DNA from: Patescibacteria group bacterium
GTDB taxonomy: Bacteria > Patescibacteriota > Minisyncoccia > UBA6257 > UBA9933
Length of the DNA: 64,000 nt
Reading direction: 5' to 3'
NCBI GenBank assembly: GCA_038057075.1
Contig: JBBUDV010000006.1
Coordinates: 2,216 to 66,215 of the forward strand
Shown here: in pieces, positions 1 through 64,000 of the stretch
Layout: each line of letters starts with the position of its first letter
Position numbering within the stretch: position 1 is the stretch's first letter
Notes under the pieces: generated by a model
The model's database searches: none
What the model saw: the letters and a program-made list of their open reading frames with translations, nothing else
What the model was told of the DNA's origin: nothing
Made by a program: the position numbers and the translations under genes

Positions 1-397
1 GATTTTGGCGGATGCCGAGTTCGGCTCCGATGCCGCCGAATTCGCCGCTGACTTCCTGGGCAAAACTTTTTGCCTCGGTTGGAGGCATAAAAACCGAATA
101 GGGGTCGCCTGTGGCGCCGAACATGCCGGAAATCGCGCCGTAAACGAGATTTTGATTGTCCAGTTTGTCCGCATCAACGTATTTTTCTTTTAATATATTC
201 CAGGCATCCCAAAATAATTTAAAATCAACGCTTTCTTCTTTGCCTTCTTTCAAATTGGCCAATCCTTTAACAATGGTGATTTTCGGATGTTCAATCCCCT
301 GTTTATATCCGATATAATAAAAGCCCCCGGAAATCGCCAGAATGACGATGAGAGTGATAAAGGAAGCAACGGCGCTGTTTTTAAAAAATTTTAACAT
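1..397 (-). CDS. C-terminal processing (tail-specific) peptidase S41, N-terminal part; 3' end runs off the window
   Basis: Minus-strand translation from ATG at 397 reads MLKFFKNSAVASFITLIVILAISGG...QEVSGEFGGIGAELGIRQN, with an S41/Ctp-type GGIG motif and a signal/TM anchor. It is absent from the ORF track only because no stop lies inside the window. Confidence 0.6.
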   Translation of the reverse strand, partial: MLKFFKNSAVASFITLIVILAISGGFYYIGYKQGIEHPKITIVKGLANLKEGKEESVDFKLFWDAWNILKEKYVDADKLDNQNLVYGAISGMFGATGDPYSVFMPPTEAKSFAQEVSGEFGGIGAELGIRQN

Positions 398-413
398 CTC
401 AAAATTTTATCAG

Positions 414-1199
414 CTATCTAATTTCGTATTTTAATGTCACGTTGATTGTTATTTCTTGAGAGCCGGGTTCAATTGACGGCGAAACCGCTCCTGCTTTAAT
501 TTCAGCCGCGCCCAATCCGTACGCCCGATAAATTCCCTGCGGAGTAAAACCGCTTTCATCAATGGAAAGTAATTGTCCTACTTTAAATCCCGCCGAATCG
601 GCAATCTCTTCAGCTTTTTCTTTCGCCTGTTTTATTGCCTCGGTTCTTGCTTGGTTTTTTATCTTTTCCAGGTCATCCACCTGAAACGAAAGCTGGGAAA
701 CGTTATTGGCTCCTTTTTGGACTACGCCGGAAAGAATATCTCCAATTTTGGAAAAATCCCTGATTTTAACTTGAACTGACTGACTAATGGTATAACCGAC
801 TATATCTGGAGGCAAACATGGCGTAACACTGCTTTCCGGATGCGGACAATTGTAATACTGATATCGCGGTTCTAAATTGTAATTTTGTGTCTTAATGTCT
901 TTTTTATCCACGTTTTGCGATTTTAAAAATTCAATCATCGCGTTTATTTTTTCCGAATTTTCATTTTGTATCGCGCCAATGTTTTTGCCGCCCTGGGTTA
1001 TAAGCCCAAAACTGATTTGCGCCACATCCGGAATCGAAATCACCTTACCTTCTCCTGAAACCGAAAAACTTCTAAACGTCGAAGGCGCGATTGATTTTGA
1101 ATATGAGACGACGTAGGAAACGGAAGTATACGCGGCCGCCATAATTCCCAAAATTATGGCAACATTTAAGATATTTTTTATTTTTTCATTCATATTCAC
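414..1199 (-). CDS. SIMPL/DUF541 (BP26/Omp28-like) periplasmic protein
   Basis: 261 aa with an N-terminal TM/signal and a composition typical of DUF541 proteins. Confidence 0.55.
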   Translation of the reverse strand: MNMNEKIKNILNVAIILGIMAAAYTSVSYVVSYSKSIAPSTFRSFSVSGEGKVISIPDVAQISFGLITQGGKNIGAIQNENSEKINAMIEFLKSQNVDKKDIKTQNYNLEPRYQYYNCPHPESSVTPCLPPDIVGYTISQSVQVKIRDFSKIGDILSGVVQKGANNVSQLSFQVDDLEKIKNQARTEAIKQAKEKAEEIADSAGFKVGQLLSIDESGFTPQGIYRAYGLGAAEIKAGAVSPSIEPGSQEITINVTLKYEIR

Positions 1200-1200
1200 A

Positions 1201-1743
1201 TTATATCACTTTTTTGGATTTTTTGCGAAGCAGCAAAAAAACAATGACAATCGCCGAATAATTTAAAATTATAAACCACGGCGCGCTCCAAGAAAATCCG
1301 TCAAATTCCCATTTTGAAATCGGCCATAAAAAGGGCGTGGGAAAAAATTTATAACTGTGGCTCGGAATGTCAATTAAAATATGGAACAGCCAGCCGCTTA
1401 TTTCCCAAATCGGTTTTTTTCGCCAAAACCAAATAACAAAGAAAATAATTAAAAAAATCGGAATGCTGTGGCTGAAATTGTAAAGAATATGCGTAAAAAG
1501 GAATATTGGGCTGGTATTATTGTTAATGGGCTGGTCGTTGGGAGGTCTGGGAAATAATCCTGACGGTGTTGGGTCGCCGGAGATAACCTTTAAAATTGCC
1601 CAAATAAATGGCACTGAAAACGAAAAAAGGTCGGGGAAAATTCCGTAAAAAGCGGTTAAGCCCACGCTGAGCGGCTTTTTAATTTTACGATTTGCCGTTT
1701 TCGCGGCGGCGTATGTCCAAAAAGCATGCGAAAAAATATCCAT
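1201..1743 (-). CDS. Membrane-bound metal-dependent hydrolase-like protein (DUF457/YdjM-like)
   Basis: 180 aa polytopic membrane protein with conserved His/Asp positions (HAFWTY...IDIPSHS). A paralog lies at 43119-43577. Confidence 0.4.
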   Translation of the reverse strand: MDIFSHAFWTYAAAKTANRKIKKPLSVGLTAFYGIFPDLFSFSVPFIWAILKVISGDPTPSGLFPRPPNDQPINNNTSPIFLFTHILYNFSHSIPIFLIIFFVIWFWRKKPIWEISGWLFHILIDIPSHSYKFFPTPFLWPISKWEFDGFSWSAPWFIILNYSAIVIVFLLLRKKSKKVI

Positions 1744-1839
1744 TTAATTTATTTTATCCATAAACCTTCAAAGCCGCAAGTAGATAATATTGAAATCAAC
1801 AGGTTTAATGTTATAATTTAATAAATAACCTGATTCGTT

Positions 1840-3084
1840 ATGGCTGATAAACTCCAAAAAATAAAAGTAGAAGAAGAACTTAAGCGCGGAGCAGAGGTCT
1901 CAATTATTAGTCTTGTTGATTCATTGATTGAAAACGGCTATCATAGCCGCGCTTCGGATATTCATATAGATCCCGAAGAAAAACGGGTAAGGGTAAGATT
2001 AAGAATAGACGGCATTTTAAATGATGCGTTTATTCTACCTAAAGACATTCAATCCGAGGTTATAACGAGAATTAAGGTGCTTTCCGGACTTAGAACCGAT
2101 GAGCATCAAGCGGCTCAAGACGGCCGTTTTAGAACCGAAATTGAAGGCGGCGGGCCTATTGATCTTCGTGTCTCCATAGCTCCCACTTATTACGGCGAAA
2201 ATGCGGTAATGCGCCTTCTTATGGAAAAAGAAGAAAAATTTACTTTGGAAACATTGGGATACAACGAAAGAGACAGAGGAATAATAATGAAAGCCATTAA
2301 AAATCCTTACGGGATGATTCTGGCAACCGGCCCCACCGGTTCCGGAAAAACAACCACGCTTTACACGATTCTGAAAATTTTAAACACCAAAGAGGTCTCA
2401 ATAATTACGATTGAAGACCCCATAGAATATTCCCTTGAAGGCATTGACCAGATTCAGGCTAATACCAGAACCGGACTGACTTTTGCCACGGGTTTGCGTT
2501 CCATTTTGCGGCAAGACCCCAATATAATTATGGTCGGAGAAATTAGAGACGAAGAAACCGCGAGAATAGCCGTGAATGCGGCTTTGACCGGACATCTTTT
2601 GCTTTCAACTCTGCATACGAACGACGCCCCCACTACCCTGCCTCGTTTACTTGATATGCAGATTGAACCGTTTTTGATTGCTTCCACGGTTAATATCGCC
2701 ATCGGACAACGTTTAGTAAGAAAAATTTGCGAGAATTGCAAAGTTAACAAAGCCATTTCCACGGATGAGTTAAAAACATTATCCGAGTCCGTATCAACTG
2801 AAATTCTTTCTAAATATGAAAAAATCACGAAAAGCAAAAATTTTTCCAAAGGAAGCGGCTGTGAAAAATGTAATGACACCGGTTATCAGGGAAGAATCGG
2901 AATTTATGAAGTTTTGGAAGTTGACGATGATATAAGAAAGGCGGTTATCAGAAAAGCGGATGCCGGCGAAATCAGGGATATCGCCATAAAAAATGGAATG
3001 ACTACAATGATAGGAGACGGATTTAAAAAGGCCTCGGAAGGAATAACAACCATTGAGGAAATATTAAGAGTTATACATGAATAA
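1840..3084 (+). CDS. pilB: Type IV pilus / type II secretion assembly ATPase (PilB/GspE family), short form
   Basis: Walker A GPTGSGKTTTL, Asp/His boxes, and the C-terminal CxxC...CxxC zinc motif of GspE ATPases. Confidence 0.9.
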   Translation: MADKLQKIKVEEELKRGAEVSIISLVDSLIENGYHSRASDIHIDPEEKRVRVRLRIDGILNDAFILPKDIQSEVITRIKVLSGLRTDEHQAAQDGRFRTEIEGGGPIDLRVSIAPTYYGENAVMRLLMEKEEKFTLETLGYNERDRGIIMKAIKNPYGMILATGPTGSGKTTTLYTILKILNTKEVSIITIEDPIEYSLEGIDQIQANTRTGLTFATGLRSILRQDPNIIMVGEIRDEETARIAVNAALTGHLLLSTLHTNDAPTTLPRLLDMQIEPFLIASTVNIAIGQRLVRKICENCKVNKAISTDELKTLSESVSTEILSKYEKITKSKNFSKGSGCEKCNDTGYQGRIGIYEVLEVDDDIRKAVIRKADAGEIRDIAIKNGMTTMIGDGFKKASEGITTIEEILRVIHE

Positions 3085-3126
3085 ATAACCAACAACTAAT
3101 GACTAATAAAAATTGTAAGTTAATTT

Positions 3127-4188
3127 ATGACTAATTTATTTTTAAGAGTTTCCATTCAAGAAAAAATTCTTTTTGTAAAACATCTTGCCATGATGATTAA
3201 GGCCGGAATGTCTATCGTGGACAGTTTGAAAATGCTTAAGAAACAGGCGCGTTCAAAATCAATGGAAAAAATTTATGACCATCTTATTGCCGAAGTTTCA
3301 AACGGACAATTTTTATCAACTGCCTTGGAAAAGTTCAAAAATATTTTCGGCGACTTTGCCATAAACATCATACGAGTCGGAGAAGCCAGCGGAATTCTTT
3401 ATGAAAATTTGAATTATTTGGCGACGGAATTGACGAAAAAGAAAGAATTGCGCAAAAAGGTCGTTGGCGCCATGATTTATCCGATTATCATCATTATCGC
3501 GACTTTCGGCATCACCGGACTTTTAACCGTCTATATTTTTCCAAAAATTTTGCCGATATTTAAAAGTTTAAACGTAAAACTTCCGTTAAGCACCAAAATT
3601 CTCATTTCAGCCAGCGAATTTTTGATAAATTACGGAATTTACGCCATTTTTGGCGTCTTAGGATTGATTATTTTATTCTTTCTGTTTTTAAGAATCAGAT
3701 TAGTCCATTATTTTTTTGACAGATTGCTTTTGATGATTCCCCTTTTCGGCCAAATGTCTATAAATTACAATATGTCCAATTTTTGCCGCACGCTTGGATT
3801 GCTTCTGAAAAGCGACATTAAAGTTGTTGAGGCGGTTTCCATTACTGGAGACACTTTGAAAAATCTTGTTTACAAAAATGAACTGAAAAAAATCGCCGCG
3901 GACGTTACGAAAGGAGAAGAAATTTCCTTGCGGTTGGAGGAAAAGAAAAAATTATTTCCGCCTATGGTTTCGCAAATGGTGTCCATCGGAGAAAATACGG
4001 GCAATTTGAGCGAAACGTTGATTTATATTTCGGAATTTTATGAAAAAGAAGTTGATGATACCGCTAAAAATCTTTCAACTATTTTAGAGCCGCTGCTTAT
4101 GATTTTAATGGGATTAATCGTCGCTTTTATCTCGATTTCCATTATTACGCCAATTTATGAAGTCACTCAAGGACTTAATGTTAAATAA
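3127..4188 (+). CDS. pilC: Type IV pilus platform protein PilC/GspF
   Basis: 353 aa with T2SS-F domain architecture and three TM segments, immediately downstream of pilB. Confidence 0.85.
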   Translation: MTNLFLRVSIQEKILFVKHLAMMIKAGMSIVDSLKMLKKQARSKSMEKIYDHLIAEVSNGQFLSTALEKFKNIFGDFAINIIRVGEASGILYENLNYLATELTKKKELRKKVVGAMIYPIIIIIATFGITGLLTVYIFPKILPIFKSLNVKLPLSTKILISASEFLINYGIYAIFGVLGLIILFFLFLRIRLVHYFFDRLLLMIPLFGQMSINYNMSNFCRTLGLLLKSDIKVVEAVSITGDTLKNLVYKNELKKIAADVTKGEEISLRLEEKKKLFPPMVSQMVSIGENTGNLSETLIYISEFYEKEVDDTAKNLSTILEPLLMILMGLIVAFISISIITPIYEVTQGLNVK

Positions 4189-4624
4189 AAAACTTAGACA
4201 AAAGGGGCTGACACTGATAGAAATATTGATAACGACAACGATTATTGCGGTGATTTTCTCGCTTGGCCTTGTTTTTGGGATAGATTTTTACAGAAACTAC
4301 GCGTTTCATTCCGAAAGAGACGTAATAGTGAGTATTTTGGAAAAAGCCAGAAGTCGGGCCTTAAACAATATCAATCAGGAAGCGCATGGCGTTTATTTTT
4401 CAGGCGCGAATCACGTTATTTTTCAAGGGAATTCTTATGCCGCAAGAAATTCTTTATTTGATTTAATTATTCCAAAATCTTACTCGGCGATTTTAAGCGG
4501 ATTAAATGAAGTCGTTTTTAGCCAACTATCCGGAGAATCCAACGCGTCGGGAACGATTACTATCAGCGAAGACGGCCGGATTTCAGATATTTCAATAAAT
4601 AATGAAGGACGAATTAACTGGTAA
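4178..4624 (+). CDS. Prepilin-type N-terminal cleavage/methylation domain protein (pseudopilin/minor pilin)
   Basis: Class III leader MLNKKLRQKG|LTLIEIL with Glu at +5. The start is chosen at M8 of the ORF-track ORF (4157), which otherwise overlaps pilC by 32 nt. Confidence 0.7.
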   Translation: MLNKKLRQKGLTLIEILITTTIIAVIFSLGLVFGIDFYRNYAFHSERDVIVSILEKARSRALNNINQEAHGVYFSGANHVIFQGNSYAARNSLFDLIIPKSYSAILSGLNEVVFSQLSGESNASGTITISEDGRISDISINNEGRINW

Positions 4625-4760
4625 TCCCTCACCCTTCAAATACCGAAAACCCGAACATTTTACTTAAAAAACAAAGATTTAAAAATAAATGTTGATTTTA
4701 ATTTTGAAACGCAGAACTTGTAAAAGGTTTTATAAAATGCCGTATTTGAAGGGTGAGGGA
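4625..4760. mobile_element. IR-D family element copy 1 (18-bp terminal inverted repeats around ~100 bp AT-rich core)
   Basis: tccctcacccttcaaata (4625-4642) and tatttgaagggtgaggga (4743-4760). The left arm starts right after the upstream pilin stop codon. The right arm encodes YLKGEG of the next gene's prepilin leader, and that gene's ATG (4737) lies inside the element. Confidence 0.55.
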
Positions 4761-6107
4761 GGGCAAAGTATGGTGGAAATTTTGGTTGCTTTGACGATTT
4801 TCGTTTTAACCATCACGGCGGTTATTTTTCTTTCATCAGGAGGTCAATCGGTTTCAATTGATACCGAACTTAATAATCAAACAATTTACAAAGCCAAGGA
4901 GCAATTGGAAAACGCCCGGGCAACGGCAAAAAATAATTTTAGTTCTTTAGTTTCCGCTTCAAGCGCGGATAACGGATTTTTAAAAGAACTTATTGTGGAA
5001 AACCTCGGCGCTTATGAAAAAAAAGTTACAAGCAAAGTAAGTTGGCAAATAACGCCTTCGCGGACTCTTAAAACTGAACTTGCGACTATTATTTCCGATT
5101 GGAAAGGCGCAGTTGCGGTTGGCGGAGACACCGGCGGCGGCGGAATTTCCGGCGATTGGAAAAACCCCAGAACTTTAGGTTCTATTGATTTGGGTCCGGG
5201 AAATTCGGCAACCGGATTGGACGTTATTAATAAAATCGTCTATTTGTCAGCCGAGGCGTCTGACTCTAAAAAGCCGGATTTTTACATCGTTGATGCCACC
5301 GATGGAGAACATCCTTTTATTAAATCCAGTCTTAATACCGGCCCGGGCTTAAAAGCGTTGGACGTTGCCGGACAATACGCTTATCTGGCTAATAATAATG
5401 GAAACGCTCAATTACAAATTGTCAACGTAAGCGATCTTAATAATCCAATTTTGATTAAATCATATAAATTGCCGAATGTTTCTGGCGATGATGGAATCGC
5501 TCTAAGTATTTTTTACGTTGACTCAAAAATTTATCTTGGCATGAAAAAAATTGATGGTCCGGAATTTAATATTATTGATGTTTCTAATCCGAATAATCCA
5601 GTTTTGCTTGGCTCATATGAAATTAATGATAATGTTAATGATATTTATATAAACAGCAATCGCGCCTATCTGGCAACTGATTTAGGAAATGCAGGATTGA
5701 TTATTTTAGATGTTTCTAATTCGGCAAGCGTCAATCTTTTAGGACAAGCTTACTCTACGGATACTAATAGTGTTTTTAGTAATAATCCTTCGCTAACTTT
5801 TTTGAATCCGGGACAGGAATTTCGTATTGCCGACACCACCAATCCCAATTCAATTATTGATATAGGGTCAATCAATGTCGGCGATATAATCAATGATATA
5901 ACAAGCCGCGATTATTTGGCGTTTCTGGCAACTTCAAACAGCAACCGCAATTTCCAGATCGTTAATGTTTCTGATTCCGCTAATCCAACTTTATGGAGTT
6001 TTTTCAAGTTTCCTCAGGTGGCAACCGGCATAGATTTTGAAGATAATATCGTTTACGTTTCCATAAGAAGTAATGACGCGTTAAGAATCATAACGTCTTC
6101 TCTATAA
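4737..6107 (+). CDS. Pilin-like protein with prepilin leader fused to an LVIVD-repeat beta-propeller
   Basis: Leader MPYLKGEGG|QSMVEILVALTIFVL (Glu +5) followed by more than 6 LVIVD-type repeats (IVDATDG..., LQIVNVSDLNNP..., FNIIDVSNPNNP..., LIILDVSNSASV..., FQIVNVSDSANP...). The true start (M17 of the track ORF) lies inside the IR-D element. Confidence 0.6.
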   Translation: MPYLKGEGGQSMVEILVALTIFVLTITAVIFLSSGGQSVSIDTELNNQTIYKAKEQLENARATAKNNFSSLVSASSADNGFLKELIVENLGAYEKKVTSKVSWQITPSRTLKTELATIISDWKGAVAVGGDTGGGGISGDWKNPRTLGSIDLGPGNSATGLDVINKIVYLSAEASDSKKPDFYIVDATDGEHPFIKSSLNTGPGLKALDVAGQYAYLANNNGNAQLQIVNVSDLNNPILIKSYKLPNVSGDDGIALSIFYVDSKIYLGMKKIDGPEFNIIDVSNPNNPVLLGSYEINDNVNDIYINSNRAYLATDLGNAGLIILDVSNSASVNLLGQAYSTDTNSVFSNNPSLTFLNPGQEFRIADTTNPNSIIDIGSINVGDIINDITSRDYLAFLATSNSNRNFQIVNVSDSANPTLWSFFKFPQVATGIDFEDNIVYVSIRSNDALRIITSSL

Positions 6108-6108
6108 T

Positions 6109-6579
6109 ATGAAACAAAATAAAGGATTTACTCTAATAGAAACAATGATTTATTCAGCGTTAATTTCAATGATAATCGGCATGATTTTGGTATCCGTTTA
6201 CCAACTGATTATTGGAAACGAAAGAATAGCCCAAAAAAATATTATTGAAGAAGAAGCTAATTTTCTGCTCAAAAAAATTGAATGGGGATTAAACGGGGTT
6301 TCTTCAATAAACTCCCCCGCCTCGGGCGCGTCAAGCTCCGCGCTTTCAATAAATAAATTAAATTATTCTTATAACCCGGTTGTCTTTGACGCGGATTCGG
6401 GAAATTTGCGCGTAAAAAAAGGAAGCGGCGATCCGGCAATTTTAAACAGCCAAAATGTCTCCATAAACAATGTGGAATTTCAAAGGATTGCCGCAGTCGG
6501 CAACGCGCCTGAAGCCGTAAAAATAATCATTAACGTCAATCAAAGGCCGTATCAAACAACTATTTATTTAAAAAAATGA
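6109..6579 (+). CDS. Minor pilin/pseudopilin
   Basis: Leader MKQNKG|FTLIETMIY, canonical GFTLIE class III signal. Confidence 0.7.
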   Translation: MKQNKGFTLIETMIYSALISMIIGMILVSVYQLIIGNERIAQKNIIEEEANFLLKKIEWGLNGVSSINSPASGASSSALSINKLNYSYNPVVFDADSGNLRVKKGSGDPAILNSQNVSINNVEFQRIAAVGNAPEAVKIIINVNQRPYQTTIYLKK

Positions 6580-6956
6580 GAAACGGTTATCTGGCTTTAA
6601 CTTCAATAATAATAATTTCAATTTTGGTTTTAACCATCTCATTATCGCTTGAATTTTCCGGTTTTTTCGCCAGATTTAACATATTGGATTCGGAATATAA
6701 AGAAAGAAGTTTGGCTTTGACCGATGCTTGCGCTGACAAAGCGCTTTTAAAAATTGTCCAAAATGCTTCTTATCTGGGCAACGAGACAATAATAATCGGC
6801 GATAATTCATGTAATATCTTGCCGATAGAAACACTCGGCAACCAAAAAACAATTAAAACCTCCGCCGTTTATCAAAATGCCGCCTCTAACATCAAAGTAA
6901 TTATAAATATGACTGATTTTTCAATAATTTCATGGGAAGAATTGCCGGAATTCTAA
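6576..6956 (+). CDS. Hypothetical membrane-anchored protein in the pilin operon
   Basis: 126 aa with an N-terminal TM and a 4-nt overlap with the upstream pilin gene. No canonical G/E+5 signal. Confidence 0.35.
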   Translation: MRNGYLALTSIIIISILVLTISLSLEFSGFFARFNILDSEYKERSLALTDACADKALLKIVQNASYLGNETIIIGDNSCNILPIETLGNQKTIKTSAVYQNAASNIKVIINMTDFSIISWEELPEF

Positions 6957-7041
6957 TGTGCCCGGTGTGGATAACTTTAATTATTTCCCGGAAGTTTATG
7001 TTATAATTAAAAAAATTAAAAGGTCGAGGGAAACGAAAAAA

Positions 7042-7075
7042 GGTTTACCCCGTTAGAAATTTTTAAAAACGGGTT
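7042..7075. repeat. IR-C family element, compact hairpin copy, upstream of the pilin gene
   Basis: ggtttaccccgttagaaattttt aaaaacgggttaatcc. Shares the CCCCGTTAGAAAT core with 12000-12086 and 14429-14488. Confidence 0.5.
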
Positions 7076-7123
7076 AATCCTTGATTAAAATCTATCAGTT
7101 AAATCAGGAATTAAATAAAAATT

Positions 7124-7591
7124 ATGATTACTAAAATTTCTAAGCGGGGTTTTACATTAATTGAACTTTTGGTTGTTATCGGAATTATCGCGATTTTAGC
7201 CGCAGTTGTTATTGTCGCTTTAAACCCCGCAAGACAATTCGCGCAAGCCAGAAACACTCAAAGATGGAGTAATGTTAACACTGTTTTAAACGCAGTTGGA
7301 CAAAGAATGGCGGACAATAAAGGCGTTTTTGAAACCGCGTGCGCCGCAGGCGTCATTCCGACAGCTTCAACCACCATGGCAAACGGCGTTGGCAATTACG
7401 ACATAGCTCCTTGCATTATTCCGACTTATGTTTCAACGATGCCGTTTGACCCCAGAGCGACTGGCGCTCATTACACGAGCAACGCAGATTACAACGCCGG
7501 CTATAAAATACAAAGGGATGCGACAACAGGAAGAATAACAATCAGCGCTCCGGAAGCGGAACTTGAAGAACCTATCTCGGTAACCAGATAA
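7124..7591 (+). CDS. Type IV pilin (major pilin candidate)
   Basis: MITKISKRG|FTLIELLVVIGIIAILAA, followed by a strong terminator. Confidence 0.75.
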   Translation: MITKISKRGFTLIELLVVIGIIAILAAVVIVALNPARQFAQARNTQRWSNVNTVLNAVGQRMADNKGVFETACAAGVIPTASTTMANGVGNYDIAPCIIPTYVSTMPFDPRATGAHYTSNADYNAGYKIQRDATTGRITISAPEAELEEPISVTR

Positions 7592-7627
7592 TAAAAAAAA
7601 GAAGCCCTTCAAGGGCTTCTTTTTTAG
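7592..7627 (+). terminator. Rho-independent terminator after the pilin gene
   Basis: Stem gaagccctt/aagggcttc followed by a T-run. Confidence 0.7.
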
Positions 7628-7643
7628 CATTCTAATTATTAAT

Positions 7644-8411
7644 TCATGATTTCTGACTCATAATCGCCGCGCCAAGCGCCGGGCCCAATTCCCCTAACCT
7701 ACTTTTAATAATAAGTGTTTTTTTGGCAAGCGGCGGCGCTATATATTTTTTAGCGACAGATCTTACGGTTTTTAAATCAACTTTTCCGGTTAAAATTCCT
7801 CCGCCGCCCAAAATCACAATATCGGGATTTAAAACGTTTATCAAATTGGCAACTCCAATGCCGATAATTTTGCTCCGGTCGCCGTATTTTTGAAACGCTT
7901 TTTTGGCGGCTGATTCTTCAAAAGTTTTATTGCCGTCAATTATAATATGTCCAACTTCGCCGGCGCTGTTGCTACTTCCTGAATAAATTTCACCGTCTAT
8001 CATTATTCCTGAACCTATGCCCGTGCCAATAGTTATAGCCAAAACATTTTTTTTGTTTTTAGCCGCTCCCAGTGTTGCCTCAGCCCGTAAAAAACAACGG
8101 CAATCGTTATCTATTTTAACTTTAGAATGGAATTTAGCGAAAAATTTTTTAGCATTCCATTTGCCCATAAACGGAAATTTTGATGTTTTTCCTAAAAATC
8201 CATATTCCCCGACCACGCTGGCCAACCCAACGCCAACACCGCTAATTTTATTTTTTCCGACAAGTTTTACGATTTCCGTATCCAAAGTTTTCAAAAAAGC
8301 CGTCTTGCTTTTAGGCGTTAAAACAATAAATTTTGACAAGATTTTTTTTGAGACGGCATCAACCAAAACTCCCCTGATTTTAGTGCCGCCTATATCAAGA
8401 CCGATATACAT
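7644..8411 (-). CDS. ROK family sugar kinase/regulator-like protein
   Basis: N-terminal LDIGGTKIR and the ROK glycine-rich signature GIGSGIMIDGEIYSGSSNSAGEVGH. Confidence 0.75.
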   Translation of the reverse strand: MYIGLDIGGTKIRGVLVDAVSKKILSKFIVLTPKSKTAFLKTLDTEIVKLVGKNKISGVGVGLASVVGEYGFLGKTSKFPFMGKWNAKKFFAKFHSKVKIDNDCRCFLRAEATLGAAKNKKNVLAITIGTGIGSGIMIDGEIYSGSSNSAGEVGHIIIDGNKTFEESAAKKAFQKYGDRSKIIGIGVANLINVLNPDIVILGGGGILTGKVDLKTVRSVAKKYIAPPLAKKTLIIKSRLGELGPALGAAIMSQKS

Positions 8412-8426
8412 AAATTTAACTTATAA

Positions 8427-9410
8427 CTAAAAAAGTTTTTTTGCTTCGTTCCAAAATTCAGGATGGTTTTGTTTAGTCTTCAGCCAATACCACCATTCAA
8501 CACCCCATAAATACGCCTCGGAAAAACCAACATCGCGCGCGTATTTAATATTATCATTAAATTGAACAAAATCCATTGATTTAAATTGGTCTTCAAGCGG
8601 AGTTTCATAAATCATTTTCGGACCCCAAGGTTCGGCTTGGAGTTCGGAAACGATTATCGGCTTTTGGGGATAAAACAATCTCACAATATTGGCTTTTAGC
8701 CAAAAAAATTTCGGCGGCAGCGGATATTTGAAATAACCCGTATATTTATTCCATACGATTTTATACATCGTGGTGCCGAAAACGTCGGCGCGCTTGGCGG
8801 CTCTGACCCAAACGCTCAATTCCCCGCTGTCGGTAATCATAATTTTATGGTTCGGGTCCAATTTCCTGACCAAACTGATTTCTTTATCTAAAAAATCAAC
8901 GTCTAATTTCGGGCACTCGCCAAAAACCAAAAACGGTTCGTTTTCAACCTGCCATAAATAAAGATTCGGAATGTTTTTATATTTTAAAACCGTTTTTTCA
9001 ATGTAGTTTAAAACGCGTTCGTCAACGGCTTTTTTGTCCAAACCATCCGTCCACTTCGGTTCGTTGCATTCGGGCCAGCGCGGAGATTTGCGTCCTATTG
9101 CCAAAATAAGTTTCACGTTTCTTTTGCCTGCTTCATTTATCATCCAATCGTAATCGTCAAAAACATTTTCATCTTCATTGGGCTGAATGTCTCGCCAATA
9201 AACCGGCAAACGCAAAGATTTCGGCTTTAATTCGTCCAGAATCGCCAGATATGCTTTTTTCCAATTCAGTCCCATATCAATGGCAAAAGGTTTTGAAAAA
9301 GCCACTCCCCATTCAATATCTTTTGTTATTTCCGACGGCTGTCGTGTTAAATAAACAAATCCGAAATACAAAACAGCGAACAAGATTATTAAAAATAAAA
9401 TTTTTTTCAT
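8427..9410 (-). CDS. Secreted clan GH-A-like glycoside hydrolase (TIM barrel)
   Basis: Signal/TM anchor; NEP acid/base motif (WQVENEPF); candidate nucleophile in VSELQAEPWG. Confidence 0.5.
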   Translation of the reverse strand: MKKILFLIILFAVLYFGFVYLTRQPSEITKDIEWGVAFSKPFAIDMGLNWKKAYLAILDELKPKSLRLPVYWRDIQPNEDENVFDDYDWMINEAGKRNVKLILAIGRKSPRWPECNEPKWTDGLDKKAVDERVLNYIEKTVLKYKNIPNLYLWQVENEPFLVFGECPKLDVDFLDKEISLVRKLDPNHKIMITDSGELSVWVRAAKRADVFGTTMYKIVWNKYTGYFKYPLPPKFFWLKANIVRLFYPQKPIIVSELQAEPWGPKMIYETPLEDQFKSMDFVQFNDNIKYARDVGFSEAYLWGVEWWYWLKTKQNHPEFWNEAKKLF

Positions 9411-10303
9411 AATTTAATGAATAAAACAACAAATCCCAAGCTTATCAATAAAATGGCGATAATTTTTTGGATTATTACCGGCGTTGATATTTTTTCTTCA
9501 AAAATAGCCGGATATTTTATTGAAAGCGCGGTGACAATTAAAAAAATAAAAGCGTATCGCGTTCCTTCCAGGGCGCTGACCAAAGCCACGCTTCCCAGAT
9601 AAATCGCGTAATTTACGAGAATAAAAGCGATGCCTCCGATAATTTTATTTATTATCACCAAAGCCCCCCATTTGAATTTAAGCCCTCGCGAAGTTTTAAA
9701 AATTAATTCGCGGTTTTTGAAAACAATAAGCAAAAATATCGCTCCTAAAAAGCTCCCCAATCGCTGCCAGATAAAACCGGAAATAAAAGGCTGATTTAAA
9801 AAAATGTATTTTGTCAAAATATAAAAAATGGCAAAAAGAAATGCGGCAAAAATTGATTTTTTAAAATGCCCAAATTTATAATTTTTATCGTTTTTTTCAG
9901 CGGAAATCAAAACGCCGCCGCATACCAATAATCCAAAAGCGATAAATTGAAACAAATTTAAATGCGCGCCGAGAATAAAATAACTTATTATTAAAACAAA
10001 AATCGGAGTAAAACCGCCTATAACCGGAATAATTCGCGATGTCTCCCCTTCTCTTAAAACGCTGTAAAAAACTATTAAAGCGGCAAGAAAAATAATTCCC
10101 GCTAAAATTGAAATTAAAAACTGGCTAAAACCGGGCCAGTTTAAACCGAAAGGCGCAAGAAATAAAACAAAAATGCTTAAAATCCCGCTGTAAAAACCGA
10201 GAACAATTGGATGTTGAATCGGTTTTTTTAAAATAAATTTATCTATTACCGAGCTAAAAGCATTTATAAAATAGGCAACGATTGAAATTAAAACCCAATT
10301 CAT
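9407..10303 (-). CDS. EamA/DMT-family transporter
   Basis: 298 aa with about 10 TM segments in a duplicated 5-TM arrangement. Confidence 0.55.
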   Translation of the reverse strand: MNWVLISIVAYFINAFSSVIDKFILKKPIQHPIVLGFYSGILSIFVLFLAPFGLNWPGFSQFLISILAGIIFLAALIVFYSVLREGETSRIIPVIGGFTPIFVLIISYFILGAHLNLFQFIAFGLLVCGGVLISAEKNDKNYKFGHFKKSIFAAFLFAIFYILTKYIFLNQPFISGFIWQRLGSFLGAIFLLIVFKNRELIFKTSRGLKFKWGALVIINKIIGGIAFILVNYAIYLGSVALVSALEGTRYAFIFLIVTALSIKYPAIFEEKISTPVIIQKIIAILLISLGFVVLFIKL

Positions 10304-10310
10304 AATTCAA

Positions 10311-10400
10311 TTACATTTGGCAGCGAGACCGCAAAAAAAACTTAGTTTTATTTGCGGCGAGCGAACCAAATGAAAAAAATGTTACGCTCCGTAACATTTA
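10311..10400. repeat. Repeat family A copy 1 (~90 bp, two-hairpin intergenic element)
   Basis: ttacatttggcagcgagaccgcaaa...tttgcggcgagcgaaccaaatgaaaaaaatgttacgctccgtaacattt. Lies 8 nt upstream of the DMT gene start. Confidence 0.8.
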
Positions 10401-10425
10401 TTATACCATTATCGCCATTACGCTA

Positions 10426-11685
10426 TTATAATGCTTCTTTTGTATAGATATTTGAAGCATTCCAAAGCATAAATCCGCTATATCTTTGTCCCAAAGAATC
10501 CGAAACTGCCTTTATTTGGGCTTTTACCATTTCAAGCGAGTAAATGGCTCCAAGGTTAAAATCCTGCAACCAAGGCCTTATTTTGGCTGTTATTCGAGGT
10601 TTTACAGCCCCAGAAGGCGTTTCTTTAGTGGAAGTTGCGTTTTTCAGATCTTCTTGAGTTTCAAAATTAATCAATCTTTTAACAGCTTCGTCAATGGAAT
10701 ATTTTACTATCTCGTAAGGATATTTAGCTGGATTGGAAAAATTTAAAGTCCCGGGATAATAATGTGATGGATAAACCATTGGACAGACAAAATCAAAATA
10801 TTTATAAGCGTCTTCCAATATCTGGCCTATGCCTAAATCGTCTTTTTGAATTGTCACCAATCCGAAAATATCCGCTGAAATTTTTGTTTCAGGCAACGAT
10901 TCACGAAGATATTTAAAAAATCCGTTGATTATTTTTTTCTTTGGAGTTTTTTGGTCCCAAAAAGAAAAATACATTGAACTCATGTCGCCGTCGGACGGAA
11001 ATCTGATGTAATCAAAATTTATTTCGTCAAAACCGCGGCTTGCGGCGTCTTTGGCAATGGCAATGTTATAATCCCAAACTTCTTTTGAAGTCGGGTCAGA
11101 CCATGCCAAACCTTTTTTGTCATACCAAGTCGGATACGGCGGCGTTGAAGAAGCGTTGGATTTTTTCTTTACCGCCAAATCGGGTCTGGCTTTAGCCAAA
11201 GCCGGGTCCTGAAAAACAGTGATTCTGGCAATGGCATAGATACCGTTATCGTGGAGTTTTTTGAGCAGAGCGTTTATTTTTTTGATTTTAACCTCTTTCG
11301 CCCCGTATTCGTCAATTTGAGGTAAATTTATTTCGTAAGAAACATAACCGGAATAATCTTTAATATCTATAACAACCGCGTTAAGGCCTGTTGTCTTTTT
11401 CAAATTAATTATTTCATTGATTTTCTTTTCACTGCCCCCTGACCACCCGGTCAGATAAACGGCTTTTATTATTTGCGGCGGGTCAATCAGAGGTTTTTGC
11501 GGCTCAATATCAATATTAAGCGGCTTTTTAATTTTTTCCTCCGCAACGGCATTTTTATCGGATTGTGCTATCTGGCTTGATTCTATTTGAAAATTTGTTT
11601 TCTTTGAAAAAACAAAAAAACCGATCCCGATAACCGGCAAAATTAAAGCAAATGAAATTAAATTTATTTTTTTTGAACGCTTCAA
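10426..11685 (-). CDS. DUF4015-type putative glycoside-hydrolase-like lipoprotein
   Basis: KAVYLTGWSGGSEKKINEIINLKKTTGLNAVVIDIKDYSGY resembles the PF13200 core. N-terminal signal/TM. Confidence 0.5.
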   Translation of the reverse strand: MKRSKKINLISFALILPVIGIGFFVFSKKTNFQIESSQIAQSDKNAVAEEKIKKPLNIDIEPQKPLIDPPQIIKAVYLTGWSGGSEKKINEIINLKKTTGLNAVVIDIKDYSGYVSYEINLPQIDEYGAKEVKIKKINALLKKLHDNGIYAIARITVFQDPALAKARPDLAVKKKSNASSTPPYPTWYDKKGLAWSDPTSKEVWDYNIAIAKDAASRGFDEINFDYIRFPSDGDMSSMYFSFWDQKTPKKKIINGFFKYLRESLPETKISADIFGLVTIQKDDLGIGQILEDAYKYFDFVCPMVYPSHYYPGTLNFSNPAKYPYEIVKYSIDEAVKRLINFETQEDLKNATSTKETPSGAVKPRITAKIRPWLQDFNLGAIYSLEMVKAQIKAVSDSLGQRYSGFMLWNASNIYTKEAL

Positions 11686-11686
11686 A

Positions 11687-12235
11687 TCAATTGATTTTTA
11701 ATAGTTCAACTTCAAAAACAAGCGTGGCGCCGGGCGGTATCGCTCCTGGAACGCCTCTTTCGCCATATCCCAATTCGGACGGAATAGTCAATTTGCGTTT
11801 TTCCCCGACTTTCATGCCCAACAATCCCTGTTCCCATCCTTGGATTACTTGTCCCGCGCCGAGAACAAAAGAAAACGGCTGTCCCCTGTCAATGGAAGAA
11901 TCAAATTTTTCCCCGTCTGTTAATGTACCAATGTAATGGGCAGTAATCTTATCGCCATTTTTGGCGCCTTCACCCTCGCCTTGCTTTAAAATTTCTACAT
12001 TTACCCCGTTAGAAATAATTTGTTTTATATTATTACCTTCGAGATTATTATTGTTGTTTGTATTTGAATTTCTAACGGGGTTTACCATAAGTTTGTTTTG
12101 ATTATTTTCGACTTTTTCAGAGTTAAAATCAATTTTCTTGCTGAAATAATAACCGCCTACAAATACGGCTATTACCAGAATCGCGGTTAAAAATAAATTT
12201 AAAAAATTTTTATTATTCATATAATTTATTGCCAT
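11687..12235 (-). CDS. FKBP-type peptidyl-prolyl cis-trans isomerase, membrane-anchored
   Basis: C-terminal FKBP domain ([15 protein letters not shown]...[20 protein letters not shown]...[11 protein letters not shown]). The N-rich linker carries the IR-C element in frame. Confidence 0.85.
12000..12086. mobile_element. IR-C family element inserted in frame in the FKBP gene
   Basis: Arms tttaccccgttagaaat / atttctaacggggttta flank 52 bp of AT-rich DNA. The element is 87 bp (29 codons) and encodes the low-complexity linker [28 protein letters not shown]. Confidence 0.55.
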
Positions 12236-12543
12236 TCACTGAACCCGTGTTCTAAATTATATACGTCTTGAAATCCCATAGGCGCCATAATTTTTTCCGC
12301 GCAAGCGCGGCTGCGGCCGCCTTTTTCGCAATAAACCAGATATTTTTTATTCTTATCCAATTTGTCAATTTTGTTCTGAAAATCCGGAGAATACATGTCT
12401 AAATTAACCGCATTTTCAAGATGTCCGCTGTCAAATTCTTCTTTCGCGCGTACGTCTAAAATTATAAAATCGGCGTTATTTTTATTTCCCTCAATAAGTT
12501 TTTTTGCCGCTTCAGAAGAAATATTTTTAATTTGTTGTTCCAT
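12226..12543 (-). CDS. Rhodanese-domain sulfurtransferase
   Basis: 105 aa with active-site Cys in YCEKGGRS. Confidence 0.8.
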
Positions 12544-12570
12544 CTCTGGAAAATTATAAATGATTTTCTA

Positions 12571-12610
12571 AAAAATAAAAAGCCCCGCCAGTCCATGAAC
12601 TGGCGGGGCG
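12571..12610 (-). terminator. Rho-independent terminator
   Basis: Stem gccccgccagt/actggcggggc with an A-run on plus, giving a U-run on minus. Confidence 0.5.
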
Positions 12611-12694
12611 AATACTACATCCTTCTTTGCAATAGGTAATTGCTCTCAAAAAATATCGCGGACGCATCATAAGCAATACCTCCTTTCATCTTAA

Positions 12695-12877
12695 TTATTT
12701 TTTCGGTTGGCATTGCAGGCAAACTACAGTTGGACATTTTAATATATTTTCTTCGCTTAAAATACCGATATTAGGTTCCCAAACATCATTAATTTTAATC
12801 GCATTGCAACCCGCGCATTTTATGATATTTTCTGCAATATTATTTATTACTTCAGGTCCGCCTTTTATGGTCCGCAT
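12695..12877 (-). CDS. Small Cys-rich protein (putative zinc ribbon), unknown function
   Basis: MRTIKGG... with CAGC...C...CxxC. A GGAGAGGGAG Shine-Dalgarno precedes the chosen ATG. The ORF-track start is 18 nt further upstream. Confidence 0.4.
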   Translation of the reverse strand: MRTIKGGPEVINNIAENIIKCAGCNAIKINDVWEPNIGILSEENILKCPTVVCLQCQPKK

Positions 12878-12935
12878 AATTTTCTCCCTCTCCAAATTAT
12901 AAATTTGCTAACATAAGAATATCATATTCTAATGT

Positions 12936-13757
12936 TTATGCAATAATTTTGACAAATCTCCACTTTTTATACTGATCTTTGTAAAATATCCATTTTTTAT
13001 ATTTTAATTGCTTTAAAATTTTCCCGATTAATGGTTTTTGAAATGAGTCAAATTCCATCCATATTTGACAGGTTGGTTTAATATATTGAACCGTTTGTTT
13101 TAAGAATTTTTTAATTATTTTAAGTCCGTCTTTTCCCGAGAATAATGCCTTTTTTGGTTCGTATTTTAAAACCTCCTTCTGAACCCTGTTTTTCCGTTTT
13201 AGAGCGACATACGGCGGATTTGCCAAAATAAAATCGTATTTATCTTTCAATAAATTTAAAGAGTGAACGGCTGTATCAATTATATTTTTACCGCTCGGGT
13301 TAACCCGAGCGGTAAAAATATCTGCCCGTATCACGCGATAACGAGATTTGTTGATTCTATTTATTTTCAAATTTAATTTTATCTGCTTTATCAAATTAGA
13401 ATCAATTTCATAAAAATCTACTTTTGAATTTTTTACATTTTTCAGGACAGAAATTCCCACACAGCCGGAACCGGCGAAAACATCCGCTATCTTTAAAGAT
13501 AGCGGCTTAGCATTCACGGAATAATCCAAAATTTTCGCAATTACTTTTTCAACCCAAAATTCCGTTTCCGGACGTGGAATCAACGGCTTAAAAGAAAGGT
13601 CTATTTCACAGTTTAAAAACGGTTTCCATCCTACGATATAATCAACCGGCTCGCCTTTTTTCAACCGTTTTATGTCATTTTCAATTTCCGGTCGGAGTTT
13701 GCCGCCATATTTATCTTTCAAAATCCAACCGATTTCTTTATAAAAATTTTTGGACAT
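12936..13757 (-). CDS. prmC: Release factor glutamine N5-methyltransferase PrmC/HemK
   Basis: SAM motif DVFAGSGCVGISV and the NPPY catalytic motif FILANPPYV. Confidence 0.8.
   Translation of the reverse strand: MSKNFYKEIGWILKDKYGGKLRPEIENDIKRLKKGEPVDYIVGWKPFLNCEIDLSFKPLIPRPETEFWVEKVIAKILDYSVNAKPLSLKIADVFAGSGCVGISVLKNVKNSKVDFYEIDSNLIKQIKLNLKINRINKSRYRVIRADIFTARVNPSGKNIIDTAVHSLNLLKDKYDFILANPPYVALKRKNRVQKEVLKYEPKKALFSGKDGLKIIKKFLKQTVQYIKPTCQIWMEFDSFQKPLIGKILKQLKYKKWIFYKDQYKKWRFVKIIA
13283..13320. mobile_element. Palindrome-B (38-bp perfect palindrome) inside the prmC coding sequence
   Basis: tatttttaccgctcgggttaacccgagcggtaaaaata encodes IFTARVNPSGKNI between the DIF and NPPY motifs, where PrmC normally has a much shorter spacer. 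An identical copy lies at 17863-17900. Confidence 0.6.
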
Positions 13758-13846
13758 TTTACATATTATAAATGCCTTAATGATAATTATTCAACGGCAA
13801 AATAAAAAGCGCCCCAACAAATAGCGGAACGCAGAATTTAAATTAA

Positions 13847-14344
13847 CTAGATAATCACGACGCATTTTTCATTTTTTCTTTTGCTGGCTCCAAATTCGCC
13901 CAAATACGCCATTGGACCGGCAAAATGAGGATAAGAAAATTTTTTGGCGATTTCTCTTAATTCTTCAATGTCGCAGTTATAAACAAACAACCTTAAACGC
14001 CTTAACATTTTTTCCGCGACATATTCCTCTCCGAAAAATCTAATATGGTCCTTTCCCCAATGTTCGCAATAATCGACGTTGTTTTTGTCCAAAGTCTTTA
14101 TTTCAATATCTACTAATTTCCCGTCGATTACCAGCTTATGCCTACATATCCACTGGATTAGATTGCCGTCAGAACCGACATGTTCATAATCGGTAATTCC
14201 GTATTTTTCGGGATTTTCCATCAATGTCTCAAAAAAATTAATAGCAATGGCTAAAATTATTGATTCATCATGGAGCCACTGAACCGTCAAATTTTTAATC
14301 ATTTCTTTCAAATCGCTTTCTTTGAATAAAAATAATTTTTTCAT
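13847..14344 (-). CDS. Hypothetical protein
   Basis: 165 aa ORF with no recognisable motif. Confidence 0.3.
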   Translation of the reverse strand: MKKLFLFKESDLKEMIKNLTVQWLHDESIILAIAINFFETLMENPEKYGITDYEHVGSDGNLIQWICRHKLVIDGKLVDIEIKTLDKNNVDYCEHWGKDHIRFFGEEYVAEKMLRRLRLFVYNCDIEELREIAKKFSYPHFAGPMAYLGEFGASKRKNEKCVVII

Positions 14345-14428
14345 TCTCCTCTCCTTTATAACTGATTTTTTATTTTCAAAGAACCAAACTATTTTAAAAT
14401 ATTAATTTAAAAAATTATAGCTTGTCAA

Positions 14429-14488
14429 TCCCGTTAGAAATACATACAAAATTTAATAAATTTTTACTGCCCTGGATTTCTAACGGGG
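14429..14488. repeat. IR-C family element, intergenic copy
   Basis: tcccgttagaaat - 34 bp - atttctaacgggg. Confidence 0.55.
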
Positions 14489-14492
14489 TTAA

Positions 14493-14532
14493 ATAAAAAA
14501 CAGCCCTTTGATAAACTCGGGGCTGTTTTTTA
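14493..14532 (-). terminator. Bidirectional rho-independent terminator downstream of the RRM gene
   Basis: aaaaaaaacagccc...ggggctgtttttt. Confidence 0.6.
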
Positions 14533-14549
14533 TTTGTTGGTCTATATCT

Positions 14550-14897
14550 TTACCATTCCGCTTTTCTGTGTCCGCCGCCAAATCCTCCTCTGCCTCCACT
14601 GCCTCCGCTACCTCCGCGGAAACCTCCTTCACCTCTCGGTGCTCTGGGTTCCATGGGGCGAGCTTCGTTGACGGTCCAAGTCCTTCCATCAACTTCTTTT
14701 CCGTTGAACATTTCAATAGCTTTATTCGCTTCATCGTCATTGGACATTTCCACAAAACCGAATCCTTTGGAACGGCCTGAAAATTTGTCTTTAATGACGG
14801 TCGCGGATTCAACCGCGCCTGCCTGCGAAAAAGTATTTTTCAAAATGTCTTCTGAAGTGTCATAAGACAAATTGCCAACGTACAATTTCTTTGCCAT
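14550..14897 (-). CDS. RRM-type RNA-binding protein with Gly/Arg-rich tail
   Basis: RNP-2 LYVGNL and RNP-1 KGFGFVEM, with a C-terminal RGG/GGS tail. Confidence 0.85.
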   Translation of the reverse strand: MAKKLYVGNLSYDTSEDILKNTFSQAGAVESATVIKDKFSGRSKGFGFVEMSNDDEANKAIEMFNGKEVDGRTWTVNEARPMEPRAPRGEGGFRGGSGGSGGRGGFGGGHRKAEW

Positions 14898-15065
14898 TTA
14901 TTTGATTATTTCAGTAGGGCGACCCTCTCTAGTTACCCCTTCAAAAGCGCTACTAAACGAGCCCTTGCTAAAAGAAACTAACCGAGAAACCTACCCTCCA
15001 ATTTTTCTTAAATTGGATAAAAATATTATAAATTAAATGTAAATGAAAAGCAACTCTAATGGGGT

Positions 15066-16700
15066 TTACTGACCGAGTAATGATTTAAATAAATTAATCA
15101 CTTTACCCAATAATGACTCGTTTGCCGAAGACGGAGGAGGCAACGTTTCCCCGCTTGGAGGTTGCGCGGGCAACATCATGCCTCCGGGATATTGCTGCGG
15201 CTGTATTTGTATTACTCGCTGTTGTATGTTTTTTAAACATTCCTCGGGATTTTCTGATTTAGAGCAAAATTCTTTACATTCCTCGGGACTACTACAAGGC
15301 GCTTCTGCCGTTCCTTGAGGAAACATTTGAGGCGTTTGCCCCTCTACCTCTACTCCGGGCATCATTATATTTTGAGGGATGCCGGGCATTTGAGGCGCTT
15401 GCATCATATTGCCGGGCTGTTTAGAACCGTATTGTTCAAAACAACTTTTGGCTTTCTGTATAAATTCGCCTTTCTCTTCATCTTTCATAACGCCAGATTG
15501 CAATCTGCCGACGGCATCCTCGCCTAAAGTTGTTCTCAAACATTCCTTCATTTCTTGCGACATTGATTCAAATGAAGGCATACCTGTCGGACGACCGTCG
15601 CCACCGGGGCCCATCTGGCCTCCACCAACGCCTGGCGCGCCCATTACGCTTTCAAAACATGCCCGCATTTTATCTCCAATATCTCTTGGAGGCATAATGG
15701 AACCGCTTTTAAGTTTTTCCATCATTTCCGCGCCGATTGTGGAATTAAGGCATTCAATCACTTTTGGCGGCGCCTGGTTCAATATTTCTTGAAATTTTTG
15801 TTTGCCTCCTTCCATTCTTTGAATATCTTCTTGTTTTATAAAGCCGTATTCTTTCGCAAAATTAAAACAGGATTCTTGGTTTTCGGGACTGCTGCAAAAT
15901 GCCTCGCATTGTTCTTTACCGCGGCAATTGCCCGGACCTTTGCCTCCGGTTTTACGCGCCATTTCAGCTTCTTCAGCAGACATAAATCCGGCCGCCTCGG
16001 CGAATTTCATACATTCTTCAAAATGACTTTCCTCGGAACAATAAACGTCGCATTCCTTCTTGCCGCGGCACTGCGGCGGCTTTGCGCCTTTCTTAATGGC
16101 TTCTAAAACCTTTTGCGATTCTTGCTTTTCGTTTTCATCCATTAATCCGGCCGCCTGCGCGAAAATTATACACTCTTCCATATGGTCAACGCTGCCGCAG
16201 TATAAGTCGCATGATTTTTTATTGCCGCAAGAAGGCGGTTTTACGCCTTGTTTTATAGCAGCTCTCACTTTTTTAGCTTCATCTAATTCTTTTGGAGGCA
16301 ATATGTTGTTTTTTTCGGCAAATGTCACACATTCGTCTATATGGGAAATTTCATCGCAATATTTTTCACAGGAATCCTTTGTCGCGCAATTTCCAGGCCC
16401 TTTGCCGGCTGCTAAAAACTTTCTGGCGACATTAATTTTTTCTTGGCTCATTAAATTGTTCTTTTGGGCGAAATCCAAACACTTTTCCCTGTTTGCCGGC
16501 TTATCGCAATAAGCCCTGCAAGCAATTTCATTTTGGCAATTGCCCAATTCCGTAATAGGATATTGGATATTCGCCGCGACGCTTATGCCTGCGCCGGAAT
16601 CGGTTTGCGCCAGCGCGTTGCCGATTAAAATAACCGAAAATATAATTCCAAAACTTAAAACAATTGCGCTAAGATATTTTGTATTCATAATATTATTCAA
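15066..16700 (-). CDS. Secreted cysteine-rich tandem-repeat protein with Gly/Pro/Met/Gln-rich region
   Basis: Signal peptide, then about 6 copies of a ~45-aa module C-x4-5-C-x3-C-x7-8-C (e.g. GNCATKDSCEKYCDEISHIDECVTFAEKNN). Confidence 0.5.
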   Translation of the reverse strand: MNNIMNTKYLSAIVLSFGIIFSVILIGNALAQTDSGAGISVAANIQYPITELGNCQNEIACRAYCDKPANREKCLDFAQKNNLMSQEKINVARKFLAAGKGPGNCATKDSCEKYCDEISHIDECVTFAEKNNILPPKELDEAKKVRAAIKQGVKPPSCGNKKSCDLYCGSVDHMEECIIFAQAAGLMDENEKQESQKVLEAIKKGAKPPQCRGKKECDVYCSEESHFEECMKFAEAAGFMSAEEAEMARKTGGKGPGNCRGKEQCEAFCSSPENQESCFNFAKEYGFIKQEDIQRMEGGKQKFQEILNQAPPKVIECLNSTIGAEMMEKLKSGSIMPPRDIGDKMRACFESVMGAPGVGGGQMGPGGDGRPTGMPSFESMSQEMKECLRTTLGEDAVGRLQSGVMKDEEKGEFIQKAKSCFEQYGSKQPGNMMQAPQMPGIPQNIMMPGVEVEGQTPQMFPQGTAEAPCSSPEECKEFCSKSENPEECLKNIQQRVIQIQPQQYPGGMMLPAQPPSGETLPPPSSANESLLGKVINLFKSLLGQ

Positions 16701-16977
16701 ATGGATTTGTTTTAATGTCTTTGAACGGATTTGTTTTAGAAATGGGATTTACGTCAGGATTATTAATTGACGGCAAAACGCCTTGCGCCGCGCTTTTTTC
16801 CAATATTTCCCCCGTTTCTCCGATTGTTTGTAAAATTTGTTCCTGCGACGTTGTTTTTGTTTTTTTCCAATAAAAATATCCGCCGACGCCCAACGCGATT
16901 ATAACAACAACGGCGATTATCATAAAAATCGTTTTTTTATTTATGCCGTCTTGATTTAATTTCAATTCGTTCTCCAT
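16693..16977 (-). CDS. Small single-TM protein
   Basis: MENELKLNQDGINKKTIFMIIAVVVIIALGVGGYFYW... overlaps the 544-aa gene's start by 8 nt. The upstream part of the track ORF looks like promoter sequence (tgttataata). Confidence 0.4.
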   Translation of the reverse strand: MENELKLNQDGINKKTIFMIIAVVVIIALGVGGYFYWKKTKTTSQEQILQTIGETGEILEKSAAQGVLPSINNPDVNPISKTNPFKDIKTNPFE

Positions 16978-17088
16978 AAGAAATTTACTTATATTTATTA
17001 TAACATATAGATAATTCGGCAAAATGTGGATAATCCAATTTCTAAAAAAATGCCCTTTGACGTTGCGTCAAAGGGCTCTTTTTTCATG

Positions 17089-17286
17089 TTATCCGACCAC
17101 ATATAAATATCCGGCAATTCTGTTGCGTCGCCTCTTGCCATTAAAACATTTAATAGACATAACAGGAATTTTTTGCCTCTGAAAATTGCCTTTTAGACAT
17201 CTGTATGTGATTGCGACAATAACTCTTTTGCGAACGTCATTTCTATTGCAACGCAAACTTTTACATCCAAAACAGAATAATTGCAT
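17089..17286 (-). CDS. Small basic Cys-rich ORF
   Basis: Strong SD AAAGGAGG 7 nt upstream of ATG, and a hairpin terminator right after the stop. Confidence 0.3.
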   Translation of the reverse strand: MQLFCFGCKSLRCNRNDVRKRVIVAITYRCLKGNFQRQKIPVMSIKCFNGKRRRNRIAGYLYVVG

Positions 17287-17321
17287 TTCATCGCCTCCTT
17301 TTATCCGATTCTTACATTTGG

Positions 17322-17404
17322 CAGCGAGTCCACAAAGGGAACTTTAATTTCATTTGCGGCGAGCGAACCAAATGAAAAAATGTTACGCTCTGTGGCATTT
17401 TTTA
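17322..17404. repeat. Repeat family A copy 2
   Basis: ttacatttggcagcgagtccacaaagg...tttgcggcgagcgaaccaaatgaaaaaatgttacgctctgtggcatttttt. Confidence 0.8.
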
Positions 17405-17547
17405 TTGAATTTTAATTATTGGAACTAAAAATAGAATATCACTTAAATACTATTTTGTAAAGTGTTTTACTTTTTGCGCAAAAAGTTCGGCGCAAAAAAA
17501 GGCCCCGACAAAATGTCAGAGCCAAAGCGTTAAAACCGAAGTCTGGA

Positions 17548-17661
17548 CTACTTGGAGGGACAGCCGTAGTGGCACAGTTCACCGCCTCTGGAGCAGCTAC
17601 CGCAGGAGCTGATTGTCACTGTCTTGTTTGCCGGCTCTTTCTTGCTGTCGCCTTTTTTCAT
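17548..17661 (-). CDS. Small Cys-rich 37-aa ORF (unknown peptide)
   Basis: MKKGDSKKEPANKTVTISSCGSCSRGGELCHYGCPSK. SD GGAGA sits 6 nt upstream; a sigma70-like promoter (TTGACA-17-TATTTT) and a ~90-nt 5' leader precede it. Too short to appear in the ORF track. Confidence 0.35.
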   Translation of the reverse strand: MKKGDSKKEPANKTVTISSCGSCSRGGELCHYGCPSK

Positions 17662-17750
17662 GCCAGATCTCCTTTTTGTCCGGATTCCTACTTATCCGAC
17701 ATCTAGCCGGCTTGTGGATTCCGAACCATCCTTGGTCATGTTCTGATTAA

Positions 17751-17779
17751 AAAATAGCATATTTATATCAGATTGTCAA
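17751..17779 (-). promoter_or_regulatory. Putative sigma70-like promoter for the 37-aa ORF
   Basis: Minus-strand TTGACA - 17 nt - TATTTT. Confidence 0.4.
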
Positions 17780-17862
17780 GTATTTTAAAACATCATTATT
17801 CGCTTTTATGGAACTTTAATAATTATAGCGCAATTTGTCGTTTTGTGAATAACCTTAAATGA

Positions 17863-17900
17863 TATTTTTACCGCTCGGGTTAACCCGAGCGGTAAAAATA
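17863..17900. repeat. Palindrome-B copy 2, intergenic, terminator-like
   Basis: Identical 38-bp palindrome tatttttaccgctcgggttaacccgagcggtaaaaata, 6 nt after the CAP gene stop. Confidence 0.7.
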
Positions 17901-17905
17901 GTTGA

Positions 17906-18787
17906 TTACTGAAGACATTGATTCAATAAAAACACTTGATTGTTATAAGTTTCAATTATTGTCTTTGTTTGATTAATAAGAGTGTTATACCTGTTTACCA
18001 GCTCATTATATTCTTCTATTTTTTGATTTAAGGAAGGATCGCCTCTTTCCATACTTTCAATCTCGGCCTTTTTCGTTTCAAGAATTGCCGCTAATTGTTC
18101 TATCTCTTTTTTATTAGTATTAATCGCTGATTTTAAATTCTGTTCAATTGCCGGACAATCGGAAGTCGGCCGGCCGAATTCCTGAACCGCAATCCAGACT
18201 TCTTTTCCCTGATAAATTCCTTTCAACGCCGCTACTCCTATTTCTTTATATTTAGAATTTAAGATATTAGCGCGATGCCCCGAAGAATTCATCCAACCTT
18301 CTACCACTGCTTTGTCATTTTCAAAATTTCCCAAAATTAAATTCTCGCCAACTTCCAAATAATCATAGCCCGCTTGTTTTGCCAACTCCGCCGGACCAAC
18401 GCCGTCAACGGGTGAGATATGCTCAAAATATTGATTTTTAAACATATCCCGCGCTTTAGCCAAAGCCGCCTTATTTAAATTTTCATTCTCTTTAAGCGTT
18501 GGAAGTACGGCCATTGCTCTTTCAGTATTAGTCCAAATAATTATTCCTAACGAAGTTAAATTTAATTTATGAACTTCAAAAATTTCTTTAACTATCTTAA
18601 GCGGCGGAGCGGAAATATTTTCAGCGGCTGATTGCGGCGCGGTCAAAAATTCGTTGAATTTTTGATTGGGTTTTAAAGGTTCGGAAAGCGGTTTAGTAGC
18701 CGGCAACTGAAAATTTTTTAAATCGTTTTGAAAAACAAACAGCCCGATTAAAATAAATAAAGCGACAATTAATAACCTAAAAGACAT
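17906..18787 (-). CDS. CAP/SCP/YkwD-like domain protein with C-terminal coiled coil
   Basis: SSGHRANILNSKYKEIGVA matches the CAP signature. Carries an N-terminal TM. Confidence 0.7.
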   Translation of the reverse strand: MSFRLLIVALFILIGLFVFQNDLKNFQLPATKPLSEPLKPNQKFNEFLTAPQSAAENISAPPLKIVKEIFEVHKLNLTSLGIIIWTNTERAMAVLPTLKENENLNKAALAKARDMFKNQYFEHISPVDGVGPAELAKQAGYDYLEVGENLILGNFENDKAVVEGWMNSSGHRANILNSKYKEIGVAALKGIYQGKEVWIAVQEFGRPTSDCPAIEQNLKSAINTNKKEIEQLAAILETKKAEIESMERGDPSLNQKIEEYNELVNRYNTLINQTKTIIETYNNQVFLLNQCLQ

Positions 18788-18804
18788 TTCTGTTTTTTAT
18801 TGCC

Positions 18805-20121
18805 TTAAAAACCTCTGCCAAAGCCCGATGATCTTGACGTGAAATGTTTCGTCCGTCCGCCAAATGCGGAACTCACCGCGCTGTCAGACGCTTTTTTGCC
18901 GACAAAAGTAAGCGCTATTCCTTTTTTGTCCGCTCTGCCGGTTCTTCCTATTCTATGAATATAATCCTCATAGGTTTTCGGAATATCGTAATTAATAACA
19001 TGGCTTACTTCCGGAATATCCAGTCCTCTGGCAGCCACATCGGTTGCCACCATTATCTGAATTTTATTTTCTTTAAATAATTTTAAAGCAAATTGACGGT
19101 TTGAATGAGTTTTATCTCCGTGTATTGAAACCGTTTTAAAACCGCGCGCGTTTAAAGAATTAGAAAGCCGCTCAACTCCCATTTTAGTTGTTCCAAAAAT
19201 CAAAACCTTTTTAAAATTTTCCTTAATCAGCAAATCATGCAATATCTCTGTTTTATCATCAGCCATCCCGATTCTTATCACGTCTTGGTCCACATTGGAT
19301 GAAGTGTCTCTGATTTTTGTTTCAATTTTTACCGGATTTTTCAAAAAACTTTGCGACAAATTTTCAATTTCTCGCGACAAAGTGGCGCAAAACAAAAGTG
19401 TCTGTTTTTCTTTGAACATTTGTCCCAATATTAATTTTATATCATTAATAAAACCCATATCAAGCATTCTGTCGGCCTCGTCCAAAACAACATTTTTACA
19501 TTCGTTCAAATTTATAATTTTTCTTTCAATCAAGTCCTTTAATCTTCCGGGAGTTCCTATTAAAACATTGCATCCGCGCCTTAATTGCATAATCTGTTCT
19601 CTCATACTCGCGCCTCCCACAATCGCGACGGAATAAATATTTAATCCTTTTGAAAAGTCCCTAAATTCGCCGTTTATTTGGAGAGCGAGCTCTCTGGTCG
19701 GAGCCATTATCAAGACCCTTTCCCTTTTATTTTTAATGATTTTATCAATAAGCGGAATCAAAAATGCCGCTGTTTTCCCTGTTCCAGTATCCGCCATGCC
19801 GATTATATCCTTCCCTTCTAAAATTTCCGAAATTGCTTTATCCTGAATCGCGGTTGGTTTAATATAACCTTTTTGAGTAATATTGTTTTTTAATTGCTCG
19901 TCAATTTTATAATCGCTGAATTTATTAGTTGAAACATAATCAACAATATTATTATTTACGCTTGCTTTATTGATAAATTTTGATTCATCAATTTTTGAGC
20001 CCGAAAAACCGCGCGCCTTTCCTCCGCCGCGCCCAAAACTGCGCCCGCCAAATCCATGGCCGCCGCCAAAACTGCCCCTTGATCCGCTTCCGGATCTTTT
20101 GTTATTAAAATTTCCTCTCAT
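18805..20121 (-). CDS. DEAD-box ATP-dependent RNA helicase with RGG-rich termini
   Basis: Q motif, AxTGTGKT, PTRELA, DEAD, SAT and HRIGRTGR motifs. Confidence 0.9.
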   Translation of the reverse strand: MRGNFNNKRSGSGSRGSFGGGHGFGGRSFGRGGGKARGFSGSKIDESKFINKASVNNNIVDYVSTNKFSDYKIDEQLKNNITQKGYIKPTAIQDKAISEILEGKDIIGMADTGTGKTAAFLIPLIDKIIKNKRERVLIMAPTRELALQINGEFRDFSKGLNIYSVAIVGGASMREQIMQLRRGCNVLIGTPGRLKDLIERKIINLNECKNVVLDEADRMLDMGFINDIKLILGQMFKEKQTLLFCATLSREIENLSQSFLKNPVKIETKIRDTSSNVDQDVIRIGMADDKTEILHDLLIKENFKKVLIFGTTKMGVERLSNSLNARGFKTVSIHGDKTHSNRQFALKLFKENKIQIMVATDVAARGLDIPEVSHVINYDIPKTYEDYIHRIGRTGRADKKGIALTFVGKKASDSAVSSAFGGRTKHFTSRSSGFGRGF

Positions 20122-20228
20122 CTCAACAAAAAATAGTAATCCGAGATTACTATTGAGAGATCGCTATTTGGAGATCGCCGAATACGAATTAATCTGAGAT
20201 TGCTAAGTATTTAATTTATTATATCAAT

Positions 20229-20255
20229 ATTATAATACTTATCTTTATTTGTCAA
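20229..20255 (-). promoter_or_regulatory. Putative promoter of the DEAD-box helicase gene
   Basis: Minus-strand TTGACA - 15 nt - TATAAT, then a ~120-nt repeat-rich 5' leader. Confidence 0.4.
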
Positions 20256-20305
20256 TAGCTCGCTTTGTCATTTCCGCGAAAACGGAAATCTAATCATAAT
20301 ATTCG

Positions 20306-20725
20306 CTATTTTACTCCGTGTTCATTAAAAAATGCCGAATACTTTTTATCCGCGACAAGTATGTGTTTTAACAGCCAATTACCGGCATATTCGGCAACTT
20401 CTTCGGATAATTTCTCAATATTTTGATCATCTTTCCTGATTCTGCTTATATAACCATTGGCCATTTCCCTGAACTGGTTATGCGCTTCCACATGAGGAAC
20501 CGCATCTGGATAATCTAATTTATCAAAAAGCTCTTCTTCGGTGCCCAAATGGTAAAACGCGTAATTTCCCATTTGGTTGACAATATCAAATAAAACTTCC
20601 TTTTCTGACGCTTTACTGTTTATAAAATCGGCGATTTTATTTACAATATCCAAAAAATGTCGATGTTGCTCGTCAATCATCTCAATACTCACGCTATAAT
20701 CTTTTGTCCAAATAAATTTTTTCAT
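20306..20725 (-). CDS. Hemerythrin-like (bacteriohemerythrin) protein
   Basis: His/Glu ligands spaced in the HHE pattern (H..HF...H...EE...H...H..D). Confidence 0.7.
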   Translation of the reverse strand: MKKFIWTKDYSVSIEMIDEQHRHFLDIVNKIADFINSKASEKEVLFDIVNQMGNYAFYHLGTEEELFDKLDYPDAVPHVEAHNQFREMANGYISRIRKDDQNIEKLSEEVAEYAGNWLLKHILVADKKYSAFFNEHGVK

Positions 20726-21795
20726 AAGTTGTCCTCTTTGTCTTTGTCGTTGTCAATATCACGAAGTTTTTCTTCCGCTCTGCGAGCCGCCTCTTCAATA
20801 TTTTCTCGCTCTTGTTCTAAACTATCGGCTTCTTTTTCAAATTTTTCTTTCGCTTGTTCTTCTTGTTCTTCTTTCAACTCATTTTCCTCTTCTTTTGCTT
20901 CATTCAAATCCTCAATTGCCTCCCCTACTTTATCCAAACTTTTTTCCGCCTGCTTAGCTAATTGTTTCGCGCCAACATAGTTCTCTTTAGCAAAAAGTTC
21001 TTTAGCTTGCGCAAGAAGCTTGTCAAATTTTTCAAACGCTCCGGCAGGAACACTCGCGCCCTCCTCAACGGCTTCGTCTAATACTTCTTGCCTTTCCTCT
21101 TCAGCTTCTTTTATGGCTTTTTCCGCGTCCTCTTTTTTCTCCATCTCTTTCTCAATCTTTTCTTCTTCCTGTTCTAATGCTTCTTCCTGCTCATCTTCTT
21201 TGAGCTCCAAAAGTTCTTTTTGAGCTTTTATTTCGCCGAGTTCCTTTATCAATGCCTCAACTTGGGCAATATCGTTGGCTCGTCTTGCCTCGCGAATTTT
21301 TGCTTTAAGCTCGTCCTCTTTTGCTTCAAGGGAACGCTTTTGATCTTTAAAGGCCTGTTTGAAAGCTTCTTTGTTCGCGTCAAAATCATCGCTAATGCTT
21401 TTTGCGAGCTCGCTCACATCTTTTCCTTTGGATTTTTCGTCTTCAATAATACCGGCGGCTTTGGCAATGTTTGCCTGAAGCCGAGATTGAGCCACTTCCA
21501 ATCCTTTGGCATTCACGCCTTTCGTTTCCAAAATAATTTTAATTTCAGCGATACGCTCGGCGGCAAAAGTAATTTGAAGACGAGCTTTCCCTTCGGGATT
21601 AAAAGTGAAAAATTCTTGCAACGCTTCTCCGAATCTGTCAAAAAAATAAAACGGGCTTTCCGGAGTTAAACCGGCATTCGGCAATACGGCTTGGTTTTGA
21701 GCAAATCCTTCGACTGGGCTCAAAATAAAAGCTAAAACGGGGACAAACAGGAACGAGATAAAAATAACTTTTATAGTTTTCATATATATCATCAT
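20722..21795 (-). CDS. Secreted DUF5667-like protein with long E/K-rich coiled coil
   Basis: Signal peptide, then a PESPFYFFDRFGEALQEFF-type N-domain, then about 200 aa of charged coiled coil. Confidence 0.5.
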   Translation of the reverse strand: MMIYMKTIKVIFISFLFVPVLAFILSPVEGFAQNQAVLPNAGLTPESPFYFFDRFGEALQEFFTFNPEGKARLQITFAAERIAEIKIILETKGVNAKGLEVAQSRLQANIAKAAGIIEDEKSKGKDVSELAKSISDDFDANKEAFKQAFKDQKRSLEAKEDELKAKIREARRANDIAQVEALIKELGEIKAQKELLELKEDEQEEALEQEEEKIEKEMEKKEDAEKAIKEAEEERQEVLDEAVEEGASVPAGAFEKFDKLLAQAKELFAKENYVGAKQLAKQAEKSLDKVGEAIEDLNEAKEEENELKEEQEEQAKEKFEKEADSLEQERENIEEAARRAEEKLRDIDNDKDKEDNL

Positions 21796-21857
21796 ACACC
21801 ATTTGTAGTCCCAATGTCTATACTCCGTGATAGCTAAAAATTATCAAACAGACCGCA

Positions 21858-22700
21858 TTATTTGAATGCTCTTACAAACCTCAACGGATCAACCGAGACG
21901 CTGTTGATTTTGACCGACAAATGCAGATGCGGGCCGCTGGCATAACCGGTCTGGCCGACAAAACCGATAATCTCCCCTTTTTTGACGTTTTTACCTTCGC
22001 TGGCCTTGATAGAATCCAGATGAAGATAGGTGGAAAATATTCCATGGCCATGGTCAATAATAACGGTATTGCCGTAAACCGAATCATTATAGGCCTTTCT
22101 TACAATCCCTTTGTTTATTGCAGCCACAGCCGCCTTCAGCGGCGCTTTCAAATCCATTCCAACATGCCTAATCTCATTTCCGCCAGTCACTCTTATTTCG
22201 CCGAACCGGCTGCCGATTTTCGTATTGTCTTTAAGCGGCAACCCAAACGGCTGGTTAAAAAATATGTCTTCTGATTTCAAATCAAAAACGCTTTCCAGAT
22301 TTTTCTTTTTTTCCTGAAGCTTATTAACCAACCCTTGAGGAGTTAAACCGACTTGTTTTGTAATATCCAAAGCAACCCTAACCGCTTTGCCGCCTTTTAC
22401 GACAAAATCTTTCTCAAACGTTTTGCCGTCTGCGAAAACAATTTTCAAAGGATATGTACCAGGTTTCTTGGCTGCCGCAATTCCGAAAACCGCAACGTAC
22501 TGATTTTTATATTTGAAAAAAGAAACCTGCTGGCCATTGAATTGGGCGGATTTAACGGATAAATTTTCGTCCTTGAAATAAATAATCGCGGTATCCCCTC
22601 TTCGCAAATCAAAACTTGAAACCTCAAAATCAGCCGCGCCTGCCGAAAACGCAAAAAAGACAACCGACAGAATAACTGAAAAACCCGCTATTTTTTTCAT
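21858..22700 (-). CDS. M23 family (LytM-like) metallopeptidase
   Basis: HVGMDL...D and HLHL motifs (GQTGYASGPHLHLSV). Confidence 0.85.
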   Translation of the reverse strand: MKKIAGFSVILSVVFFAFSAGAADFEVSSFDLRRGDTAIIYFKDENLSVKSAQFNGQQVSFFKYKNQYVAVFGIAAAKKPGTYPLKIVFADGKTFEKDFVVKGGKAVRVALDITKQVGLTPQGLVNKLQEKKKNLESVFDLKSEDIFFNQPFGLPLKDNTKIGSRFGEIRVTGGNEIRHVGMDLKAPLKAAVAAINKGIVRKAYNDSVYGNTVIIDHGHGIFSTYLHLDSIKASEGKNVKKGEIIGFVGQTGYASGPHLHLSVKINSVSVDPLRFVRAFK

Positions 22701-22732
22701 ATATTTATTTTATCAAATATTAAAAACCGATT

Positions 22733-23158
22733 CTATTTCAAATTAACTATATAGGTTTTGATAAATTTTTCTATTGCCAATACAGTTTCGGTTTTTAATT
22801 TTGGGTTTGATTCCGCCACCCATTTGGCAAAATTATAAAGTTCTTGATTATCAACTTCCAACCATTTTTTGTTTTTGTGTAAAAAATAAAAAAGTGTCAT
22901 CATGGCAATCCGTTTATTTCCATTTTTAAACGGATGGTTTTTAACCATTAAATAAAATAATACCGACACTTTCCCAATAAATCCTTTATATAACGGCTTG
23001 CCGCCGAAAGTTTGGAATGGCGCGATTAAACAACTTTCTAAAATATTAGGATAACGCGAACTAAAATCAGGAATTGGCTCATCCCATGCCATCATTTCTT
23101 TTGCCAACCAATAAGCGACATATTCAACTTGAATGATTGAAATTATTTTTATTTTCAT
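22733..23158 (-). CDS. Doc/Fic-family toxin, copy 1
   Basis: Doc-type motif HPFKNGNKR. Confidence 0.7.
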   Translation of the reverse strand: MKIKIISIIQVEYVAYWLAKEMMAWDEPIPDFSSRYPNILESCLIAPFQTFGGKPLYKGFIGKVSVLFYLMVKNHPFKNGNKRIAMMTLFYFLHKNKKWLEVDNQELYNFAKWVAESNPKLKTETVLAIEKFIKTYIVNLK

Positions 23159-23338
23159 TATTCTTTTCCTAATAATTTCAAAGTTTCGCCATATTCCTTG
23201 ATGGTTTTTTTAACGGCTTTTTCAATTTCTCGTTTTTTATCTTCAGTTAAAACCTCTCCCAAAACATCCGGCAAATTTTTTTTATTAATCATAAAATTGC
23301 GACCGATTTTTTGGGCCTTAATTTTACCGGACTTGATC
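22755..23338. repeat. Large direct repeat arm 1 (doc + 3' part of the HTH gene)
   Basis: About 584 bp near-identical to 26076-26659; the flanks have diverged. Confidence 0.85.
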
Positions 23339-23412
23339 TTTTTAAACACAGCTACCCGGCTGATACCCAAAAGCTTTGCCACCTCAATTGTGGAAAACAA
23401 TTTTTTATTCAT
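23158..23412 (-). CDS. Excisionase-family HTH DNA-binding protein (putative antitoxin/regulator), copy 1
   Basis: STIEVAKLLGISRVAVFKKIKSGKIKAQKIGRNFMI. Confidence 0.6.
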   Translation of the reverse strand: MNKKLFSTIEVAKLLGISRVAVFKKIKSGKIKAQKIGRNFMINKKNLPDVLGEVLTEDKKREIEKAVKKTIKEYGETLKLLGKE

Positions 23413-23428
23413 ATTTTACAATAATAAT

Positions 23429-23460
23429 CTATGTTAACTGACAAAGCAAGGTTAACATAG
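23429..23460. promoter_or_regulatory. Inverted-repeat operator upstream of HTH-doc copy 1
   Basis: ctatgttaac - N12 - gttaacatag, 17 bp from the HTH start. Confidence 0.4.
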
Positions 23461-23570
23461 CGCTATTAAATGCTTAATTTCAACAATAATATTAATCTAT
23501 TCGCCTATTCACGCTTGCCTTGCCGAAGTTTCAGCACAGGCAGGCAAATTAGACCAATAACAGGCGGCGT

Positions 23571-23903
23571 TTATTTTGAAGATTTGCGCCAACCGGCGGT
23601 CTTGGCTTCCACTTCCGAACAAAACCACTTCTCCCCTTTTGATGTGTTAATAACGGTTCTGTCGTAAAATTGTCCGCCCGGCATATGATAAATTTTCCCG
23701 CCACTGCTTATATTCCCCTTAATAAGGCAGTCCGTGTTTAGAGCTGAATTTTCGCCTGAATTTACAACAGATGGCAATTGGGCCGGCAATTGGGTCGGTT
23801 TGGGCCGCGACCCTACTAAATAAATACCCCCGGCTATAATTACCGCGCCGATAATAATAGCTAAAAATGTTTTATTTTTCTCAAAAAATTCTTTCAAATT
23901 CAT
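23571..23903 (-). CDS. Small secreted/TM-anchored protein with Ada-Zn-binding-like motif lacking most Cys ligands
   Basis: KIYHMPGGQFYDRT...WFCSEVEAKTAGWRKS. Confidence 0.35.
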   Translation of the reverse strand: MNLKEFFEKNKTFLAIIIGAVIIAGGIYLVGSRPKPTQLPAQLPSVVNSGENSALNTDCLIKGNISSGGKIYHMPGGQFYDRTVINTSKGEKWFCSEVEAKTAGWRKSSK

Positions 23904-23961
23904 AAATTTACTTGTAGTGAGTTTATCGAACTATTCTCCTAATTTTTTGCTGGGCAAAACA

Positions 23962-24342
23962 TTATTTTTTTAAAGCAAAGAAACTAATAACTAAAGCAAT
24001 AACGCTCACAATAATGGATAAAATGATAAATAAATTGTGTCTATCATACAAGATAAAACGCCACGCCTTTGTCCAGTAAGAATCAAACTCTTGATGTCCT
24101 CGGGGTGTAAGAATATAAAAAATATCAGGCAATTGGTCTTGTCGTATAACCTTATCTTCTTTCTGCAGCAGATCTAACTGATGTTTAATAATTGTATTAG
24201 ATTCCGCTGGTTGTTTGTTTCTTTCCCAGTAATTCAGTGTTGTTTTATTGACAATGTGTCGCCAAGTGGCGACACCGTTACTAATTTTGATAATTTGCAA
24301 AATCAATTTTTGAAGCTTTTTATCCATAATTTTATTTTTCAA
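23962..24342 (-). CDS. Hypothetical protein with C-terminal TM
   Basis: 126 aa ORF. Confidence 0.3.
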   Translation of the reverse strand: MKNKIMDKKLQKLILQIIKISNGVATWRHIVNKTTLNYWERNKQPAESNTIIKHQLDLLQKEDKVIRQDQLPDIFYILTPRGHQEFDSYWTKAWRFILYDRHNLFIILSIIVSVIALVISFFALKK

Positions 24343-24582
24343 TCATTTTTTGACCTTTTGCTTTTTTAACCATTCCTCCAAAATCTCCTTCGGGTCGCGG
24401 TGGGTTATTTATTCCATTATATCATCAATACCGAAAATTAACCGAAAGTTATCTTTGTGTATATTCTCCCCTATTTCCCGCTTCGGGTCAATTTACCCCC
24501 ACACCAAAAAACACCCTAAAATTTTAAAATAAAAAAGGCGGAAAATCATTTTAGAAATTCCACCCTTGTATTTATTGCTTGA

Positions 24583-24849
24583 CTATTTTTTCCTTCCAAC
24601 CTTAGAAAAAACATCTTTGTATGCCTCTTCAAAAGAAATCCCTGTTCCGACTATTTCGCTGCGTCCGCCAAGAACGTCATGGCTATAAGCTTCCATAAAT
24701 TCATTTAAAATAATTAACCAAAAATAACTCTTATCTTTTTCGGAGTAGGAAATCTTTAATTTAAATCCCATATATTGGGATAAACCGCCTTTTCTTTCCT
24801 CGTTTAAATCCCTTATCAATTGTTCTAATTTTAGCATTTCGGTTTTCAT
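24583..24849 (-). CDS. Hypothetical protein
   Basis: 88 aa ORF. Confidence 0.3.
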   Translation of the reverse strand: MKTEMLKLEQLIRDLNEERKGGLSQYMGFKLKISYSEKDKSYFWLIILNEFMEAYSHDVLGGRSEIVGTGISFEEAYKDVFSKVGRKK

Positions 24850-24989
24850 TTCAGTGCTCCTTTCTGATTTTTATTCCATAATTAGCGAATAATTTTGTTA
24901 ATGTAGCTAAAAATAGAATAACATATTTAAAGCTATTTTGTCAATTACAAAAAGCGCCCTTCTTTAAAAGGCGCTTTGGAGACGTAAAA

Positions 24990-25175
24990 TTACTTTTCAG
25001 GCACAATCATACAGACGATAAAATAAGCAATCAGGCCGGGCGCAATGCCTGTAAAGACAGAAAGAAAAACGTAGCCCACGCGCAAAATCACCGGATCAAC
25101 GCCAAAATACTCCCCAAACCCTCCAATCACTCCGCAAAAAACCTTATTATCCTTGTTTCTATATAAACGTTTCAT
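24990..25175 (-). CDS. PspC-domain small membrane protein
   Basis: MKRLYRNKDNKVFCGVIGGFGEYFGVDPVILRVGYVFL. Confidence 0.6.
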   Translation of the reverse strand: MKRLYRNKDNKVFCGVIGGFGEYFGVDPVILRVGYVFLSVFTGIAPGLIAYFIVCMIVPEK

Positions 25176-25311
25176 AGAGATATTATAACATAAATAATAA
25201 ACTTTACAAAAAACAAAGCCCCGCTTGATTTTGAGCTTTACTATTTATCCATAAATTGTGTATAATGTAATTATATAAAGGTCTAAACTAAATAAATTAA
25301 TAAACAATTTT

Positions 25312-25569
25312 ATGGAACAAAAAGGCAATTCTGCGTTTATGAAGCCGATGAATATCGGCGAGGAGCTGGCGGTAATAGTCGGCAAGGGTCCCATGCCCAG
25401 ATCAGAGGTCGTCAAAAACCTTTGGGTGTATATCAAAAAACACAATCTTCAGGACCCAAAAGATAAGCGGAATATCAACGCTGACGAAAGTTTGAAGAAA
25501 GTATTTGGCGGGAAAGAAGTTGTCAATATGTTTGAAATGACAAAACTTATTTCCAAGCATCTCTCCTAA
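25312..25569 (+). CDS. SWIB/MDM2-domain protein
   Basis: PMPRSEVVKNLWVYIKKHNLQDPKDKRNINADESLKKVFG...MFEMTKLISKHL. Confidence 0.7.
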   Translation: MEQKGNSAFMKPMNIGEELAVIVGKGPMPRSEVVKNLWVYIKKHNLQDPKDKRNINADESLKKVFGGKEVVNMFEMTKLISKHLS

Positions 25570-25582
25570 TAACTTTTAGATA

Positions 25583-25620
25583 AAATAAAACAACCCGCCT
25601 CGGCGGGTTGTTTTATTTTG
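25583..25620. terminator. Bidirectional terminator between convergent SWIB and cspA
   Basis: aaaataaaacaacccgcctcggcgggttgttttatttt. Confidence 0.7.
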
Positions 25621-25649
25621 CTTCGTCTGCAAAAAAACGACAACAATCC

Positions 25650-25847
25650 TTAAATGCGGGTTACGTTTGTTGCGTTTGGTCCTTTGTCAGAGCTGGCTTT
25701 TTCGAAAGATACTTTGTCGCCAACCTTTAGATCTTCAAAGCTTACGCCTTTGAGCTCATTGCCGTGAAAAAATAAATCTTTTTCTTCGCCTTCAACCGTA
25801 ATGAATCCAAATCCTTTATCTGTAAGGGTTTTTATTGTTCCTTCCAT
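25650..25847 (-). CDS. Cold-shock protein (CspA family)
   Basis: KGFGFI RNP-1 and FFHGNEL motifs. Confidence 0.85.
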   Translation of the reverse strand: MEGTIKTLTDKGFGFITVEGEEKDLFFHGNELKGVSFEDLKVGDKVSFEKASSDKGPNATNVTRI

Positions 25848-26056
25848 AGTTATAAAGTTAATTTAATTAATGTTTTAAGGTTTTATCCTAAAGTTTAGTT
25901 TTTTAAAAAACTCGACTAAATTTTATTTAAACAACTATCTTATAAACAATGCTAACATACAAAAACCAAATAGTCAATATAATTCATAAAATACTTTGCT
26001 CCCTCTGTACAACGAAATCCGAACGCATTTTGAAAGCGATTTCATTTGGCATATTT

Positions 26057-26479
26057 TTAAGATTTTACTATGTATGTTTTGATAAATTTTTCTATTGCCA
26101 ATACAGTTTCGGTTTTTAATTTTGGGTTTGATTCCGCCACCCATTTGGCAAAATTATAAAGTTCTTGATTATCAACTTCCAACCATTTTTTGTTTTTGTG
26201 TAAAAAATAAAAAAGTGTCATCATGGCAATCCGTTTATTTCCATTTTTAAACGGATGGTTTTTAACCATTAAATAAAATAATACCGACACTTTCCCAATA
26301 AATCCTTTATATAACGGCTTGCCGCCGAAAGTTTGGAATGGCGCGATTAAACAACTTTCTAAAATATTAGGATAACGCGAACTAAAATCAGGAATTGGCT
26401 CATCCCATGCCATCATTTCTTTTGCCAACCAATAAGCGACATATTCAACTTGAATGATTGAAATTATTTTTATTTTCAT
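26057..26479 (-). CDS. Doc/Fic-family toxin, copy 2
   Basis: Identical over most of its length to copy 1; the C-terminus differs (KTYIVKS). Confidence 0.7.
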   Translation of the reverse strand: MKIKIISIIQVEYVAYWLAKEMMAWDEPIPDFSSRYPNILESCLIAPFQTFGGKPLYKGFIGKVSVLFYLMVKNHPFKNGNKRIAMMTLFYFLHKNKKWLEVDNQELYNFAKWVAESNPKLKTETVLAIEKFIKTYIVKS

Positions 26480-26659
26480 TATTCTTTTCCTAATAATTTC
26501 AAAGTTTCGCCATATTCCTTGATGGTTTTTTTAACGGCTTTTTCAATTTCTCGTTTTTTATCTTCAGTTAAAACCTCTCCCAAAACATCCGGCAAATTTT
26601 TTTTATTAATCATAAAATTGCGACCGATTTTTTGGGCCTTAATTTTACCGGATTTAATA
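26076..26659. repeat. Large direct repeat arm 2
   Basis: Near-identical to 22755-23338, offset 3321 bp. Confidence 0.85.
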
Positions 26660-26736
26660 TTCTTAAATACCGCTACTCGACTAATACCTAACAATTTAGC
26701 GACTTCAATTGTAGATAAAAACTGTTTCCTTATCAT
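26479..26736 (-). CDS. Excisionase-family HTH protein, copy 2
   Basis: N-terminus diverged (MIRKQFLSTIEVAK...); the rest is identical to copy 1. Confidence 0.6.
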   Translation of the reverse strand: MIRKQFLSTIEVAKLLGISRVAVFKNIKSGKIKAQKIGRNFMINKKNLPDVLGEVLTEDKKREIEKAVKKTIKEYGETLKLLGKE

Positions 26737-26752
26737 ATTACCAATATAATTT

Positions 26753-26781
26753 ATGTTAACCTATGAGTCAATGGTTAACAT
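26753..26781. promoter_or_regulatory. Inverted-repeat operator upstream of HTH-doc copy 2
   Basis: atgttaacc - N11 - ggttaacat. Confidence 0.4.
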
Positions 26782-26910
26782 AAGTTAACAAAAAACAGAG
26801 GCATTAACCTCTGTTCGTACACACTGGCTCCGCATCGTGGACGACGTTAGAACTATTTTTGAGAAACAAAATGAGTATATTTATATACTTATTTTAAAAT
26901 AAAAAACCAG

Positions 26911-28212
26911 TTATTTTAAAAATTTAAATGATACGATAATTTGATCGAGAACATTCCCATAATCCTTTTTAGAACCCATGCCTATTAATATTTTATTCTG
27001 CCCAAATGGTAAAATAATTGCATCTGATATTAGATCACCAAATTCATATCTATATCTGATCCCTGGTACACCGGCAATAATCACAGTGGAAGTTGTTCTT
27101 CCAGCCCCAAGAAAAGATTTATCTGAAAATTCCAGAGAAACAACATCGATAACAAATGGATAACTATAATTGTTTTTATTTATAATAGGCCCAACTACAA
27201 GCTCAAACCTAACATCAGACCCTATCCCGCGAGATTTTTCTAAAACAATCCAATCTCTGGGATATTTGAACTCAAAACCATATTTATCATTTTTATAAGT
27301 TAGCCAGGTTAGAGCGGAGTATTGGATTGCTGCTTGATAATTCAAACAATACCAATTCGTATATGCCGCGTCAGCACCACAATTAAATGCTGATATTTGA
27401 GCATCATTGGTACAATTATAACCATAGGTATCGCCATGATAAGAATCTTTTAGAATTGAACTGGTATTAGTAGAAAGGCGAGATCCTAAAATATAACTTT
27501 GTTTATTGTCACTTAGACAATAAACATAACTTTCTCCCAATTTCGGATCACTAGGCATATTAAAATTATTTAAATTTAAATTATTAAATTTTGATTGCAA
27601 ATCACTCCATTTTTCAGCATCTGGATAAGCACTATTATTTACTTTATACATAACTTCTAAATTACTCTGAATTTTTTGCAAATCAGAAATTTTTCTTGAA
27701 TCATAAGCAACAACATATTTATTACTCCTAATAAAAAAAGAAACTCCAAAAATTAGCGCAATAAATGATATACCTAAAGTTATGAATATTAATACTTTGT
27801 ACGTCCAAATTCGATTTTTTAGAATAAAATATATAATCCATATCAAAATCAATGATATTAAAGAAAAAATGAGTGTATATAAGATTATTTGACCGCACCT
27901 TAAATCCTCAGGCACACATAAGCTCGATAAAGAAAATACTATCCCTATAGAATAAAAAAATGAAAATATAATCGCGGTGCTCAAAAGAGCAGTAATTTTC
28001 TTTTGCCGCAATATCATAAAGGAAAAACTGCTAAATAAAATCAGTCCAATTCCGCCCCAAAATAAAAGATTTGTATAGGGATCTGATGGAAAATTAAGGG
28101 CAAAATTTGCCACGCCGGGAATAAATAGAAGTAAAAATGGAAATATTGGTGCAAATGGCAATGCAATTATAAGAGAAAGAATAATCTTCTCGATAAGCTC
28201 TTTTTTAGTCAT
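26911..28212 (-). CDS. Polytopic membrane protein with large extracytoplasmic C-terminal domain
   Basis: 433 aa: about 6 N-terminal TM segments followed by a Cys/Tyr/Asn-rich domain. Confidence 0.4.
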   Translation of the reverse strand: MTKKELIEKIILSLIIALPFAPIFPFLLLFIPGVANFALNFPSDPYTNLLFWGGIGLILFSSFSFMILRQKKITALLSTAIIFSFFYSIGIVFSLSSLCVPEDLRCGQIILYTLIFSLISLILIWIIYFILKNRIWTYKVLIFITLGISFIALIFGVSFFIRSNKYVVAYDSRKISDLQKIQSNLEVMYKVNNSAYPDAEKWSDLQSKFNNLNLNNFNMPSDPKLGESYVYCLSDNKQSYILGSRLSTNTSSILKDSYHGDTYGYNCTNDAQISAFNCGADAAYTNWYCLNYQAAIQYSALTWLTYKNDKYGFEFKYPRDWIVLEKSRGIGSDVRFELVVGPIINKNNYSYPFVIDVVSLEFSDKSFLGAGRTTSTVIIAGVPGIRYRYEFGDLISDAIILPFGQNKILIGMGSKKDYGNVLDQIIVSFKFLK

Positions 28213-28335
28213 TAATTAAATTATAACACAAAAAGTTCAAGTCCAATTCCTCTGTCACTTTTGTAGCAAAATTCATCCAGCAATGATGTGATTTTAAAAG
28301 TTAAAAATCTTGGCTCCTCGGGTAGGTATCCTTCA

Positions 28336-28638
28336 CTAAAGTTTCGGAATACCATTTTCCCCTCTAGAAGAATCTTTCTTTAAAACTTCAGAATTTAATA
28401 ATCGTTTATAGGCAAAAGCTTTTCCTGAACCTGTTTTTAAATATCGCTCAAAATCCTTTGCTAATTTTTGATTCTCAAAAGCGCTATAAAATACTAAATT
28501 CCAAGGTCTATATGGCGAAGTAGATTTTACCAAACCTTTATTATGCTCCAAAAATCTTTTCCGCAAATCTTCAGTATATCCAAAATAAAAATTTTTGGAT
28601 TTTGAGCTCCATAAAATATATGTATAGTGCATAGCCAT
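28336..28638 (-). CDS. GIY-YIG nuclease-domain protein (UPF0213-like)
   Basis: YTYILWSSKSKNFYFGYTEDLRKRFLEHN. Confidence 0.7.
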   Translation of the reverse strand: MAMHYTYILWSSKSKNFYFGYTEDLRKRFLEHNKGLVKSTSPYRPWNLVFYSAFENQKLAKDFERYLKTGSGKAFAYKRLLNSEVLKKDSSRGENGIPKL

Positions 28639-28658
28639 TCTGAAGCTTTAGCGAAAGA

Positions 28659-28733
28659 TGGCTCCGCAGGTAGGATTCGAACCTACGACCAACCGCTTAA
28701 CAGGCGGCCGCTCTACCACTGAGCTACTGCGGA
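28659..28733 (-). tRNA. tRNA-Asn (GTT)
   Basis: Cloverleaf TCCGCAG/CTGCGGA, anticodon loop CTGTTAA, T-loop TTCGAAT, encoded CCA. Confidence 0.85.
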
Positions 28734-28816
28734 ATAGATTAAAATGTGTTCTATTAAATTTTACCAATTTAGTTTACCAGAAGTTTTTTAAATTTTCAAC
28801 TTAATTTATATAACTT

Positions 28817-28873
28817 TTACATTTGACAGCGAGTCCGTAAATAAAAAAAATGTCACGTTTCGTGACATTTTTT
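28817..28873. repeat. Repeat family A copy 3 (internally deleted)
   Basis: ttacatttgacagcgagtccgtaaat...aaaaaatgtcacgtttcgtgacatttttt. Confidence 0.7.
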
Positions 28874-28880
28874 AAGATAA

Positions 28881-29126
28881 TTATCGATTAACAAATCTGT
28901 TATAAAGTTTAGCGAAAATCACGCCAACAATAAACCCTCCGATTAAATGCTCAATAACGATAATTATCAAACCGCCGAAAGAATAACTGAAAAGTGGATG
29001 ATAAGAACCGAGAGCCATAACTGTTCTTTCACCCATGCCGGATAAAAGAGAAAACCCCATCATTAAGAACCAAACCCCTCCGGCAAGAACGCTCAAAGCC
29101 AAACCTAATGCTTTAGAATTTAACAT
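28881..29126 (-). CDS. Small 2-TM membrane protein
   Basis: 81 aa hydrophobic ORF. Confidence 0.35.
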   Translation of the reverse strand: MLNSKALGLALSVLAGGVWFLMMGFSLLSGMGERTVMALGSYHPLFSYSFGGLIIIVIEHLIGGFIVGVIFAKLYNRFVNR

Positions 29127-29177
29127 CGCGTTTTAAAACTATCCTTGCGACCTTTTTCTTTATTATAACTCATTTAA

Positions 29178-30527
29178 CTAACTCGCCAAGTCCGTATCTT
29201 TGCTTCTAACAAAGAAATTGTAAATGCCGTAACCCAAAGCCAACCCTAAAAGCAGGTCAAAAAACAAACTATTAACCAGCGAGCCGATAACGTCCAAAAG
29301 TGAAGCCGTGACACTCGCGCTTTCTTTGATAATCACGGCCAGATAAGAATCAACTGAACGCAAATTGCCGCTTGAATCATTATAATTCAGCGTTGAAGCA
29401 AACATCAGAGCGGAACCGCCTCTTGTCAGATTTTTAATTTTAATTTTAACGTTGATAGTCCCCTGTTCTTGCGGATTTATAGTCCCCAGATTAAAACTCA
29501 AATTATTGCCGATTGAAACGGATTTCAAATTGGAGCTTTGGTATTGAACTTCCCCCGGCAAAACGATTTTAAGCGACGCGTTTTTAACAGAACTTTTGCC
29601 GATATTTTTATAATTCAAAATATAAGTGATTTCCTGTCCTGCGGACGGATTTTGATTGTCAACTGACGGGTCCAAAAAAATAATTTCATTTGTTATTTTT
29701 GGAGCCGATTTTTTAACGGTTGAACCGATGTTAAAAATTGACGGCTGAGTCGGCAAAGTCGGTTGAACAGAAATTGATGCCGCAGGCGGAATTGACGGAA
29801 CTGTTCCTGACGGAATCAGTTGATTTGTAAAAGTTAAAATAGAACCGTATGACATGCCTTGAGAACTTTGAGCAATAATACGGTAATAATAAGTTACGTT
29901 TGGAGAAAGATTTTGCAAATAAGCGTAAACCTTCTGATTGTCTCCCCAGCTCCCGACTCCCTGATAGCCGACAAGATATTCAAGCTGATAACTCGTTCCG
30001 TATTCAAACCACGCGGTTGTGTAATTGTAATTCGGATTTACAGTGCCGCTTAACGTAACCGAATTATTGGTTATTAAAGAAACCGGGTTTGTAAAAACCA
30101 ACGGCGCCATACCCGAAGCCGAACTTTGCGTTTTAAACGACATCGCGCCTCCTTTAACTATCCTATTATCGCAATATGAATTTTGAGCCAATATCCGATA
30201 GTAATAAGTCGTGCTCGGCTGAAGATCTCTTAAATTAGCCGAAACAATTGAAATATTGCTGCGATGGGATTCGTAGCCGATTATTGAAGTGTTGGTAAAT
30301 TGGTCACTCGCGCTGTATTCAAACCAAGACCAATAATCCACAGGCGAATTGACGGAGCCGCTGAAAGTTACCGAATTTTTGGTGATATTCGTCGCGCCGC
30401 CGGTGTAAACCGTGGGAAATAAAGAAGGGTTGCAAACACTCTGGGCGTTTGCAAAATTAGGCGCTAAAAACGCCGACAATATTACGCCAAAATAAAAAAT
30501 CCAAATTGGTTGGATTATTTTTTTCAT
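29178..30527 (-). CDS. Cell-surface protein with two FN3-like domains, DUF11-like domain and C-terminal TM anchor
   Basis: Signal peptide; TTYYYRILAQ and VTYYYRIIAQ FN3 signatures. Confidence 0.55.
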   Translation of the reverse strand: MKKIIQPIWIFYFGVILSAFLAPNFANAQSVCNPSLFPTVYTGGATNITKNSVTFSGSVNSPVDYWSWFEYSASDQFTNTSIIGYESHRSNISIVSANLRDLQPSTTYYYRILAQNSYCDNRIVKGGAMSFKTQSSASGMAPLVFTNPVSLITNNSVTLSGTVNPNYNYTTAWFEYGTSYQLEYLVGYQGVGSWGDNQKVYAYLQNLSPNVTYYYRIIAQSSQGMSYGSILTFTNQLIPSGTVPSIPPAASISVQPTLPTQPSIFNIGSTVKKSAPKITNEIIFLDPSVDNQNPSAGQEITYILNYKNIGKSSVKNASLKIVLPGEVQYQSSNLKSVSIGNNLSFNLGTINPQEQGTINVKIKIKNLTRGGSALMFASTLNYNDSSGNLRSVDSYLAVIIKESASVTASLLDVIGSLVNSLFFDLLLGLALGYGIYNFFVRSKDTDLAS

Positions 30528-30609
30528 GACAAAATGATACGTTATTTACGTTATTTTGTCAAGATAATGTACTGGATGAATATATTAGTAACGCTATATA
30601 TGCACTAAA

Positions 30610-30876
30610 CCCCCGGCTTTTGTACAAAAACACGCGTCGTTTTTCCCAGCGTGAAAAGCGCGCTCGACCTCGTTCTCGCTCGTCCGAGACAATAGATTCT
30701 GAAGAATGTCTCGGAGGCGCAAAAAGATTGGTTCCGCTATTTGGCGGATTTTTGCGCCGAGAGGCAAACTCCCGGCTCTCCGCTGGAGAGAGCCGAGGGG
30801 TGATTCTAAAGAACCTATTGTCTCGGACACCTTGCCCGCTCGAACTCCGTACGGTTTCCTTTACAAAAGCCGGAGG
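30610..30876 (+). ncRNA. Candidate structured ncRNA of unknown class (strand tentative)
   Basis: Locally GC-rich. Two nested perfect long-range helices: 30613-30624 with 30862-30873 (12 bp) and 30682-30695 with 30815-30828 (14 bp), plus several internal hairpins. The overlapping ORFs on both strands look non-coding. Confidence 0.4.
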
Positions 30877-30890
30877 TTAGCAGATAAAAT

Positions 30891-31529
30891 TTATTCTTTT
30901 ATCAGAGGCACGAAGCTGAACCCAAAATAATCTTTTCTAACGTATTTATTTTTGGCAATTTTATCAATAACCACAATGCTGTTTTCAATTGGAGCGACTA
31001 TTCTGCCGTTGATTTTAAGCTGTCTTTTCCAGGCAACGGGTATCTCGTTGGATGCCGCGGCAACAATAATCCTGTCAAAAGGCGCTTCCTTTTTATAACC
31101 TTTGGAGCCGTCGCCTAAAATAATCTCAACGTTTCCTTTTTTTACAAAATCGCATTTTGAAATATTCTTCTCCGCCATATCTTTCAATTCTGCTATTCTC
31201 TCAATCGCAAAAACTTTCCCTGAAGATTCTTTACCGACTATATGCGCGAGCAAGGCGGTTTGCCAGCCGCTTCCCGCGCCGATTTCCAAAATTTTTTCGC
31301 CGCTTCTGGGACGAAGAAGTTCAAGCATAAAAGCAACCGTAAGCGGCTGTGAAATCGTCTGCTCAAAGCCAATCGAAAGCGGCTCATTAATATAAGCCCT
31401 TGTTTTATTTTCTTGCAAAACGAAATCTGCCCTGTCAACGGCCTTAAAGGCCTCAATTATCTCCGAAGTTTTAAGATAACCGTCGTTGATTAACAAATTT
31501 ATAAGATTTTCGTAGTCAGGATTATTCAT
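30891..31529 (-). CDS. pcm: Protein-L-isoaspartate O-methyltransferase
   Basis: SAM motif ILEIGAGSGWQTALLA. Confidence 0.85.
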   Translation of the reverse strand: MNNPDYENLINLLINDGYLKTSEIIEAFKAVDRADFVLQENKTRAYINEPLSIGFEQTISQPLTVAFMLELLRPRSGEKILEIGAGSGWQTALLAHIVGKESSGKVFAIERIAELKDMAEKNISKCDFVKKGNVEIILGDGSKGYKKEAPFDRIIVAAASNEIPVAWKRQLKINGRIVAPIENSIVVIDKIAKNKYVRKDYFGFSFVPLIKE

Positions 31530-31993
31530 TAATTAATTTTACCGAACTTTTTTTCTCCCCAATTTAATCGGGACAAAAAGAAAAATACGGCGCTGCCGAC
31601 AAATGAATTATATAAAACTTCTTGAATAAAAACTCGGGAAATAATCGTGTAAGGAAACAATAAAAGATAAAAGATAAAAGTATAAACAAATATCAAAACC
31701 AAGCAGTTTATAAGCGGCTGCCACGGCAAATATCTGGCAATAATAATCGTTAAAACGCCTATCCCGAAAAAAAGCAAAATGTCTTTATCGGGATGCGGGG
31801 AAAACTTTAAAAATAATGACGCGACTGATAAAAGGAAAACGCTTTCCCAAATCTCCTGAATAAAAAACAAAGCCGCCGCAAAAACCGCCAAAACAAAATT
31901 CGGCTTAACTCCAAAAAACGAAATATTAAGCGATTGAATGAGCGAGAAAAAAATAATGACGGAAATAAGAATTAAAAAATGCCTGATTTTCAT
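31529..31993 (-). CDS. Hypothetical 4-5 TM membrane protein
   Basis: 154 aa. Confidence 0.35.
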   Translation of the reverse strand: MKIRHFLILISVIIFFSLIQSLNISFFGVKPNFVLAVFAAALFFIQEIWESVFLLSVASLFLKFSPHPDKDILLFFGIGVLTIIIARYLPWQPLINCLVLIFVYTFIFYLLLFPYTIISRVFIQEVLYNSFVGSAVFFFLSRLNWGEKKFGKIN

Positions 31994-32023
31994 ATGTTTT
32001 TAAGATTACTTGCCGCTATTTAT

Positions 32024-32113
32024 TACATTTGGCAGCGAGTCCACAAAGAAAACTTTGTTTTATTTGTGGCGAGAGAACCAAATGAAAAAATGTTACGTTT
32101 CGTGACATTTTTT
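32024..32113. repeat. Repeat family A copy 4
   Basis: ttacatttggcagcgagtccacaaagaaaactttgttttatttgtggcgagagaaccaaatgaaaaaatgttacgtttcgtgacatttttt, between the dnaJ stop and the next gene's start. Confidence 0.8.
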
Positions 32114-33254
32114 ATTCTTCTTCTTTTTCCAAATCCTCTAAAAGTTTTTTAGCCGCGCCGCTGATTTTTTTAGGAGTTTTAACTTTAAGTTTAAGCAATA
32201 AATCGCCTCGGCCACTCCGGTTGAAATGAGGCATTCCTTCGCCGGAAATTCTGATAAACCGGTTAATCTCAAAATCCGCCGGTATTTTCACTTTTATTTT
32301 TCCGCCCGAAATAACGGGAATCTCAAATTCTCTGACGCCGGCAAAATAAAGTAAAAGCGCGATTAAACTGATTTCCTTTTCAATTATCAAATCGTCACTT
32401 TGTCTGGAAAAAATTTTATGAAACTTAATCCTGATAATAATAAATAAATCCCCTTCTTCCATTCCTCTTTCTCCGGCTTCTCCGCCGCCTTTGATTTTTA
32501 TTATCTGATTGTCGGACACGCCGGGCAGAATTTTGATTGTCGTTTCCTTTTCTCCTTTCACGGCTCCCCTGCCTTTGCAAGAATCGCAAATTTTATTGGG
32601 CGTCTGACCCGAGCCAAAACAGCCGGAACACATTTTAACCTGCGTAAAACTGCCGAAAAAAGTGTTCCGATTTTCTTTTATTTCGCCTCTGCCCCCGCAA
32701 ACCGAACACGTGGAAAATCCGGATTTCGGTTCATGGCCCAAGCCGCTGCATTTAACGCATCTGACATCAACTTTATATTTGATTTTTTCCTCCGTGCCGG
32801 AAAACGCCTCTTCCAAACTTATTTCTTGAATCAATTGGATATCGGAACCGTGCTTATAAGTCCGCCTTTGCTCCTTTACGCCCAAACCTTCAAAAAACGC
32901 GTCAAAAATATCACCGATATCCGCGGCTCCTCCTCCGCCAAAATCAAAATTAAAACCAGAAGACCCGCCTTGAGCGCCGCCGAAGGGCCCGCCTTGACCG
33001 AAATCCCAGCCGCCGAATGGACTGCCTTGAGCGCCGCCGGAAGACTGTTCCTCAAAGACCCTGCCGAATTGGTCGTACTGATTCCGTTTTTGAGGATTGG
33101 ATAAAATCTGATACGCTTCGCTTAATTCTTTAAATTTTTTCTCGTCGCCGCCCGGTTTGTCAGGATGATATTTATGCGCCAGCTTACGATACGCTTTTTT
33201 TATGTCGTCTTGCGTGGCGTTTTTTTCAATACCTAAAATTTTGTAATAATTCAT
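32112..33254 (-). CDS. dnaJ: Chaperone DnaJ
   Basis: J domain with HPD; G/F-rich region; four CxxCxGxG zinc-finger repeats. Confidence 0.9.
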
Positions 33255-33358
33255 GTTTCAAATTAAAAAGTAAAATATAAAAATTAAAAAGTATTTTGGG
33301 ATTTTCTTATTTTTAACTTTTAATTTTCGTTTTTCATTTTTAGTTTTCTGTTTTTCAT

Positions 33359-34351
33359 TTATACAATTATAGTTTCCTTACTCCGTTGTTCCAAAGAAAT
33401 TCTGGCAAAGCCGATTGCCAACAAAATCTCATAAATCACAAAAGTTAAAATAGATATCACCGATCTTAACGGCCAACTTATCGCTTCAATGGTCAAAAAA
33501 ATCAAAAGCCCAATTATTGCGAAAACAATTTGTTTGCCTCTCTCAGATAAGTTTAAAAATTTTTCTCTGGCAATCTGATAAAGTGAATCTGGAATATTCA
33601 TTTTTGGATTTATTTTAATTCCCAAAAAAGAAGACACTCTGTCGTAAAATTCGGAAGCGCTTTTACCGATTATTTGCTGTTTGGCGGTTTTAGACAAATT
33701 TTCCGCGCCGGGAAGCCGGTTTAAACTTTGTTCTGAAGTTTTTAACGCTATTTCTTCAAGAGTAGAAGATATAGTAAACCCGGGCAAAAATTTATTAATT
33801 ATAAAATCGCCGGACGACATAACTTCACGAAACAAAAAAGGCGAAACCGGAAATCTGTCTTGGTCGGCTACGGCCGAATAAAACGGCATCAGACCGCCGA
33901 ATAAAAGCGCGAAGGCCGCAACTGCTTTGGGCAAAACCGCCCGGCTGGTTTCCCAAAAATTTATTTTCATATTATTTTCAAGAACCTTTCTGCCGCTGTA
34001 GTTGCCCCAATATAAAACCGCAAAAATAATAACGGAAAAGGACAAAATAACCAGCGACTCGGTGATAAAAGTAATAACCATCGCCAAACTTTCAAGAACC
34101 AAAATGAAAGCCGAAGCGCTGTTTTGCCTTGTAAAAAACGTCTGGAGAAGAAAAATTATTGAAAATACCAAACCCAAAACGCTTGCCCAAAAAAGAGCGT
34201 TCCAATCGGTTGTTCTAAAAAAGTCCTTTAAAAACCAGCCGAACGCGAAAGCCGCCGCGATGCCCAAAATCCAAAGAACAATTATTTTAATTGATATAGA
34301 CCCAGGATGTTCAAGAGAAGTTTTTTTGTCAAGAAGCTGGATTTCCGTCAT
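33359..34351 (-). CDS. Hypothetical polytopic membrane protein
   Basis: 330 aa; overlaps the dnaK stop by 23 nt. Confidence 0.35.
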
Positions 34352-36167
34352 TATTTTTATTATACATTGATTGGCCGATTTTTTGAAGCTCGTTTGAAAG
34401 TTCCTGAAGTTTTGATTTTATCGCTTCAATATCTTCGCCGTCCTTCGGCAAGCTCAGGACGGATTTTAACGCTTCTATTTTCGCGTTGACGGATTCTTTT
34501 ATTTCTTGGGAAATTTTGTCTCCTGCGTCTTTTACCGCCTTTTCAGACATATAAATCGTTTGTTCCGCCTGATTTTTTGTTTCAACCAATTCTTTTTTTC
34601 TCTTATCTTCTTCAGAATGCGCCGTCGCCTCGTTTTTTAATTTTTCAATTTCCTCTTTTGAAAGTTGCGTTGACGCCTCAATTCTTATTGACTGACTTTT
34701 ACCGCTCGCTTTATCTTTCGCCGAAACATTCAAAATGCCGTTGGCATCAATGTCAAAAGAAACTTCTACTTGTGGAACCCCTCTCGGCGACGGCGGAATG
34801 CCGTCCAAAATAAATCTTGCCAAAGTCCTGTTATCTTTCGCTATAGGCCTTTCGCCTTGAAGAATATGAATTTCAACCGATGTCTGATTATCCGCGGCCG
34901 TTGAAAACACCTGTGACTTCGTCGCCGGAATAGTCATATTTTTTTCAATAATCGTGGTAAAAATTCCGCCTAATGTCTCAATGCCAAATGAAAGCGGAAT
35001 TACGTCCAAAAGCAAAACGTCTTTAACGTCTCCTTGAAAAATTCCGGCTTGGACGGCCGCGCCGACCGCGACAACCTCGTCGGGATTAATTCCTTTATGC
35101 GGCTCTTTGCCAAAAAGATTTTTTACCGCCTCGTTTATCAAAGGCATTCTTGTCTGACCGCCGACCAAAATCACTTCATCAATGTCAGAAATTTTAAATC
35201 CCGATTCGGAAACCACTTTTTTGACTATCTCTATTGAGCGGTCAACATATTCCCTAATCAAATCCTCCAATTTTGCTCTCGTCATTTTCATTAGAAAATG
35301 TTTCGGTCCCGAAGCGTCTGATGTGACGTAAGGCAAATTTATTTCCGTTTCAACCGCTGTTGAAAGCTCATGTTTGGCGCGCTCGCCCGCTTCTTTAAGC
35401 CGTTGTAAAGCCAACGGGTCCTTGGATAAATCAATACCTTCACGCTTTTTATATTCACTCACTAAAAATTCCATTATTTTTTTGTCAAAATCGTCGCCGC
35501 CCAAATGAGTGTCGCCTCCGGTTGATTTAACCTCAACTACGTCATCGCCAATTTCCAAAACCGAAACGTCAAAAGTACCGCCGCCAAAATCATAAACGGC
35601 TATTTTTTCGTTTTTTTGTTTGTTCAATCCGTAAGCCAAAGCCGCCGCGGTCGGTTCGTTGATTATTCTTTTTACTTTAAGCCCCGCGATTTCTCCGGCG
35701 TTTTTGGTGGCTTGCCTTTGCGAATCGTCAAAATAAGCGGGCACGGTGATTACCGCTTCTTCTATTTTTTCTCCGGTTTTTGCCTCCGCGTCCGCTTTAA
35801 GCTTCGCCAATATCATCGCGGAAATTTCCTCGGGCGTGTGCCACTTATCGCCCATTTTAACTTCAACGCCGCCGGTCGCCGATTTCTGAATATCGTAAGA
35901 AAGCCAGGCCTTGTCGCGCTGAACTTCGGGGTCGTCAAATTTTCTGCCGATTAATCTTTTGACTGAAAAAATCGTGTTTTTGGGATTGACGACGGATTGC
36001 CGCTTCGCCAAAACGCCAACCAATCTTTCATTGGCTTTAGAAATCGCCACGATTGACGGCGTAGTTCTCATTCCCTCGTGGTTTTCCAAAATTTTCGGCT
36101 CGCCTCCTTCAATAACCGCCATCGCCGAATTTGTTGTTCCCAAATCAATGCCTAATATTTTTGCCAT
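34329..36167 (-). CDS. dnaK: Chaperone DnaK (Hsp70)
   Basis: [16 protein letters not shown] and the remaining Hsp70 signatures. Confidence 0.95.
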
Positions 36168-36171
36168 AATT

Positions 36172-36675
36172 TTACTTCGCCACTTTAACCCTCGCGGGCC
36201 TTATTAATTTTCCTCCAAGCGTATATCCTCTTTCCACCTCTTCAATAATAGTATTGGACAATTTGTCGGATTCAATAGTCGCCACCGCTTCGTGAAACGC
36301 GGGGTCAAATACTTGCCCGACGGACACGATTAATTTTTCCAAACCGTAATTTTTGAGCGCGTCTTCAATCTGCGACTTTATCAAATACATCCCTTTTTCC
36401 GCCTTACCCTCTTTTTCCAATGCCACTATCGCAAGGTCAAAACTATCCAAAATCACAATCAAATCCCTGATAATCATTTCATTGGCGAAATTTCTGAATA
36501 TCTCAAACCTTTTCGCCTCGTCTTTTTTATAATTTATAAGCTCCGCCCGCGCTCTTTGCCAGCCGTCCAGATATTCGTCGCGTTCTTTTTTTATTTTGTC
36601 AAAATCCGTTGATTCCTCGGTTTTCCCGGGCTCAACCGGTTCATTTTGACTTGTATTTTTAATTTCATCGCTCAT
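36172..36675 (-). CDS. grpE: Nucleotide exchange factor GrpE
   Basis: 167 aa GrpE-like sequence immediately upstream of dnaK. Confidence 0.8.
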
Positions 36676-36734
36676 AACATATCAATTATATTGATAAAAA
36701 ATAGACAGTCAACCCCGTGCCTTTCAAAGAAAAT

Positions 36735-37424
36735 TTAACGAACCAAATAAACGTTTTCCAGTTCGTTTATATTATAAGACATTTTAATAACGGCTTCTTT
36801 AAAAACTCCTCCTGATTCTTCCCTAATCTGGCTTATATTCCCGATTTTCAGATGCAAAGGAAAATCTTTTGAGGACAAAAAAACGGCGTCTCCTTCCTTT
36901 ACCGGTTTTTCAATTAAGGCGATTTTAGGGTCGTTTCCGCCGTTGAAAAGGCCATTAATCTTGTTTTCGCCTATTTTTACCGGAATCTGCCAATCGGGGT
37001 CAAAAACGGTTCTAACTGAAGCGAAATTTTGCGAAACGTCAATTACCTTTCCAATAAACACTTCGCCGTTTAAAACAACCGGCATTTCTTTTTTAACGCC
37101 GTCTTTCAGACCCTTATCAATCGTTAAAATACTTTTAACGTTAAATGGGTATGTTGAAAAAACTTTTGTGGCTAAATATCTTCCTGTTAAATCATTTTGT
37201 AAATCCGTATTCCCCAATTTAAAAATATGTAACTTCTGCAATTGAGCTTTTAAATTCTCGTTTTCAATTTTTAAGGAGAGATTTTCTTTATATAAATCCG
37301 TTTTGAAATAATCAAACAGAAAATAAACCGTTGCGCTCAAATAATTTTTCTTGACGAAAAAACCGCTGAAAAAAGTCAGGAACAGAAATGCGGCGGCCAC
37401 TCCGATTAAAATCCATTTTTTCAT
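36735..37424 (-). CDS. mreC: Rod shape-determining protein MreC
   Basis: N-terminal TM plus coiled coil and beta domain, downstream of mreB. Confidence 0.65.
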   Translation of the reverse strand: MKKWILIGVAAAFLFLTFFSGFFVKKNYLSATVYFLFDYFKTDLYKENLSLKIENENLKAQLQKLHIFKLGNTDLQNDLTGRYLATKVFSTYPFNVKSILTIDKGLKDGVKKEMPVVLNGEVFIGKVIDVSQNFASVRTVFDPDWQIPVKIGENKINGLFNGGNDPKIALIEKPVKEGDAVFLSSKDFPLHLKIGNISQIREESGGVFKEAVIKMSYNINELENVYLVR

Positions 37425-37509
37425 GCTTCGCTGAATCTACTAATAACCAATCTTTTACTAATTTACGAATCTATTTGTATATTTATACAGATTTGTTATT
37501 TGTAGATTT

Positions 37510-38544
37510 TTAATTAATGTCCAACGGCTTCAATGGCAATGTGAATAAATGGGAATAATTATCAATGTTTTCCGCGATAATGCCCGTGCCCCGCACAACC
37601 GCGGTCAAAGGGTCGTCAACCACCGTCACAGACACCGCAATTTCTTTTTCAATCAACTCGTCAAGCCCCCTAAGCAAACTTCCGCCACCGCAAAGAAAAA
37701 TTCCCTTTTCAAGAATGTCGCCAACCAATTCGGGCGGCGTTTTTTCAATGATTTCCTTTATGGAATCAGTCACTAAACGCAATGATTTTGAAATCGCGGC
37801 TCTCACTTGAGTATTTTTTAAAATAATTTCCTTGGGCAAACCGGTGGTCATTTCCCTGCCTCTGACGGCGATTTCCAGTTTTTCATCAAGCGGAATGGCC
37901 GAACCCACCGCTTTTTTTACTTCTTCGGCGGTCGGTTCGCCAATAACAAGCTTGAATTCGTCTCTCATAAATTTAACGATATCGTCGTTAAATTTGTCGC
38001 CCGCGATTTTCAAACTCTTGGAGATAACGGTTCCGTTCATTGAAATGACGGCTATATCCGTTGTTCCGCCGCCGATGTCAACCAACATCGTCGCTGACGC
38101 TTCTTCAATCGGAAGCCGCGCGCCCAAAGCCGCTGCCAGCGGTTCTTCAATAAGATAGGCCCTGGTTGCTCCCGCGGTTATAACCGCATCCTCAACGGAT
38201 TTTCTTTCCACCTCGGTCAAATTCGGCGGAATGCCGATTACAGCGCGATAATAATTAAAAACGCCTCTGCTGTTTGTTTTTTTTAAAAAATAGCGTATCA
38301 ATTCCTGGGTCATCTCAAAATCCGAAATAACGCCATTGATAAGCGGCTTTATGACGGAAATATGAGCCGGGGTCCTGCCAATCATTTTTTTGGCTTCATG
38401 TCCGATAGCCACAATCTGACCGGTCTTATTATTGATAGCGACGACTGACGGCTCGTCCGCCATAATTCCTTTTTCCTTAATATATAAAAGAGAATTGGCC
38501 GTGCCCAAATCAAGTCCCACGTCTTTTTTGAAATAATTGAACAT
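37510..38544 (-). CDS. mreB: Rod shape-determining protein MreB
   Basis: Actin-fold motifs: VGLDLGTANS..., DIGGGTTD. Confidence 0.9.
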   Translation of the reverse strand: MFNYFKKDVGLDLGTANSLLYIKEKGIMADEPSVVAINNKTGQIVAIGHEAKKMIGRTPAHISVIKPLINGVISDFEMTQELIRYFLKKTNSRGVFNYYRAVIGIPPNLTEVERKSVEDAVITAGATRAYLIEEPLAAALGARLPIEEASATMLVDIGGGTTDIAVISMNGTVISKSLKIAGDKFNDDIVKFMRDEFKLVIGEPTAEEVKKAVGSAIPLDEKLEIAVRGREMTTGLPKEIILKNTQVRAAISKSLRLVTDSIKEIIEKTPPELVGDILEKGIFLCGGGSLLRGLDELIEKEIAVSVTVVDDPLTAVVRGTGIIAENIDNYSHLFTLPLKPLDIN

Positions 38545-38561
38545 AAAATGGTACTTGGTAA

Positions 38562-39809
38562 TTAGAAATTGGTAATTGTTTTAATTAATTCCTTTCCGCT
38601 CACTAATTTAATTTTTTCTTCGTTTCTCTTTTTAATTTCTATTTTCTCTCCGGTTTTTTCGCTGATTACCGCCCTTAACGGAATGCCGATTAAATCGCTG
38701 TCCGCGAATTTTTCGCCCGCGCTCGTTTCCTTTCTGTCATCATATAATACTTCAATTCCCGATTTTTTCAAATCAACATAAACTTCTTCGGCAAACCCCG
38801 AGACCTTTTCATTTTCCGGCTTAAGATTTATAAGATGAATATGAAACGGCGCCACGGACTCGGGCCAAATAACGCCTTTATCGTCATGATAAACCTCGGC
38901 GATGGTTCCCATAATTCGGTTAAGCCCGATGCCGTAACAGCCCATTATAACGTCCTGTTCTTTTCCATCCGCGTCTTTATAAACAAGATTAAACGGTTTT
39001 GAATATTTAGTTTTGAGTTTAAAAATGTTCCCGACTTCAATCGCCCGCTTTTCCTTTAAATTTTTATTGCCGCATTGCGGACAAACATTTTGTTCATTAA
39101 TAATTTCTTTATTAACCGCAACCCCGCATTTTTCGCAAAGATAAATCGTATCTTCTCCGGTTTCCGCCAATGTTTGAAATTCATGAGAATATTTTGAAAA
39201 ACTTCCTCCGGACGCATACGTTAAATGTGTCAAATCGCCCAAACCGAGTTTCTTAAAAATCCTTTCATACGCCTTGCTCGCTCTTTCATAATATTCTTCC
39301 ATATCCTTTTCGTCCCTGTGAAACGAATAAAGGTCTTTCATAAAAAACTCCCTGCCTCTTAAAAGGCCTGATTTTGCCCTTTTTTCGTCCCTAAATTTGT
39401 TCTGAATTTGAAAAACCGCGGTCGGCAAATCCTTATAGGAAAATATGAATTTTTTAAGCAATGGAGCCGCTATTTCTTCATGAGTCGGCCCGAGCGCGTA
39501 ATCAATTTTTGAATAAAAACTGGTGAATTTAAAAAGTGAATCATAGGTTTTCCACCTTTCGGTCTGTTCCCAATTGCTTTTTGGCTGAAGAGACGGCATC
39601 AAAATTTCCTGCGCGCCCAAGTCCGCCATTTCCTCGCGGATGATATTTTCTATTTTTTTAAAAACCCTGAAGCCAAGAGGTAAAAACGTGTAAACGCCGG
39701 CCATTAATTTATCCACAAATCCGCCGCGAATTAAAAGCTGGGCGTTTATTGCCTCCTCGTCTTTCGGCGCCTCGCGTCTGGTTTTAGTAAAAAGTTGTGA
39801 TTGACGCAT
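38562..39809 (-). CDS. proS: Proline--tRNA ligase, short bacterial form lacking the INS editing domain
   Basis: Class II aaRS motifs. 415 aa with a CxxC...CxxC zinc-ribbon insert. Confidence 0.8.
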   Translation of the reverse strand: MRQSQLFTKTRREAPKDEEAINAQLLIRGGFVDKLMAGVYTFLPLGFRVFKKIENIIREEMADLGAQEILMPSLQPKSNWEQTERWKTYDSLFKFTSFYSKIDYALGPTHEEIAAPLLKKFIFSYKDLPTAVFQIQNKFRDEKRAKSGLLRGREFFMKDLYSFHRDEKDMEEYYERASKAYERIFKKLGLGDLTHLTYASGGSFSKYSHEFQTLAETGEDTIYLCEKCGVAVNKEIINEQNVCPQCGNKNLKEKRAIEVGNIFKLKTKYSKPFNLVYKDADGKEQDVIMGCYGIGLNRIMGTIAEVYHDDKGVIWPESVAPFHIHLINLKPENEKVSGFAEEVYVDLKKSGIEVLYDDRKETSAGEKFADSDLIGIPLRAVISEKTGEKIEIKKRNEEKIKLVSGKELIKTITNF

Positions 39810-39833
39810 GTTTAAAAACTAATAATTTTTTTG

Positions 39834-39905
39834 TGCCTCAGAATGGAGTCGAACCATTGTTTGAGCGTTATGAGTGCTCTGTTCTAACCGTTGAACTACA
39901 GAGGC
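39834..39905 (-). tRNA. tRNA-Met (CAT), elongator or Ile2-type
   Basis: Anticodon loop CTCATAA, T-loop TTCGACT. One acceptor-stem mismatch; CCA not encoded. Confidence 0.65.
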
Positions 39906-40013
39906 AGCTACGCCGACTTTCATTTATTAAGTATAACCCAACCTGTTTTGATTTTTCAAGAAAATAAAAAATTAAACTCTTTACTAATAAGTGATTATCA
40001 TTTAATATATACC

Positions 40014-40085
40014 CGCGGGGTAGAGCATCGGTAGCTCGCAAGGCTCATAACCTTGAGGCAGTAGGTTCAATTCCTACCCCCGCAA
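40014..40085 (+). tRNA. Initiator tRNA-fMet (CAT)
   Basis: CGCGGGG...CCCCGCAA closely matches E. coli tRNAfMet, including the C1:A72 mismatch. Confidence 0.8.
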
Positions 40086-40087
40086 CA

Positions 40088-40543
40088 ATGGATAATAGAG
40101 AAAAAATCTCCAAACTCATAGAAATCGCAAAAGGTTTAATCGGAACTCCCTATAAATACGGCGCTTATCTGGAACAAAATAATGGGGCGTTGGCATTTGA
40201 TTGTTCCTCTTTTGTCCAACACGTTTTTAAGCAAATAGAAATTGAACTCCCCCGCTCTTCAGTTCTTCAAGCCGTTGCTCCAGGCCAAGAAATAAAAAAT
40301 TTGGAACTAGCCAAACCGGCTGATTTGATATTTTTTGAAGGAAATCGCGGCCATTACAGACATGATTTATTCCCAAATAGAAAAATTTATATTGGCCATC
40401 TGGGAATTTATCTCGGCAATGACGAAATAATACATGCCACTAATAACAGCAGCGCCTCCGGCGTGGTTATTCAAAAAATTTCAGAGCTTCAAAAAGAATT
40501 CCCCGAAGCGTATAAAATAGTGATGATAAAAAGATTTATATAG
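40088..40543 (+). CDS. NlpC/P60 (C40) family peptidase
   Basis: FDCSSFVQHVF with downstream His residues. The ATG starts 2 nt after the tRNA-fMet 3' end. Confidence 0.7.
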   Translation: MDNREKISKLIEIAKGLIGTPYKYGAYLEQNNGALAFDCSSFVQHVFKQIEIELPRSSVLQAVAPGQEIKNLELAKPADLIFFEGNRGHYRHDLFPNRKIYIGHLGIYLGNDEIIHATNNSSASGVVIQKISELQKEFPEAYKIVMIKRFI

Positions 40544-40548
40544 CAAGC

Positions 40549-40587
40549 AAAACACTGATATACTTAAGTATATCAGTGTTTTTTAAT
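40549..40587 (+). terminator. Rho-independent terminator
   Basis: acactgatatac ttaa gtatatcagtgt followed by tttttt. Confidence 0.7.
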
Positions 40588-40639
40588 ATTTCCCGCGCTA
40601 TCTTTAAAGATAGCAAAGATAATTTGATTCTTTATAAAA

Positions 40640-40966
40640 TAAAAGACCCCTGCCAAACTCCGTTGGCAGGGGTACGCCTTGTGTTCTTCGCGGCCACTGG
40701 CGCTGTAGTGGCCACGTATATCCCTGTTTCTCTATCCCCAAAACCGGGAATCGTTTATGAGGGGACAGCCAGCTGTTAACATACTGCTTCGTTTGGCCCG
40801 CTGTGACGACCATCCAAAATCTTAAAACAATTAATTTTTAAAGTGCTTTATTATCGTCCTGTACCCCGTAGGCTATGAAAGACGACAACCATCAACTCTA
40901 ACCCTTAAGTATCAAACGCTTCTTTTTAAGGGGGCGTTTTTAAGGACTTCATTAGGTGATGTTAAC
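40640..40966 (-). ncRNA. Candidate ~325-nt structured ncRNA of unknown class
   Basis: Minus-strand sigma70-like promoter (TTGACT-17-TATATT around 40970-40998) and a minus-strand intrinsic terminator at 40645-40672 (cccctgcc...ggcagggg + UCUUUUAUUUU) bracket a GC-rich hairpin-dense region. The only ORF here is a dubious 69 aa ORF that reads through the terminator. Confidence 0.35.
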
Positions 40967-41068
40967 AATAATATAACAAACTTCAAATTAAAAGTCAATA
41001 GCTGAAAAACAAGGTAAATTCAGCTTATTTTTCTTGATTTTAAAGGTCTTCTTTGATACCTTTACAAA

Positions 41069-42532
41069 ATGGCGCAAAATCAGGGAAAAAACTTAATAAC
41101 CCGCCCGCCGATTGTCGTTGTAATGGGCCATGTTGACCACGGAAAAACCACTTTATTGGACAACATTAAGAAAACAAATTTGGCCGCTAAAGAAGCCGGC
41201 GGAATTACGCAATCAATCGGAGCTTATGAAATTAAACACGAGGGTAAAAAAATTACCTTTATAGATACTCCCGGACACGAGGCGTTTTCAAAAATGCGAG
41301 CCCGCGGAGCCAAAATCGCGGACTTGGCAATTTTGGTCGTGGCCGCTGATGATAGCGTTCAACCGCAGACAAAAGAATCAATCAATATCTTAAACGAAAC
41401 AAAAACGCCGTTTATCGTTGCAATAAATAAAATAGACAAACCCAACGCCGATATTGAAAAAACCAAAAACGATTTGATGCAAAATAACGTTTTTTTGGAA
41501 GGCGCGGGCGGCAACGTGTCTTGGCATAAAATTTCCGCCAAAAGCGGAGAAGGCATTAACGAACTTTTAGATTTAATTTTATTGGCCGCGGAATTGGAAA
41601 ATTTGACTTACGACCCCGATGTTTCGGCAAAAGGAATTATTATTGAAGCCAAACTGGACAGCCGTAGAGGCATTACCGCCTCGGCGATAATTGAAAACGG
41701 CATTTTAAAAGTCGGAAACCACATTGCGACTAAAACCGCCTGCGGAAAGATAAAGTCCTTGGGAAACTTCATTGGAGAACCGGTAAGCCAGCTTGAACCC
41801 TCGGCTCCGGCCTTGATTTTGGGTTTTGAAACATTGCCCGAAATCGGCGAAGAATTCATGACGGGAGAAATCGCGCTTTCCAAAACTGAAACTAAAAAAG
41901 AAATCACAATCCGGCCCAAAGCCGAAATTAAAACAAAAGAAACCAGGCCTCAATTGAATCTCATTATTAAAGCGGACGTAAGCGGCTCTTTGGAAGCGTT
42001 AAGCGGAATCGTCAAAAACCTTAATCAAGAAAAAATCAAAATTAACGTTCTGGAAGAACAAGTCGGCGAAATCACCGATGGCGACGTAAAATCCGCCGGC
42101 GACAATAACTCCATAATAATCGGCTTTAACGTCAAAACAACCAAAGCCGCTGAAAATCTGGCTCGCGCCCGAGAAATAAAAATCGTCACCAGTAAAATCA
42201 TCTATGAAATTATTCAAATGATTGAAAAAGAAATGGAAGCGATTGAAAAACCGGCGCCTTTGGCCGAGATAGAAATTCTTTCAATTTTCAGCCAAAAAGA
42301 CAAAAAACAATTAGTTGGCGGAAAAGTCGCAAGCGGAACGCTTAAAAAGAACATATCAGTTAAAATTTTAAGGCAGAATGAAGAAATCGGCTCCGGCAAA
42401 ATAACCAGCTTAAAATCGTTTAAGCAGGAAGTTAATCAAATCCTTTCGCCTAACGAAGGCGGCATTATGATTGAATCGGTAACAATAATAATTGTCGGCG
42501 ACCGCTTAATTGTTGAAGCTCCTAAAAAATAA
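41069..42532 (+). CDS. infB: Translation initiation factor IF-2, short form
   Basis: [25 protein letters not shown]-domain motifs. Confidence 0.9.
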
Positions 42533-42535
42533 CCA

Positions 42536-42877
42536 ATGAAGCAACGCAAGGAACGCCTTAACAGTTTAATACGCGAGGAATTGGCGAAAATAATAATAAA
42601 AGAATTGGAATTCCCAAACGCGTTGGTAACCATAACAGAGGTTGAGACCTCAAATGATTTTGAAATCGCCATTGTAAATTTCAGCGTCATCCCCTTTGAA
42701 AAAAGCGAAGAAGTTTTAAAGGAGCTCAACGCCAAGCATAATTATCTTTATCACCTTTTAAGAAAAAAAATTAGAATTAATATGCTCCCGAATATAAGAT
42801 TTAAAATTGATACGGGAATAGCCCAGGCCGCCAAAATAGAAAAGATTTTAATAGAAGAAGAAAACAAACACAAATAA
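42536..42877 (+). CDS. rbfA: Ribosome-binding factor A
   Basis: 113 aa RbfA-like sequence immediately after infB. Confidence 0.75.
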   Translation: MKQRKERLNSLIREELAKIIIKELEFPNALVTITEVETSNDFEIAIVNFSVIPFEKSEEVLKELNAKHNYLYHLLRKKIRINMLPNIRFKIDTGIAQAAKIEKILIEEENKHK

Positions 42878-42908
42878 AAAACATCCTGAAAAGGATGTTT
42901 TTTATTTG
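42878..42908. terminator. Bidirectional terminator
   Basis: aaaaaacatcctgaaaaggatgttttttattt. Confidence 0.7.
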
Positions 42909-42910
42909 TG

Positions 42911-42998
42911 TGGTGCCCGGGGTGGGAGTCGAACCCACATGTCCTTGCGAACAAAGGATTTTAAGTCCTTCGCGTATAACCAGTTCCGCCACCCGGGC
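42911..42998 (-). tRNA. tRNA-Leu (TAA)
   Basis: GCCCGGG acceptor stem, anticodon loop CTTAAAA, long variable arm, encoded CCA. Confidence 0.85.
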
Positions 42999-43007
42999 AA
43001 AAATACG

Positions 43008-43079
43008 AGGCCTGGGGGAGAATCGAACTCCCGCATAAGGGTTTTGCAGACCCTCGCTTTACCACTTAGCAACCAGGCC
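43008..43079 (-). tRNA. tRNA-Cys (GCA)
   Basis: GGCCTGG acceptor stem, anticodon loop CTGCAAA, U73 discriminator. Confidence 0.8.
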
Positions 43080-43118
43080 GATTTAATAAAATATAATAAA
43101 AAATCAATAAAATCGCAA

Positions 43119-43577
43119 CTATTTTATCACCCAAATCGCGGCTAAAACAACCACAATCTGGCTGGCATATCCAATCCATTTATGAATACTCATCTTTCTG
43201 AAAAAATGAAGCGCGGTATGATATTTATAAAGCGTTTTTAAAAATCGGAAATTAAAAACAAAACCCAGAAAACTGAAAATGTCCGGCAAAATCCCAAAAA
43301 ACATTCCAGTCAAAATATAACTCACATCAGTATAATTTTTAGTTAAAAAAATAATCATTAAAAATCCAAGCGAAAAATCAACGCCGATCTTAGCCAAATC
43401 AAAAAACAACTTTCTCCTGCCTTTGATTTTACGCTTTAAAGCCGGAATATCGTATTCCGCGTGAGGAATAACGTCTAAAATAAAATGGCTTATCAAAGCC
43501 AAAACAGCCGCGAGCCAATAATTATCAGTTTGTGAGCCGATTGCGGCTCCGGCCAAAAGATGGGGGGTTATTATCAT
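43119..43577 (-). CDS. Membrane-bound metal-dependent hydrolase-like protein (DUF457-like), paralog of 1201-1743
   Basis: HFILDVIPHAEYD; polytopic. Confidence 0.4.
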   Translation of the reverse strand: MIITPHLLAGAAIGSQTDNYWLAAVLALISHFILDVIPHAEYDIPALKRKIKGRRKLFFDLAKIGVDFSLGFLMIIFLTKNYTDVSYILTGMFFGILPDIFSFLGFVFNFRFLKTLYKYHTALHFFRKMSIHKWIGYASQIVVVLAAIWVIK

Positions 43578-43580
43578 GCC

Positions 43581-43723
43581 AATGTTGTAATAATTTTATG
43601 AAGCTCAATGCTGAAATAAAATTATTTTACAACATTGAGCACCCAGCACCTATTTTATTTAAAATAGGTGCTGGGTTAAGGTTTTGTAGATGAATTTTCT
43701 GCGGCTGTCGCCTTGAAAATTCA
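43581..43723. other. Array of three consecutive hairpins between the pheT stop and the next gene
   Basis: Imperfect palindrome 43581-43637; perfect palindrome cccagcacctattttatttaaaataggtgctggg 43642-43675; atgaattttc...gaaaattcat 43690-43723. Confidence 0.5.
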
Positions 43724-43734
43724 TACAAAGCCCT

Positions 43735-45771
43735 TTATCTGATGTCCGCTCCAAATTCATTTCTCAAAACTGCTTCTATCTTTACCATTTCATTATTAAC
43801 TTCTTTATCCGTCAAAGTTTTGTCCGGCGCCTGAAAAACAATTCTGAAAGTCAAACTCCTTTTATCGTTGATTTTTTCCCCCTCGTATTCGTCCATCAAA
43901 TCAACGTCGTCAATATGTTTCAAATCGGCAGTTTGTATTGATTGAATTATATTCCCCACTTTAGCCGTTTTATCAACCAAAATTGAAATGTCGCGCATCA
44001 TTGAAGGATATTTTGAGAGAGGCAAATACTCATGTTCGCCTTCAACAAGTTTCAGCAACCCTTCCAAATCAAACTCCGCAACCGCGATTTTCCAATCAGC
44101 CAAATCCCCCGATGATTTTAACTTGCCCAAATATCCGATTTGTTTTTCTTTGGATTCAATCTTTAAAATCTCGCCCTGTTTCAAATATCCCTCCGTAAAA
44201 TCCTTTATCCAATCGGAATCACTTATTTCCAAAAAATCAAAATCAACCAAACCGACTCTTTTAAATAATTCCGCGAGAACGCCTTTTAATTCAAATAATT
44301 TTTCTTCCGTCTTTGAAGCCAAAACTATTCCCGCGGAAAAAAGTTCGTTTATCTTGTTTGATTCCCCTGATTTGAAAAATACTTTCCCCAATTCAAAAAT
44401 CCGGATTTCGCCAAAAAATCTGCCGTTATCATCAATGTTTTTAATAAGATTGACTGCCAGATTGGGCCTTAAATACTCATATTCCTTGCTTATCGGATTT
44501 TCCAATTCAACCAGACGATAATTTTTGGCCTTAAAAAAATTATTTGCGGGCGTAAAAGAATGATTATAAACTTCGTTTAATCCCAAACCGGCCAAAACTT
44601 TTCTTATCTTGTCTTTTAAAACAATTTTATCCTCAAAACCGGAAGAAACAATATGGAGGCGCGGCGCTCTGGCTTTTAATTTGTTATACCCGTAAAGACG
44701 GACAACTTCTTCAAATAAATCCTCCGGATTTTTAATATCAGTTCTTACGGCGGGCGCCTTGACCAAAAAATCGGAATTGGCCAATGTCTTAATTATTTTA
44801 AAATCCAAAAGTTCCAAATATTTTCGGATTGTTTTTAAACCAAAATCAGCGCCGATAAATTTGTTGAATTTTTCAACTTCAAATTTCAAAATTTTCGCCG
44901 GCTGTTTTTTGGAATAAACGTCTATTAAAACTCCTTCCGCGGCTCCGCATAATTCTTTAAGCAGTTCCCCTGCTCTGATAAGCCCATTTTTGGCGAGTTC
45001 AGGACTTATCCCTCTGGAAAATCTCATTGAGGCATCGGTTATAAGCCCTAATTTTCTTGAACCTGAATAGATATTGGCGGAATCAAAATTGGCCGATTCC
45101 ACCACAATTCTTTTTGTATTCATTCCGACTTCAGCCAGCTTGCCGCCTTTAATTCCCGCGATCGCCAACGATTTTTTCTCGTCAGCTATCACTAAAATAT
45201 CTTTATTTAGATTAATATGCTGATTGTCCAAAGTCGTGATTTTCTCCCCGCCTTTCGCCTTTCGCGCGACAATTTTCTTTATCCCCGACTTCTTATCTTT
45301 AACGCCTAATTTATCGTAGTCAAACGCGTGTATGGGCTGGCCAGTTTCAAGCATCGCATAATTCATAATATCCACTATCGTATTAATAGGCCGCATTCCG
45401 CAATTAATTAAAATGTTTTTCATCCACACGGGCGTCTTTTTCATCTTGCCCAAATCAAAATATTGAGCCATATATCTGGAACACAATTTTTTGTCTTTAA
45501 TCTCAACTCTGAAATTCGCTTTTGCCCTGGTTTTATGTTTCTGAATTTCCGATAAATTGTATTTGAATTTCCTGCCTAAAGCCGCGGAAATTTCCCGCGC
45601 AAGCCCGATATGGCCGGCGGCGTCATACCTGTTTGGCGGAAGTTTTATATCAATCGCATTGCCCTTAAAACTATCAATTTCAAAAGCGTAAAGAGCCAAC
45701 TTTTCAGAAAGCTCTTTTTTACCTTTTATCTGCGGAACTAATTTTTTTAATAATTTATAGCTGAATTTCAT
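43735..45771 (-). CDS. pheT: Phenylalanine--tRNA ligase beta subunit (short form)
   Basis: B3/B4 and B5 domains, C-terminal FDX-ACB-like region; sits downstream of pheS. Confidence 0.85.
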   Translation of the reverse strand: MKFSYKLLKKLVPQIKGKKELSEKLALYAFEIDSFKGNAIDIKLPPNRYDAAGHIGLAREISAALGRKFKYNLSEIQKHKTRAKANFRVEIKDKKLCSRYMAQYFDLGKMKKTPVWMKNILINCGMRPINTIVDIMNYAMLETGQPIHAFDYDKLGVKDKKSGIKKIVARKAKGGEKITTLDNQHINLNKDILVIADEKKSLAIAGIKGGKLAEVGMNTKRIVVESANFDSANIYSGSRKLGLITDASMRFSRGISPELAKNGLIRAGELLKELCGAAEGVLIDVYSKKQPAKILKFEVEKFNKFIGADFGLKTIRKYLELLDFKIIKTLANSDFLVKAPAVRTDIKNPEDLFEEVVRLYGYNKLKARAPRLHIVSSGFEDKIVLKDKIRKVLAGLGLNEVYNHSFTPANNFFKAKNYRLVELENPISKEYEYLRPNLAVNLIKNIDDNGRFFGEIRIFELGKVFFKSGESNKINELFSAGIVLASKTEEKLFELKGVLAELFKRVGLVDFDFLEISDSDWIKDFTEGYLKQGEILKIESKEKQIGYLGKLKSSGDLADWKIAVAEFDLEGLLKLVEGEHEYLPLSKYPSMMRDISILVDKTAKVGNIIQSIQTADLKHIDDVDLMDEYEGEKINDKRSLTFRIVFQAPDKTLTDKEVNNEMVKIEAVLRNEFGADIR

Positions 45772-45899
45772 CCCTCACCCTTCAAATATTTATTTTATAA
45801 ATTTATTAAAATTTATAAAATGGAATAATTGAAGTTTTAATTTATTATCATTTTTTACCCCCTGCCTTTTAAATTTTTTTATCTTTGAAGGGTGAGGGA
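45771..45899. mobile_element. IR-D family element copy 2, filling the pheS-pheT intergenic gap
   Basis: tccctcacccttcaaata (45771-45788) and tctttgaagggtgaggga (45882-45899), 17 of 18 complementary. The arms abut the pheT start codon and the pheS stop codon. Confidence 0.55.
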
Positions 45900-46895
45900 T
45901 TAAAATTGTTTGATAAATCTTAAATCACCCGAATAAAACAATCTGATGTCCGGAATTTTGTATTTAATCATCGCCAAACGGTCTATGCCCATCCCAAAGG
46001 CAAACCCCTGCCATTCGTTCGAATTGTATCTTACCGCGTCAAAAACGTTTCTATGCACCATGCCCGCTCCCATCACTTCCAGCCAACCGCCTTTATCCAG
46101 TTTAATATCAACCTCAACCCCCGGTTCAACGAATGGAAAATAACTCGGCCTAAACCGAAATTCTATTTTTTGCCCCTTAAAAAACTTTTTGAAAAATTCT
46201 TCAATGACAAATTTGAAATTTGCCAGCGAAACATCTTTGCCAACCATTAAACCCTCCAACTGATAAAAATTTATTTCATGGGAAGCATCAGTCGCTTCAT
46301 ATCTAAAAACCCTTCCCGGCGCGATTATCTGAAAAGGCGGATTATACTTTTCCATATATCTTATTTGAACCGGGCTGGTGTGAGTTCTTAAAAGCAGTCG
46401 GTTTTTGGTTTTCGCCTGCTTAAGCCAAAAAGTATCCCACATTTCCCGCGACGGATGATTTTGCGGAATATTTAACGCGTCAAAATTATATTGCTCATTC
46501 TCAACTTCCGGACCTTCAACAATGGAAAAATTCATTGAAGAAAATATCTGATTCATTTCATCTTCAACTTTCGCCAATATATGAATATGGCCTGATTCAA
46601 TTTTTTTAGCCGGCTTGGTGATATCCAAAACCGGCGCCATTAATGAACGCCTGTAATTAAGGTCGTCAATTTTTTCCTGAACCAAATCCTGAATTTCCTT
46701 TCTTATGGCATTTGCCTTGGCGCCGATTTCGCGGCGCTCTTCAACGGATAAATTCTTGAGCGAGCCCAAAATTTCGGTTAATTCGCTTTTCCTGCCCAGA
46801 TACTTAACGCGAATTTTTCCAAAATCCTTAAAATTTCTGATTTCGTCAATTTCTTTTATAAATTCCTGCCGGATTTTTTGAAGCTTTTCAATCAT
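45900..46895 (-). CDS. pheS: Phenylalanine--tRNA ligase alpha subunit
   Basis: Class II motifs 1-3 (FRYEATDASHE...GMGIDRLAM). Confidence 0.9.
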   Translation of the reverse strand: MIEKLQKIRQEFIKEIDEIRNFKDFGKIRVKYLGRKSELTEILGSLKNLSVEERREIGAKANAIRKEIQDLVQEKIDDLNYRRSLMAPVLDITKPAKKIESGHIHILAKVEDEMNQIFSSMNFSIVEGPEVENEQYNFDALNIPQNHPSREMWDTFWLKQAKTKNRLLLRTHTSPVQIRYMEKYNPPFQIIAPGRVFRYEATDASHEINFYQLEGLMVGKDVSLANFKFVIEEFFKKFFKGQKIEFRFRPSYFPFVEPGVEVDIKLDKGGWLEVMGAGMVHRNVFDAVRYNSNEWQGFAFGMGIDRLAMIKYKIPDIRLFYSGDLRFIKQF

Positions 46896-47017
46896 TAAAT
46901 AAAATTATAATCCATTTATTTTTAATGTTCAATCTTGATAAATTGCCGTAATGCGTTATATTTTAAGAAGTTGATTATAAATTATCTGTTATAGGTTATT
47001 AGTTATTAGTTTATCCT

Positions 47018-47105
47018 GGAGGGTTCGCATAGTGGTCTAGTGCGTCCGCTTGGAAAGCGGATATGCCGAAAGGCATCACAGGTTCAAATCCTGTACCCTC
47101 CGCCA
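47018..47105 (+). tRNA. tRNA-Ser (GGA)
   Basis: GGAGGGT acceptor stem, anticodon loop TTGGAAA, long variable arm, encoded CCA. Confidence 0.85.
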
Positions 47106-47134
47106 ATAAAATCCGCCCATAAGGCGGATTTTAC
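47106..47134. terminator. Terminator hairpin after tRNA-Ser
   Basis: aaatccgcc cataa ggcggatttt. Confidence 0.6.
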
Positions 47135-47144
47135 ATGTTGATTC

Positions 47145-47516
47145 TTAAGCAGCGCGTTTTTCGGGATGCCTCCTAAAATATTCTTCTTCAACCATTTTAT
47201 TTGAAATCATCGCTTCAAAATTGGAACGGGAGTCGTCTTGCGGCTTAAAATTATTGCCTTTTTGATTTTCCTGTTCATTTAAATAATTTTTTATGTGATT
47301 GCGGTATTCCTCAAATTCTTTATTGGTAAGATTATGCTTTTTTAATTTATCAAAAATCATCAAATCGCCGTCAGTTAATTTATCAACGTCAATAAAATCA
47401 AAATGAGGGTCTTTCCTTTTTTCTTTTTGTTCGTACAAAAAATCACGTAATTCTTCCAAATGTTTTACGTCAATTTCTTTTTGTTTTTCCGGTTGGAAAT
47501 TGATAATTTCGCCCAT
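47145..47516 (-). CDS. Hypothetical protein
   Basis: 123 aa charged ORF. Confidence 0.3.
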   Translation of the reverse strand: MGEIINFQPEKQKEIDVKHLEELRDFLYEQKEKRKDPHFDFIDVDKLTDGDLMIFDKLKKHNLTNKEFEEYRNHIKNYLNEQENQKGNNFKPQDDSRSNFEAMISNKMVEEEYFRRHPEKRAA

Positions 47517-47547
47517 ATTTTTTCATTTGGTTCGCTTCGTAATATTT

Positions 47548-48186
47548 TTACAGCGCCATTATAAAATTTTTACCCATGTTTTTCTTGGCTTGATACATCG
47601 CGATGTCCGCTCTTTCAATAAGTTCATATAAATTGAAAATTTCTTCCTTGCGTCTTTTACTAATAGCCGAAATCACGCCGAAACTCGCTGTAAATTTCCT
47701 TTTTTCCTTAACTTCGGGAATCCGCAATCTGGCCAATTTATCTTTCATTTTAGCCGCGACTTTATACGCTTCATTTTCGGAAGCATCCAATAAACCGATA
47801 ATAAATTCATCTCCTCCCCATCGGGCGACAACATCAAATTCCCTGACTGAATTGGAGAATATCTCGGCCGCCGATTTTAATAATTTATCACCCGATTTAT
47901 GGCCGTAAATGTCGTTGACTTTTTTCAGATCGTCTATGTCTATAAAAATCAAAGAAAAATTTTTAATATTAAACCCTTTTCTTTTTTCTTTTTTCGCGTG
48001 GACCGCATGCCCGGCTTCGTTTAAAAATTTCCACGCCTCCCTGACAAAACCCTGACGGTTATAAAGGCCTGTCAAAAAATCACGGTCAGCCGCCATTTGA
48101 AGACGCACAATTTCCTTATCTTTCTTTTCAGTTAAACTGACTAATCGCTTAATTTCGTTTTTTAATTGTTTAATACTTTCCGCCAT
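47548..48186 (-). CDS. GGDEF-domain diguanylate cyclase (coiled-coil N-terminus, no sensor domain)
   Basis: RDFLTGLYNRQGF and RWGGDEFIIGL. Confidence 0.8.
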   Translation of the reverse strand: MAESIKQLKNEIKRLVSLTEKKDKEIVRLQMAADRDFLTGLYNRQGFVREAWKFLNEAGHAVHAKKEKRKGFNIKNFSLIFIDIDDLKKVNDIYGHKSGDKLLKSAAEIFSNSVREFDVVARWGGDEFIIGLLDASENEAYKVAAKMKDKLARLRIPEVKEKRKFTASFGVISAISKRRKEEIFNLYELIERADIAMYQAKKNMGKNFIMAL

Positions 48187-48231
48187 CCGTAAATATTATA
48201 CCACAAAGGACGCGCAATAATGCGCGCTTTT

Positions 48232-49194
48232 TCAAAATTTCAATGCCTCCAAGGCCTTTATCCTTTCTTCAACCGGCGGATGAGTCATAAAAAGCTTGGC
48301 AATGCCGGAAAGTTTAGCCCCCTTAAAGGGGTTGTCCACCCATAGATGCGCGGTGGCGTTATTGGCTATTTTCATCGGAATCGCGCTTGCGGAAATTTTT
48401 TCCAAAGCCGAAGCAAGACCTGAAGGATTTTTGGTCAAAACCGCGCCCGAAGCATCGGCCAAAAATTCCCTTTTTCTTGATATCGCCAATTGGATAAGCA
48501 TGGCCGAAATCGGCGCGACAATCGCCAAAATAATTCCGACAACGGCAAAAATTTGATTGCCTCCCCTTTCATTATCTCTATTTCTAAAGCCGCCGAAAAA
48601 CGCGCTTCTTAAAAAGATATCCGAAACAATTGAAATAAAACCGACCAAAACCACGACAATTGTTGAAATTAGAATGTCGCGATTGGCAATATGAGACAAT
48701 TCATGCGCAAGCACGCCTTCTAATTCTTTTGCGTTCAATCTTTGAAGTAATCCCGTTGTAACCGCAATCGCGGCGTGTTTTGAATTTCTTCCGGTTGCGA
48801 AAGCGTTAGGTTGAGCTTCATCAATAATATAAATTTTAGGCGCGGGCAAAACGGCTTTTTTCGCCAATTCCCCTACAATTTTAAAAAGTTCGGGATAATT
48901 TTTCTTTTCAACCGGTTTGGCTTTTGTCATCGCCAAAACGATTTTATCCGAATACCAAAAAGAAATAACATTCATCAGCAAACTGAAAACAACCGCAAAA
49001 TATAAAATTGACGGATTGCCGTAAATTCTTGAAAAAAGCCAGCCAATTCCGATGACGCCGATTAAAAAAGCCGCAATTAAAATAAACGTCCTTCTAATAT
49101 TGGAATTTTTACATTTGGCAGCGAGACCGCAAAGAAAACTTTGTTTTATTTGCGGCGAGGGAACTAAATGAAAAAATGTTACGCGTTGTGACAT
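48232..49194 (-). CDS. htpX: HtpX-like M48 zinc metalloprotease (true start uncertain)
   Basis: HELSHIANRD HExxH motif and TM segments. The first ~31 codons of the track ORF are read from repeat-A copy 5. Confidence 0.75.
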   Translation of the reverse strand: MSQRVTFFHLVPSPQIKQSFLCGLAAKCKNSNIRRTFILIAAFLIGVIGIGWLFSRIYGNPSILYFAVVFSLLMNVISFWYSDKIVLAMTKAKPVEKKNYPELFKIVGELAKKAVLPAPKIYIIDEAQPNAFATGRNSKHAAIAVTTGLLQRLNAKELEGVLAHELSHIANRDILISTIVVVLVGFISIVSDIFLRSAFFGGFRNRDNERGGNQIFAVVGIILAIVAPISAMLIQLAISRKREFLADASGAVLTKNPSGLASALEKISASAIPMKIANNATAHLWVDNPFKGAKLSGIAKLFMTHPPVEERIKALEALKF

Positions 49195-49199
49195 TTTTT
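49109..49199. repeat. Repeat family A copy 5
   Basis: ttacatttggcagcgagaccgcaaagaaaactttgttttatttgcggcgagggaactaaatgaaaaaatgttacgcgttgtgacatttttt; overlaps the annotated htpX start. Confidence 0.8.
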
Positions 49200-49220
49200 A
49201 TACGAAATGAAATTCATTAT

Positions 49221-49424
49221 TTACCGCCTTACAAAAGGAAGCAGTCCTAAAAATCTGGCCCTTTTTATGGACTGAGCGAGCATTCTTTGATGTTTTGCGC
49301 AAGTGCTCGTGTGTTTCGGATCTATGATTTTCGCCTGCGATGAAACAAACCGTCTAAGCAAGTCGGCTTCTTTATAATCAATATATTTTAAATTTTGCGA
49401 GCAGAAAAAACACTGTTGTGTCAT
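49221..49424 (-). CDS. rpsR: 30S ribosomal protein S18
   Basis: 67 aa; CFFCSQNLKYIDYK...RRFVS pattern. Confidence 0.8.
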   Translation of the reverse strand: MTQQCFFCSQNLKYIDYKEADLLRRFVSSQAKIIDPKHTSTCAKHQRMLAQSIKRARFLGLLPFVRR

Positions 49425-49428
49425 ATTT

Positions 49429-49908
49429 TTAAAACGGCAAATCTTCGGATTTTATTTCTTCTTCGTTAATATCTATTTGCGGAAGGTCTGTTTGCGGCGC
49501 CGCGTCAACCCCCTGCCTGTCGGCAGAAAAACCTTCCTTTTGAGAAACCGGCTGCGCCGCGGCTCCTTTATTAAATCCCGCGCTTCTGGGACCCAATTGT
49601 AATCTGTCGGAAATCACCTCGGTGGTTTTTTGATTTTGGCCTTGCTGGTTCTGCCAAGTTCTGCTCTTGAGCCGTCCTTCAATCATTACCATACTTCCCT
49701 TTGAAAGAAATTGCGAAGCCACTTCTGCCTGCTTTCCCCAAACAACAATATTATGATATTCCACTTCTTCCTGTCTTGCTCCGGCCTTATCTTTCCAAAC
49801 CCGATTAGTCGCCACTGAAAAATTGGCAACCTGCTGGCCGTTCGGAATTGTTCGGAGCTGCGGGTCCGCAGTCAATCTTCCTATGATGAAAACTTTATTT
49901 AAATCCAT
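49429..49908 (-). CDS. ssb: Single-stranded DNA-binding protein
   Basis: OB fold NKVFIIGRLTADPQLR and acidic C-terminal tail EDLPF. Confidence 0.9.
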   Translation of the reverse strand: MDLNKVFIIGRLTADPQLRTIPNGQQVANFSVATNRVWKDKAGARQEEVEYHNIVVWGKQAEVASQFLSKGSMVMIEGRLKSRTWQNQQGQNQKTTEVISDRLQLGPRSAGFNKGAAAQPVSQKEGFSADRQGVDAAPQTDLPQIDINEEEIKSEDLPF

Positions 49909-49996
49909 AATAATTTAACTTACAACCCACAACTTACAACTTACAACAAATTTATTTTTAGTTATTATTTATTAGTTGTTTGTTGTTAGTTATTAG

Positions 49997-50437
49997 TTAT
50001 TTTAATATTTCTTCCAATTTTTTTTCCAATAATTCGTTGTTAATAAAAGCGTCGCTGGACTCCTTTCTTTCTTCTCTAATTTTAACTTTCGGCAAAGCCG
50101 CCTGCTCATTGAAAGACACGGGCTTCTCGGATTGTTCCATTTCCTGCTGTTTTAAAGCGGTATCCGGCAAAACAACCGCTAAAAACCTCAATATCTTTTG
50201 GTTAAATTTGAGTTTTTCCGTTAATGGCTTTATTGAAGCGGCATCAAGCGCGAATTGGACGTAACCGAAAAAAGCTCCTGTTTCTTTTTTAATCGCATAA
50301 GCCAGCCGAATTTTTTTCGGCTTTCCTTCTTTTAAAATATCGGCTTTATGGGCTTTTAGCGCTTTAATTACTTCTTCGGCATCCCCCTCTGAAACCGCCA
50401 AATATCCTATTTCGTAATTTTTTACCAAGTTTTCCAT
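49997..50437 (-). CDS. rpsF: 30S ribosomal protein S6 (extended C-terminus)
   Basis: YEIGYLAV start, and position in the rpsF-ssb-rpsR operon. Confidence 0.7.
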   Translation of the reverse strand: MENLVKNYEIGYLAVSEGDAEEVIKALKAHKADILKEGKPKKIRLAYAIKKETGAFFGYVQFALDAASIKPLTEKLKFNQKILRFLAVVLPDTALKQQEMEQSEKPVSFNEQAALPKVKIREERKESSDAFINNELLEKKLEEILK

Positions 50438-50477
50438 TACTTTAAAATACTAATAAATAATTTTTAATATGTCAAAA

Positions 50478-53400
50478 CTATTCCGCCTCTTTACTTTCTT
50501 TTTCAATAATCGGCTTTACGCGATAGCCGGTGCCTGCGGGAATCAATCTTCCAATAATGACGTTTTCTTTAAGACCCCTTAATTTGTCGGTTTTGCCTTC
50601 CGTCGCGGCTGCGACCAAAATTCTATTGGTTTCCTGGAACGATGCCGATGAAAGGAAGCTCTCGGTTGAAAGAGACGCTCTGGTGATGCCGACTAAAAGC
50701 TGTTTCGCTTTTGCCGGACTTTTACCTTTAGCTTTTATTTCTCGGTTAACCTCCAAAAATCTCGATTTTTCTACAATGTCGCCAAGAACGAATTCGGTAT
50801 CGCCCGGTTCTTTTATCATCACTCTTGAAAACATCTGTTTAACGATAATTTCAATGTGTTTGTCGTTTACCGCGTTTCCTTCCGGAACGTAAATCTTCTG
50901 AACTTCGTTTATGGCGTATCTTTCAACAGCGTCCTTATCCTTATGATTAAACAATTCTTTTAAATCCAAACTGCCTTCGCAAAGCTGGTCGCCTTTGGAA
51001 ATCTTGTCTTTGGCTTTAACGAAAACCTTAATGCTTCTCGGTATTAAATACTCGATAACTTTTGATTTTTTGTTTTTGGAAACCTTAAGCAATATCGCCT
51101 TCATGCTGTCGCGTTCTTCAATATCTTCAATCACCCCGTCGCTTTCCGCCAAAATCGCTTTGCCTTTTGGCAAACGAACCTCAAATATTTCTTCAACTCT
51201 CGGCAAACCGTGCGTGATGTCAACTCCGGCAATGCCACCCGTATGAAAAGTCCTTAGAGTAAGCTGGGTTCCCGGTTCGCCGATTGATTGAGCGGCGATA
51301 ACCCCCATCGCTTCGCCAATCTGCGCCAAACCTCCGCGTCCCAAATCAAGGCCGTAACACTTGGAACAAACGCCGTATAAAGTTTTACACCTGAGCGGAG
51401 AGCGCACTTTAACTGCGACAATTGACGATTCTTTTCCGATTTTTTCCGCTTTCTCTTTGTCAATTATTTCTCCCGCTCTGGCCAGAATTTTATTGCCGAC
51501 TTTGACGTCATTAAGCAAAGTTCTGCTGAAAATTCTTTGGCCGAAATTATAACCGTATTCATCTCCGTCAGCCCTGAAAAGTTCAATGCCTTCGGTTGTC
51601 CGACAGTCGTTCTCGCGAATAATTATGTCCTGCGCCACATCAACCAATCTTCTAGTAAGATAGCCGGCAGACGCCGTTTTAAGCGCGGTGTCGGTCAACC
51701 CTTTTCTGGAACCGTGAGTGTTGATAAAAAATTCCAAAACATTCAACCCTTCTTTATAAGACGACTTGACGGGCAATTCAATTGTTTCGCCTCTCGGATT
51801 TTGCACTAAGCCCTTCATACCAAGCATCTGCACCGCTTGAGCCCAGGAACCTCTGGCTCCAGAATCAACAATATAATGAACCGCGTTGAGTTTCTTGGTA
51901 GCGCTCAAAACTTTCGGCACGATGACCGCAATTTTATCCTTGGTTTTTTCCCAAACCGCGATAATTCTTTGGCGGCGTTCTGAATCGGTAAGCAAACCAT
52001 CGTCATATTGTTTTTCAACCACTAATATTTCTTTTTCCGCTTCTTCAATAATTTTGCCTTTTTCCGCGGGAACAAGCAGGTCTTCCATACCCCAGCTGAT
52101 TCCCGAAGCGGTGGCGTATCTAAACCCTATTGTTTTGATTTTATCTAATATCTTCCAAGTGTTTTCAATGCCGTATTTGGTAATAACCGCGGCGACAATT
52201 CTCTGTAATTCTTTTTTATTCATAATTTCATTTATAAATCCGAAGTCCTTCGGCAAAACGCCGTTAAAAATCACTCTCCCGACAGAGGTCTCCAAATACT
52301 TATTTTTAGCAACCCAAATTTTAACCAAAGCGTTGATGTCAACGTTGCCGAATTCGTAAGCTAAAACCGCTTCATCAAACGAAGAAAAAACTTTACCCGT
52401 TCCTTTGGCTCCTTCTATTATTTTAGTAAGATAATAACAACCTAAAATAATATCTTGAGAAGGCGAAGCTATCGGGTCTCCCGTTGACGGCTTTAAAATA
52501 TTTCTGCTTGAAAGCATTAATTTTTCGCATTCGTCCTGCGCCTCTTTTGAAAGCGGAACGTGAACGGCCATCTGGTCGCCGTCAAAGTCGGCGTTAAACG
52601 CGGAACAAACCATAGGCGGTATTTTAATCGCCAAATCCTCTACAAGAACCGGTTTAAACGCCTGAATGCCCAAACGATGTAAAGTAGGAGCGCGATTTAA
52701 AAGAACTTTTTTATCTTTAATCACTTCTTCTAAAATAGCCCAGACCTCGGCCGGCGCCTGTTCTATAAGACGCGTGGCGTTTTTAATGGTAAAAGCGAGA
52801 CCTTCTTTGATAATTTTTGAAATAACGAACGGCTTGAATAATTCCAAAGCCATTTTTTTCGGCAAACCGCAAGTATCAAGCGGCAATTCCGGACCGACAA
52901 CAATAACGGAACGGCCGGAATAGTCCACGCGTTTACCCAAAAGATTCTGCCTGAAACGGCCTTGCTTTCCTTTTAAAATGTCCGCCAAAGACCGAAGCGG
53001 CCTTCTTTGCGCCGACATCTGCGGCGAAGCCGTGCCCCTCGCGGTATTGTCAATCAAAGCGTCAACCGCTTCTTGAAGCATTCTTTTTTCGTTGATAATG
53101 ATTATTTCCGGCGCTTTTAATTCTATGAGTTTCTTTAATCGATTATTGCGATTGATGACACGCCTGTACAAATCGTTTAAATCCGAAGTGGCGTAACGGC
53201 CGCCGTCAAGCGGAACCATGGGCCGAAGTTCCGGAGGCAAAACCGGAAGTATGCTTATAATCAGCCATTCCGGCTTCATTTTATTTTTCATGAACGAATG
53301 CGCGAGTTTGAGCCGAGTCATAAGCTTTTTGACTCTTCCTTCTTCGCGGGTATACTCCAATTCTTTTTCGGTTTCTTGATACATCTTTTTTAAATCAATA

Positions 53401-54062
53401 TTCTCCAAAATTTTTCTGATGGCCTCCGCGCCGCTCTGCGACTGAAACACATCGCCGAATCTTCGCGACAAATTAAAATATTCCGTCTCGGAAAGAATCT
53501 GGCCGGCTTTAAGCGAAACCAATTGATCTTTGGTCTCTTCCATTTTCGCTTCCAACTCCTTTAACGCCGCTTTTGTCTCGGTTCCTTTTTTCTTTGATTT
53601 GAATTCTTCTCCAAGTTCTTTTAAAACCCTTTTTCTGGCGTCTTCATTGACCAAAGTCACGATATAAGCCATGTAATAAATAACTTTTTCAAGTTTCTGC
53701 ACCGGAATATCCAAGAATAAAGAAATTCTTGAGGGGATAACTTTCAAAAACCATATGTGCGAAACCGGAGCCGCAAGTTTAATATGCCCCATTCTTTCTC
53801 TCCTGACGCTTGAATGAGTCACTTCAACGCCGCATTTGTCGCAAATTATTCCCTTATAACGGATTCTTCTGTACTTGCCGCAATAACATTCATAATCCTT
53901 AGTGGGCCCGAAAATCCGCTCGGAAAACAGACCGTCTTTTTCCGGCCTTTGAGTCCTGTAATTTATGGTTTCCGGTTTAACCACCTCGCCATGGGACCAA
54001 CTCAATATTTCTTCGGGCGAAGCGACTTTAAGTTTTAATCCGCTAAAATCTTTATATTCCAT
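50478..54062 (-). CDS. rpoC: DNA-directed RNA polymerase subunit beta'
   Basis: Zn-finger Cxx[10 protein letters not shown] catalytic motif, and other conserved regions. Confidence 0.95.
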
Positions 54063-54111
54063 AATTTATGCTTCGGCTCTGCTCAGCATAACACTGAGCT
54101 TGCCGAATGTA

Positions 54112-57100
54112 TTATTTTTTCTCTTCCTCATTATTAACCACCTCAATGCTTAATCCCATTGCCTTTATTTCACTCACTAAAACGTTAAAAGCTGACGGGA
54201 TGTTCGGACTCTTAATGTCTTCTCCTCTGATTATATTTTCAAACGTTGCCGCCCTTCCGAAAATGTCATCGGATTTTATGGTGAGCATTTCCTGTAAAGT
54301 ATGCGCGGCGCCGTAACCTTCAAGAGCCCATACCTCCATTTCTCCAAACCTCTGGCCGCCAAATTGAGCTTTTCCGCCGAGCGGCTGTTGGGTAATAAGA
54401 GAATAAGGGCCGGTGGCTCTCATGTGGATTTTGTCTTCAACAAGATGGTTAAGCTTTAATATATATATGTATCCCACGGTGACCGGCTGCGGGAATTTTT
54501 TTCCCGTCCGTCCGTCATAAAGAGTTAATTTTCCGTTTTCGGGGTAGCCGGCTTTTTTAAGTTCTTCTTTTATCATTTCTTCGGTTGCTCCGACAAACAC
54601 GGGAGTAGCGGCTCGATAACCCAATTTCTTGGCGGCCAAGCCCAAATGGGTTTCCAAAATCTGCCCCAAATTCATACGTGAAGCCACACCCAAAGGATTT
54701 AAAATAATATCCACCGGCGTTCCGTCTTCAAGATACGGCATGTCTTCAGCCGGCCTGATTTGGGAGATAACGCCTTTATTTCCATGCCGTCCGGCAAGTT
54801 TGTCGCCGGCTCTTATTTTTCTCATTTGAGCAATATCAATCTGGATTCTTTTAATAACGCCTACTTCCAATTTATCTCCTCTTTCGCGCGAAAAAATCTT
54901 TACGCCGATGACGCGTCCTGTTTCACCGTGCGGCAAAATAAGCGAAGAATCCTTGATGTCTCTGGCTTTTTCCTCAAAAATCGCGCGGAGCAGTTTTTCT
55001 TCAGCGGTAAGTTCGGTTTCGCCCTTGGGAGAAACCTTGCCGACTAAAATATCGCCGGAACGAACCTCGGCGCCAATTCTAATAATTCCTTCCTCGTCCA
55101 AATTTCTGAGTTTTTCCTCGGAAACATTGGGAATGTCGTTTGTAGTTATCTCAGGCCCGAGTTTAGTTTCTCTCACATCGCAATAAAAATCTTTAATGTG
55201 AATTGACGAAAAAATATCTTCTTTAACGGCGCGCTCGGAAAGAATAATGGCGTCTTCAAAATTGGCTCCCTCCCAAGAAATAAACGCCACTAATAAGTTT
55301 TGCCCCAAAGCCAAAACGCCGTTATCCATAGAAGGACCATCGGCTAAAACATCTCCTTTTTTTATTTTGTCGCCTTTTCTCGCTAAAAGTTTATGGGAAA
55401 TGCAAGTATATTGATTGGAACGTTGAAATTTTTGAAGTGTATATTCTTTAAGTCCGGATTTGGTTTTTAAAACGACACGGTCCGCATCTGCTTCAATAAT
55501 TTCTCCGTCTTCGTCCGCGATAATGGCGCGCAAAGAATCTTTGGCAAGTTTTTCTTCAATACCCGTTCCCACCAAAGGCGCCTGCGGTTTAACGGTCGGT
55601 ACCGCCTGTCTTTGCATGTTTGAACCCATTAAAGCCCTATTGGCGTCATCGTGTTCCAAAAATGGAATAAGCGAAGTGGCGACGCTGATTGATTGATTGT
55701 TTGTAACGTCAATGAAGTCAACTTCTTCTCTCTCTATAGTTCTGGGTTCTCCCTTGATTCTCGCTTCAACAACTTTATCAATAATTTTTTTCTGGTCGTC
55801 CAATTTGACGCCTCCATGGGCGATTTTATATTTTTCTTCCTCAATCGCGTTCATCCACACGATTTCATTAATTACTTTTCCGTTTTTAACTTTAGCGTAC
55901 GGCGTTTCCAAAAAACCGAATTCATTGATACGAGTGTAACTTGCGAAATGATTGACTAAACCGATTGATTGGCCTTCCGGCGTTTCAATCGGACAAATTC
56001 TTCCATAATGCGAAGGATGGACATCGCGAACCTCAAAGCCGGCATGTTCGCGCGTGAGACCTCCGGGGCCTAAAAGAGACAGTCGCCTCTTGTTCTCAAT
56101 TTCCGACAACGGATTTGTTTGGTCCATAAATTGCGAAAGCTGGGAAGAAGATAAAAATTCCTTCATTACCGCCACGAGCGGCCGGCCGTTAATAAGCTGA
56201 ACCGGCGCCAAACCGGCGATGTCCGAAGTTGAAATTCTATCTTGAATATTTCTTCTCATTCGGGCAAAACCGACATAAAGCCGCGTCTGAAGCAATTCCC
56301 CCACGGCTCTCACCCTGCGATTACCCAGATGGTCAATATCATCGGGCTCGGCGGCTGGATTATTATTTAATGTGATAATTTCTTTCACTATTGAAACCAA
56401 ATCCTCTAAATCCAAAAGAGTGGAATTTTTATTCTTAAGTCCCAGACGCTGATTGAGTTTGAATCTGCCCACCGCCGACAAACTATAGCGGTCCGCTCTG
56501 CCGAACATGGCGTCAATCAAACTCTTGGCGTTTTCCGGAGTCGCCAAATCGCCGGGCCTGAGCCGCTTATAAATTTCAGAGTAGGATTCCATCGAAGTTT
56601 TTGCCGCGTCCTTTTTTAATGTTGCTTCAATATATTTAACACTGCTCGTGTCAACGTCGGCGAAAACCTTTTTTATTTTTTCAGCGGTATCTAAATTTCC
56701 GATGCCCTTTGCGGTGAAAATTCTTAAAAGGTCTGTAACCGGCGCTTTTCTATGACGGTCTATTTTGACCCCGATAAAGCCGTCTTGTTCAGTTTCAAAT
56801 TCCAACCAGCTCCCGCGATTGGGAATAATTTTTGCGCCGAAAAGTTTTTTGCCGCGGGAAACAGCCGCGTTGAAATAAACGCCGCTTGAACGAATAAGCT
56901 GAGACACCATCACGCGCTCCACTCCGTTTAAAATAAAAGTATAACAACTCGTTATTATCGGAAAATCGCCGAGATAAACTTCTTGTTCTTTTGTTTCTTT
57001 GGTTTTATGATTAACCAACTTGACTTTGACTCTAAGCGGCGCTTCGTAAGTGAGGCCTTTAAGCCGCGTTGTCTCTTCGTCATATCGGGGCTCGTCAAAA

Positions 57101-57294
57101 TAATAATCAAGGAAATAAATTTCAACTTCCGCTCCGGTATAATCCTTGATGGGAGAAATCTCGTCAAAAAGTTCTCTCAATCCTTTTTTCACGAACCAAT
57201 CCCAGGAATCTTTTTGAATTTCCGCCAAAAACGGCTGTTTGACGAAAGCGCCCGGATGAGATGAAAAAATTTTAACGGGGGTTTTTTTAACCAT
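54112..57294 (-). CDS. rpoB: DNA-directed RNA polymerase subunit beta
   Basis: Conserved beta-subunit blocks (GRHGNKGV, rifampicin cluster). Confidence 0.95.
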   Translation of the reverse strand: MVKKTPVKIFSSHPGAFVKQPFLAEIQKDSWDWFVKKGLRELFDEISPIKDYTGAEVEIYFLDYYFDEPRYDEETTRLKGLTYEAPLRVKVKLVNHKTKETKEQEVYLGDFPIITSCYTFILNGVERVMVSQLIRSSGVYFNAAVSRGKKLFGAKIIPNRGSWLEFETEQDGFIGVKIDRHRKAPVTDLLRIFTAKGIGNLDTAEKIKKVFADVDTSSVKYIEATLKKDAAKTSMESYSEIYKRLRPGDLATPENAKSLIDAMFGRADRYSLSAVGRFKLNQRLGLKNKNSTLLDLEDLVSIVKEIITLNNNPAAEPDDIDHLGNRRVRAVGELLQTRLYVGFARMRRNIQDRISTSDIAGLAPVQLINGRPLVAVMKEFLSSSQLSQFMDQTNPLSEIENKRRLSLLGPGGLTREHAGFEVRDVHPSHYGRICPIETPEGQSIGLVNHFASYTRINEFGFLETPYAKVKNGKVINEIVWMNAIEEEKYKIAHGGVKLDDQKKIIDKVVEARIKGEPRTIEREEVDFIDVTNNQSISVATSLIPFLEHDDANRALMGSNMQRQAVPTVKPQAPLVGTGIEEKLAKDSLRAIIADEDGEIIEADADRVVLKTKSGLKEYTLQKFQRSNQYTCISHKLLARKGDKIKKGDVLADGPSMDNGVLALGQNLLVAFISWEGANFEDAIILSERAVKEDIFSSIHIKDFYCDVRETKLGPEITTNDIPNVSEEKLRNLDEEGIIRIGAEVRSGDILVGKVSPKGETELTAEEKLLRAIFEEKARDIKDSSLILPHGETGRVIGVKIFSRERGDKLEVGVIKRIQIDIAQMRKIRAGDKLAGRHGNKGVISQIRPAEDMPYLEDGTPVDIILNPLGVASRMNLGQILETHLGLAAKKLGYRAATPVFVGATEEMIKEELKKAGYPENGKLTLYDGRTGKKFPQPVTVGYIYILKLNHLVEDKIHMRATGPYSLITQQPLGGKAQFGGQRFGEMEVWALEGYGAAHTLQEMLTIKSDDIFGRAATFENIIRGEDIKSPNIPSAFNVLVSEIKAMGLSIEVVNNEEEKK

Positions 57295-57416
57295 AAAATA
57301 ACCTTCCGCGATAAGCGGCTATTTATATTAGTTTGTATTTTAACAATTAACCGGATTAATAGGATTAATTATTATTATATTTAACACGATTTGATATGTG
57401 TTCGTCAAGTCCCCCC

Positions 57417-58415
57417 TTAATCTAACAGATATTTTTCTCTATTTTTGGCATGCTCGTCCAATGTTTTTGAAAATATCGTCTTTTTTGTTACAGGGTCTGA
57501 CAGATAATACCAGTATTCGGATTTTATCGGCTCTATCGCCGCTTTTATGGATTCTAAAGCGGGATTGCTTATCGGCATCGGCGGATATCCCAGATATATA
57601 TAGGTATTGAAAGTAGAATTAATTTTAAAATCCGCTTGGTTTAATCCGCAACCGGAAAATCTTCCGCCGCATTTCGCGTAAATCACAGTCGCGTCAATCT
57701 GGATAGGCATTCCGTTTCTTATTCTTTTTTCCAAAATTCCCGCGGCTATCTGACGTTCGCGATAATCGGGAATTTCTTTTTCCAAAAGAGAGGCCAGGAT
57801 TAATTTATTAAAAATATCATCATTTTCCAAAATACGCAAGTCCTTTCCGAAAACCAACGCCGTTTTCTCGCTAAAATTATCCAAAATTTTCTCCACAACA
57901 TCTTTGGGCTCGGAACCGACAAAAAATAAATAAGTGTCCGGAAATAAAAATCCTTCCAATGACTTTACTTTCGCCAAAAAAGAATACCGCTCTTTGAGCG
58001 TTTTGAAATCAAAATGGCTCAATTCTCCTTTTTTTAAAATTTTCAAATCGGCCATTTTGTCGTCAATCTCGTTGAGCGTCATTCCCGGAATCACTGTTAC
58101 GGAAACGATTTTAGGCCCGGCTGTCAAAATATCCACGATTTCCGGAATTGACTGCGAAAAATTAAGTTTATACGCCCCCGGTTTAAACCGAAACGATTTT
58201 CCGTTTAAAAAAGAAAAAAATTTAAAAACCCATTCCGATCTAATGAGATTTTTTGAATAAAGTTCGCCGGCTATTTCTTCCGCTCCCATACCTTGTTCAA
58301 TTTTTAAATCAATATGTTTTGCATTTCCCGTAATTGAAATTGGTTTTAATAATTGGATAAACACAATATTTACAATCACAAAAAATAAAATAACCCCTCC
58401 AAAAATAACCAACAT
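57417..58415 (-). CDS. mltG: Endolytic murein transglycosylase MltG/YceG-like
   Basis: YceG fold with N-terminal TM. The start is taken at M24 (MLVIFGG...) of the track ORF, because two stable hairpins sit in the upstream 69 nt. Confidence 0.65.
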   Translation of the reverse strand: MLVIFGGVILFFVIVNIVFIQLLKPISITGNAKHIDLKIEQGMGAEEIAGELYSKNLIRSEWVFKFFSFLNGKSFRFKPGAYKLNFSQSIPEIVDILTAGPKIVSVTVIPGMTLNEIDDKMADLKILKKGELSHFDFKTLKERYSFLAKVKSLEGFLFPDTYLFFVGSEPKDVVEKILDNFSEKTALVFGKDLRILENDDIFNKLILASLLEKEIPDYRERQIAAGILEKRIRNGMPIQIDATVIYAKCGGRFSGCGLNQADFKINSTFNTYIYLGYPPMPISNPALESIKAAIEPIKSEYWYYLSDPVTKKTIFSKTLDEHAKNREKYLLD

Positions 58416-58513
58416 TTTTTTATTCAATTGGAAATTGTCTCCCTGCGGGAGATGTCCCTTCGGGACAAAAATTGAAAAATTCATTGAAAATTAAAAATTT
58501 TAAATTAAAAATT

Positions 58514-59578
58514 CTATACTCTCCTAATCCTAATTGATTGAACCATCCCGATTAAAACAAATTCCGCTAAAATATGCGAACCGCCGTAGCTTAAAAACGG
58601 AAACGGCACTCCTATTACGGGCAGGAGACCTATATTTGAACCTGTATTAAAAATAAAATTAGCGAGAAAATAAATGGCTGCGCCCAAACATACAAACCTG
58701 TTAAAGTTATTTTTTTCGTCCATGCCGATAAAAACAATCCGAAAAACAGCGGCAATAAAAGCCGCTATTAAAAGAAAACCGGTTATTAAACCCCATTCTT
58801 CTATAACGGCGGCAAAAATAAAATCGGTCTGGGCTTCGGGCAAAAATCCAAGCTGAACCTGAGTCCCCTGCTTAAACCCTTTACCCAAAAACCCGGCTGA
58901 ACCAATCGCTATTTTTGACTGAATAACATTGTAGTTTATGCCCAAAACGTCGCGATTCGGGAAAAATAATCCCAAAATCCTTTCCTTTTGATAATTCTTC
59001 AAAACGCCATACCACATTGCCACGCCGAGAACCGCAAAAATAATCACGGCAATTGAAAGGTGACGCCAAGAAATTCCCGATACCAGCACAAATCCGAACC
59101 AGATAAAAAACAATAATAATATTGAACCCATATCCGGCTGAAGCGCGACAAGTCCGGCAGGGAGCGAGAAATAAACAAATGACTTCAATATCTTGGAAAC
59201 GCGCGCGATACTTTTATGTTCTTTCTTAAAAAAATTCGCCAAAATAATTATTAAAGCCAGGGCGGCGAATACCGATGTCTGAAAATGGAACGGCCCGATG
59301 GGAATCCAACTTTTGGCCCCCCTCACTTTCGGAGCCAAAATTAAAGTCAAAATCAAAAAGAAAATGGACAGCCAGTAAATTCCCCAAATTACCCATTTAT
59401 TATTAATGAACGAACGCCAGTCAAAATTAATAATCAAAGCCGCCAGAAAAATCCCCAAAACAAGCCAGATTAATTGTTTCCAAAACAAATCTATTCTCGC
59501 GCCCAGCAAACTTACCAGCCCAATCGCAACCAAAAATAAAACCGCAAAATTAAGTTTCCAATCGAGGTTACGAATCAT
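58514..59578 (-). CDS. SEDS-family peptidoglycan glycosyltransferase (FtsW/RodA)
   Basis: 354 aa with 10 TM segments and conserved SEDS loops. Confidence 0.85.
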   Translation of the reverse strand: MIRNLDWKLNFAVLFLVAIGLVSLLGARIDLFWKQLIWLVLGIFLAALIINFDWRSFINNKWVIWGIYWLSIFFLILTLILAPKVRGAKSWIPIGPFHFQTSVFAALALIIILANFFKKEHKSIARVSKILKSFVYFSLPAGLVALQPDMGSILLLFFIWFGFVLVSGISWRHLSIAVIIFAVLGVAMWYGVLKNYQKERILGLFFPNRDVLGINYNVIQSKIAIGSAGFLGKGFKQGTQVQLGFLPEAQTDFIFAAVIEEWGLITGFLLIAAFIAAVFRIVFIGMDEKNNFNRFVCLGAAIYFLANFIFNTGSNIGLLPVIGVPFPFLSYGGSHILAEFVLIGMVQSIRIRRV

Positions 59579-59604
59579 GAATTAAGAATAATGAATAATG
59601 AAGA

Positions 59605-59660
59605 TAAAATCAAAATACCCGCTGGTATAGCATACTATACCGGTGAAAAATTTTTATTAT
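59605..59660. terminator. Terminator hairpin(s) downstream of tsaD
   Basis: cccgctggtatag catac tataccggtg flanked by A/T runs; a second palindrome tgctatgtttaaacatagca at 59665-59682. Confidence 0.5.
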
Positions 59661-59712
59661 TTTTGCTATGTTTAAACATAGCAAAATGCCAAAACAAAAA
59701 CTTTTTTAAAAT

Positions 59713-60861
59713 TTATCCTATATTAAGATTTCCATTGGCAACTAATTTATATTTCTTCTTTCTCAAATGATTCACGTAAGCCGCAACGGCAATCATAGCG
59801 GCATTGTCTGTCGTAAATTTTTTTGACGGAGCAAAAAAATTAACTTTTAACTTTTCACTTTTAACTTTTAACTTAAAATAATTCCTCAAAGAATTATTTG
59901 AGGCTACTCCGCCGGAAATCATAATTGATTTTGCTTTATATTGTTCCGCGGCTCGCAATGTCTTTTTAATCAAAACATCAAAAGCCGCTCTCTGAAAACT
60001 GGCAGCGATATCAGCTCGCAACCGATCCGAAACTACAAATTTATCCGAATGCCCCAAATTTTCATTTAGAGTATTATGATATATTCGTAATTTAGAATCA
60101 CGTATATAATACAGAACCGATGTTTTTAATCCGGAAAAACTGAAATCAAAATTTTTCTGGTCCAGCATTGGGCGCGGAAATTTTATCGCGTCGGGATTGC
60201 CAAGCTTAGCAAGTTTTTCAATTTCCGGCCCTCCGGGATACGGCAAATTCAGAAGCCGCGCGACTTTATCAAATGCTTCGCCGACAGCGTCATCACGCGT
60301 TTCCCCGATTTTTTTTATTTTAGTCAGCGAATCCATTTTAACTAAAATCGTATGACCGCCGGAAATAATTAAGGCAATAGCAGGAAAATAATTGGTAATT
60401 TTATTTTTTTGATTAAGGAAAAAGGAATATAGGTGTCCGTCAAGGTGACTAACGCCTTGTAATTTAACTTTTAACTTTTCATTTTTAACTTTTAACTTTT
60501 TGCAAAGTTCCTTTGCAAAGCCGATTCCTGTCCAAAGAGCTGGCTCTAAACCAGGTCCAACGGTAACGGCGATTACGTCTGGAATTATGAATTTTGAATT
60601 ATGAATTATGGTTTTTTTATTCTTAATTTTTAATTCATGATTCATGATTCTTTTAAGAAGAATTGGTAAATTCTTTAGATGCTCTCGTTTGGCCAAATTA
60701 GGAACCACGCCGCCAAAAGGCGCATGAATCTTAATCTGCGACGCCACAAAATTCTTTAAAATTTTGAATTGTGGATTTCTCAAACCGCCTTTTGCTTCAA
60801 CTAACGCTATTGCCGTTTCGTCGCAACTCGTTTCAATAGCCAAAATTTTCATATTCTTCAT
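59713..60861 (-). CDS. tsaD: tRNA N6-adenosine threonylcarbamoyltransferase TsaD, with in-frame low-complexity insertions
   Basis: Kae1/TsaD motifs (ILAIETSCDETA, His-His metal site). Two extra LKVKxEKLKV segments. Confidence 0.85.
   Translation of the reverse strand: MKNMKILAIETSCDETAIALVEAKGGLRNPQFKILKNFVASQIKIHAPFGGVVPNLAKREHLKNLPILLKRIMNHELKIKNKKTIIHNSKFIIPDVIAVTVGPGLEPALWTGIGFAKELCKKLKVKNEKLKVKLQGVSHLDGHLYSFFLNQKNKITNYFPAIALIISGGHTILVKMDSLTKIKKIGETRDDAVGEAFDKVARLLNLPYPGGPEIEKLAKLGNPDAIKFPRPMLDQKNFDFSFSGLKTSVLYYIRDSKLRIYHNTLNENLGHSDKFVVSDRLRADIAASFQRAAFDVLIKKTLRAAEQYKAKSIMISGGVASNNSLRNYFKLKVKSEKLKVNFFAPSKKFTTDNAAMIAVAAYVNHLRKKKYKLVANGNLNIG
59842..59874. repeat. 33-bp repeat inside tsaD (copy 1)
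   Basis: aacttttaacttttcacttttaacttttaactt. Confidence 0.7.
60466..60498. repeat. 33-bp repeat inside tsaD (copy 2)
   Basis: aacttttaacttttcatttttaacttttaactt, 32 of 33 identical to copy 1. Confidence 0.7.
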
Positions 60862-60915
60862 TTTAAAATCTTACAGATAATTTTAATTTTTAAAAAGCCC
60901 ATTTTTTATTACATT

Positions 60916-61677
60916 TTAATTTTCGGCATTCTCCATCCCTTCTTCTTTTACTTTATTATTTTTTCTGTTTTCAAAACCATTTATACTCTTTGAATTTTCA
61001 TCAAAATTTTCTTTGTTTTCTTCCCTGTTTTCAACGCCTTTGATTTGTTTTTCTTTAATAACGTCACATTCTTTCTTAAATTCCGCTAACTTTTTTGAAC
61101 GTTTCCAAAACGTTTCCCCATCGCCGTTTGCTACGCTTCCCAATTCCAATTTACACAAACCGGAATAAACCTCTCCGTCTTCCATCTTTTCAATTTTATC
61201 CCTGAAATCTTCTTTTAATTTATCTTTTATTTTTTCCGCTTCTTCTTTTTCTCTGTCGGACTTTCCAACCGCCGATATCTTAATTTTCTCAATTTCCTTC
61301 ACCCGCCTTTCCGCGAATTTTTCATATAAAACAACCTTATTTTCATCAGAAGACAACGTTAATCTGACATTCTCGCTCAGTTTTTTAAACGGATACAGCG
61401 CGCTTTCCGGACCGACATTGTTTTGGTCGGCGTAAGCGGCGACTCCGCTTGTCGCAAACATCAAAGACGCGACAACGCCGCCCGCATATCTCAAAATCGG
61501 CCGATAAAACCCAATTTTAACTGCTTCTTTGGCCGGTGCCGTTTGAGCCCGCTCCACAACCGCGCTTAAAAACACGCCGCGGCTTTTATTCAAAAATTCT
61601 TTCTTCGGATTAAAAAATTTCCTTAGAAATTTTTTATAACCTCTATCTATTAATTTTTGTTTTATAAAATTAATCAT
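60916..61677 (-). CDS. Putative anti-sigma-factor-like membrane protein with DUF5667-like domain
   Basis: Single TM (GGVVASLMFATSGVAAYA), a GPESALYPFKKLSE motif shared with the 20722-21795 protein, and start/stop overlap with the ECF sigma gene. Confidence 0.45.
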   Translation of the reverse strand: MINFIKQKLIDRGYKKFLRKFFNPKKEFLNKSRGVFLSAVVERAQTAPAKEAVKIGFYRPILRYAGGVVASLMFATSGVAAYADQNNVGPESALYPFKKLSENVRLTLSSDENKVVLYEKFAERRVKEIEKIKISAVGKSDREKEEAEKIKDKLKEDFRDKIEKMEDGEVYSGLCKLELGSVANGDGETFWKRSKKLAEFKKECDVIKEKQIKGVENREENKENFDENSKSINGFENRKNNKVKEEGMENAEN

Positions 61678-62272
61678 GAATAGTGCTTCTGATTTTTTTA
61701 TTTAATCTATGGACGGCTACTCTTAAAGCTCCTTCGGATTTCCCCGCAATTTTACTCATTTCTTTATAGGATAAATCCGAAAGGTAATGAAGCGCGAAAA
61801 CCTCCTGTTCGTCTTCTCTAAAATTTTTAACCACTTCAAAAATTTCTTTCGCCGCCATTTTCACATGCGTTATATCTTTCGCTTTATGCAAATTTTCAAA
61901 TCCTTCGGGCATATCCGCGAAAACAACTTCTTTTTTATCTCTGTAATAATCAATCAAAGAATTTCTGGCAACCTGCCAAATCCATCCCGAAAAATTTCCC
62001 AATCCCTCGTCAAAAGTGTCAATTCTGGCCACGACTTTTAAAAAAACACCTTGAACCAAATCTTCGGCGCACGCCCGATTAAGAATTCTCGCCATAAAAA
62101 ATCTATATATCAAAGGACTGAAATAATTGAAAATTTTCTCTCCGGCTTTCTTGTCGCCTCTTTTCAATAAATCAGCCAGTTTGTTAAATTTATCTTTTTC
62201 AATATTTTTTTCTTTCATAAATAAATACGCAATAAAGATAAATATGTTACCAAAAAAGTCAACGCGCCGCAA
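61670..62272 (-). CDS. ECF-type RNA polymerase sigma factor (start possibly at M19, about 62218)
   Basis: Region 2 EDLVQGVFLKV...WIWQVARNSLIDYYR and region 4 HTH SYKEMSKIAGKSEGALRVAVHRL. Confidence 0.7.
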   Translation of the reverse strand: MRRVDFFGNIFIFIAYLFMKEKNIEKDKFNKLADLLKRGDKKAGEKIFNYFSPLIYRFFMARILNRACAEDLVQGVFLKVVARIDTFDEGLGNFSGWIWQVARNSLIDYYRDKKEVVFADMPEGFENLHKAKDITHVKMAAKEIFEVVKNFREDEQEVFALHYLSDLSYKEMSKIAGKSEGALRVAVHRLNKKIRSTIHD

Positions 62273-62280
62273 AAAATGAG

Positions 62281-62916
62281 CTAAATAATCTTATTTTTTA
62301 ACAAGGAATTCTTGATAATTTCAAAAATTTTTTGATGCCCGTTAGAATTTGGATGAAGTCCGTCTCCATCCAATAATTTTTTATGATTCCCCTTCTTAAA
62401 CTCGTTTAAAACGTCAATAAAAATCAAATCATTCTTTTCACAAACTGATTTAATTATTTTGTCATATTCTTCTATATATTCATTTTTATAACAAACAACT
62501 CCTTCTTTTGAATTGGTAATTTTTTCATCAACAGGCGTAAGCCCTATAAAAACAATTCTTTCGGAATATTTTTTCGCCAAAGTGATTATATATTGAAGAT
62601 TTTCCTTAAATTGGATTCTGGGAATAAAATTCTCGTCTTGATTCTTTAAAAATGCCGAGTCATTAACGCCAATGGCAATCAAGAAAATATCGCATTGTTC
62701 CGGAATTGTCCTTTGATATGTCTCAAATTCAAATCTGTTTAATAAGTTTTCCGAAGTATCGCCGTCAACGCCAAGATTATAAACTTCAATAAAATTATTA
62801 TCGCTTAAAAAATTCTGTTTCAAATAAACATCTAATCTATTGACCCACCCGCCCATCTCATCATCCCAAATTCCGTGTACAACACTATCTCCAAAAACAA
62901 ATAATTTTTTAGACAT
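62281..62916 (-). CDS. SGNH/GDSL-family hydrolase
   Basis: FGDSVVHG block I and DGLHPN block V. Confidence 0.7.
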   Translation of the reverse strand: MSKKLFVFGDSVVHGIWDDEMGGWVNRLDVYLKQNFLSDNNFIEVYNLGVDGDTSENLLNRFEFETYQRTIPEQCDIFLIAIGVNDSAFLKNQDENFIPRIQFKENLQYIITLAKKYSERIVFIGLTPVDEKITNSKEGVVCYKNEYIEEYDKIIKSVCEKNDLIFIDVLNEFKKGNHKKLLDGDGLHPNSNGHQKIFEIIKNSLLKNKII

Positions 62917-62935
62917 TGATTTATCCCGAATTCAT

Positions 62936-64000
62936 TTATTTGAGTTCTTTTTCCTTTTCAACAACCACCAAAGTAGTTTTTACGATAGTGTCCGGGTTTA
63001 AAGACATACTCTCAATTCCCTGTTCCACCAAAAACTCGGCGAATTCCGGATAATCCGAAGGCGCCTGACCGCAAATTCCGATATATTTTCCGCGAGATTT
63101 ACAAACTTTAATGACACTGGAAACCAAATCTTTAACCGATTGGTCTTTTTCATTGGCGATGCTTCTGATTTTTTCATTGCCATCCCTGTCTATGCCAACG
63201 GTTAATTGAGTCAAATCATTGGAACCGATGCTCATGCCGTCAAAAACATCCAAAAATTTATCCGCCAAAATTATATTTGAAGGGATTTCACACATAACCA
63301 TAATTTTCAAAGGATTTAATTTTTTATCGTTTTTTCGCAACCCGAATTTATCAATGATTTCAACAACTTTTTTCCCTTCTTCCGTTGTTCTACAAAACGG
63401 CACCATTACTTCAATATTATCAATTCCCATTTCTTCGCGGACTTTTTGAATTGCCCATAATTCCAAAATAAAAGCGTCTTTAAAATCGGGATGATAGTAT
63501 CTTGACGCGCCGCGCCAGCCGATCATCGGATTTTCTTCCTGTGGCTCATAAAGTTCCCCTCCAATCAAAGTTCTGTATTCATTTGTTTTAAAATCGGAAA
63601 ATCTTACAATTACCGGGTTTGGATAAAATGCCGCGCCGATTTTAGCGATTCCATAAGCAAGCTTATCAATATAAAATTGAATCTTGTCCGGATAACCGGC
63701 TGTTTTTTTATCTATTTCAGAAACAATATGTTTTTCTATTTTTGAATTTTTAGCTTTTAGCTTTTTATAGTTAATAAGCGCGTTCGGATGAATTCCGATA
63801 TTTCCGGCAATAATAAATTCCTCTCTCGCCAAACCGACTCCGTCATTTGGCAAAAATGATTTCTCAAATGCAGTGTCAGGCGTGGCGATATTCATCATTA
63901 TTTTTGTCTTTGGTTTGCCGATTTTTTTAATGTCATGTTCAATAACTTTAAACGATAAGGAATTTTCATAAATAATTCCCTCCGCTCCCGTAGTGTCAAC
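62936..64000 (-). CDS. ppsA: Phosphoenolpyruvate synthase / PEP-utilizing enzyme, C-terminal part; 5' end beyond window
   Basis: PEP-utilizers TIM-barrel motifs (DGVGLAREEF...). The reading frame stays open to the window edge (...VDTTGAEGIIYENS...). Confidence 0.65.
   Translation of the reverse strand, partial: VDTTGAEGIIYENSLSFKVIEHDIKKIGKPKTKIMMNIATPDTAFEKSFLPNDGVGLAREEFIIAGNIGIHPNALINYKKLKAKNSKIEKHIVSEIDKKTAGYPDKIQFYIDKLAYGIAKIGAAFYPNPVIVRFSDFKTNEYRTLIGGELYEPQEENPMIGWRGASRYYHPDFKDAFILELWAIQKVREEMGIDNIEVMVPFCRTTEEGKKVVEIIDKFGLRKNDKKLNPLKIMVMCEIPSNIILADKFLDVFDGMSIGSNDLTQLTVGIDRDGNEKIRSIANEKDQSVKDLVSSVIKVCKSRGKYIGICGQAPSDYPEFAEFLVEQGIESMSLNPDTIVKTTLVVVEKEKELK

Follow-up and report, generated by a model that had tools for sequence, protein, structure and literature searches.

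Introduction

ERIC/IRU of the enterobacteria, bcr1 of the Bacillus cereus group, and BOX/RUP of the pneumococci are imperfect palindromes of 90–150 nt that occur in multiple copies between genes or at gene ends. Their hairpins are kept by compensatory changes, and the elements can be transcribed and can alter the expression of neighboring genes. Each is restricted to one genus or family, with tens to hundreds of copies. Sib/QUAD, Qrr, and OmrA/B are multi-copy small RNA (sRNA) gene families with recognizable promoters and known targets or partners. Patescibacteria (CPR) represent a large share of bacterial diversity and carry tiny genomes in which non-coding DNA is very scarce. To our knowledge, almost nothing is known about the regulatory RNAs of CPR.

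In this study, a repeat, termed repeat family A, was analyzed in a Hainich groundwater Patescibacteria contig, the whole stretch analyzed (64,000 nt) being called the window. It represents a conserved family, not catalogued before, whose ~90-base units are structured, resemble RNA, include a terminator, and occur in Patescibacteria, ultra-small bacteria of groundwater. Compared with ERIC, bcr1, and BOX, it differs in having few copies per genome, hosts of 37–54% GC, an invariant internal loop, and a terminator of its own that is always present, and in lacking a target-site duplication. It resembles bidirectional intrinsic terminators, as an A-run, a hairpin, and a T-run lie at the stop codon of a convergent gene; unlike plain terminators, it carries a conserved 62-nt domain upstream (helix P1, internal loop, and hairpin P2), and its hairpin is asymmetric. 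Similar to the multi-copy sRNA families, it has diverged and sometimes adjacent paralogues within a genome, a structured body followed by an intrinsic terminator, and a sequence far more conserved than the neighboring proteins; however, neither a promoter nor an opposing toxic ORF or target was found for it. With MITEs and REP/BIME it shares a short, non-coding, repeated sequence containing an inverted repeat (P1, with the terminator outside it) and one copy that disrupts a gene 5' end. Unlike these, it has a low copy number and no target-site duplication or GTAG-type head, no parent insertion sequence was seen in the loci compared, and each copy appears to be under long-term purifying selection.

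Architecture and copies of the repeat

The unit is ~90 nt long and consists, from 5' to 3', of a 3-nt overhang, the P1 5' arm, J5', P2, J3', the P1 3' arm, and a terminator composed of an A-run, a hairpin, and a U-run. The original prediction described two hairpins, both of which exist; however, it overlooked P1, an outer 7-bp helix (CAUUUGG/CCAAAUG; CATTTGG/CCAAATG in DNA) around the 8 × 8 internal loop and P2. This loop is purine-rich on the + strand and could zip as G-C, C-G, tandem G·A/A·G, and G-C. Its motifs, AG(C/U)GAG in J5' and CGAG in J3', are invariant in 24 diverse members, in which the stems vary. P2 is a hairpin of 12–13 bp with a variable apex. An extra hairpin, P3, is occasionally present; three members insert it at one point of the loop. 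The copies and their parts are as follows.

10311–10402, + strand: copy 1, full length (MFE −33.4 kcal/mol, z −7.3; covariance model 104 bits)
Copy 1, 5' half: UUA 10311–10313; P1 5' arm 10314–10320; J5' CAGCGAGA 10321–10328; P2 hairpin 10329–10357
Copy 1, 3' half: J3' CGAGCGAA 10358–10365; P1 3' arm 10366–10372; A-run, hairpin, and T-run 10373–10402
17312–17403, + strand: copy 2, full length (covariance model 94 bits)
Copy 2, parts: P1 17315–17321 with 17368–17374; J5' 17322–17329; P2 17330–17359; J3' 17360–17367; terminator 17375–17403
28817–28873, + strand: copy 3, internally deleted (covariance model 31 bits)
32023–32113, + strand: copy 4, full length (covariance model 105 bits)
Copy 4, 5' half: UUA 32023–32025; P1 5' arm 32026–32032; J5' CAGCGAGU 32033–32040; P2 32041–32069
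Copy 4, 3' half: J3' CGAGAGAA 32070–32077; P1 3' arm 32078–32084; terminator 32085–32113
49109–49199, + strand: copy 5, full length (covariance model 98 bits)
Copy 5, parts: P1 49112–49118 with 49164–49170; J5' 49119–49126; P2 49127–49155; J3' CGAGGGAA 49156–49163; terminator 49171–49199

All five copies that had been claimed to share one orientation were found, four full-length and one internally deleted, all on the + strand. Four starts were essentially as predicted, but that of copy 2 should read 17312 instead of 17322. The 17-mer TTACATTTGRCAGCGAG matched the window exactly five times; with up to three mismatches, six matches were obtained against 0.4 expected, and none of 100 shuffles reached six. 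The flanks of the copies showed no mutual similarity up to the TTACA edge of the unit. Folding z-scores on the + strand ranged from −3.6 to −7.3. Copy 2 has one A·C mismatch in P2 and two U·G pairs in the terminator, and copy 5 has one G·U pair in P1. In copy 4, P2 reads CCACAAA/UUUGUGG, a compensatory change relative to copies 1 and 5. In copy 3, a 5' portion of ~26 nt (UUA, a P1 5' arm carrying a G-to-A change, J5', and the beginning of P2) is joined to a complete terminator (28843–28873); the 3' half of P2, J3', and the P1 3' arm are gone. The same truncated form is present in other Hainich and Logan contigs.

An Rfam 15 scan of the whole window returned six tRNAs and nothing else, and when copy 4, L009, and the L062 intergenic region were scanned permissively against Rfam, nothing rose above chance level (≤22 bits, far below the gathering thresholds). 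A kink-turn was rejected on reading the sequence, as the tandem GA has Watson–Crick pairs on both sides and the 2 × 3 loop (CA/GAA) stands two G-C pairs away from it. An integron attC site was also rejected, as R'' (RYYYAAC) and R' (GTTRRRY) boxes were read on neither strand and the neighbors are housekeeping genes.

Relatives in other CPR genomes and covariation

About 30 distinct relatives were found in other CPR genomes, and the element itself stays near 40% GC whatever the GC content of the host locus (37–54%). Among 27 distinct members from other CPR contigs, standard pairs occupied 94.6% of the cells (40–48% in slid-alignment controls) and both-sided changes occurred at 18 pairs; none of 500 shuffles reached the observed values. 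P2 and the terminator covary. P1 covaries in divergent paralogues; as it was fixed by the search pattern in the main alignment, its covariation was read from members found with covariance models, five of which have P1 changed on both sides. These divergent variants include CAAUCGG/CCGAUUG, UUCCGAC/GUCGGAA, CAAUUGG/CCAAUUG, and UAAUCAG/CUGAUUA.

One site is orthologous between hosts: in L007 and L042, the element lies at the 3' end of orthologous secA, with 81% identity between the elements and 54% between the secA genes. Adjacent paralogues occur in L040, L044, and L027, the last with an exact head-to-tail tandem pair. The family was absent from ~130 kb of DNA examined from the closest relatives, and such a patchy presence is unlike what a housekeeping RNA would show. 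No matches were obtained among phages, plasmids, or IMG/VR contigs. The pairwise identity of the window copies is 84–91% and copies in other genomes are equally close; thus, each copy keeps its fold through compensatory changes. The purifying selection acts on both sequence and structure.

Strand, terminator, and promoter signals

In 24 of 27 members, the + strand gave the more stable fold (Wilcoxon p = 2e-5, for sequences that are not independent), and the terminator hairpin averaged −9.2 kcal/mol on this strand against −6.6 on the other. G·U cells numbered 58 against 19 A·C cells, and two consensus G·U pairs become C·A mismatches on the minus strand; by column, tallied from the per-pair counts, the numbers are nearly balanced (16 against 14). 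Taken by themselves, the P3 inserts are slightly more stable on the opposite strand. The conserved loops are purine-rich on the + strand and pyrimidine-rich on the minus strand. The + strand of the window is favored as the strand that would form the RNA.

Copy 4 was scored as a terminator-like site on the + strand at 32085–32113, with 13 pairs followed by T6, and copy 1 was scored as terminator-like on the minus strand. Copies 2 and 5 have the same form but fall below the G-C rule of the scanner. A terminator or insulator, the first of three proposed readings, is plausible for the A-run, hairpin, and T-run, but leaves the conserved P1/loop/P2 domain unexplained. The second, a promoter-bearing repeat, found no support: no sigma-70-type promoter was found in or within ~80 nt upstream of four copies on either strand, and the two hits beside copy 2 were at chance level. 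Moreover, the upstream flanks showed no conserved motif and no −35 enrichment (P = 0.14). The third, a + strand sRNA with its own terminator, fits the strand evidence best, although the overlap it assumed with gene 5' ends applies only to htpX; the overlap is with the stop codon of the convergent gene.

Genomic context of the copies

In the window, each copy was said to end 8–35 nt upstream of a minus-strand gene start, which is approximate, as the gaps of copies 1 to 4 are 7, 25, 83, and 29 nt. Copy 1 is separated at its 5' end by 7 nt from the start codon of EamA (10303) and at its 3' end by ~23 nt from the stop of a DUF4015 hydrolase gene (10426). For copy 2, a 65-aa basic ORF (17089–17286, minus strand) with a strong Shine-Dalgarno sequence, AAGGAGG, starts 25 nt away, and the nearest minus-strand stop on its other side is ~145 nt away. 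Copy 3 lies 83 nt from tRNA-Asn (28659–28733, minus strand) and 7 nt from the stop (28881) of an 81-aa membrane ORF. Copy 4 begins 29 nt from the start of a 154-aa membrane ORF, and the dnaJ stop codon (32112–32114) overlaps its T-run. Copy 5 is 21 nt from the rpsR stop (49221). Copies 1, 3, 4, and 5 thus lie 0–25 nt downstream of a minus-strand stop codon (DUF4015, 81-aa ORF, dnaJ, or rpsR), a point on which the original prediction laid no stress.

Copy 4 occupies an operon junction between dnaJ and the small membrane gene; in three relatives, which carry an ortholog of the membrane ORF (40% identity, E = 9e-18), these genes are 0–54 nt apart. In the case of copy 5, the predicted gap before htpX does not exist. 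The annotated htpX ORF (48232–49194, minus strand) takes its start from an ATG within the terminator hairpin and crosses the entire copy in antisense. The element takes the place of the first ~7 htpX codons, the homologues beginning MTLYTQK-SNIRK, and it coincides with a synteny break, as lemA lies upstream of htpX in the relatives and rpsF-ssb-rpsR in the window. The element misleads annotation, the public htpX model starting within it.

Beyond 7.6 kb, the window has nearly all of its genes on the minus strand. The placement 5' of a minus-strand gene holds throughout the window but not family-wide, where the 5' neighbor is on the opposite strand in only 18 of 26 loci and on the element's own strand in the other 8. 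In L034, L062a, and L062b, the element is in sense orientation between genes, L062a ending 9 nt ahead of a same-strand gene. The genes downstream of the element, as read on the gene strand, are unrelated (EamA, tRNA-Asn, htpX, secA, murJ-like, and others), and the distances to the 5'-side gene range from 1 to >800 nt. In many loci, only 1–54 nt separate the 5' end from a divergent start codon, which leaves no room for an ordinary promoter. On the 3' side, 21 of 26 loci have a convergent neighbor, and in at least 11 loci the stop codon of this gene overlaps the T-run, the TAA often falling within the U-run. The orientation of the element is not tied to the neighboring genes. A type I toxin–antitoxin system (Sib-like) was rejected, as no conserved ORF runs through the element and reading frames differ between copies.

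Interpretation and alternatives

The explanation favored here, held with moderate confidence, is a small stand-alone structured RNA family of Paceibacteria-type CPR, the terminator of which would also serve the convergent gene. Each unit would be its own small RNA gene of ~75–95 nt, made from the + strand. The conserved purine-rich loop may be the docking site for a protein, a small ligand being less likely. As A and T runs flank the hairpin, the terminator would also end the convergent gene, for which the T-run often provides the TAA stop. Five or more copies in this genome would have been gained at new sites, such as an operon junction and a gene 5' end. The covarying structure, independent of its neighbors (diverse genes, both orientations), is in line with a trans-acting sRNA, and we infer that the + strand is transcribed and that the RNA acts in trans and has a protein partner.

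The main rival, which we consider unlikely, is a domesticated MITE-like repeat with P1 as terminal inverted repeat, kept as a compact bidirectional terminator or insulator. It would be a non-autonomous DNA element spreading within and between CPR genomes, with the loop as the binding site of the mobilizing enzyme. Five copies within 39 kb of one genome, the internally deleted copy 3, the tandem pair in L027, and P1 arms that match as inverted repeats at 9/10 are consistent with such an origin, as are copy 4 at a junction that is tight in three relatives, copy 5 at the replaced htpX start and synteny break, and near-identical sequences in hosts of different GC. However, the flanks of ~30 copies contain no target-site duplication or conserved target, no transposase lies near the copies in the loci compared, and phages, plasmids, and viruses gave no matches. 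The terminator, although outside the inverted repeat, belongs to the repeated unit and always travels along. Moreover, the copies are old (9–16% diverged) with folds kept by compensatory changes, the loop motifs read alike along one strand and do not make up a DNA palindrome, and the orthologous copy was kept across 54% SecA identity. Derivation from an IS200/IS605 PATE or a REP was rejected, since the left flanks are variable, the GTAG head is missing, and copies per genome are few.

More doubtful is a unit of 90 nt that may be a self-contained transcription unit with the P1 5' arm as its −10, copyable and still expressed in the manner of a SINE. A −10-like hexamer occurs in the same register of the P1 5' arm (TACATT, TACAAT, TATAAT, CACAAT, and CATATT), with A3 invariant and T7 nearly invariant in 24 members, and in one homologue the hexamer is conserved as TGCTATAAT. 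The transcript would then run from the invariant AGCGAG to the terminator of the unit. If true, the repeat would be a selfish sRNA gene that behaves like a SINE in ultra-small genomes, and P1 complementarity would link the single-stranded tail of the RNA to its own promoter DNA.

A minus-strand cassette, joining the first two proposed readings, in which the element would terminate the upstream gene and supply the next one with a structured leader or promoter, appears improbable. The window copies do lie 0–25 nt after a minus-strand stop (copy 2, ~145 nt) and 7–83 nt before the next minus-strand gene, copy 1 is terminator-like on that strand, and family-wide the 3' neighbor is mostly convergent, with stops in the T-run in at least 11 loci. 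Nevertheless, 24 of 27 members fold less stably on the minus strand, with a consensus C·A mismatch in the terminator and pyrimidine-rich loops, and the structured domain would come after the terminator. Apart from two hits outside copy 2 that were at chance level, no promoter was found on the minus strand. The genes downstream show no relationship to one another, and the 5'-side genes (same strand in 8 of 26 loci) stand at the widely varying distances given above.

Quite improbable is a cis-acting attenuator on the + strand, similar to a riboswitch, in which P1, the loop, and P2 would sense a signal and control the adjoining terminator and the downstream gene or antisense transcription. A conserved internal-loop hairpin followed by a terminator is the layout of transcriptional OFF switches, L062a stands close ahead of a same-strand gene, and the P1 5' arm, as read from the sequence, could pair with the 5' half of the terminator over 6 bp. 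This alternative pairing is weak and without covariation, no Rfam riboswitch matched, and 21 of 26 loci have a convergent gene downstream; downstream genes on the same strand are mutually unrelated.

Finally, a single-stranded DNA hairpin recognized in replication or recombination, e.g., by an HUH transposase, primase, or recombinase, is very improbable: conservation is strand-specific and the five window copies share one strand under a uniform negative GC skew, but by that skew the folding strand has the lagging-strand sequence and so is not the strand exposed as lagging-strand template, the left flank lacks the conserved 4–5 nt target required by IS200/IS605, orientation differs between loci, and no associated enzyme gene was seen.

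With a stand-alone structured RNA as the favored explanation, repeat family A is a concrete candidate for a lineage-specific RNA–protein system or regulatory device. Some genomes carry it in multiplied form, and operon junctions tolerate it. With the covariance models built here, the family can be searched for.

Anatomy of the element in the window

The element is a repeat of approximately 90 nt that was found at five places in the window, all on the + (forward) strand:

10311-10402, +, copy 1
17312-17403, +, copy 2
28817-28873, +, copy 3 (internal-deletion derivative)
32023-32113, +, copy 4
49109-49199, +, copy 5

The original prediction had placed these copies correctly except for copy 2, whose start was moved by 10 nt from 17322 to 17312. 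Its claim of a single orientation was borne out, as the 17-mer TTACATTTGRCAGCGAG occurred exactly five times in the window, always on the + strand; when up to three mismatches were allowed, six matches were observed against 0.4 expected. Similarity between copies was lost sharply outside the TTACA boundary and, at the other end, a few bases past the T-run; copy 3 kept the first ~26 nt and the entire terminator. The two hairpins described previously were only part of the structure, since folding added a helix, P1, in which CAUUUGG was paired with CCAAAUG. P1 surrounded an 8x8 internal loop (5' CAGCGAGU, 3' CGAGCGAA) and the P2 hairpin CCGCAAA/UUUGCGG, and an A6-hairpin-U6 terminator was located 3' of P1. 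The loop was able to zip through G-C, C-G, tandem G.A/A.G and G-C pairs, after which a bulged U and a 2x3 loop (CA/GAA) remained; this arrangement departs from the kink-turn rule, and a kink-turn was rejected. Three covariance models of the family (R1-R3) found no further copies elsewhere in the window, in a further 9 kb outside it or in ~130 kb from Wolfebacteria-like relatives.

Family members and covariation

A 20-mer scan of 185,579 species genomes yielded six matches in five CPR metagenome-assembled genomes, and a metagenome scan yielded 32 loci, comprising 29 true copies and three chance matches. The alignment A2 contained 27 full-length members after removal of duplicates. In A2, standard pairs occupied 94.6% of the cells of the specified structure and both-sided changes were found at 18 of 35 pairs; none of 500 shuffles matched the observed pairing values, and pairing fell to 40-48% when partner columns were slid. 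The search pattern itself prescribed the P1 5' arm, so no variation was possible there in this set. A stem/loop descriptor written by hand overlooked known divergent members, and covariance models were used instead. Free of the P1-pattern bias, R1-R3 matched five divergent members at loci of other CPR genomes:

L040:2-91, divergent member
L044:427-518, divergent member
L060:9868-9963, divergent member
L062:9072-9160, divergent member
L062:14263-14363, divergent member

In four of the five, P1 was altered on both sides (CAAUCGG/CCGAUUG, UUCCGAC/GUCGGAA, CAAUUGG/CCAAUUG and UAAUCAG/CUGAUUA), while the loop motifs A-G-(C/U)-G-A-G and C-G-A-G were retained throughout. An extra GC-rich hairpin (P3) was present in three members, each time at the same point of the 3' loop strand. 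Such a combination of unchanging loops, covarying stems and a variable insertion is what a functional folded nucleic acid typically shows.

Folding strand

The + strand fold was the stabler one in 24 of the 27 members, which are related to one another (mean −37.1 vs −32.6 kcal/mol on the other strand), and the asymmetry was greatest in the terminator hairpin (−9.2 vs −6.6 kcal/mol). G.U exceeded A.C in cells (58 vs 19), and a tally of the per-pair counts gave a split by column of 16 vs 14; G.U was the consensus state at one P2 pair and one terminator pair. The conserved loops were also rich in purines on the + strand. UUCG tetraloops in P3 were considered as proof of the RNA strand and rejected, because RNAfold favored another register and the P3 inserts on their own folded better on the opposite strand. 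The + strand is taken as the probable, though not proven, folding strand. In the best-supported reading, to which we give an even chance, the family consists of small structured RNAs that stand alone on the + strand and have a GA-rich loop and a shared terminator; the conserved loop would act as a putative binding platform.

Insertion and evolution of the copies

The element was ~40% GC throughout, while its host loci ranged from 37 to 54% GC. The copies of the window were 84-91% identical to each other, equal to their identity with copies in other genomes, indicating that there was no recent burst, and each copy keeps the fold. At L007 and L042, the element lay at the 3' end of secA; the two secA genes are orthologous and only 54% identical, while the two elements were 81% identical, a sign of long-term purifying selection at a single site.

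The window's DnaJ protein matched a groundwater assembly from Hainich (ENA ERZ1292625), on an 88,985-bp contig with the annotation 'Patescibacteria group bacterium'. The closest DnaJ and HtpX relatives of the window were Wolfebacteria-like (64-72% identity), and the family was absent from their syntenic regions. In these relatives, dnaJ was followed within 0-54 nt by an orthologue of the 154-aa membrane ORF (40% identity); therefore, copy 4 was inserted into an operon junction. Synteny was also broken at copy 5 (window 47548-50437), where the window had rpsF-ssb-rpsR, the element and htpX-GGDEF, while the relatives L056 and L058 had groES-groEL-lemA-htpX-GGDEF; lemA was missing in the window. 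HtpX homologues had ~301 aa and the N-terminus MTLYTQK-SNIRK, and in the window the end of the element replaced those first codons. The public 320-aa HtpX model (within window region 48232-49199) begins in the element, at an ATG (49194) of its terminator hairpin, and crosses the entire repeat in antisense. Here htpX may start at an ATT codon ahead of RRTF, or HtpX may carry a genuine 33-aa extension encoded by the element. At another locus (L027, 2519-2703), two identical copies were arranged head to tail, and the T-run of copy one directly abutted ACATTTGG of copy two, without a spacer. Together, the copy 4 junction, the htpX 5' end and this tandem indicate that some duplicative process has added copies at new sites.

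A domesticated MITE-like repeat supplying terminators would account for these insertions and is the main rival, but we consider it doubtful, as it leaves unexplained the absent target duplications, the position of the terminator outside the inverted repeat and the long-term selection on every copy.

Gene context and orientation

Beyond 7.6 kb, nearly all genes of the window are on the minus strand, so that gene-relative orientation is inseparable there from replication-relative orientation. At ~7600, genes switch from + (1840-7591) to − (7644 onward) and the GC skew from slightly positive to negative, an apparent replication terminus, and the five copies are all found on one side of it, within 42 kb.

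Among 26 informative loci, the 3' neighbor was convergent at 21, and in at least 11 of these the final TT of the T-run together with the next A formed the TAA stop of the convergent gene. For a small structured RNA on the + strand, the terminator would serve the convergent gene too. The 5' neighbor was on the opposite strand at 18/26 loci and on the same strand at 8/26, and three members (L034 and both members of L062, L062a and L062b) lay between genes in sense orientation. Neighbors included dnaJ, grpE, rpsR, htpX, secA, secE, tyrS, a murJ-like gene, sigma factors and a 5'-3' exonuclease; with such diversity, the element is not a leader for one gene class. A minus-strand terminator, leader or promoter cassette, which combines two readings of the original prediction, fits less well and is improbable, a cis-attenuator slightly more so, and a single-stranded-DNA site is the least probable. 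Targeting of start codons by the P1 arm was rejected, since CCAAATG was not enriched at ORF starts (2/21 occurrences).

Several features were noted near the copies:

14550-14897, RRM-domain RNA-binding protein gene
17089-17286, −, 65-aa very basic, CxxC-rich ORF; perfect Shine-Dalgarno (AAGGAGG) spaced by 7 nt; own terminator
17548-17661, −, 37-aa Cys-rich ORF; own terminators and Shine-Dalgarno sequence
18805-20121, DEAD-box helicase gene
28336-28638, GIY-YIG ORF adjoining tRNA-Asn

The RRM protein and the helicase are encoded within a few kb of copy 2, and this proximity alone makes them candidate RNA partners. The 65-aa ORF appears to encode a genuine small zinc-ribbon protein. The 37-aa ORF lies in an unusually long non-coding stretch (17405-17905, −) after the terminator of a CAP-domain gene, preceded by a TTGACA-type box and a GC-richer structured leader; no Rfam match was found for this region, which may encode a small peptide behind a regulatory leader. 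The low-GC (0.32) region 24000-28700, with Fic, HTH_17, cold-shock and SWIB domain ORFs and the GIY-YIG ORF, may be an integrated island next to the truncated copy 3.

Promoter search

Consensus scans around four copies found no sigma-70-type promoter on either strand, the column composition of 29 upstream flanks gave no promoter signal, and a −35 weight matrix showed no enrichment over random positions (P = 0.14). Positions 2-7 formed a −10-like hexamer whose register was constant across almost all members (TACATT, TACAAT, TATAAT, CACAAT, CATATT), of which A3 was invariant though outside P1 and T7 nearly invariant; in L062b, it lay within TGCTATAAT, conserved in three genomes. Used as a −10, the hexamer may set a start in AGCGAG, leaving the P1 5' arm as DNA only and making the unit a self-contained transcription unit.

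Three Liptonbacteria-like genomes had a long murB-hpf intergenic region (L060 ~9200-9260, L061 ~9190-9240, L062 9030-9075) with a perfect DnaA box TTATCCACA ~30 nt upstream of the conserved TGCTATAAT, with more conserved blocks after it; L062 also had a tiny Lys-rich ORF there. The region may represent a DnaA-controlled promoter or a piece of an origin region.

Comparison with known elements

No Rfam 15 family matched at gathering or permissive thresholds, and blastn gave no match to plasmids or phages. Phage or plasmid origin was rejected; in IMG/VR, too, four pattern matches were due to chance and no covariance model matched. SRP RNA, 5S loop E, the kink-turn, integron attC, bridge/TIGR guide RNAs and the retron msr motif (UUAGCGAGAGG in Ec86) were each rejected because the element differs in architecture, in copy number or in the motifs that define them. 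In the literature searched, no comparable element was described for CPR bacteria. The element was classed as a putative small structured RNA or structured intergenic repeat without an Rfam 15, phage, plasmid or literature counterpart. Its interest is drawn from its host group and from its strong covariation.

Follow-up and report, generated by a model that had tools for sequence, protein, structure and literature searches.

Do the short repeats that interrupt the FKBP, prmC, and tsaD genes of an ultra-small groundwater bacterium, represented by a Patescibacteria MAG, form one class of selfish DNA that enters genes in frame and is tolerated as extra peptide? The window, i.e., the whole stretch of DNA analyzed here, comprises 64 kb, and its features are listed in Table 1. 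A sequence-only reading had compared three repeat families, namely, IR-C in FKBP, Pal-B in prmC, and a 33-bp repeat in tsaD, to Rickettsia palindromic elements (RPEs). All repeats quoted there were found at most 1 to 2 nt from where they had been placed, with none expected by chance, and the coding frames are indeed unbroken, as the FKBP, prmC, and tsaD ORFs all stay open. However, the repeats are not one kind of element. Three unrelated features have probably been bundled: IR-C is a MITE-type element, Pal-B a low-copy hairpin, and the tsaD repeats are heptanucleotide tandem arrays. The analogy with RPEs holds for IR-C, whereas it is weakly supported for Pal-B and does not apply to the 33-bp tsaD repeats. 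The interrupted genes had also been termed essential, which FKBP is not known to be. An Rfam scan of the window returned tRNAs only, and the region 30500-32200 was empty even at E≤1.

Table 1. Genes, repeat elements, and target-site duplications in the 64-kb window
Feature	Position	Strand	Remarks
IR-C copy over 5' end of type IV pilin gene	7048..7149	+	arms 7048-7060, 7136-7149; 102 bp
FKBP-type peptidyl-prolyl isomerase gene, 182 aa	11687..12235	-	ORF; N-terminal membrane anchor
Target-site duplication TTTA, left copy (TAAA on gene strand)	12000..12003	.	
IR-C element, 77 bp	12004..12080	.	13-bp perfect terminal inverted repeats and 51-bp AT-rich spacer
Target-site duplication TTTA, right copy	12081..12084	.	
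prmC/hemK, release-factor glutamine methyltransferase, 273 aa	12936..13757	-	PDB HemK matches; homologues named PrmC/HemK
Pal-B, 40-bp perfect palindrome	13282..13321	.	encodes prmC residues 147-159 (IFTARVNPSGKNI)
Intergenic IR-C copy	14429..14488	.	arms TCCCGTTAGAAAT / ATTTCTAACGGGG, 34-bp spacer; 60 bp
Second Pal-B copy, 38-bp perfect palindrome, intergenic	17863..17900	.	5 nt downstream of CAP-domain gene stop (17906-18787, -)
tsaD, 382 aa	59713..60861	-	PDB TsaD E=1e-71; Pfam TsaD
Second heptanucleotide array	59842..59874	-	encodes KLKVKSEKLKV; zero net length gain
Heptanucleotide array, AAAAGTT-type, ~5 units	60466..60498	-	encodes KLKVKNEKLKV; +7 aa vs Thermotoga TsaD
Imperfect palindrome of inverted (ATGAATT)n arrays	60580..60652	-	encodes NHELKIKNKKTIIHNSKFII; +9 aa insert

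An in-frame insertion in the FKBP gene

The arms of the FKBP element are CCCCGTTAGAAAT at 12004-12016 and ATTTCTAACGGGG at 12068-12080, and its minus-strand reading yields a 26-residue peptide. The arms, the TTTA flanks, and the in-frame position were all as initially described, but the size was not: instead of 87 bp or 29 codons, the insertion amounts to 81 bp, which corresponds to 27 codons and is made up of the 77-bp element plus one 4-bp duplication. The FKBP_C domain was found to comprise residues 90-179 (Pfam, E=2.9e-39), and alignments to PDB structures start at about residue 72-77. The FKBP copy was inserted at a TAAA, within the linker that joins the membrane anchor to the catalytic domain.

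Comparison with related genomes shows the site both empty and filled. IR-C is missing in the FKBP orthologues of two related species (L008/L009 and L010). The empty site in L008 reads ATGGTTAAAATT, and the filled site in the window reads ATGGTAAA, followed by the element and TAAATGTA. At the protein level, ...KPM/VKIEILK in L008 and ...KKM/VTIETT in L010 (junctions marked by a slash) compare to ...KLM V(NPVRN...IISNGV)NVEILK in the window, with TAAA on either side of the insert. In strain L006, the flanks of which are 96-98% identical to those of the window, the element is present with perfect arms and a 48-bp spacer that differs from the window spacer by an in-frame 3-nt deletion and substitutions. 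Each arm can be read through in two of its three frames (as NPVRN / ISNG or PLEI / FLTG), the spacer is free of stops, and the linker is tolerant, which would explain why IR-C survives in FKBP.

The IR-C family

Matches to the IR-C arms with up to two mismatches number 9 in the window, compared to 2.75 expected, and the best six are all paired, corresponding to three copies with unrelated spacers. The pilin copy has a 1-nt insertion in its right arm and is flanked by TTTA and TTTT. Both the start codon of the pilin gene (7124) and its leader peptide, MITKISKRG, are encoded within this copy, and the protein matches Pfam N_methyl at residues 7-29. Judged from the sequence, ACG AAA AAA GGT TT at 7033 is likely to be the decayed ancestral start of this gene. 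Strain L006 lacks a segment of 676 bp (13815-14490, with an ORF at 13847-14344), at the 5' edge of which the intergenic copy is located.

Family members share the arms (C/T)CCCGTTAGAAAT and its complement, 13 bp long, around a short, freely variable spacer. IR-C is widespread on metagenome contigs. A scan of these revealed at least 129 unique elements among the matches listed, on 120 contigs of 709 kb in total; since perfect 12-mers and spacers of 30-60 nt were the search criteria, the resulting counts represent a biased sample. Across the family, spacers range from 23 to 94 nt and whole elements from 53 to 125 bp; in L025, two copies have a 94-nt interior in common. Identical 4-nt flanks were present in 89 of the 129 elements among the matches listed (69%), exactly one base beyond the 12-mer query. 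At other registers or lengths, matching flanks were seen in at most 13 of these 129, and 40 lack an exact 4-bp duplication. The terminal pair of the listed elements was C..G in 90 and T..A in 25 cases and was complementary in 122 of 129. The duplicated 4-mers are mostly TGAA/TTCA and TAAA/TTTA.

A further characteristic is the position of the elements with respect to genes. The start codon forms the junction in 46 of the 129 listed elements (36%), with ATG or GTG regenerated; another 11 contain a start codon, and 10 lie in frame within long ORFs. Many copies coincide exactly with a host start codon and have a TGNN duplication, in which case the last arm base (G or A) and the duplicated TG restore a GTG or ATG start for the host gene. 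For 39 of the 47 start-junction instances (strand-specific), the former start codon can still be recognized 6 nt upstream. This enrichment may reflect the survival of harmless insertions and not targeting. Translational coupling as a general rule for the short start-codon elements was rejected, since 24 of 39 uORFs that begin at the old ATG end within the spacer. Among elements with an open frame, the inserted length is divisible by 3 in 51 of 93 cases, compared to 3 of 35 among those without. In other organisms, IR-C encodes UvrB residues 447-471 and PrmC residues 118-140, neither of which has a counterpart in solved homologues. Three host proteins of metagenome copies could be named, from Paceibacterota, Patescibacteria, and Kaiserbacteria.

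There is consequently strong evidence that IR-C is a real MITE-type, non-autonomous mobile element: it is small and devoid of a transposase ORF, possesses terminal inverted repeats, and is associated with a target-site duplication and an empty site. For this family, the proposal of an in-frame selfish element tolerated as extra peptide is supported by the precise 27-codon insert that orthologues of two species lack, by the exact duplications among the listed family members, and by the in-frame UvrB and PrmC copies elsewhere. The literature searched contained nothing relevant on MITEs in bacteria of the candidate phyla radiation (CPR) or on the IR-C arm sequence. No viral contig matched IR-C, Pal-B, or family E, and a plasmid search gave no match.

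A GIY-YIG nuclease gene between IR-C-type ends

In all seven distinct loci checked, IR-C-type arms bracket an element of about 280 bp, the sole ORF of which encodes an 85-aa stand-alone UPF0213-type GIY-YIG nuclease with its stop codon inside the right arm. In the first case (L012), the arms and a TTGA duplication enclose the GIY-YIG ORF alone. The seven loci represent seven different insertion sites, five of which show a perfect 4-bp duplication, and three are located on host start codons, namely, those of an ORF in L144, nusA in L159, and plsC in L161. A total of 616 homologues of the nuclease were found; among the best 120 of these, identity is 73-87%, and most have a length of 85, 86, or 93 aa. 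In 36 of these best 120, the protein begins with an arm-encoded M(N/S/D)PVR(N/S), an internal Met being kept in 4 of the 36, and 101 of the 120 end with F, matching the ...TTC TAA of the right arm. The nuclease ORF is under strong purifying selection, with dN/dS values of 0.04-0.16 at a dS of 0.6-3; the arms are nonetheless conserved. Among solved structures, BH0048 and EF2693, both UPF0213 proteins, come closest to the nuclease. The nuclease consists of the catalytic domain only (Pfam GIY-YIG), and the NCBIfam group I intron endonuclease model gave 26 bits, with a cut-off of 56. An arm-flanked GIY-YIG gene is absent from the window. The GIY-YIG gene that is present there (28336-28638) was dismissed as a partner of IR-C, as it has no arms and is a distant homologue only.

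We infer that this nuclease mobilizes the IR-C family. It would recognize the arms, moving its own element as well as the short derivatives. The nuclease ORF often starts at the host's own ATG and reads on through the left arm; its stop is the right-arm TAA, which precedes the rebuilt host start by 4 nt. An arrangement that couples a uORF to the rebuilt start is thus present in the nuclease-bearing form. Since the nuclease gene has nothing in common with the spacers of the short elements, these elements are not simple deletion derivatives. With rather less than even confidence, we propose that IR-C and its ~280-bp parent constitute an undescribed class of prokaryotic transposable elements. Such an element would have a bare 85-aa UPF0213-type GIY-YIG nuclease as its sole protein, in place of a DDE, HUH, serine, or tyrosine enzyme, and this nuclease would recognize the 13-bp terminal repeats, make 4-bp staggered cuts, and prefer the TGNN of start codons. 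It would borrow the host ribosome-binding site and ATG and return translation at the rebuilt GTG/ATG 4 nt past its stop, and its gene-less derivatives would steadily supply additional peptide segments and new N-termini in Patescibacteria proteins.

The main alternative, which we consider unlikely but which has to be taken seriously, is that an unsampled DDE-type transposase acts in trans on IR-C, which would then be an ordinary MITE, the GIY-YIG gene being cargo captured by one subfamily or a domesticated neighbor. A 4-bp duplication combined with short perfect inverted repeats is a classical DDE signature (general knowledge on insertion sequences; PMC10969869), and the 85-aa nuclease has no evident DNA-binding module. 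Moreover, each exact nuclease protein occurs in one genomic context only, which is as compatible with vertical retention of the gene as with an active transposon. However, the scan for arm pairs 300-4000 bp apart did not yield a candidate parent insertion sequence with the same ends: in 133 loci (120 of them metagenomic, 709 kb), none of the pairs looked IS-like. Furthermore, at 7/7 loci the nuclease ORF occupies the whole interior, from a start often in or before the left arm to the stop in the right arm, and the arms are conserved though synonymous sites of the ORF are saturated, a tight co-evolution that is unexpected for cargo.

Movement by the GIY-YIG nuclease, our preferred reading, finds partial parallels in two known systems. 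REPIN-RAYT systems likewise combine many short non-autonomous palindromic repeats with one gene that is flanked by the same repeats, is under purifying selection, has been seen in one genomic context only, and apparently stays in place within a population. RAYTs are HUH/Y1 tyrosine transposases that act on REP hairpins and leave no target-site duplication; in contrast, the gene linked to IR-C encodes a GIY-YIG nuclease, and the IR-C repeats are true terminal inverted repeats with insertions that leave 4-bp duplications. Free-standing GIY-YIG homing endonucleases (I-TevI / Seg) share the GIY-YIG domain and the lifestyle of a small selfish gene that spares host function. Unlike these enzymes, in which a long DNA-binding region is joined to the domain and which act by recombination at one cognate site without repeats or duplications, the nuclease of the ~280-bp element is a bare domain, and its element has inverted repeats, duplications, and many target sites. 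In the literature searched, we found neither the pairing of IR-C-type ends with a one-gene GIY-YIG element nor any GIY-YIG protein linked to a MITE, TIR, or REPIN. If functional, the link would add a new nuclease class to the known transposase repertoire and provide a biological role for the large, widespread, functionally unassigned UPF0213 family.

The Pal-B hairpin and the tsaD repeats

Pal-B in prmC is a perfect palindrome with a near-identical intergenic copy, as had been reported, but the prmC copy is 40 and not 38 bp long. The two copies are identical in 42 of 43 nt, for which 0 occurrences are expected by chance, and lie 4.5 kb apart. The encoded PrmC segment lies in a loop that connects two strands, one ending in ...VIRADIF and the other being DFILANPPY; this hypervariable loop is probably disordered and at the surface, with pLDDT values below 50 at residues 152-167 of the AlphaFold model. 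The segment is restricted to this species-level population; among PrmC orthologues, the loop varies in length and sequence. The RNA hairpins have folding energies of -28 to -29.5 kcal/mol, that of the prmC copy being -29.5 with z = -7. The suggestion that Pal-B is an in-frame mobile element is thus consistent with a lineage-specific segment in a variable loop, whereas only two copies were found in the window, without a flanking duplication or an empty site in a close relative. The second copy is kept at the same position in L006. The exact 20-nt core was present in one other relevant genome among 185,579 species representatives, and with this one relevant match the idea of a high-copy family was discarded. 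An identical 26-nt hairpin was found in a Wolfebacteria genome.

The intergenic copy had also been taken for a terminator. Pal-B does resemble intrinsic terminators and the pneumococcal terminator-like repeat SPRITE in its GC-rich perfect hairpin, its AT-rich flanks, and the location of one copy after a gene. In another genome, a canonical terminator after groEL is formed by this hairpin, and in L012 the hairpin does have the T-run. However, the stem is not followed by a U-run in the window copies: the T-run precedes the stem, an A-run follows it, and AAAAA follows on both strands, so that the intergenic copy is no canonical intrinsic terminator. In addition, one of the two copies lies in a coding region. 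Ectopic copying of a hairpin of the gene-downstream type would most likely explain Pal-B in prmC.

The 33-bp repeats are present at both tsaD sites, but they are direct heptamer arrays and neither palindromic nor inverted. TRF assigned to them a period of 7 with 5.0 and 5.4 copies and 87-92% matches, which identifies them as tandem simple-sequence repeats. No further copy of the 33-bp repeat exists in the 64 kb. In contrast to the claim that each adds a segment, this is the case for the 60466 copy (+7 aa) only, whereas the 59842 copy encodes a segment of normal length within a confidently modeled helix-strand segment of TsaD. Period-7 arrays number 12 in the window, compared to 0.2 per shuffle, and this repeat class would pervade the genome. 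In the 97% identical strain L011, both tsaD sites carry different arrays: the 60466 array is wholly replaced by a CAACTAA-type array, and (AATTACC)4 represents an in-frame gain of three 7-nt units. The arrays would occupy two structurally equivalent helix-to-strand connections and undergo rapid turnover between strains. A diversity-generating retroelement was rejected as their origin because the differences extend beyond adenines; no reverse transcriptase was noticed. Like coding-region microsatellites, these short-unit tandem arrays differ between closely related strains; unlike usual microsatellites, the unit is 7 nt, only three-unit steps keep the frame, and arrays are replaced wholesale, with two sites of one essential gene changing together.

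A third tsaD feature, the palindromic insert at about 60580-60652, was overlooked in the sequence-only reading, as were the start-codon habit of IR-C and its link to a GIY-YIG gene. This insert is missing in many TsaD orthologues and present at other TsaD positions in some, and the TsaD model has pLDDT values below 50 at residues 80-89.

A unified, RPE-like view, in which Pal-B and the tsaD repeats are mobile in-frame palindromic elements like IR-C, is improbable. It could draw on the near-identity of a coding and an intergenic Pal-B copy, on the Wolfebacteria hairpin, on the lineage specificity of the Pal-B segment, and on the tsaD palindromic insert, NNELRI...HNSKFII, which TsaD orthologues carry at three different positions. 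Against this stand the rarity of the Pal-B core and its lack of viral-contig matches, duplications, and empty sites; the direct orientation of the tsaD repeats, one of which adds zero residues and neither of which recurs in the window; and the family-wide occurrence of similar, Lys-rich hairpin-like peptides at both tsaD sites in Parcubacteria TsaD.

Relation of IR-C to known elements and consequences for CPR genomes

The least probable explanation is that the IR-C arms are a host regulatory hairpin at gene starts, translational or transcriptional, spread by selection for regulation. The arms do fold into a 13-14 bp stem, 57 of the 129 listed elements overlap or adjoin a start codon, the leader peptides of two pilin-like genes in the window are encoded within inverted-repeat elements, and an internal degenerate right-arm copy in many spacers could permit alternative pairing. 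However, 69% of the listed copies show an exact 4-bp direct duplication at a fixed register, which marks transposition and not regulation. In addition, unrelated genes carry copies in their coding regions, other copies are in plain intergenic DNA, relatives have empty orthologous sites, and the spacer sequences are unrelated. An invertible promoter switch was rejected since it would need spacers longer than 34-75 bp and since transposition is indicated by the flanking duplications, and a DNA-uptake sequence since the arms always form closely spaced inverted pairs with duplications. IR-C is presumably not an integron attC site either, given that the GTTAGAA / TTCTAAC cores are ordered wrongly relative to attC.

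As a MITE-type element, IR-C resembles Correia, BOX/RUP, and Nezha, which are also small, have terminal inverted repeats and duplications, lack a transposase, adjoin genes, and can form in-frame fusions. Known MITEs derive from DDE insertion sequences and have internal sequence in common within a family, whereas IR-C copies share the arms only, and in the one ORF-bearing form found, the ORF is that of a GIY-YIG nuclease. RPEs are short palindromic selfish repeats of about 150 bp, grouped in ten sequence families and confined to Rickettsia, that are located in frame in unrelated housekeeping ORFs and tolerated as extra peptide (PMC10969869). IR-C is similarly located in frame in unrelated ORFs (FKBP, UvrB, PrmC of another organism, and further long ORFs), and both types of element encode a conserved peptide. 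In contrast to RPEs, with which it is compared here by description, IR-C measures 53-125 bp, is conserved in the 13-bp arms only, and has a clear 4-bp duplication, a start-codon habit, and an associated nuclease gene.

So far, Rickettsia has been the main documented case of selfish DNA that lies in frame within housekeeping genes; the same behavior is now seen in the CPR. Given that CPR genomes are tiny and densely packed, nearly every insertion is expected to be harmful. IR-C avoids harm in two ways, namely, by arms that are open in two frames and by insertion at start codons that rebuilds the start. For the annotation of CPR MAGs, this means that gene calls are distorted where the arms encode peptides (MNPVRN..., ...ISNGV...) or start codons are shifted, and that heptamer arrays together with palindromic inserts account for many odd low-complexity insertions in CPR proteins.

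An inverted-repeat family that lands on start codons

The principal result, which goes beyond what the sequence-only reading had claimed, is a widespread family of inverted-repeat elements in Patescibacteria; they insert at start codons, and a conserved GIY-YIG gene maintained by selection has the same ends. The window DNA originates from Hainich groundwater (ENA ERZ1292625); its proteins carry the NCBI label "Patescibacteria group bacterium", and its closest named relatives by PrmC are the Staskawiczbacteria. It was compared with L006/L007, from a different well, whose flanking DNA is 96-98% identical to the window, with L011, a strain spanning tsaD that is about 97% identical, and with the syntenic loci L008/L009 and L010 of related species, for which PrmC identity is 66-67%.

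All sequences quoted in the sequence-only reading were found in the window. The FKBP protein possesses an N-terminal hydrophobic anchor, followed by a linker and the FKBP_C domain (residues 90-179). The linker without insert reads ...KPM/VKIEILKEG in L008 and ...KKM/VTIETTQQG in L010, whereas that of the window consists of ...KLM V, a 27-residue insert, and NVEILKQG. In the corresponding DNA, the empty site ATGGTTAAAATT compares with the filled site ATGGTAAA-[77-bp element]-TAAATGTA, so that the gain amounts to 81 bp, or 27 codons, with TAAA duplicated. This element, IR-C, has terminal inverted repeats and a target-site duplication and lies in frame in the FKBP gene; the in-frame insertion had been recognized from the sequence alone, but the size then given is corrected by this comparison. 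L006 carries the same insertion with perfect arms and a spacer that is 3 nt shorter and has several substitutions, with the reading frame kept. The likening of IR-C to Rickettsia palindromic elements (RPEs) proved right; comparisons with RPE, Correia, and SPRITE elements rest on a review of MITEs (PMC10969869).

Coordinates of repeat features (window positions unless a locus is named)
Feature	Position	Remark
IR-C arms in FKBP	12004-12016 and 12068-12080	TTTA flanks on both sides
Further inverted pairs of IR-C arms	7048-7149 (pilin copy) and 14429-14488 (segment-edge copy)	
Internal right-arm copy in spacer	L014-L133 (e.g. L122, L106, L044, L071); window 7061-7075	
Pal-B	13282-13321	perfect palindrome, 40 bp
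Pal-B, second copy	17863-17900	perfect palindrome, 38 bp
tsaD 33-bp repeats	59842-59874 and 60466-60498	both period-7 arrays
tsaD imperfect palindrome	~60580-60652	inverted ATGAATT arrays; encodes NHELKIKNKKTIIHNSKFII
Heptanucleotide arrays	33260-33360, 38549-38578, 49917-50001, 58483-58513, 59572-59602, 31660-31686	
Second inverted-repeat family	4625-4760 and 45766-45904; L006 5251-5381	
96-nt repeat, four copies	10308-10403, 17310-17405, 32020-32115, 49106-49201	terminator part also at 28845-28874

The family is widespread. A metagenome scan for two arm 12-mers spaced 30-60 nt apart retrieved at least 120 contigs (709 kb in total), on which at least 129 unique elements were listed; viral contigs and plasmids were also scanned, with no match in either. 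For 89 of the 129 listed elements, the 4 nt next to one 13-nt arm match those next to the other, as compared to at most 13 elements for the other registers or lengths tested, and the duplications are mainly TGAA/TTCA and TAAA/TTTA. At the outer end of the arms, 90 of these 129 elements have the pair C..G and 25 have T..A. Their spacers, 23-94 nt long, are mostly unrelated, but some subfamilies recur across contigs or twice on the same contig. Among the listed contigs, the named host proteins belong to Paceibacterota, Patescibacteria, and Kaiserbacteria, and the GC content of the loci ranges from 29 to 57%. The literature searched contained no report of MITEs in CPR bacteria, nor the arm sequence in any relevant context.

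IR-C often lands on start codons. In 46 of the 129 listed elements the last base of the arm and the next two bases form the ATG, GTG, or TTG of an ORF with 60 codons or more, and 11 further elements contain a start codon. The N-termini downstream of such start junctions are normal, as seen for MurG (MKIVFTGGGTGGH), GAPDH (MKVAINGFGRIG), TIM (MKPLIVANWK), and PheT (MKISYNWL). TGAA duplications are nearly exclusive to the start-junction class, to which 27 of the 31 listed elements with a TGAA/TTCA duplication belong. The old start codon is still visible 6 nt upstream of the left arm in 39 of 47 strand-specific start-junction instances, which identifies A/TGAA/A as the original site; insertion there yields ATGAA(C/T)-element-(G/A)TGAA. 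Start codons may be targeted by IR-C, rather than being just the sites at which insertions survive.

Another 10 of the 129 listed elements lie in frame inside long ORFs. For two such cases, comparison with solved structures revealed that a UvrB has 25 residues (447-471; PVRNSPPSGPLGVRKRTGTISNGVE) without counterpart in Bacillus UvrB, and that a PrmC from a different organism is longer by 23 residues (118-140), placed exactly between the N-terminal domain and methyltransferase motif I. Two of the three frames are open in each arm (PVRN or PLEI; ISNG or FLTG), and a stop, TAG or TAA, lies in the remaining one. Of the 93 listed elements with an open frame, 51 have an inserted length divisible by three, as opposed to 3 of the 35 without.

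Two further copies lie in the window. The pilin copy holds the start codon and leader (MITKISKRG/FTLIEL) of a type IV pilin, and the sequence upstream of it, GAGGG-N-ACG AAA AAA GGT TT, resembles the degenerated former start of an MKKGFTLIEL pilin; a one-base insertion in its right arm would keep the leader in frame. The segment-edge copy lies at the 5' edge of a 676-bp segment (13815-14490) that L006 lacks. This segment is bounded by TTTTTATTT direct repeats and contains, besides the IR-C copy, a terminator and a 165-aa ORF for which no Pfam match was found.

Many start-codon spacers, including that of the pilin copy, have an internal degenerate right-arm end (TAACGGGG) soon after the left arm. 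This internal copy may represent an earlier insertion nested in the spacer, a repeat of the subterminal type, or a partner for alternative pairing.

A GIY-YIG nuclease gene between the same arms

A conserved element with a single gene, of the GIY-YIG type, has the same ends as the IR-C family. On the Wolfebacteria contig L012, the arms are 279 bp apart, flanked by a TTGA duplication, and their sole content is an 85-aa GIY-YIG ORF that starts 5 nt past the left arm and ends at a TAA within the right arm. This ORF has 616 homologues in a protein search; the best 120, nearly all of 85, 86, or 93 aa, show 73-87% identity, and their named sources include Nealson-, Wolfe-, Wildermuth-, and Jorgensenbacteria. 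Of these 120, 36 begin with M[N/S/D]PVR[N/S], corresponding to ATG plus the translated left arm, and 101 have a C-terminal F, as expected because the right arm reads ...TTC TAA; a few homologues run through the right arm as ...SNG.... An internal Met is kept in only 4 of the 36 with the arm-encoded start, and the remaining ORFs thus depend on the upstream ATG.

Inspection of the DNA at seven distinct loci (L012, L134, L144, L154, L155/L157, L159, and L161) showed both arms at all seven and a perfect 4-bp duplication at five (TTGA, TGAA, TTGA, TGGA, and TGAA). Three are on host start codons, namely, those of nusA (L159), plsC (L161), and an ORF (L144); in each, the nuclease ORF starts at the host ATG and ends at TAA, and the host gene restarts at a GTG 4 nt further on. 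Strong purifying selection acts on the ORF (dN/dS 0.04-0.16), and the arms are conserved despite synonymous sites that are near saturation (dS 0.6-3). Among solved structures, the nearest matches to the ORF product are BH0048 and EF2693, both stand-alone UPF0213 proteins, and the NCBIfam group I intron endonuclease model matched far below its cut-off. Three arm-flanked copies, two of them truncated, lie within 20 kb on one contig, and another contig has the GIY-YIG gene and a short IR-C element within 14 kb.

We infer that the GIY-YIG nuclease may mobilize the IR-C family. A serious rival is a conventional transposase that would move IR-C in trans. The literature searched contained no paper that joins GIY-YIG with MITEs, TIR elements, or REPIN-like systems.

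A 100-aa GIY-YIG gene is also present in the window itself (28336-28638, minus strand); it lacks IR-C arms and is only distantly homologous to the arm-flanked nuclease. It is located directly 3' of tRNA-Asn, and a degenerate version of the 3' end of that tRNA comes after it. The region (28310-28733) looks like a tiny insertion into a tRNA gene end, with no integrase present.

Repeats in prmC and tsaD

The gap between ...DIF and KYDFILANPPY of PrmC comprises about 7 residues in most orthologues as compared to 26 in the window, and the extended loop varies in sequence and length among the closest relatives; its DNA in L008 and L010 is unrelated and non-palindromic. In the AlphaFold model, residues 152-167 have pLDDT <50, whereas the flanking strands (140-144 and 174-179) are confident. 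Among the compared strains, Pal-B was present only in the same-species L006, at both window positions. Relative to L006, prmC is a divergent mosaic: identity is 79% overall (window 12894-13814) and 96-98% in the flanks, and nucleotides 331-480 of the gene (150 nt, Pal-B included) are nearly identical. Among species representatives, just a single further relevant genome has the 20-nt core; the identical 26-nt hairpin lies behind groEL in that genome, preceded by an A-run and followed by a T-run, and is therefore a canonical terminator. In the window Pal-B these runs are reversed, leaving a perfect 17-18 bp hairpin with a 4-nt loop from the rest of the palindrome and no U-tail, so that the intergenic copy is not a canonical terminator, contrary to the reading from sequence alone. 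The RPE-like reading of Pal-B is weak: it is a species-specific segment in a variable loop, but its core is found in that single other genome. We regard Pal-B as a hairpin of low copy number, placed in a tolerant loop secondarily and at most putatively mobile.

The same loop in L008 (prmC ~3000-3060, encoding SLPTRQSLSVGG) has a GC-rich insert of about 30 nt relative to L010, which points to a different repeat type colonizing this permissive site.

For tsaD, the proposal that the two 33-bp repeats are RPE-like inserts was wrong, since they are period-7 arrays, one adds no length, and orthologues have similar peptides. Such arrays number 12 in the window versus 0.2 per shuffle, an approximately 60-fold enrichment; they are also intergenic, there often as inverted pairs, and their lengths differ between the window and L011. 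Relative to Thermotoga TsaD, the 60466 array lengthens the protein by 7 residues behind the helix following GPG, whereas the 59842 array takes the place of an equally long segment, modeled confidently by AlphaFold as a helix end and strand. TsaD orthologues have K-x-K-N-x-K-L-K-x-like peptides at both sites, and the two sites tend to be alike within one protein. L011 tsaD, otherwise 91-100% identical, has different, CAACTAA-type arrays at both sites and a third array (AATTACC) with three additional units (21 nt). The arrays at both sites turn over in concert. The imperfect tsaD palindrome fits the RPE idea better than do the 33-bp repeats: its 9-residue insert has pLDDT <50 in AlphaFold, is missing from many orthologues, and occurs at two other TsaD positions in some.

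Other repeats and structured regions

Arms TCCCTCACCCTTCAAATA, spaced by about 95 nt, define a second inverted-repeat family, the termini of which, (T/C)CCC...GGG(A/G), resemble those of IR-C. One copy encodes the pseudopilin leader MPYLKGEGG; in the other, the last A of the arm and the following TG form the pheT start codon, and the opposite arm abuts the pheS stop. The L006 copy is missing from the window at ~15060. The copies of a 96-nt repeat are 67-91% identical, and each directly follows the stop codon of a gene on the minus strand; read on this strand, the repeat forms a terminator hairpin followed by a long hairpin of about 65 nt, and no Rfam match was found for it. Region 30590-30900, a GC-rich structured intergenic stretch with nested inverted repeats in an AT-rich genome, looks like an RNA gene, with no Rfam match even at E<=1. 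Finally, a 300-nt duplicate with 99% identity (22743-23042 and 26064-26363) belongs to two Fic-domain gene copies, each paired with an HTH_17 gene.

What the first reader, a model, noticed from the sequence alone, without database searches (positions are those of the whole stretch)
15066..17286. Cluster of unusual secreted or Cys-rich proteins, including a 6x four-cysteine tandem-repeat protein
The 544-aa protein has a signal peptide and about six ~45-aa modules C-x4-5-C-x3-C-x7-8-C-x2-FA...G (e.g. CATKDSCEKYCDEISHIDECVTFAEKNN; CGNKKSCDLYCGSVDHMEECIIFAQAAG), then a Gly/Pro/Met/Gln-rich low-complexity region. It is translationally coupled to a 94-aa single-TM protein. A 65-aa very basic Cys-rich ORF with an AAAGGAGG SD and its own terminator follows. 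The module does not match a domain I can name. It may be a lineage-specific extracellular metal- or disulfide-rich scaffold.
Basis: partly seen in the sequence, partly recalled or inferred. Interest (0 to 1): 0.5.

Follow-up and report, generated by a model that had tools for sequence, protein, structure and literature searches.

The report
Cysteine-stapled surface repeat protein with anchor
The window holds a real, strongly conserved two-gene unit found only in the tiny Parcubacteria (Patescibacteria): an exported helical protein built from repeated four-cysteine modules, always paired with a small membrane protein; it matches no described family or solved fold, and its function is unknown.

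Summary
The protein (540 aa from its ATG) has a signal peptide. It carries five tandem modules of 48-53 aa, plus one isolated module, all with the exact pattern C-x5-C-x3-C-x8-C. It also has two copies of a 2-Cys helical domain, Gly/Pro/Gln/Met-rich linkers and a C-terminal amphipathic helix.

It belongs to a large Patescibacteria family: more than 1,062 clusters at 90% identity, and 1,745 representatives at 50% identity for the module alone. The canonical member has six tandem modules. There is no Pfam, NCBIfam or PDB sequence match. AlphaFold gives a confident all-alpha model (pLDDT above 90 over the array). The model has no significant structural neighbour.

The 94-aa upstream gene is an obligate partner. 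It encodes one membrane helix and a C-terminal tail of the type NPxxKxNPFKDIKTNPFE. It is present in 62 of 73 loci, and also next to divergent 984-1555-aa relatives.

The 65-aa ORF is an orphan and not part of the unit.

Exported proteins of these bacteria show a strong bias toward even cysteine counts (p = 1.8e-5). This favours disulfide staples over metal sites.

Best reading: a membrane-tethered, disulfide-stapled surface scaffold. Its function is unproven, and a metal-binding role is not excluded.

The parts
15066..16688 (-). Gene for the 540-aa exported Cys-module repeat protein. The mechanical ORF starts at a TTG at 16700; the ATG at 16688 matches the database protein.
   Evidence: 100% identical to P0001 / NCBI AAB757_00930. 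More than 1,062 homologues.
16608..16688 (-). Signal peptide (aa 1-27, MNTKYLSAIVLSFGIIFSVILIGNALA|Q).
   Evidence: By inspection of the sequence. The N-terminal K, hydrophobic stretch and 'AQ' are conserved in the family consensus. pLDDT is below 50 here. No dedicated signal-peptide predictor was available.
15774..16568 (-). Array of five tandem four-Cys modules (aa 41-305). Each module is three helices, with C-x5-C-x3-C-x8-C spanning the loop, helix A and helix B.
   Evidence: Regex positions. AlphaFold pLDDT above 90, all helical. Identity between orthologues at each module position is 63-75%, against 27-54% between positions. One canonical module (3 or 4) is missing relative to the 6-module consensus.
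15639..15773 (-). First 2-Cys helical domain (aa 306-350; C313 and C344 are invariant in the family).
   Evidence: Invariant columns. pLDDT about 90.
15420..15563 (-). Second, lineage-specific copy of the 2-Cys helical domain (aa 376-423; C383, C416).
   Evidence: Two copies occur in only 5 of 120 family members, all in the window's lineage. pLDDT 86-94.
15210..15308 (-). Isolated C-terminal mini-module (aa 461-493; C465, C471, C475, C484) embedded in Gly/Pro/Gln/Met-rich linkers.
   Evidence: pLDDT 84-90 for aa 470-490. The family consensus has one or two such mini-modules.
15069..15209 (-). Pro-rich spacer and C-terminal amphipathic/hydrophobic helix (ESLLGKVINLFKSLLGQ).
   Evidence: Helix 526-539 in the model. 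A motif of the type PPPSS..SLLGxxxNxFxxxFxR recurs in the family, and 80 of 120 members have a hydrophobic tail. It is also present in divergent long relatives.
16693..16977 (-). Gene for the 94-aa bitopic partner protein: one TM helix, an ectodomain helix and an NP/NPF-rich C-terminal tail (NNPDVNPISKTNPFKDIKTNPFE). Its stop lies 4 nt before the ATG of the large gene.
   Evidence: About 50% identical homologues lie directly upstream in L001-L003. Present in 62 of 73 loci and 61 loci by clustering. 120 homologues, all 52-122 aa. Present next to divergent variants. AlphaFold: confident TM helix (pLDDT 82-94 for aa 11-40) within one helix 14-64; tail unstructured.
16997..17005 (-). Promoter-like extended -10 (TGTTATAAT) for the two-gene unit.
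   Evidence: Read from the sequence. Analogous TGnTATAAT or TATAAT boxes lie before the small gene in L008 and L060. This is an inference, not a tested promoter.
17052..17076 (-). Intrinsic-terminator-like hairpin that separates the 65-aa ORF from the pair.
   Evidence: 11-bp stem, 7 GC pairs, T-run.
17089..17286 (-). 65-aa basic ORF. It is NOT part of the conserved unit. It is either an orphan small gene or a non-coding transcript.
   Evidence: Only its own 95%-identity cluster turns up among 5.8 billion proteins. It is absent next to the pair in all other loci. Against strain L005 there are 6 synonymous and 3 non-synonymous changes. It is preceded by a copy of a 95-nt repeated upstream element.

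Best explanation
The feature is a conserved two-gene cell-envelope unit of Parcubacteria (Patescibacteria).

The large protein:
- It is exported by the Sec route (inferred from the signal peptide).
- Outside the cell it folds into a rigid all-alpha array of about 53-aa three-helix modules (predicted).
- Each module is locked by its four invariant cysteines, most likely as two disulfides (inferred).
- After the array come a 2-Cys helical domain, a flexible Gly/Pro/Gln-rich spacer that could cross the wall, and a short C-terminal amphipathic or hydrophobic helix that could sit at the membrane (inferred).

The small protein:
- It is co-translated with the large one.
- It is a bitopic membrane protein. 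Its unstructured extracellular tail carries three to four NP(F/L/I/Y) motifs.
- Wherever a partner was looked for it accompanies the array: 62 of 73 species loci, and all three divergent long relatives examined. I therefore propose that the tail docks onto the repeat array, or onto the C-terminal helix, and tethers or organises the array at the cell surface (inferred, not shown).

The array itself would act as a stable stalk or binding platform. Some relatives carry a ConA-like lectin (Laminin_G_3) domain, which fits a surface-display or adhesion role.
For: Family size and conservation:
- More than 1,062 homologues, the top 120 at 541-1225 bits and 39-100% identity, all without a Pfam domain.
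- 360 matching stretches that encode a relative in a one-genome-per-species collection; every named record is Patescibacteria, an unclassified MAG, or a likely mis-binned label.
- The module profile alone finds 1,745 representatives at 50% identity. The best 150 have 5-13 modules.

Fixed architecture:
- 110 of 120 members have exactly six tandem modules.
- Identity at each module position between orthologues is 63-75%, against 27-54% between positions in one protein.
- All four cysteines are present in all but 2 of the fully aligned copies among 2,047 module instances.

Structure:
- AlphaFold with a 120-sequence alignment gives pLDDT above 90 across aa 40-350, all helical, pTM 0.56. The linkers have pLDDT below 50.

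Obligate partner:
- The small gene lies directly upstream on the same strand in 62 of 73 loci and 61 loci by clustering.
- The tail NPxxKxNPFKDIKTNPF is near-invariant.
- The partner is also present next to relatives of 984 aa (with a lectin domain), 1,555 aa and 1,431 aa.
- The AlphaFold model of the partner has a TM helix and a disordered tail.

Disulfides:
- Among ORFs from these loci, exported or anchored proteins with at least 2 Cys have even counts in 46 cases and odd counts in 5. Cytoplasmic proteins give 149 even and 100 odd. Fisher p = 1.8e-5.
- The invariant 2-Cys domain is most simply explained by a disulfide.

Surface role and selection:
- Laminin_G_3 domains occur in three long relatives.
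- A C-terminal hydrophobic helix is conserved in 80 of 120 members and in divergent relatives.
- Selection is purifying: dN/dS is 0.20 against a sister strain.
Against: - No experiment or complex model shows that the two proteins touch.
- The parity test used a crude hydrophobicity rule for 'exported'.
- Identity of about 50% across candidate phyla is high for a surface adhesin. It would fit a housekeeping or ligand-handling role better.
- The conserved C-x3-C in a helix with nearby His/Asp/Glu, Met-rich linkers in this lineage, and Cu-type P1B ATPases upstream of the pair in 3 of 77 loci keep a thiolate-metal role open.
- No expression or localisation data were found (literature searches).
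Confidence: 0.5

Rival explanations
1. Extracytoplasmic metal (Cu(I) or Zn) binding or buffering array. The four cysteines of each module stay reduced and form a thiolate site. The protein sequesters or hands over metal outside the membrane, working with P1B-type efflux ATPases.
For: - The Cys4 sets are invariant, including a helical C-x3-C.
- His, Asp and Glu are conserved next to the Cys in three modules.
- The linkers in the window's lineage are Met-rich.
- A Cu-type P1B ATPase (CPC or CPH motif, two of them with an HMA domain) is the next gene upstream of the pair in L008, L039 and L060. In L008 it is joined by an HMA-DsbD_2-cupredoxin protein.
- My rough estimate is that about 0.2 such adjacencies would arise by chance in 77 loci.
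Against: - The pair has its own promoter-like -10 box between the ATPase and the small gene in L008 and L060. In L039 the ATPase is divergent.
- 74 of 77 loci have no metal gene beside the pair.
- The conserved His is replaced by Asn in half of the module positions and sits in a helix N-cap position.
- Exported proteins of these organisms show the even-Cys bias typical of disulfide formers.
- There is no match to HMA, DUF326/Csp or any other metal-binding family.
- Met-richness is not a property of the family as a whole: Met is 4.5% of the post-array region.
Confidence: 0.15
2. Extracytoplasmic thiol-disulfide relay or redox buffer. The many Cys pairs, with the small membrane protein, serve oxidative folding or protection against oxidants in organisms that lack the usual quinone-linked DsbB/VKOR route.
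For: - The parity bias shows that disulfides are made in exported proteins.
- A highly conserved, abundant-looking Cys-pair protein is always tied to a membrane protein.
- A recent preprint reports that gaps remain in knowledge of bacterial disulfide-forming pathways (abstract of 10.64898/2026.03.05.709764, seen).
- That CPR bacteria generally lack quinone biosynthesis is my own background knowledge; it was not tested here.
Against: - There is no thioredoxin-like fold and no CxxC motif.
- The small partner has no cysteines or cofactor motifs.
- Position-specific conservation of whole modules looks structural.
- The presence or absence of Dsb or VKOR genes in these genomes was not examined.
Confidence: 0.07
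3. Secreted effector, toxin or defensin-like antimicrobial directed at the host or at competitors.
For: - The protein is Cys-rich and secreted.
- 21 of 63 members give weak sub-threshold hits to the Pfam AtDEF-like family (best E = 1.4e-4), and 9 of 63 to ADAM10_Cys-rich.
- Between sister strains the locus is more diverged than its flanks: 90% nucleotide identity against 97-99%.
Against: - The predicted fold is all-alpha, not the cysteine-stabilised alpha/beta fold of defensins.
- Conservation is at housekeeping level and the architecture is fixed.
- dN/dS is 0.20.
- The protein is always paired with a membrane protein and has a C-terminal hydrophobic helix.
- The neighbourhood is ordinary core genes, not an island.
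Confidence: 0.05

Closest known systems
Helicobacter cysteine-rich proteins (HcpA/B/C), i.e. Sel1-like-repeat proteins with one disulfide per alpha/alpha repeat (from my own knowledge of the family)
   Same: Both are secreted tandem arrays of short helical repeats in which regularly spaced cysteines staple the helices of each repeat. Alpha-solenoids (Sel1, TPR, PPR) are the top Foldseek hits, though not significant.
   Different: No Sel1 or TPR profile match appears in any of 63 members at E <= 1. The repeat is 48-53 aa with three helices and four Cys (C-x5-C-x3-C-x8-C), not about 36 aa with two helices and two Cys. The family is restricted to Patescibacteria and always has the small NPF-tail partner.
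Gram-positive wall-spanning surface proteins (folded N-terminal domains, a Pro/Gly-rich wall-spanning region and a C-terminal anchor)
   Same: The order of parts is the same: signal peptide, folded repeat domains, Pro/Gly-rich low-complexity spacer, short hydrophobic C-terminus ending in a basic residue. Some relatives carry a lectin-like domain.
   Different: There is no LPXTG motif or sortase signal (sequence inspection; no LPXTG_anchor hit for the large protein). The C-terminal helix has only about 14 hydrophobic or amphipathic residues. A separate small membrane protein is obligatory.
Copper storage proteins (Csp1/Csp3, DUF326): Cys-lined helical bundles that bind Cu(I) (from my own knowledge)
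   Same: Both are all-alpha with cysteines spaced i, i+4 on helices. A Cu-type ATPase is the next gene upstream of the pair in 3 loci.
   Different: There is no DUF326 profile match. The window protein has four Cys per 50-aa three-helix module rather than about 13-18 Cys lining one four-helix bundle. It has a Sec-type signal. The even-Cys bias of exported proteins argues for disulfides.
Golgi apparatus protein 1 / Cys-rich FGF receptor repeats (Pfam Cys_rich_FGFR; from my own knowledge)
   Same: Both are long tandem arrays of extracytoplasmic units of about 50-60 aa, each with four conserved cysteines.
   Different: There is no profile match at E <= 1. That family is eukaryotic only, and no partner protein is known for it.

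Membership tests
Sel1-like repeat / Hcp family | Match to the Sel1 (or TPR) sequence profile | tested here: not met
   hmmscan of the window protein and of 63 family members against Pfam-A at E <= 1 lists no Sel1 or TPR family.
Sel1-like repeat / Hcp family | Repeat of about 36-44 aa made of two antiparallel helices, with one disulfide per repeat | tested here: not met
   The period is 48-53 aa with three helices per unit in the AlphaFold model and four Cys per unit.
Sel1-like repeat / Hcp family | Structural superposition on a solved SLR or TPR solenoid | tested here: not met
Copper storage protein (Csp, DUF326) | Match to the DUF326 profile, or Cys-lined four-helix bundle | tested here: not met
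Structural or regulatory Cys4 metal site (Zn, Cu or Fe-S) | Four thiolates converging on one point with metal-compatible geometry | not testable with these tools
   Model coordinates are not returned, and no ion-aware prediction is available. Indirect evidence (the Cys parity bias) argues against it.
Disulfide-stapled extracytoplasmic domain (generic kind) | The organism forms disulfides in exported proteins (even-Cys bias) | tested here: met
   Exported or anchored ORFs with at least 2 Cys: 46 even, 5 odd. Cytoplasmic: 149 even, 100 odd. Fisher p = 1.8e-5. The 'exported' classifier was crude.
Disulfide-stapled extracytoplasmic domain (generic kind) | Export signal, and an even, invariant number of cysteines per domain | tested here: met
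   Signal peptide by inspection. 28 Cys in total. Four per module in all but 2 of the fully aligned copies among 2,047 instances. Two per 2-Cys domain, invariant.
LPXTG / sortase-anchored surface protein | C-terminal LPXTG-type motif followed by a TM segment and a basic tail | tested here: not met
   No LPXTG in the sequence. NCBIfam LPXTG_anchor gives no hit for the large protein. The tail is PPPSS..SLLGxxxNxFxxxFxR.
Defensin-like (Pfam AtDEF-like, PF25052) | Cysteine-stabilised alpha/beta fold and a profile match above threshold | tested here: not met
   Only weak hits in 21 of 63 members (best E = 1.4e-4), and none for the window protein. The predicted structure has no beta strands.
Cys_rich_FGFR (GLG1) repeat | Match to the PF00839 profile | tested here: not met
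   Not listed at E <= 1 for the window protein or among the 25 families shown of the 32 matched by the 63 members.

The most novel reading that the evidence does not exclude
The pair is a previously undescribed two-component envelope apparatus specific to Parcubacteria. A bitopic 'NPF-tail' protein docks a disulfide-stapled (or thiolate-metal) helical repeat array. The array would be central to how these episymbionts build their surface or attach to partners, or it would be their way of handling thiol and metal chemistry outside the membrane without a conventional quinone-linked Dsb system. In either case the Cys4 three-helix module would be a new domain and fold family.
Probability: 0.25. Interest if true: 0.75.

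Novelty: new variant of a known kind. Interest (0 to 1): 0.55.

Why it matters
Parcubacteria are among the most abundant uncultivated bacteria in groundwater, and almost nothing is known about their surface. This two-gene unit has several properties that make it worth study:
- It is as conserved as housekeeping genes, at about 50% identity across candidate phyla.
- It occurs in hundreds of species.
- It has no annotation in Pfam or NCBIfam and no solved structural relative.
- It gives a confident structure prediction.

That makes it a concrete, testable candidate for a core envelope or attachment component. It is also a clean case for defining a new domain family with its obligate partner. The Cys-parity result suggests that these reduced-genome bacteria routinely make extracytoplasmic disulfides, which raises the question of how they do so.

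Tried and rejected
- Known-family searches: Pfam and NCBIfam on the three ORFs gave nothing meaningful. Pfam on 63 members at E <= 1 gave only spurious Cys-pattern hits. A PDB sequence profile gave no hit.
- Rfam on 13500-19000 gave no credible RNA family.
- Copper hypothesis: I followed the ATPase neighbours and found independent promoter-like sites and only 3 of 77 adjacencies. It is kept as a minority rival.
- Disulfide connectivity from co-loss of cysteines was uninformative, because the cysteines are essentially never lost.
- The 65-aa ORF as part of the system is rejected. It has no homologues beyond its own cluster and is absent from all other loci.
- Five literature searches found no paper describing the family.
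- The conserved His/Asp/Glu near the Cys were considered as a metal site. They are more simply read as helix N-capping residues, since His alternates with Asn between module positions.
Full report
**1. What is in the sequence**

The ORF list shows a 544-aa ORF on the minus strand at 15066..16700, a 109-aa ORF at 16693..17022 and a 65-aa ORF at 17089..17286.

The large ORF most likely starts at the ATG at 16688, giving 540 aa. That product is 100% identical to the NCBI MAG protein AAB757_00930, 'Patescibacteria group bacterium'.

It has 28 cysteines. Twenty-four of them sit in six copies of the exact pattern C-x5-C-x3-C-x8-C. Five copies are tandem, with the first Cys at aa 51, 101, 154, 207 and 255 (spacing 50, 53, 53, 48). 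One copy is isolated at aa 465.

The other four cysteines form two copies of a different helical unit, ECL..T.G....L.SG ... CFE (C313/C344 and C383/C416). Between and after these units lie Gly/Pro/Gln/Met-rich stretches. The protein ends in an amphipathic helix, ESLLGKVINLFKSLLGQ.

The small gene is best read as 94 aa (16693..16977). Its TAA stop lies 4 nt before the ATG of the large gene, and no Shine-Dalgarno sequence lies between them, so translational coupling is plausible.

On the coding strand the 65-aa ORF lies upstream of the pair. A strong terminator-like hairpin (17076..17052) and a TGTTATAAT extended -10 box (17005..16997) separate it from the pair.

**2. The large protein belongs to a large, uncharacterised Patescibacteria family**

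- A search of 5.8 billion clusters returned more than 1,062 homologues.
- The best 120 score 541-1225 bits at 39-100% identity.
- None has a precomputed Pfam domain. Every source name is 'hypothetical protein' apart from one 'proline-rich domain-containing protein'.
- A scan of one genome per species found 360 stretches that encode a relative. The named ones are Wolfe-, Nealson-, Jorgensen-, Staskawicz-, Yanofsky-, Harrison-, Niyogi-, Kaiser-, Taylor- and Gribaldobacteria, or 'Minisyncoccia'. These belong to the Parcubacteria group of Patescibacteria.
- A few labels (Omnitrophica, Methylomirabilis, Gammaproteobacteria, and generic 'Saccharibacteria' TPA labels) are probably binning or labelling artefacts. 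That is my inference.

The canonical architecture is six tandem modules at fixed spacing, found in 110 of 120 members. After them come one 2-Cys domain, low-complexity linkers with one or two mini-modules, a Pro-rich region and a hydrophobic C-terminal tail.

Each module position has its own identity. Orthologous identity is 63-75% per position, against 27-54% between positions of the same protein. This is an old, frozen six-fold duplication, not a drifting repeat.

The window protein is a lineage variant. It has lost one unit: its third module is about equally close to canonical modules 3 and 4. It has also duplicated the 2-Cys domain, a state seen in only 5 of 120 members.

A profile made only from the window's six modules finds 1,745 representatives at 50% identity in a library of 1.84 billion (1,450 at E <= 1e-10, 909 at E <= 1e-30). 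Among the best 150, copy number runs from 5 to 13 and length from 316 to 1,555 aa.

Across 2,047 module instances in 267 proteins, all four cysteines are present in every fully aligned copy except two.

**3. No known family or fold**

- Pfam and NCBIfam give nothing for the window protein.
- Scanning 63 members at E <= 1 gives only scattered Cys-pattern hits: AtDEF-like in 21 of 63 (best E = 1.4e-4) and ADAM10_Cys-rich in 9 of 63. No Sel1, TPR, DUF326, HMA or FGFR-repeat family appears.
- A family profile finds nothing among all PDB sequences at E <= 1.

AlphaFold2 with the 120-sequence alignment gives mean pLDDT 77.8 and pTM 0.56. pLDDT is above 90 over about aa 40-350 and again over the second 2-Cys domain and the C-terminal mini-module. 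The linkers and signal peptide are below 50. The fold is entirely helical, with three helices per module.

Within a module, C1 lies in the loop before helix A, C2 and C3 lie one turn apart in helix A, and C4 lies in the second turn of helix B.

- Foldseek against PDB gives nothing below E = 0.56. The top, non-significant hits are alpha-solenoids: PPR, TPR/LGN, AlgK and Sel1.
- Foldseek against viral models gives nothing.
- The AlphaFold-database library was not available.

**4. The small membrane protein is an obligate partner**

In the first long contigs examined, a gene of about 90 aa sat 2-4 nt upstream of the large gene. Its product is about 50% identical to the window's 94-aa protein and has a near-invariant tail, N-P-x-x-K-x-N-P-F-K-D-I-K-T-N-P-F-E.

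Across the species loci, 62 of 73 with a complete large gene have such an ORF directly upstream on the same strand. In an all-against-all clustering of neighbours it is the only widely conserved neighbour, found in 61 loci at a median distance of -4 nt. The next most frequent neighbour occurs in 11 loci.

The partner family has 120 detectable members, all 52-122 aa and all unnamed or hypothetical, apart from one automated 'CpaB' label that I regard as spurious.

AlphaFold models one continuous helix from aa 14 to 64. Only the TM part is confident (pLDDT 82-94 for aa 11-40). The NP-rich tail (aa 65-94) is unstructured, with pLDDT about 62.

The partner is also present next to very divergent relatives:
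- the 984-aa lectin-domain protein P0339, with stop/start overlap and tail ...QTNPFAAETNPFENEANPFIDAYKNPFE;
- the 1,555-aa P0263;
- the 1,431-aa P0289.

The elements common to all large proteins are the N-terminal [FY]P[IV]xELGNC motif with the module array, and the C-terminal hydrophobic helix. One of these is the likely contact for the partner.

**5. Disulfides or metal?**

I could not read model coordinates, so I tested the organisms instead.

From the fetched loci and the window I took non-overlapping ORFs of at least 100 aa and classified them by a simple hydrophobicity rule. Exported or N-terminally anchored proteins with at least two Cys have even counts in 46 cases and odd counts in 5. 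Cytoplasmic ones have 149 even and 100 odd. Fisher p = 1.8e-5. This is the signature used to infer extracytoplasmic disulfide formation, so disulfide staples are the simplest reading of the invariant Cys4 and Cys2 sets.

For the metal alternative:
- A Cu-type P1B ATPase (CPC or CPH motif, two of them with an HMA domain) is the next gene upstream of the pair in L008, L039 and L060.
- In L008 there is also an HMA-DsbD_2-cupredoxin gene.
- My rough estimate is that about 0.2 such adjacencies would arise by chance.

Against it:
- The pair keeps its own -10-like box in L008 and L060.
- 74 of 77 loci show no such neighbour.
- The conserved His alternates with Asn between module positions, in what looks like a helix N-cap.
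- Met-richness is lineage-specific: Met is 4.5% of the post-array region family-wide.

I keep metal binding as a 0.15 rival.

**6. Most likely mechanism**

*Shown:*
- a conserved, purifying-selected (dN/dS 0.20) exported protein of rigid helical Cys-stapled modules;
- an obligate co-encoded bitopic partner with a motif-rich tail;
- low-complexity Pro/Gly/Gln spacers and a conserved C-terminal hydrophobic helix;
- lectin-like Laminin_G_3 domains in three relatives.

*Inferred:*
- The array is a disulfide-stabilised stalk or platform displayed outside the membrane.
- The spacer crosses the wall.
- The C-terminal helix and/or the partner's NPF tail hold the array at the surface.
- The role is structural, or in binding and adhesion.

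The high conservation is unusual for an adhesin and leaves room for a more basic envelope function.

**7. The 65-aa ORF**

It has a good Shine-Dalgarno sequence and a terminator. Against the sister strain it shows 6 synonymous and 3 non-synonymous differences in its frame. The alternative frame called in that strain is broken by a stop codon in the window.

Its only relative among 5.8 billion clusters is its own 95%-identity cluster, called by ENA and Logan but not by NCBI. It is absent from every other locus. It is not part of the conserved unit. Whether it is a real small protein cannot be decided here.

**8. Comparison with known kinds, and novelty**

In principle the array resembles disulfide-stapled helical repeat proteins such as the Helicobacter Hcp / Sel1-like proteins. 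In layout it resembles Gram-positive wall-spanning surface proteins. It fails every membership test I could run for these, and for the Csp, FGFR-repeat, defensin-like and LPXTG families.

I therefore file it as a new variant of a known kind: an exported, disulfide-rich helical repeat scaffold. Its module and obligate partner are, as far as these libraries and five literature searches show, undescribed.

Interest is moderate to good. It is not a surprise in kind, but it is a widespread, highly conserved, confidently modelled and fully unannotated two-gene unit in a major uncultivated lineage.

Noticed in passing
window 10310-10404, 17308-17406, 32018-32116, 49105-49203 (all read on the - strand): A conserved element of about 95 nt (86-91% identical between copies) occurs four times. 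Each copy lies immediately 5' of a minus-strand ORF: an EamA-type transporter, the 65-aa ORF, a 154-aa unknown followed by PCMT, and an M48 (HtpX-like) peptidase followed by a GGDEF protein. RNAalifold predicts two hairpins, but only 2 pairs show compensatory change. The copy at 17308-17406 had no Rfam match. It could be a shared promoter or leader, or a new cis-regulatory RNA.
   Followed up: partly
window 17548-17661 (-), with promoter-like site 17779-17751 and terminator 17523-17501: A 37-aa ORF, MKKGDSKKEPANKTVTISSCGSCSRGGELCHYGCPSK, has four Cys (C-x2-C-x7-C-x3-C). It has an AGGAG Shine-Dalgarno sequence, a TTGACA-17-TATTTT promoter-like site and its own terminator. It is identical in the sister-strain contigs and is not in the protein collection. 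It could be a small Cys peptide or part of a non-coding RNA of about 250 nt; the RNA fold z-score is only -1.8.
   Followed up: partly
window 15061-17087 compared with the flanks 17085-20539 and 14491-15059: Against sister-strain contigs L005-L007 the two-gene unit is only about 90% identical in DNA (dS 0.30). The upstream flank is 98.7-99.2% identical and the downstream flank 96.9%. The nearby methyltransferase gene (12894-13814) is only 79% identical. This is a mosaic pattern that suggests allelic replacement by recombination.
   Followed up: partly
L005 5497-5633 (immediately after the large-gene stop) and window 4622-4759: The sister strains carry a 137-nt insertion directly after the stop codon of the large gene. 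The insertion is absent at that site in the window but is 89% identical to window 4622-4759. It may be a small mobile or repeated intergenic element.
   Followed up: no
window 13278-13322 and 17858-17900: The same 40-43-nt palindromic hairpin (ACCGCTCGGGTTAACCCGAGCGGT with flanks) occurs behind two different genes, the methyltransferase and the CAP-domain protein. It is a reused terminator-like element.
   Followed up: no
window 22743-23459 and 26064-26782: A 720-bp direct duplication at 94.6% identity. One copy overlaps the Fic/DOC-family gene at 22733-23158.
   Followed up: no
all fetched Parcubacteria loci plus the window: Predicted exported proteins show a strong bias toward even cysteine counts (46 even, 5 odd among those with at least 2 Cys). 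This implies routine extracytoplasmic disulfide formation in these reduced genomes. Which enzymes do this was not examined.
   Followed up: partly
L008 1955-5601; L060 1349-3523; L039 3089-5392: Copper-type P1B ATPases are the next gene upstream of the pair in three unrelated loci. In L008 there is also an HMA-DsbD_2-cupredoxin fusion protein. This is more adjacencies than I would expect by chance, but the pair has its own promoter-like box in L008 and L060.
   Followed up: yes
proteins P0284, P0339, P0391, P0325 (relatives, not in the window): Some long relatives carry an extra N-terminal domain of about 130 aa (motif SF.KD.SGLFT.T.KD). P0284, P0339 and P0391 also carry a C-terminal Laminin_G_3 lectin-like domain. 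P0263 has 140 cysteines in 1,555 aa.
   Followed up: partly
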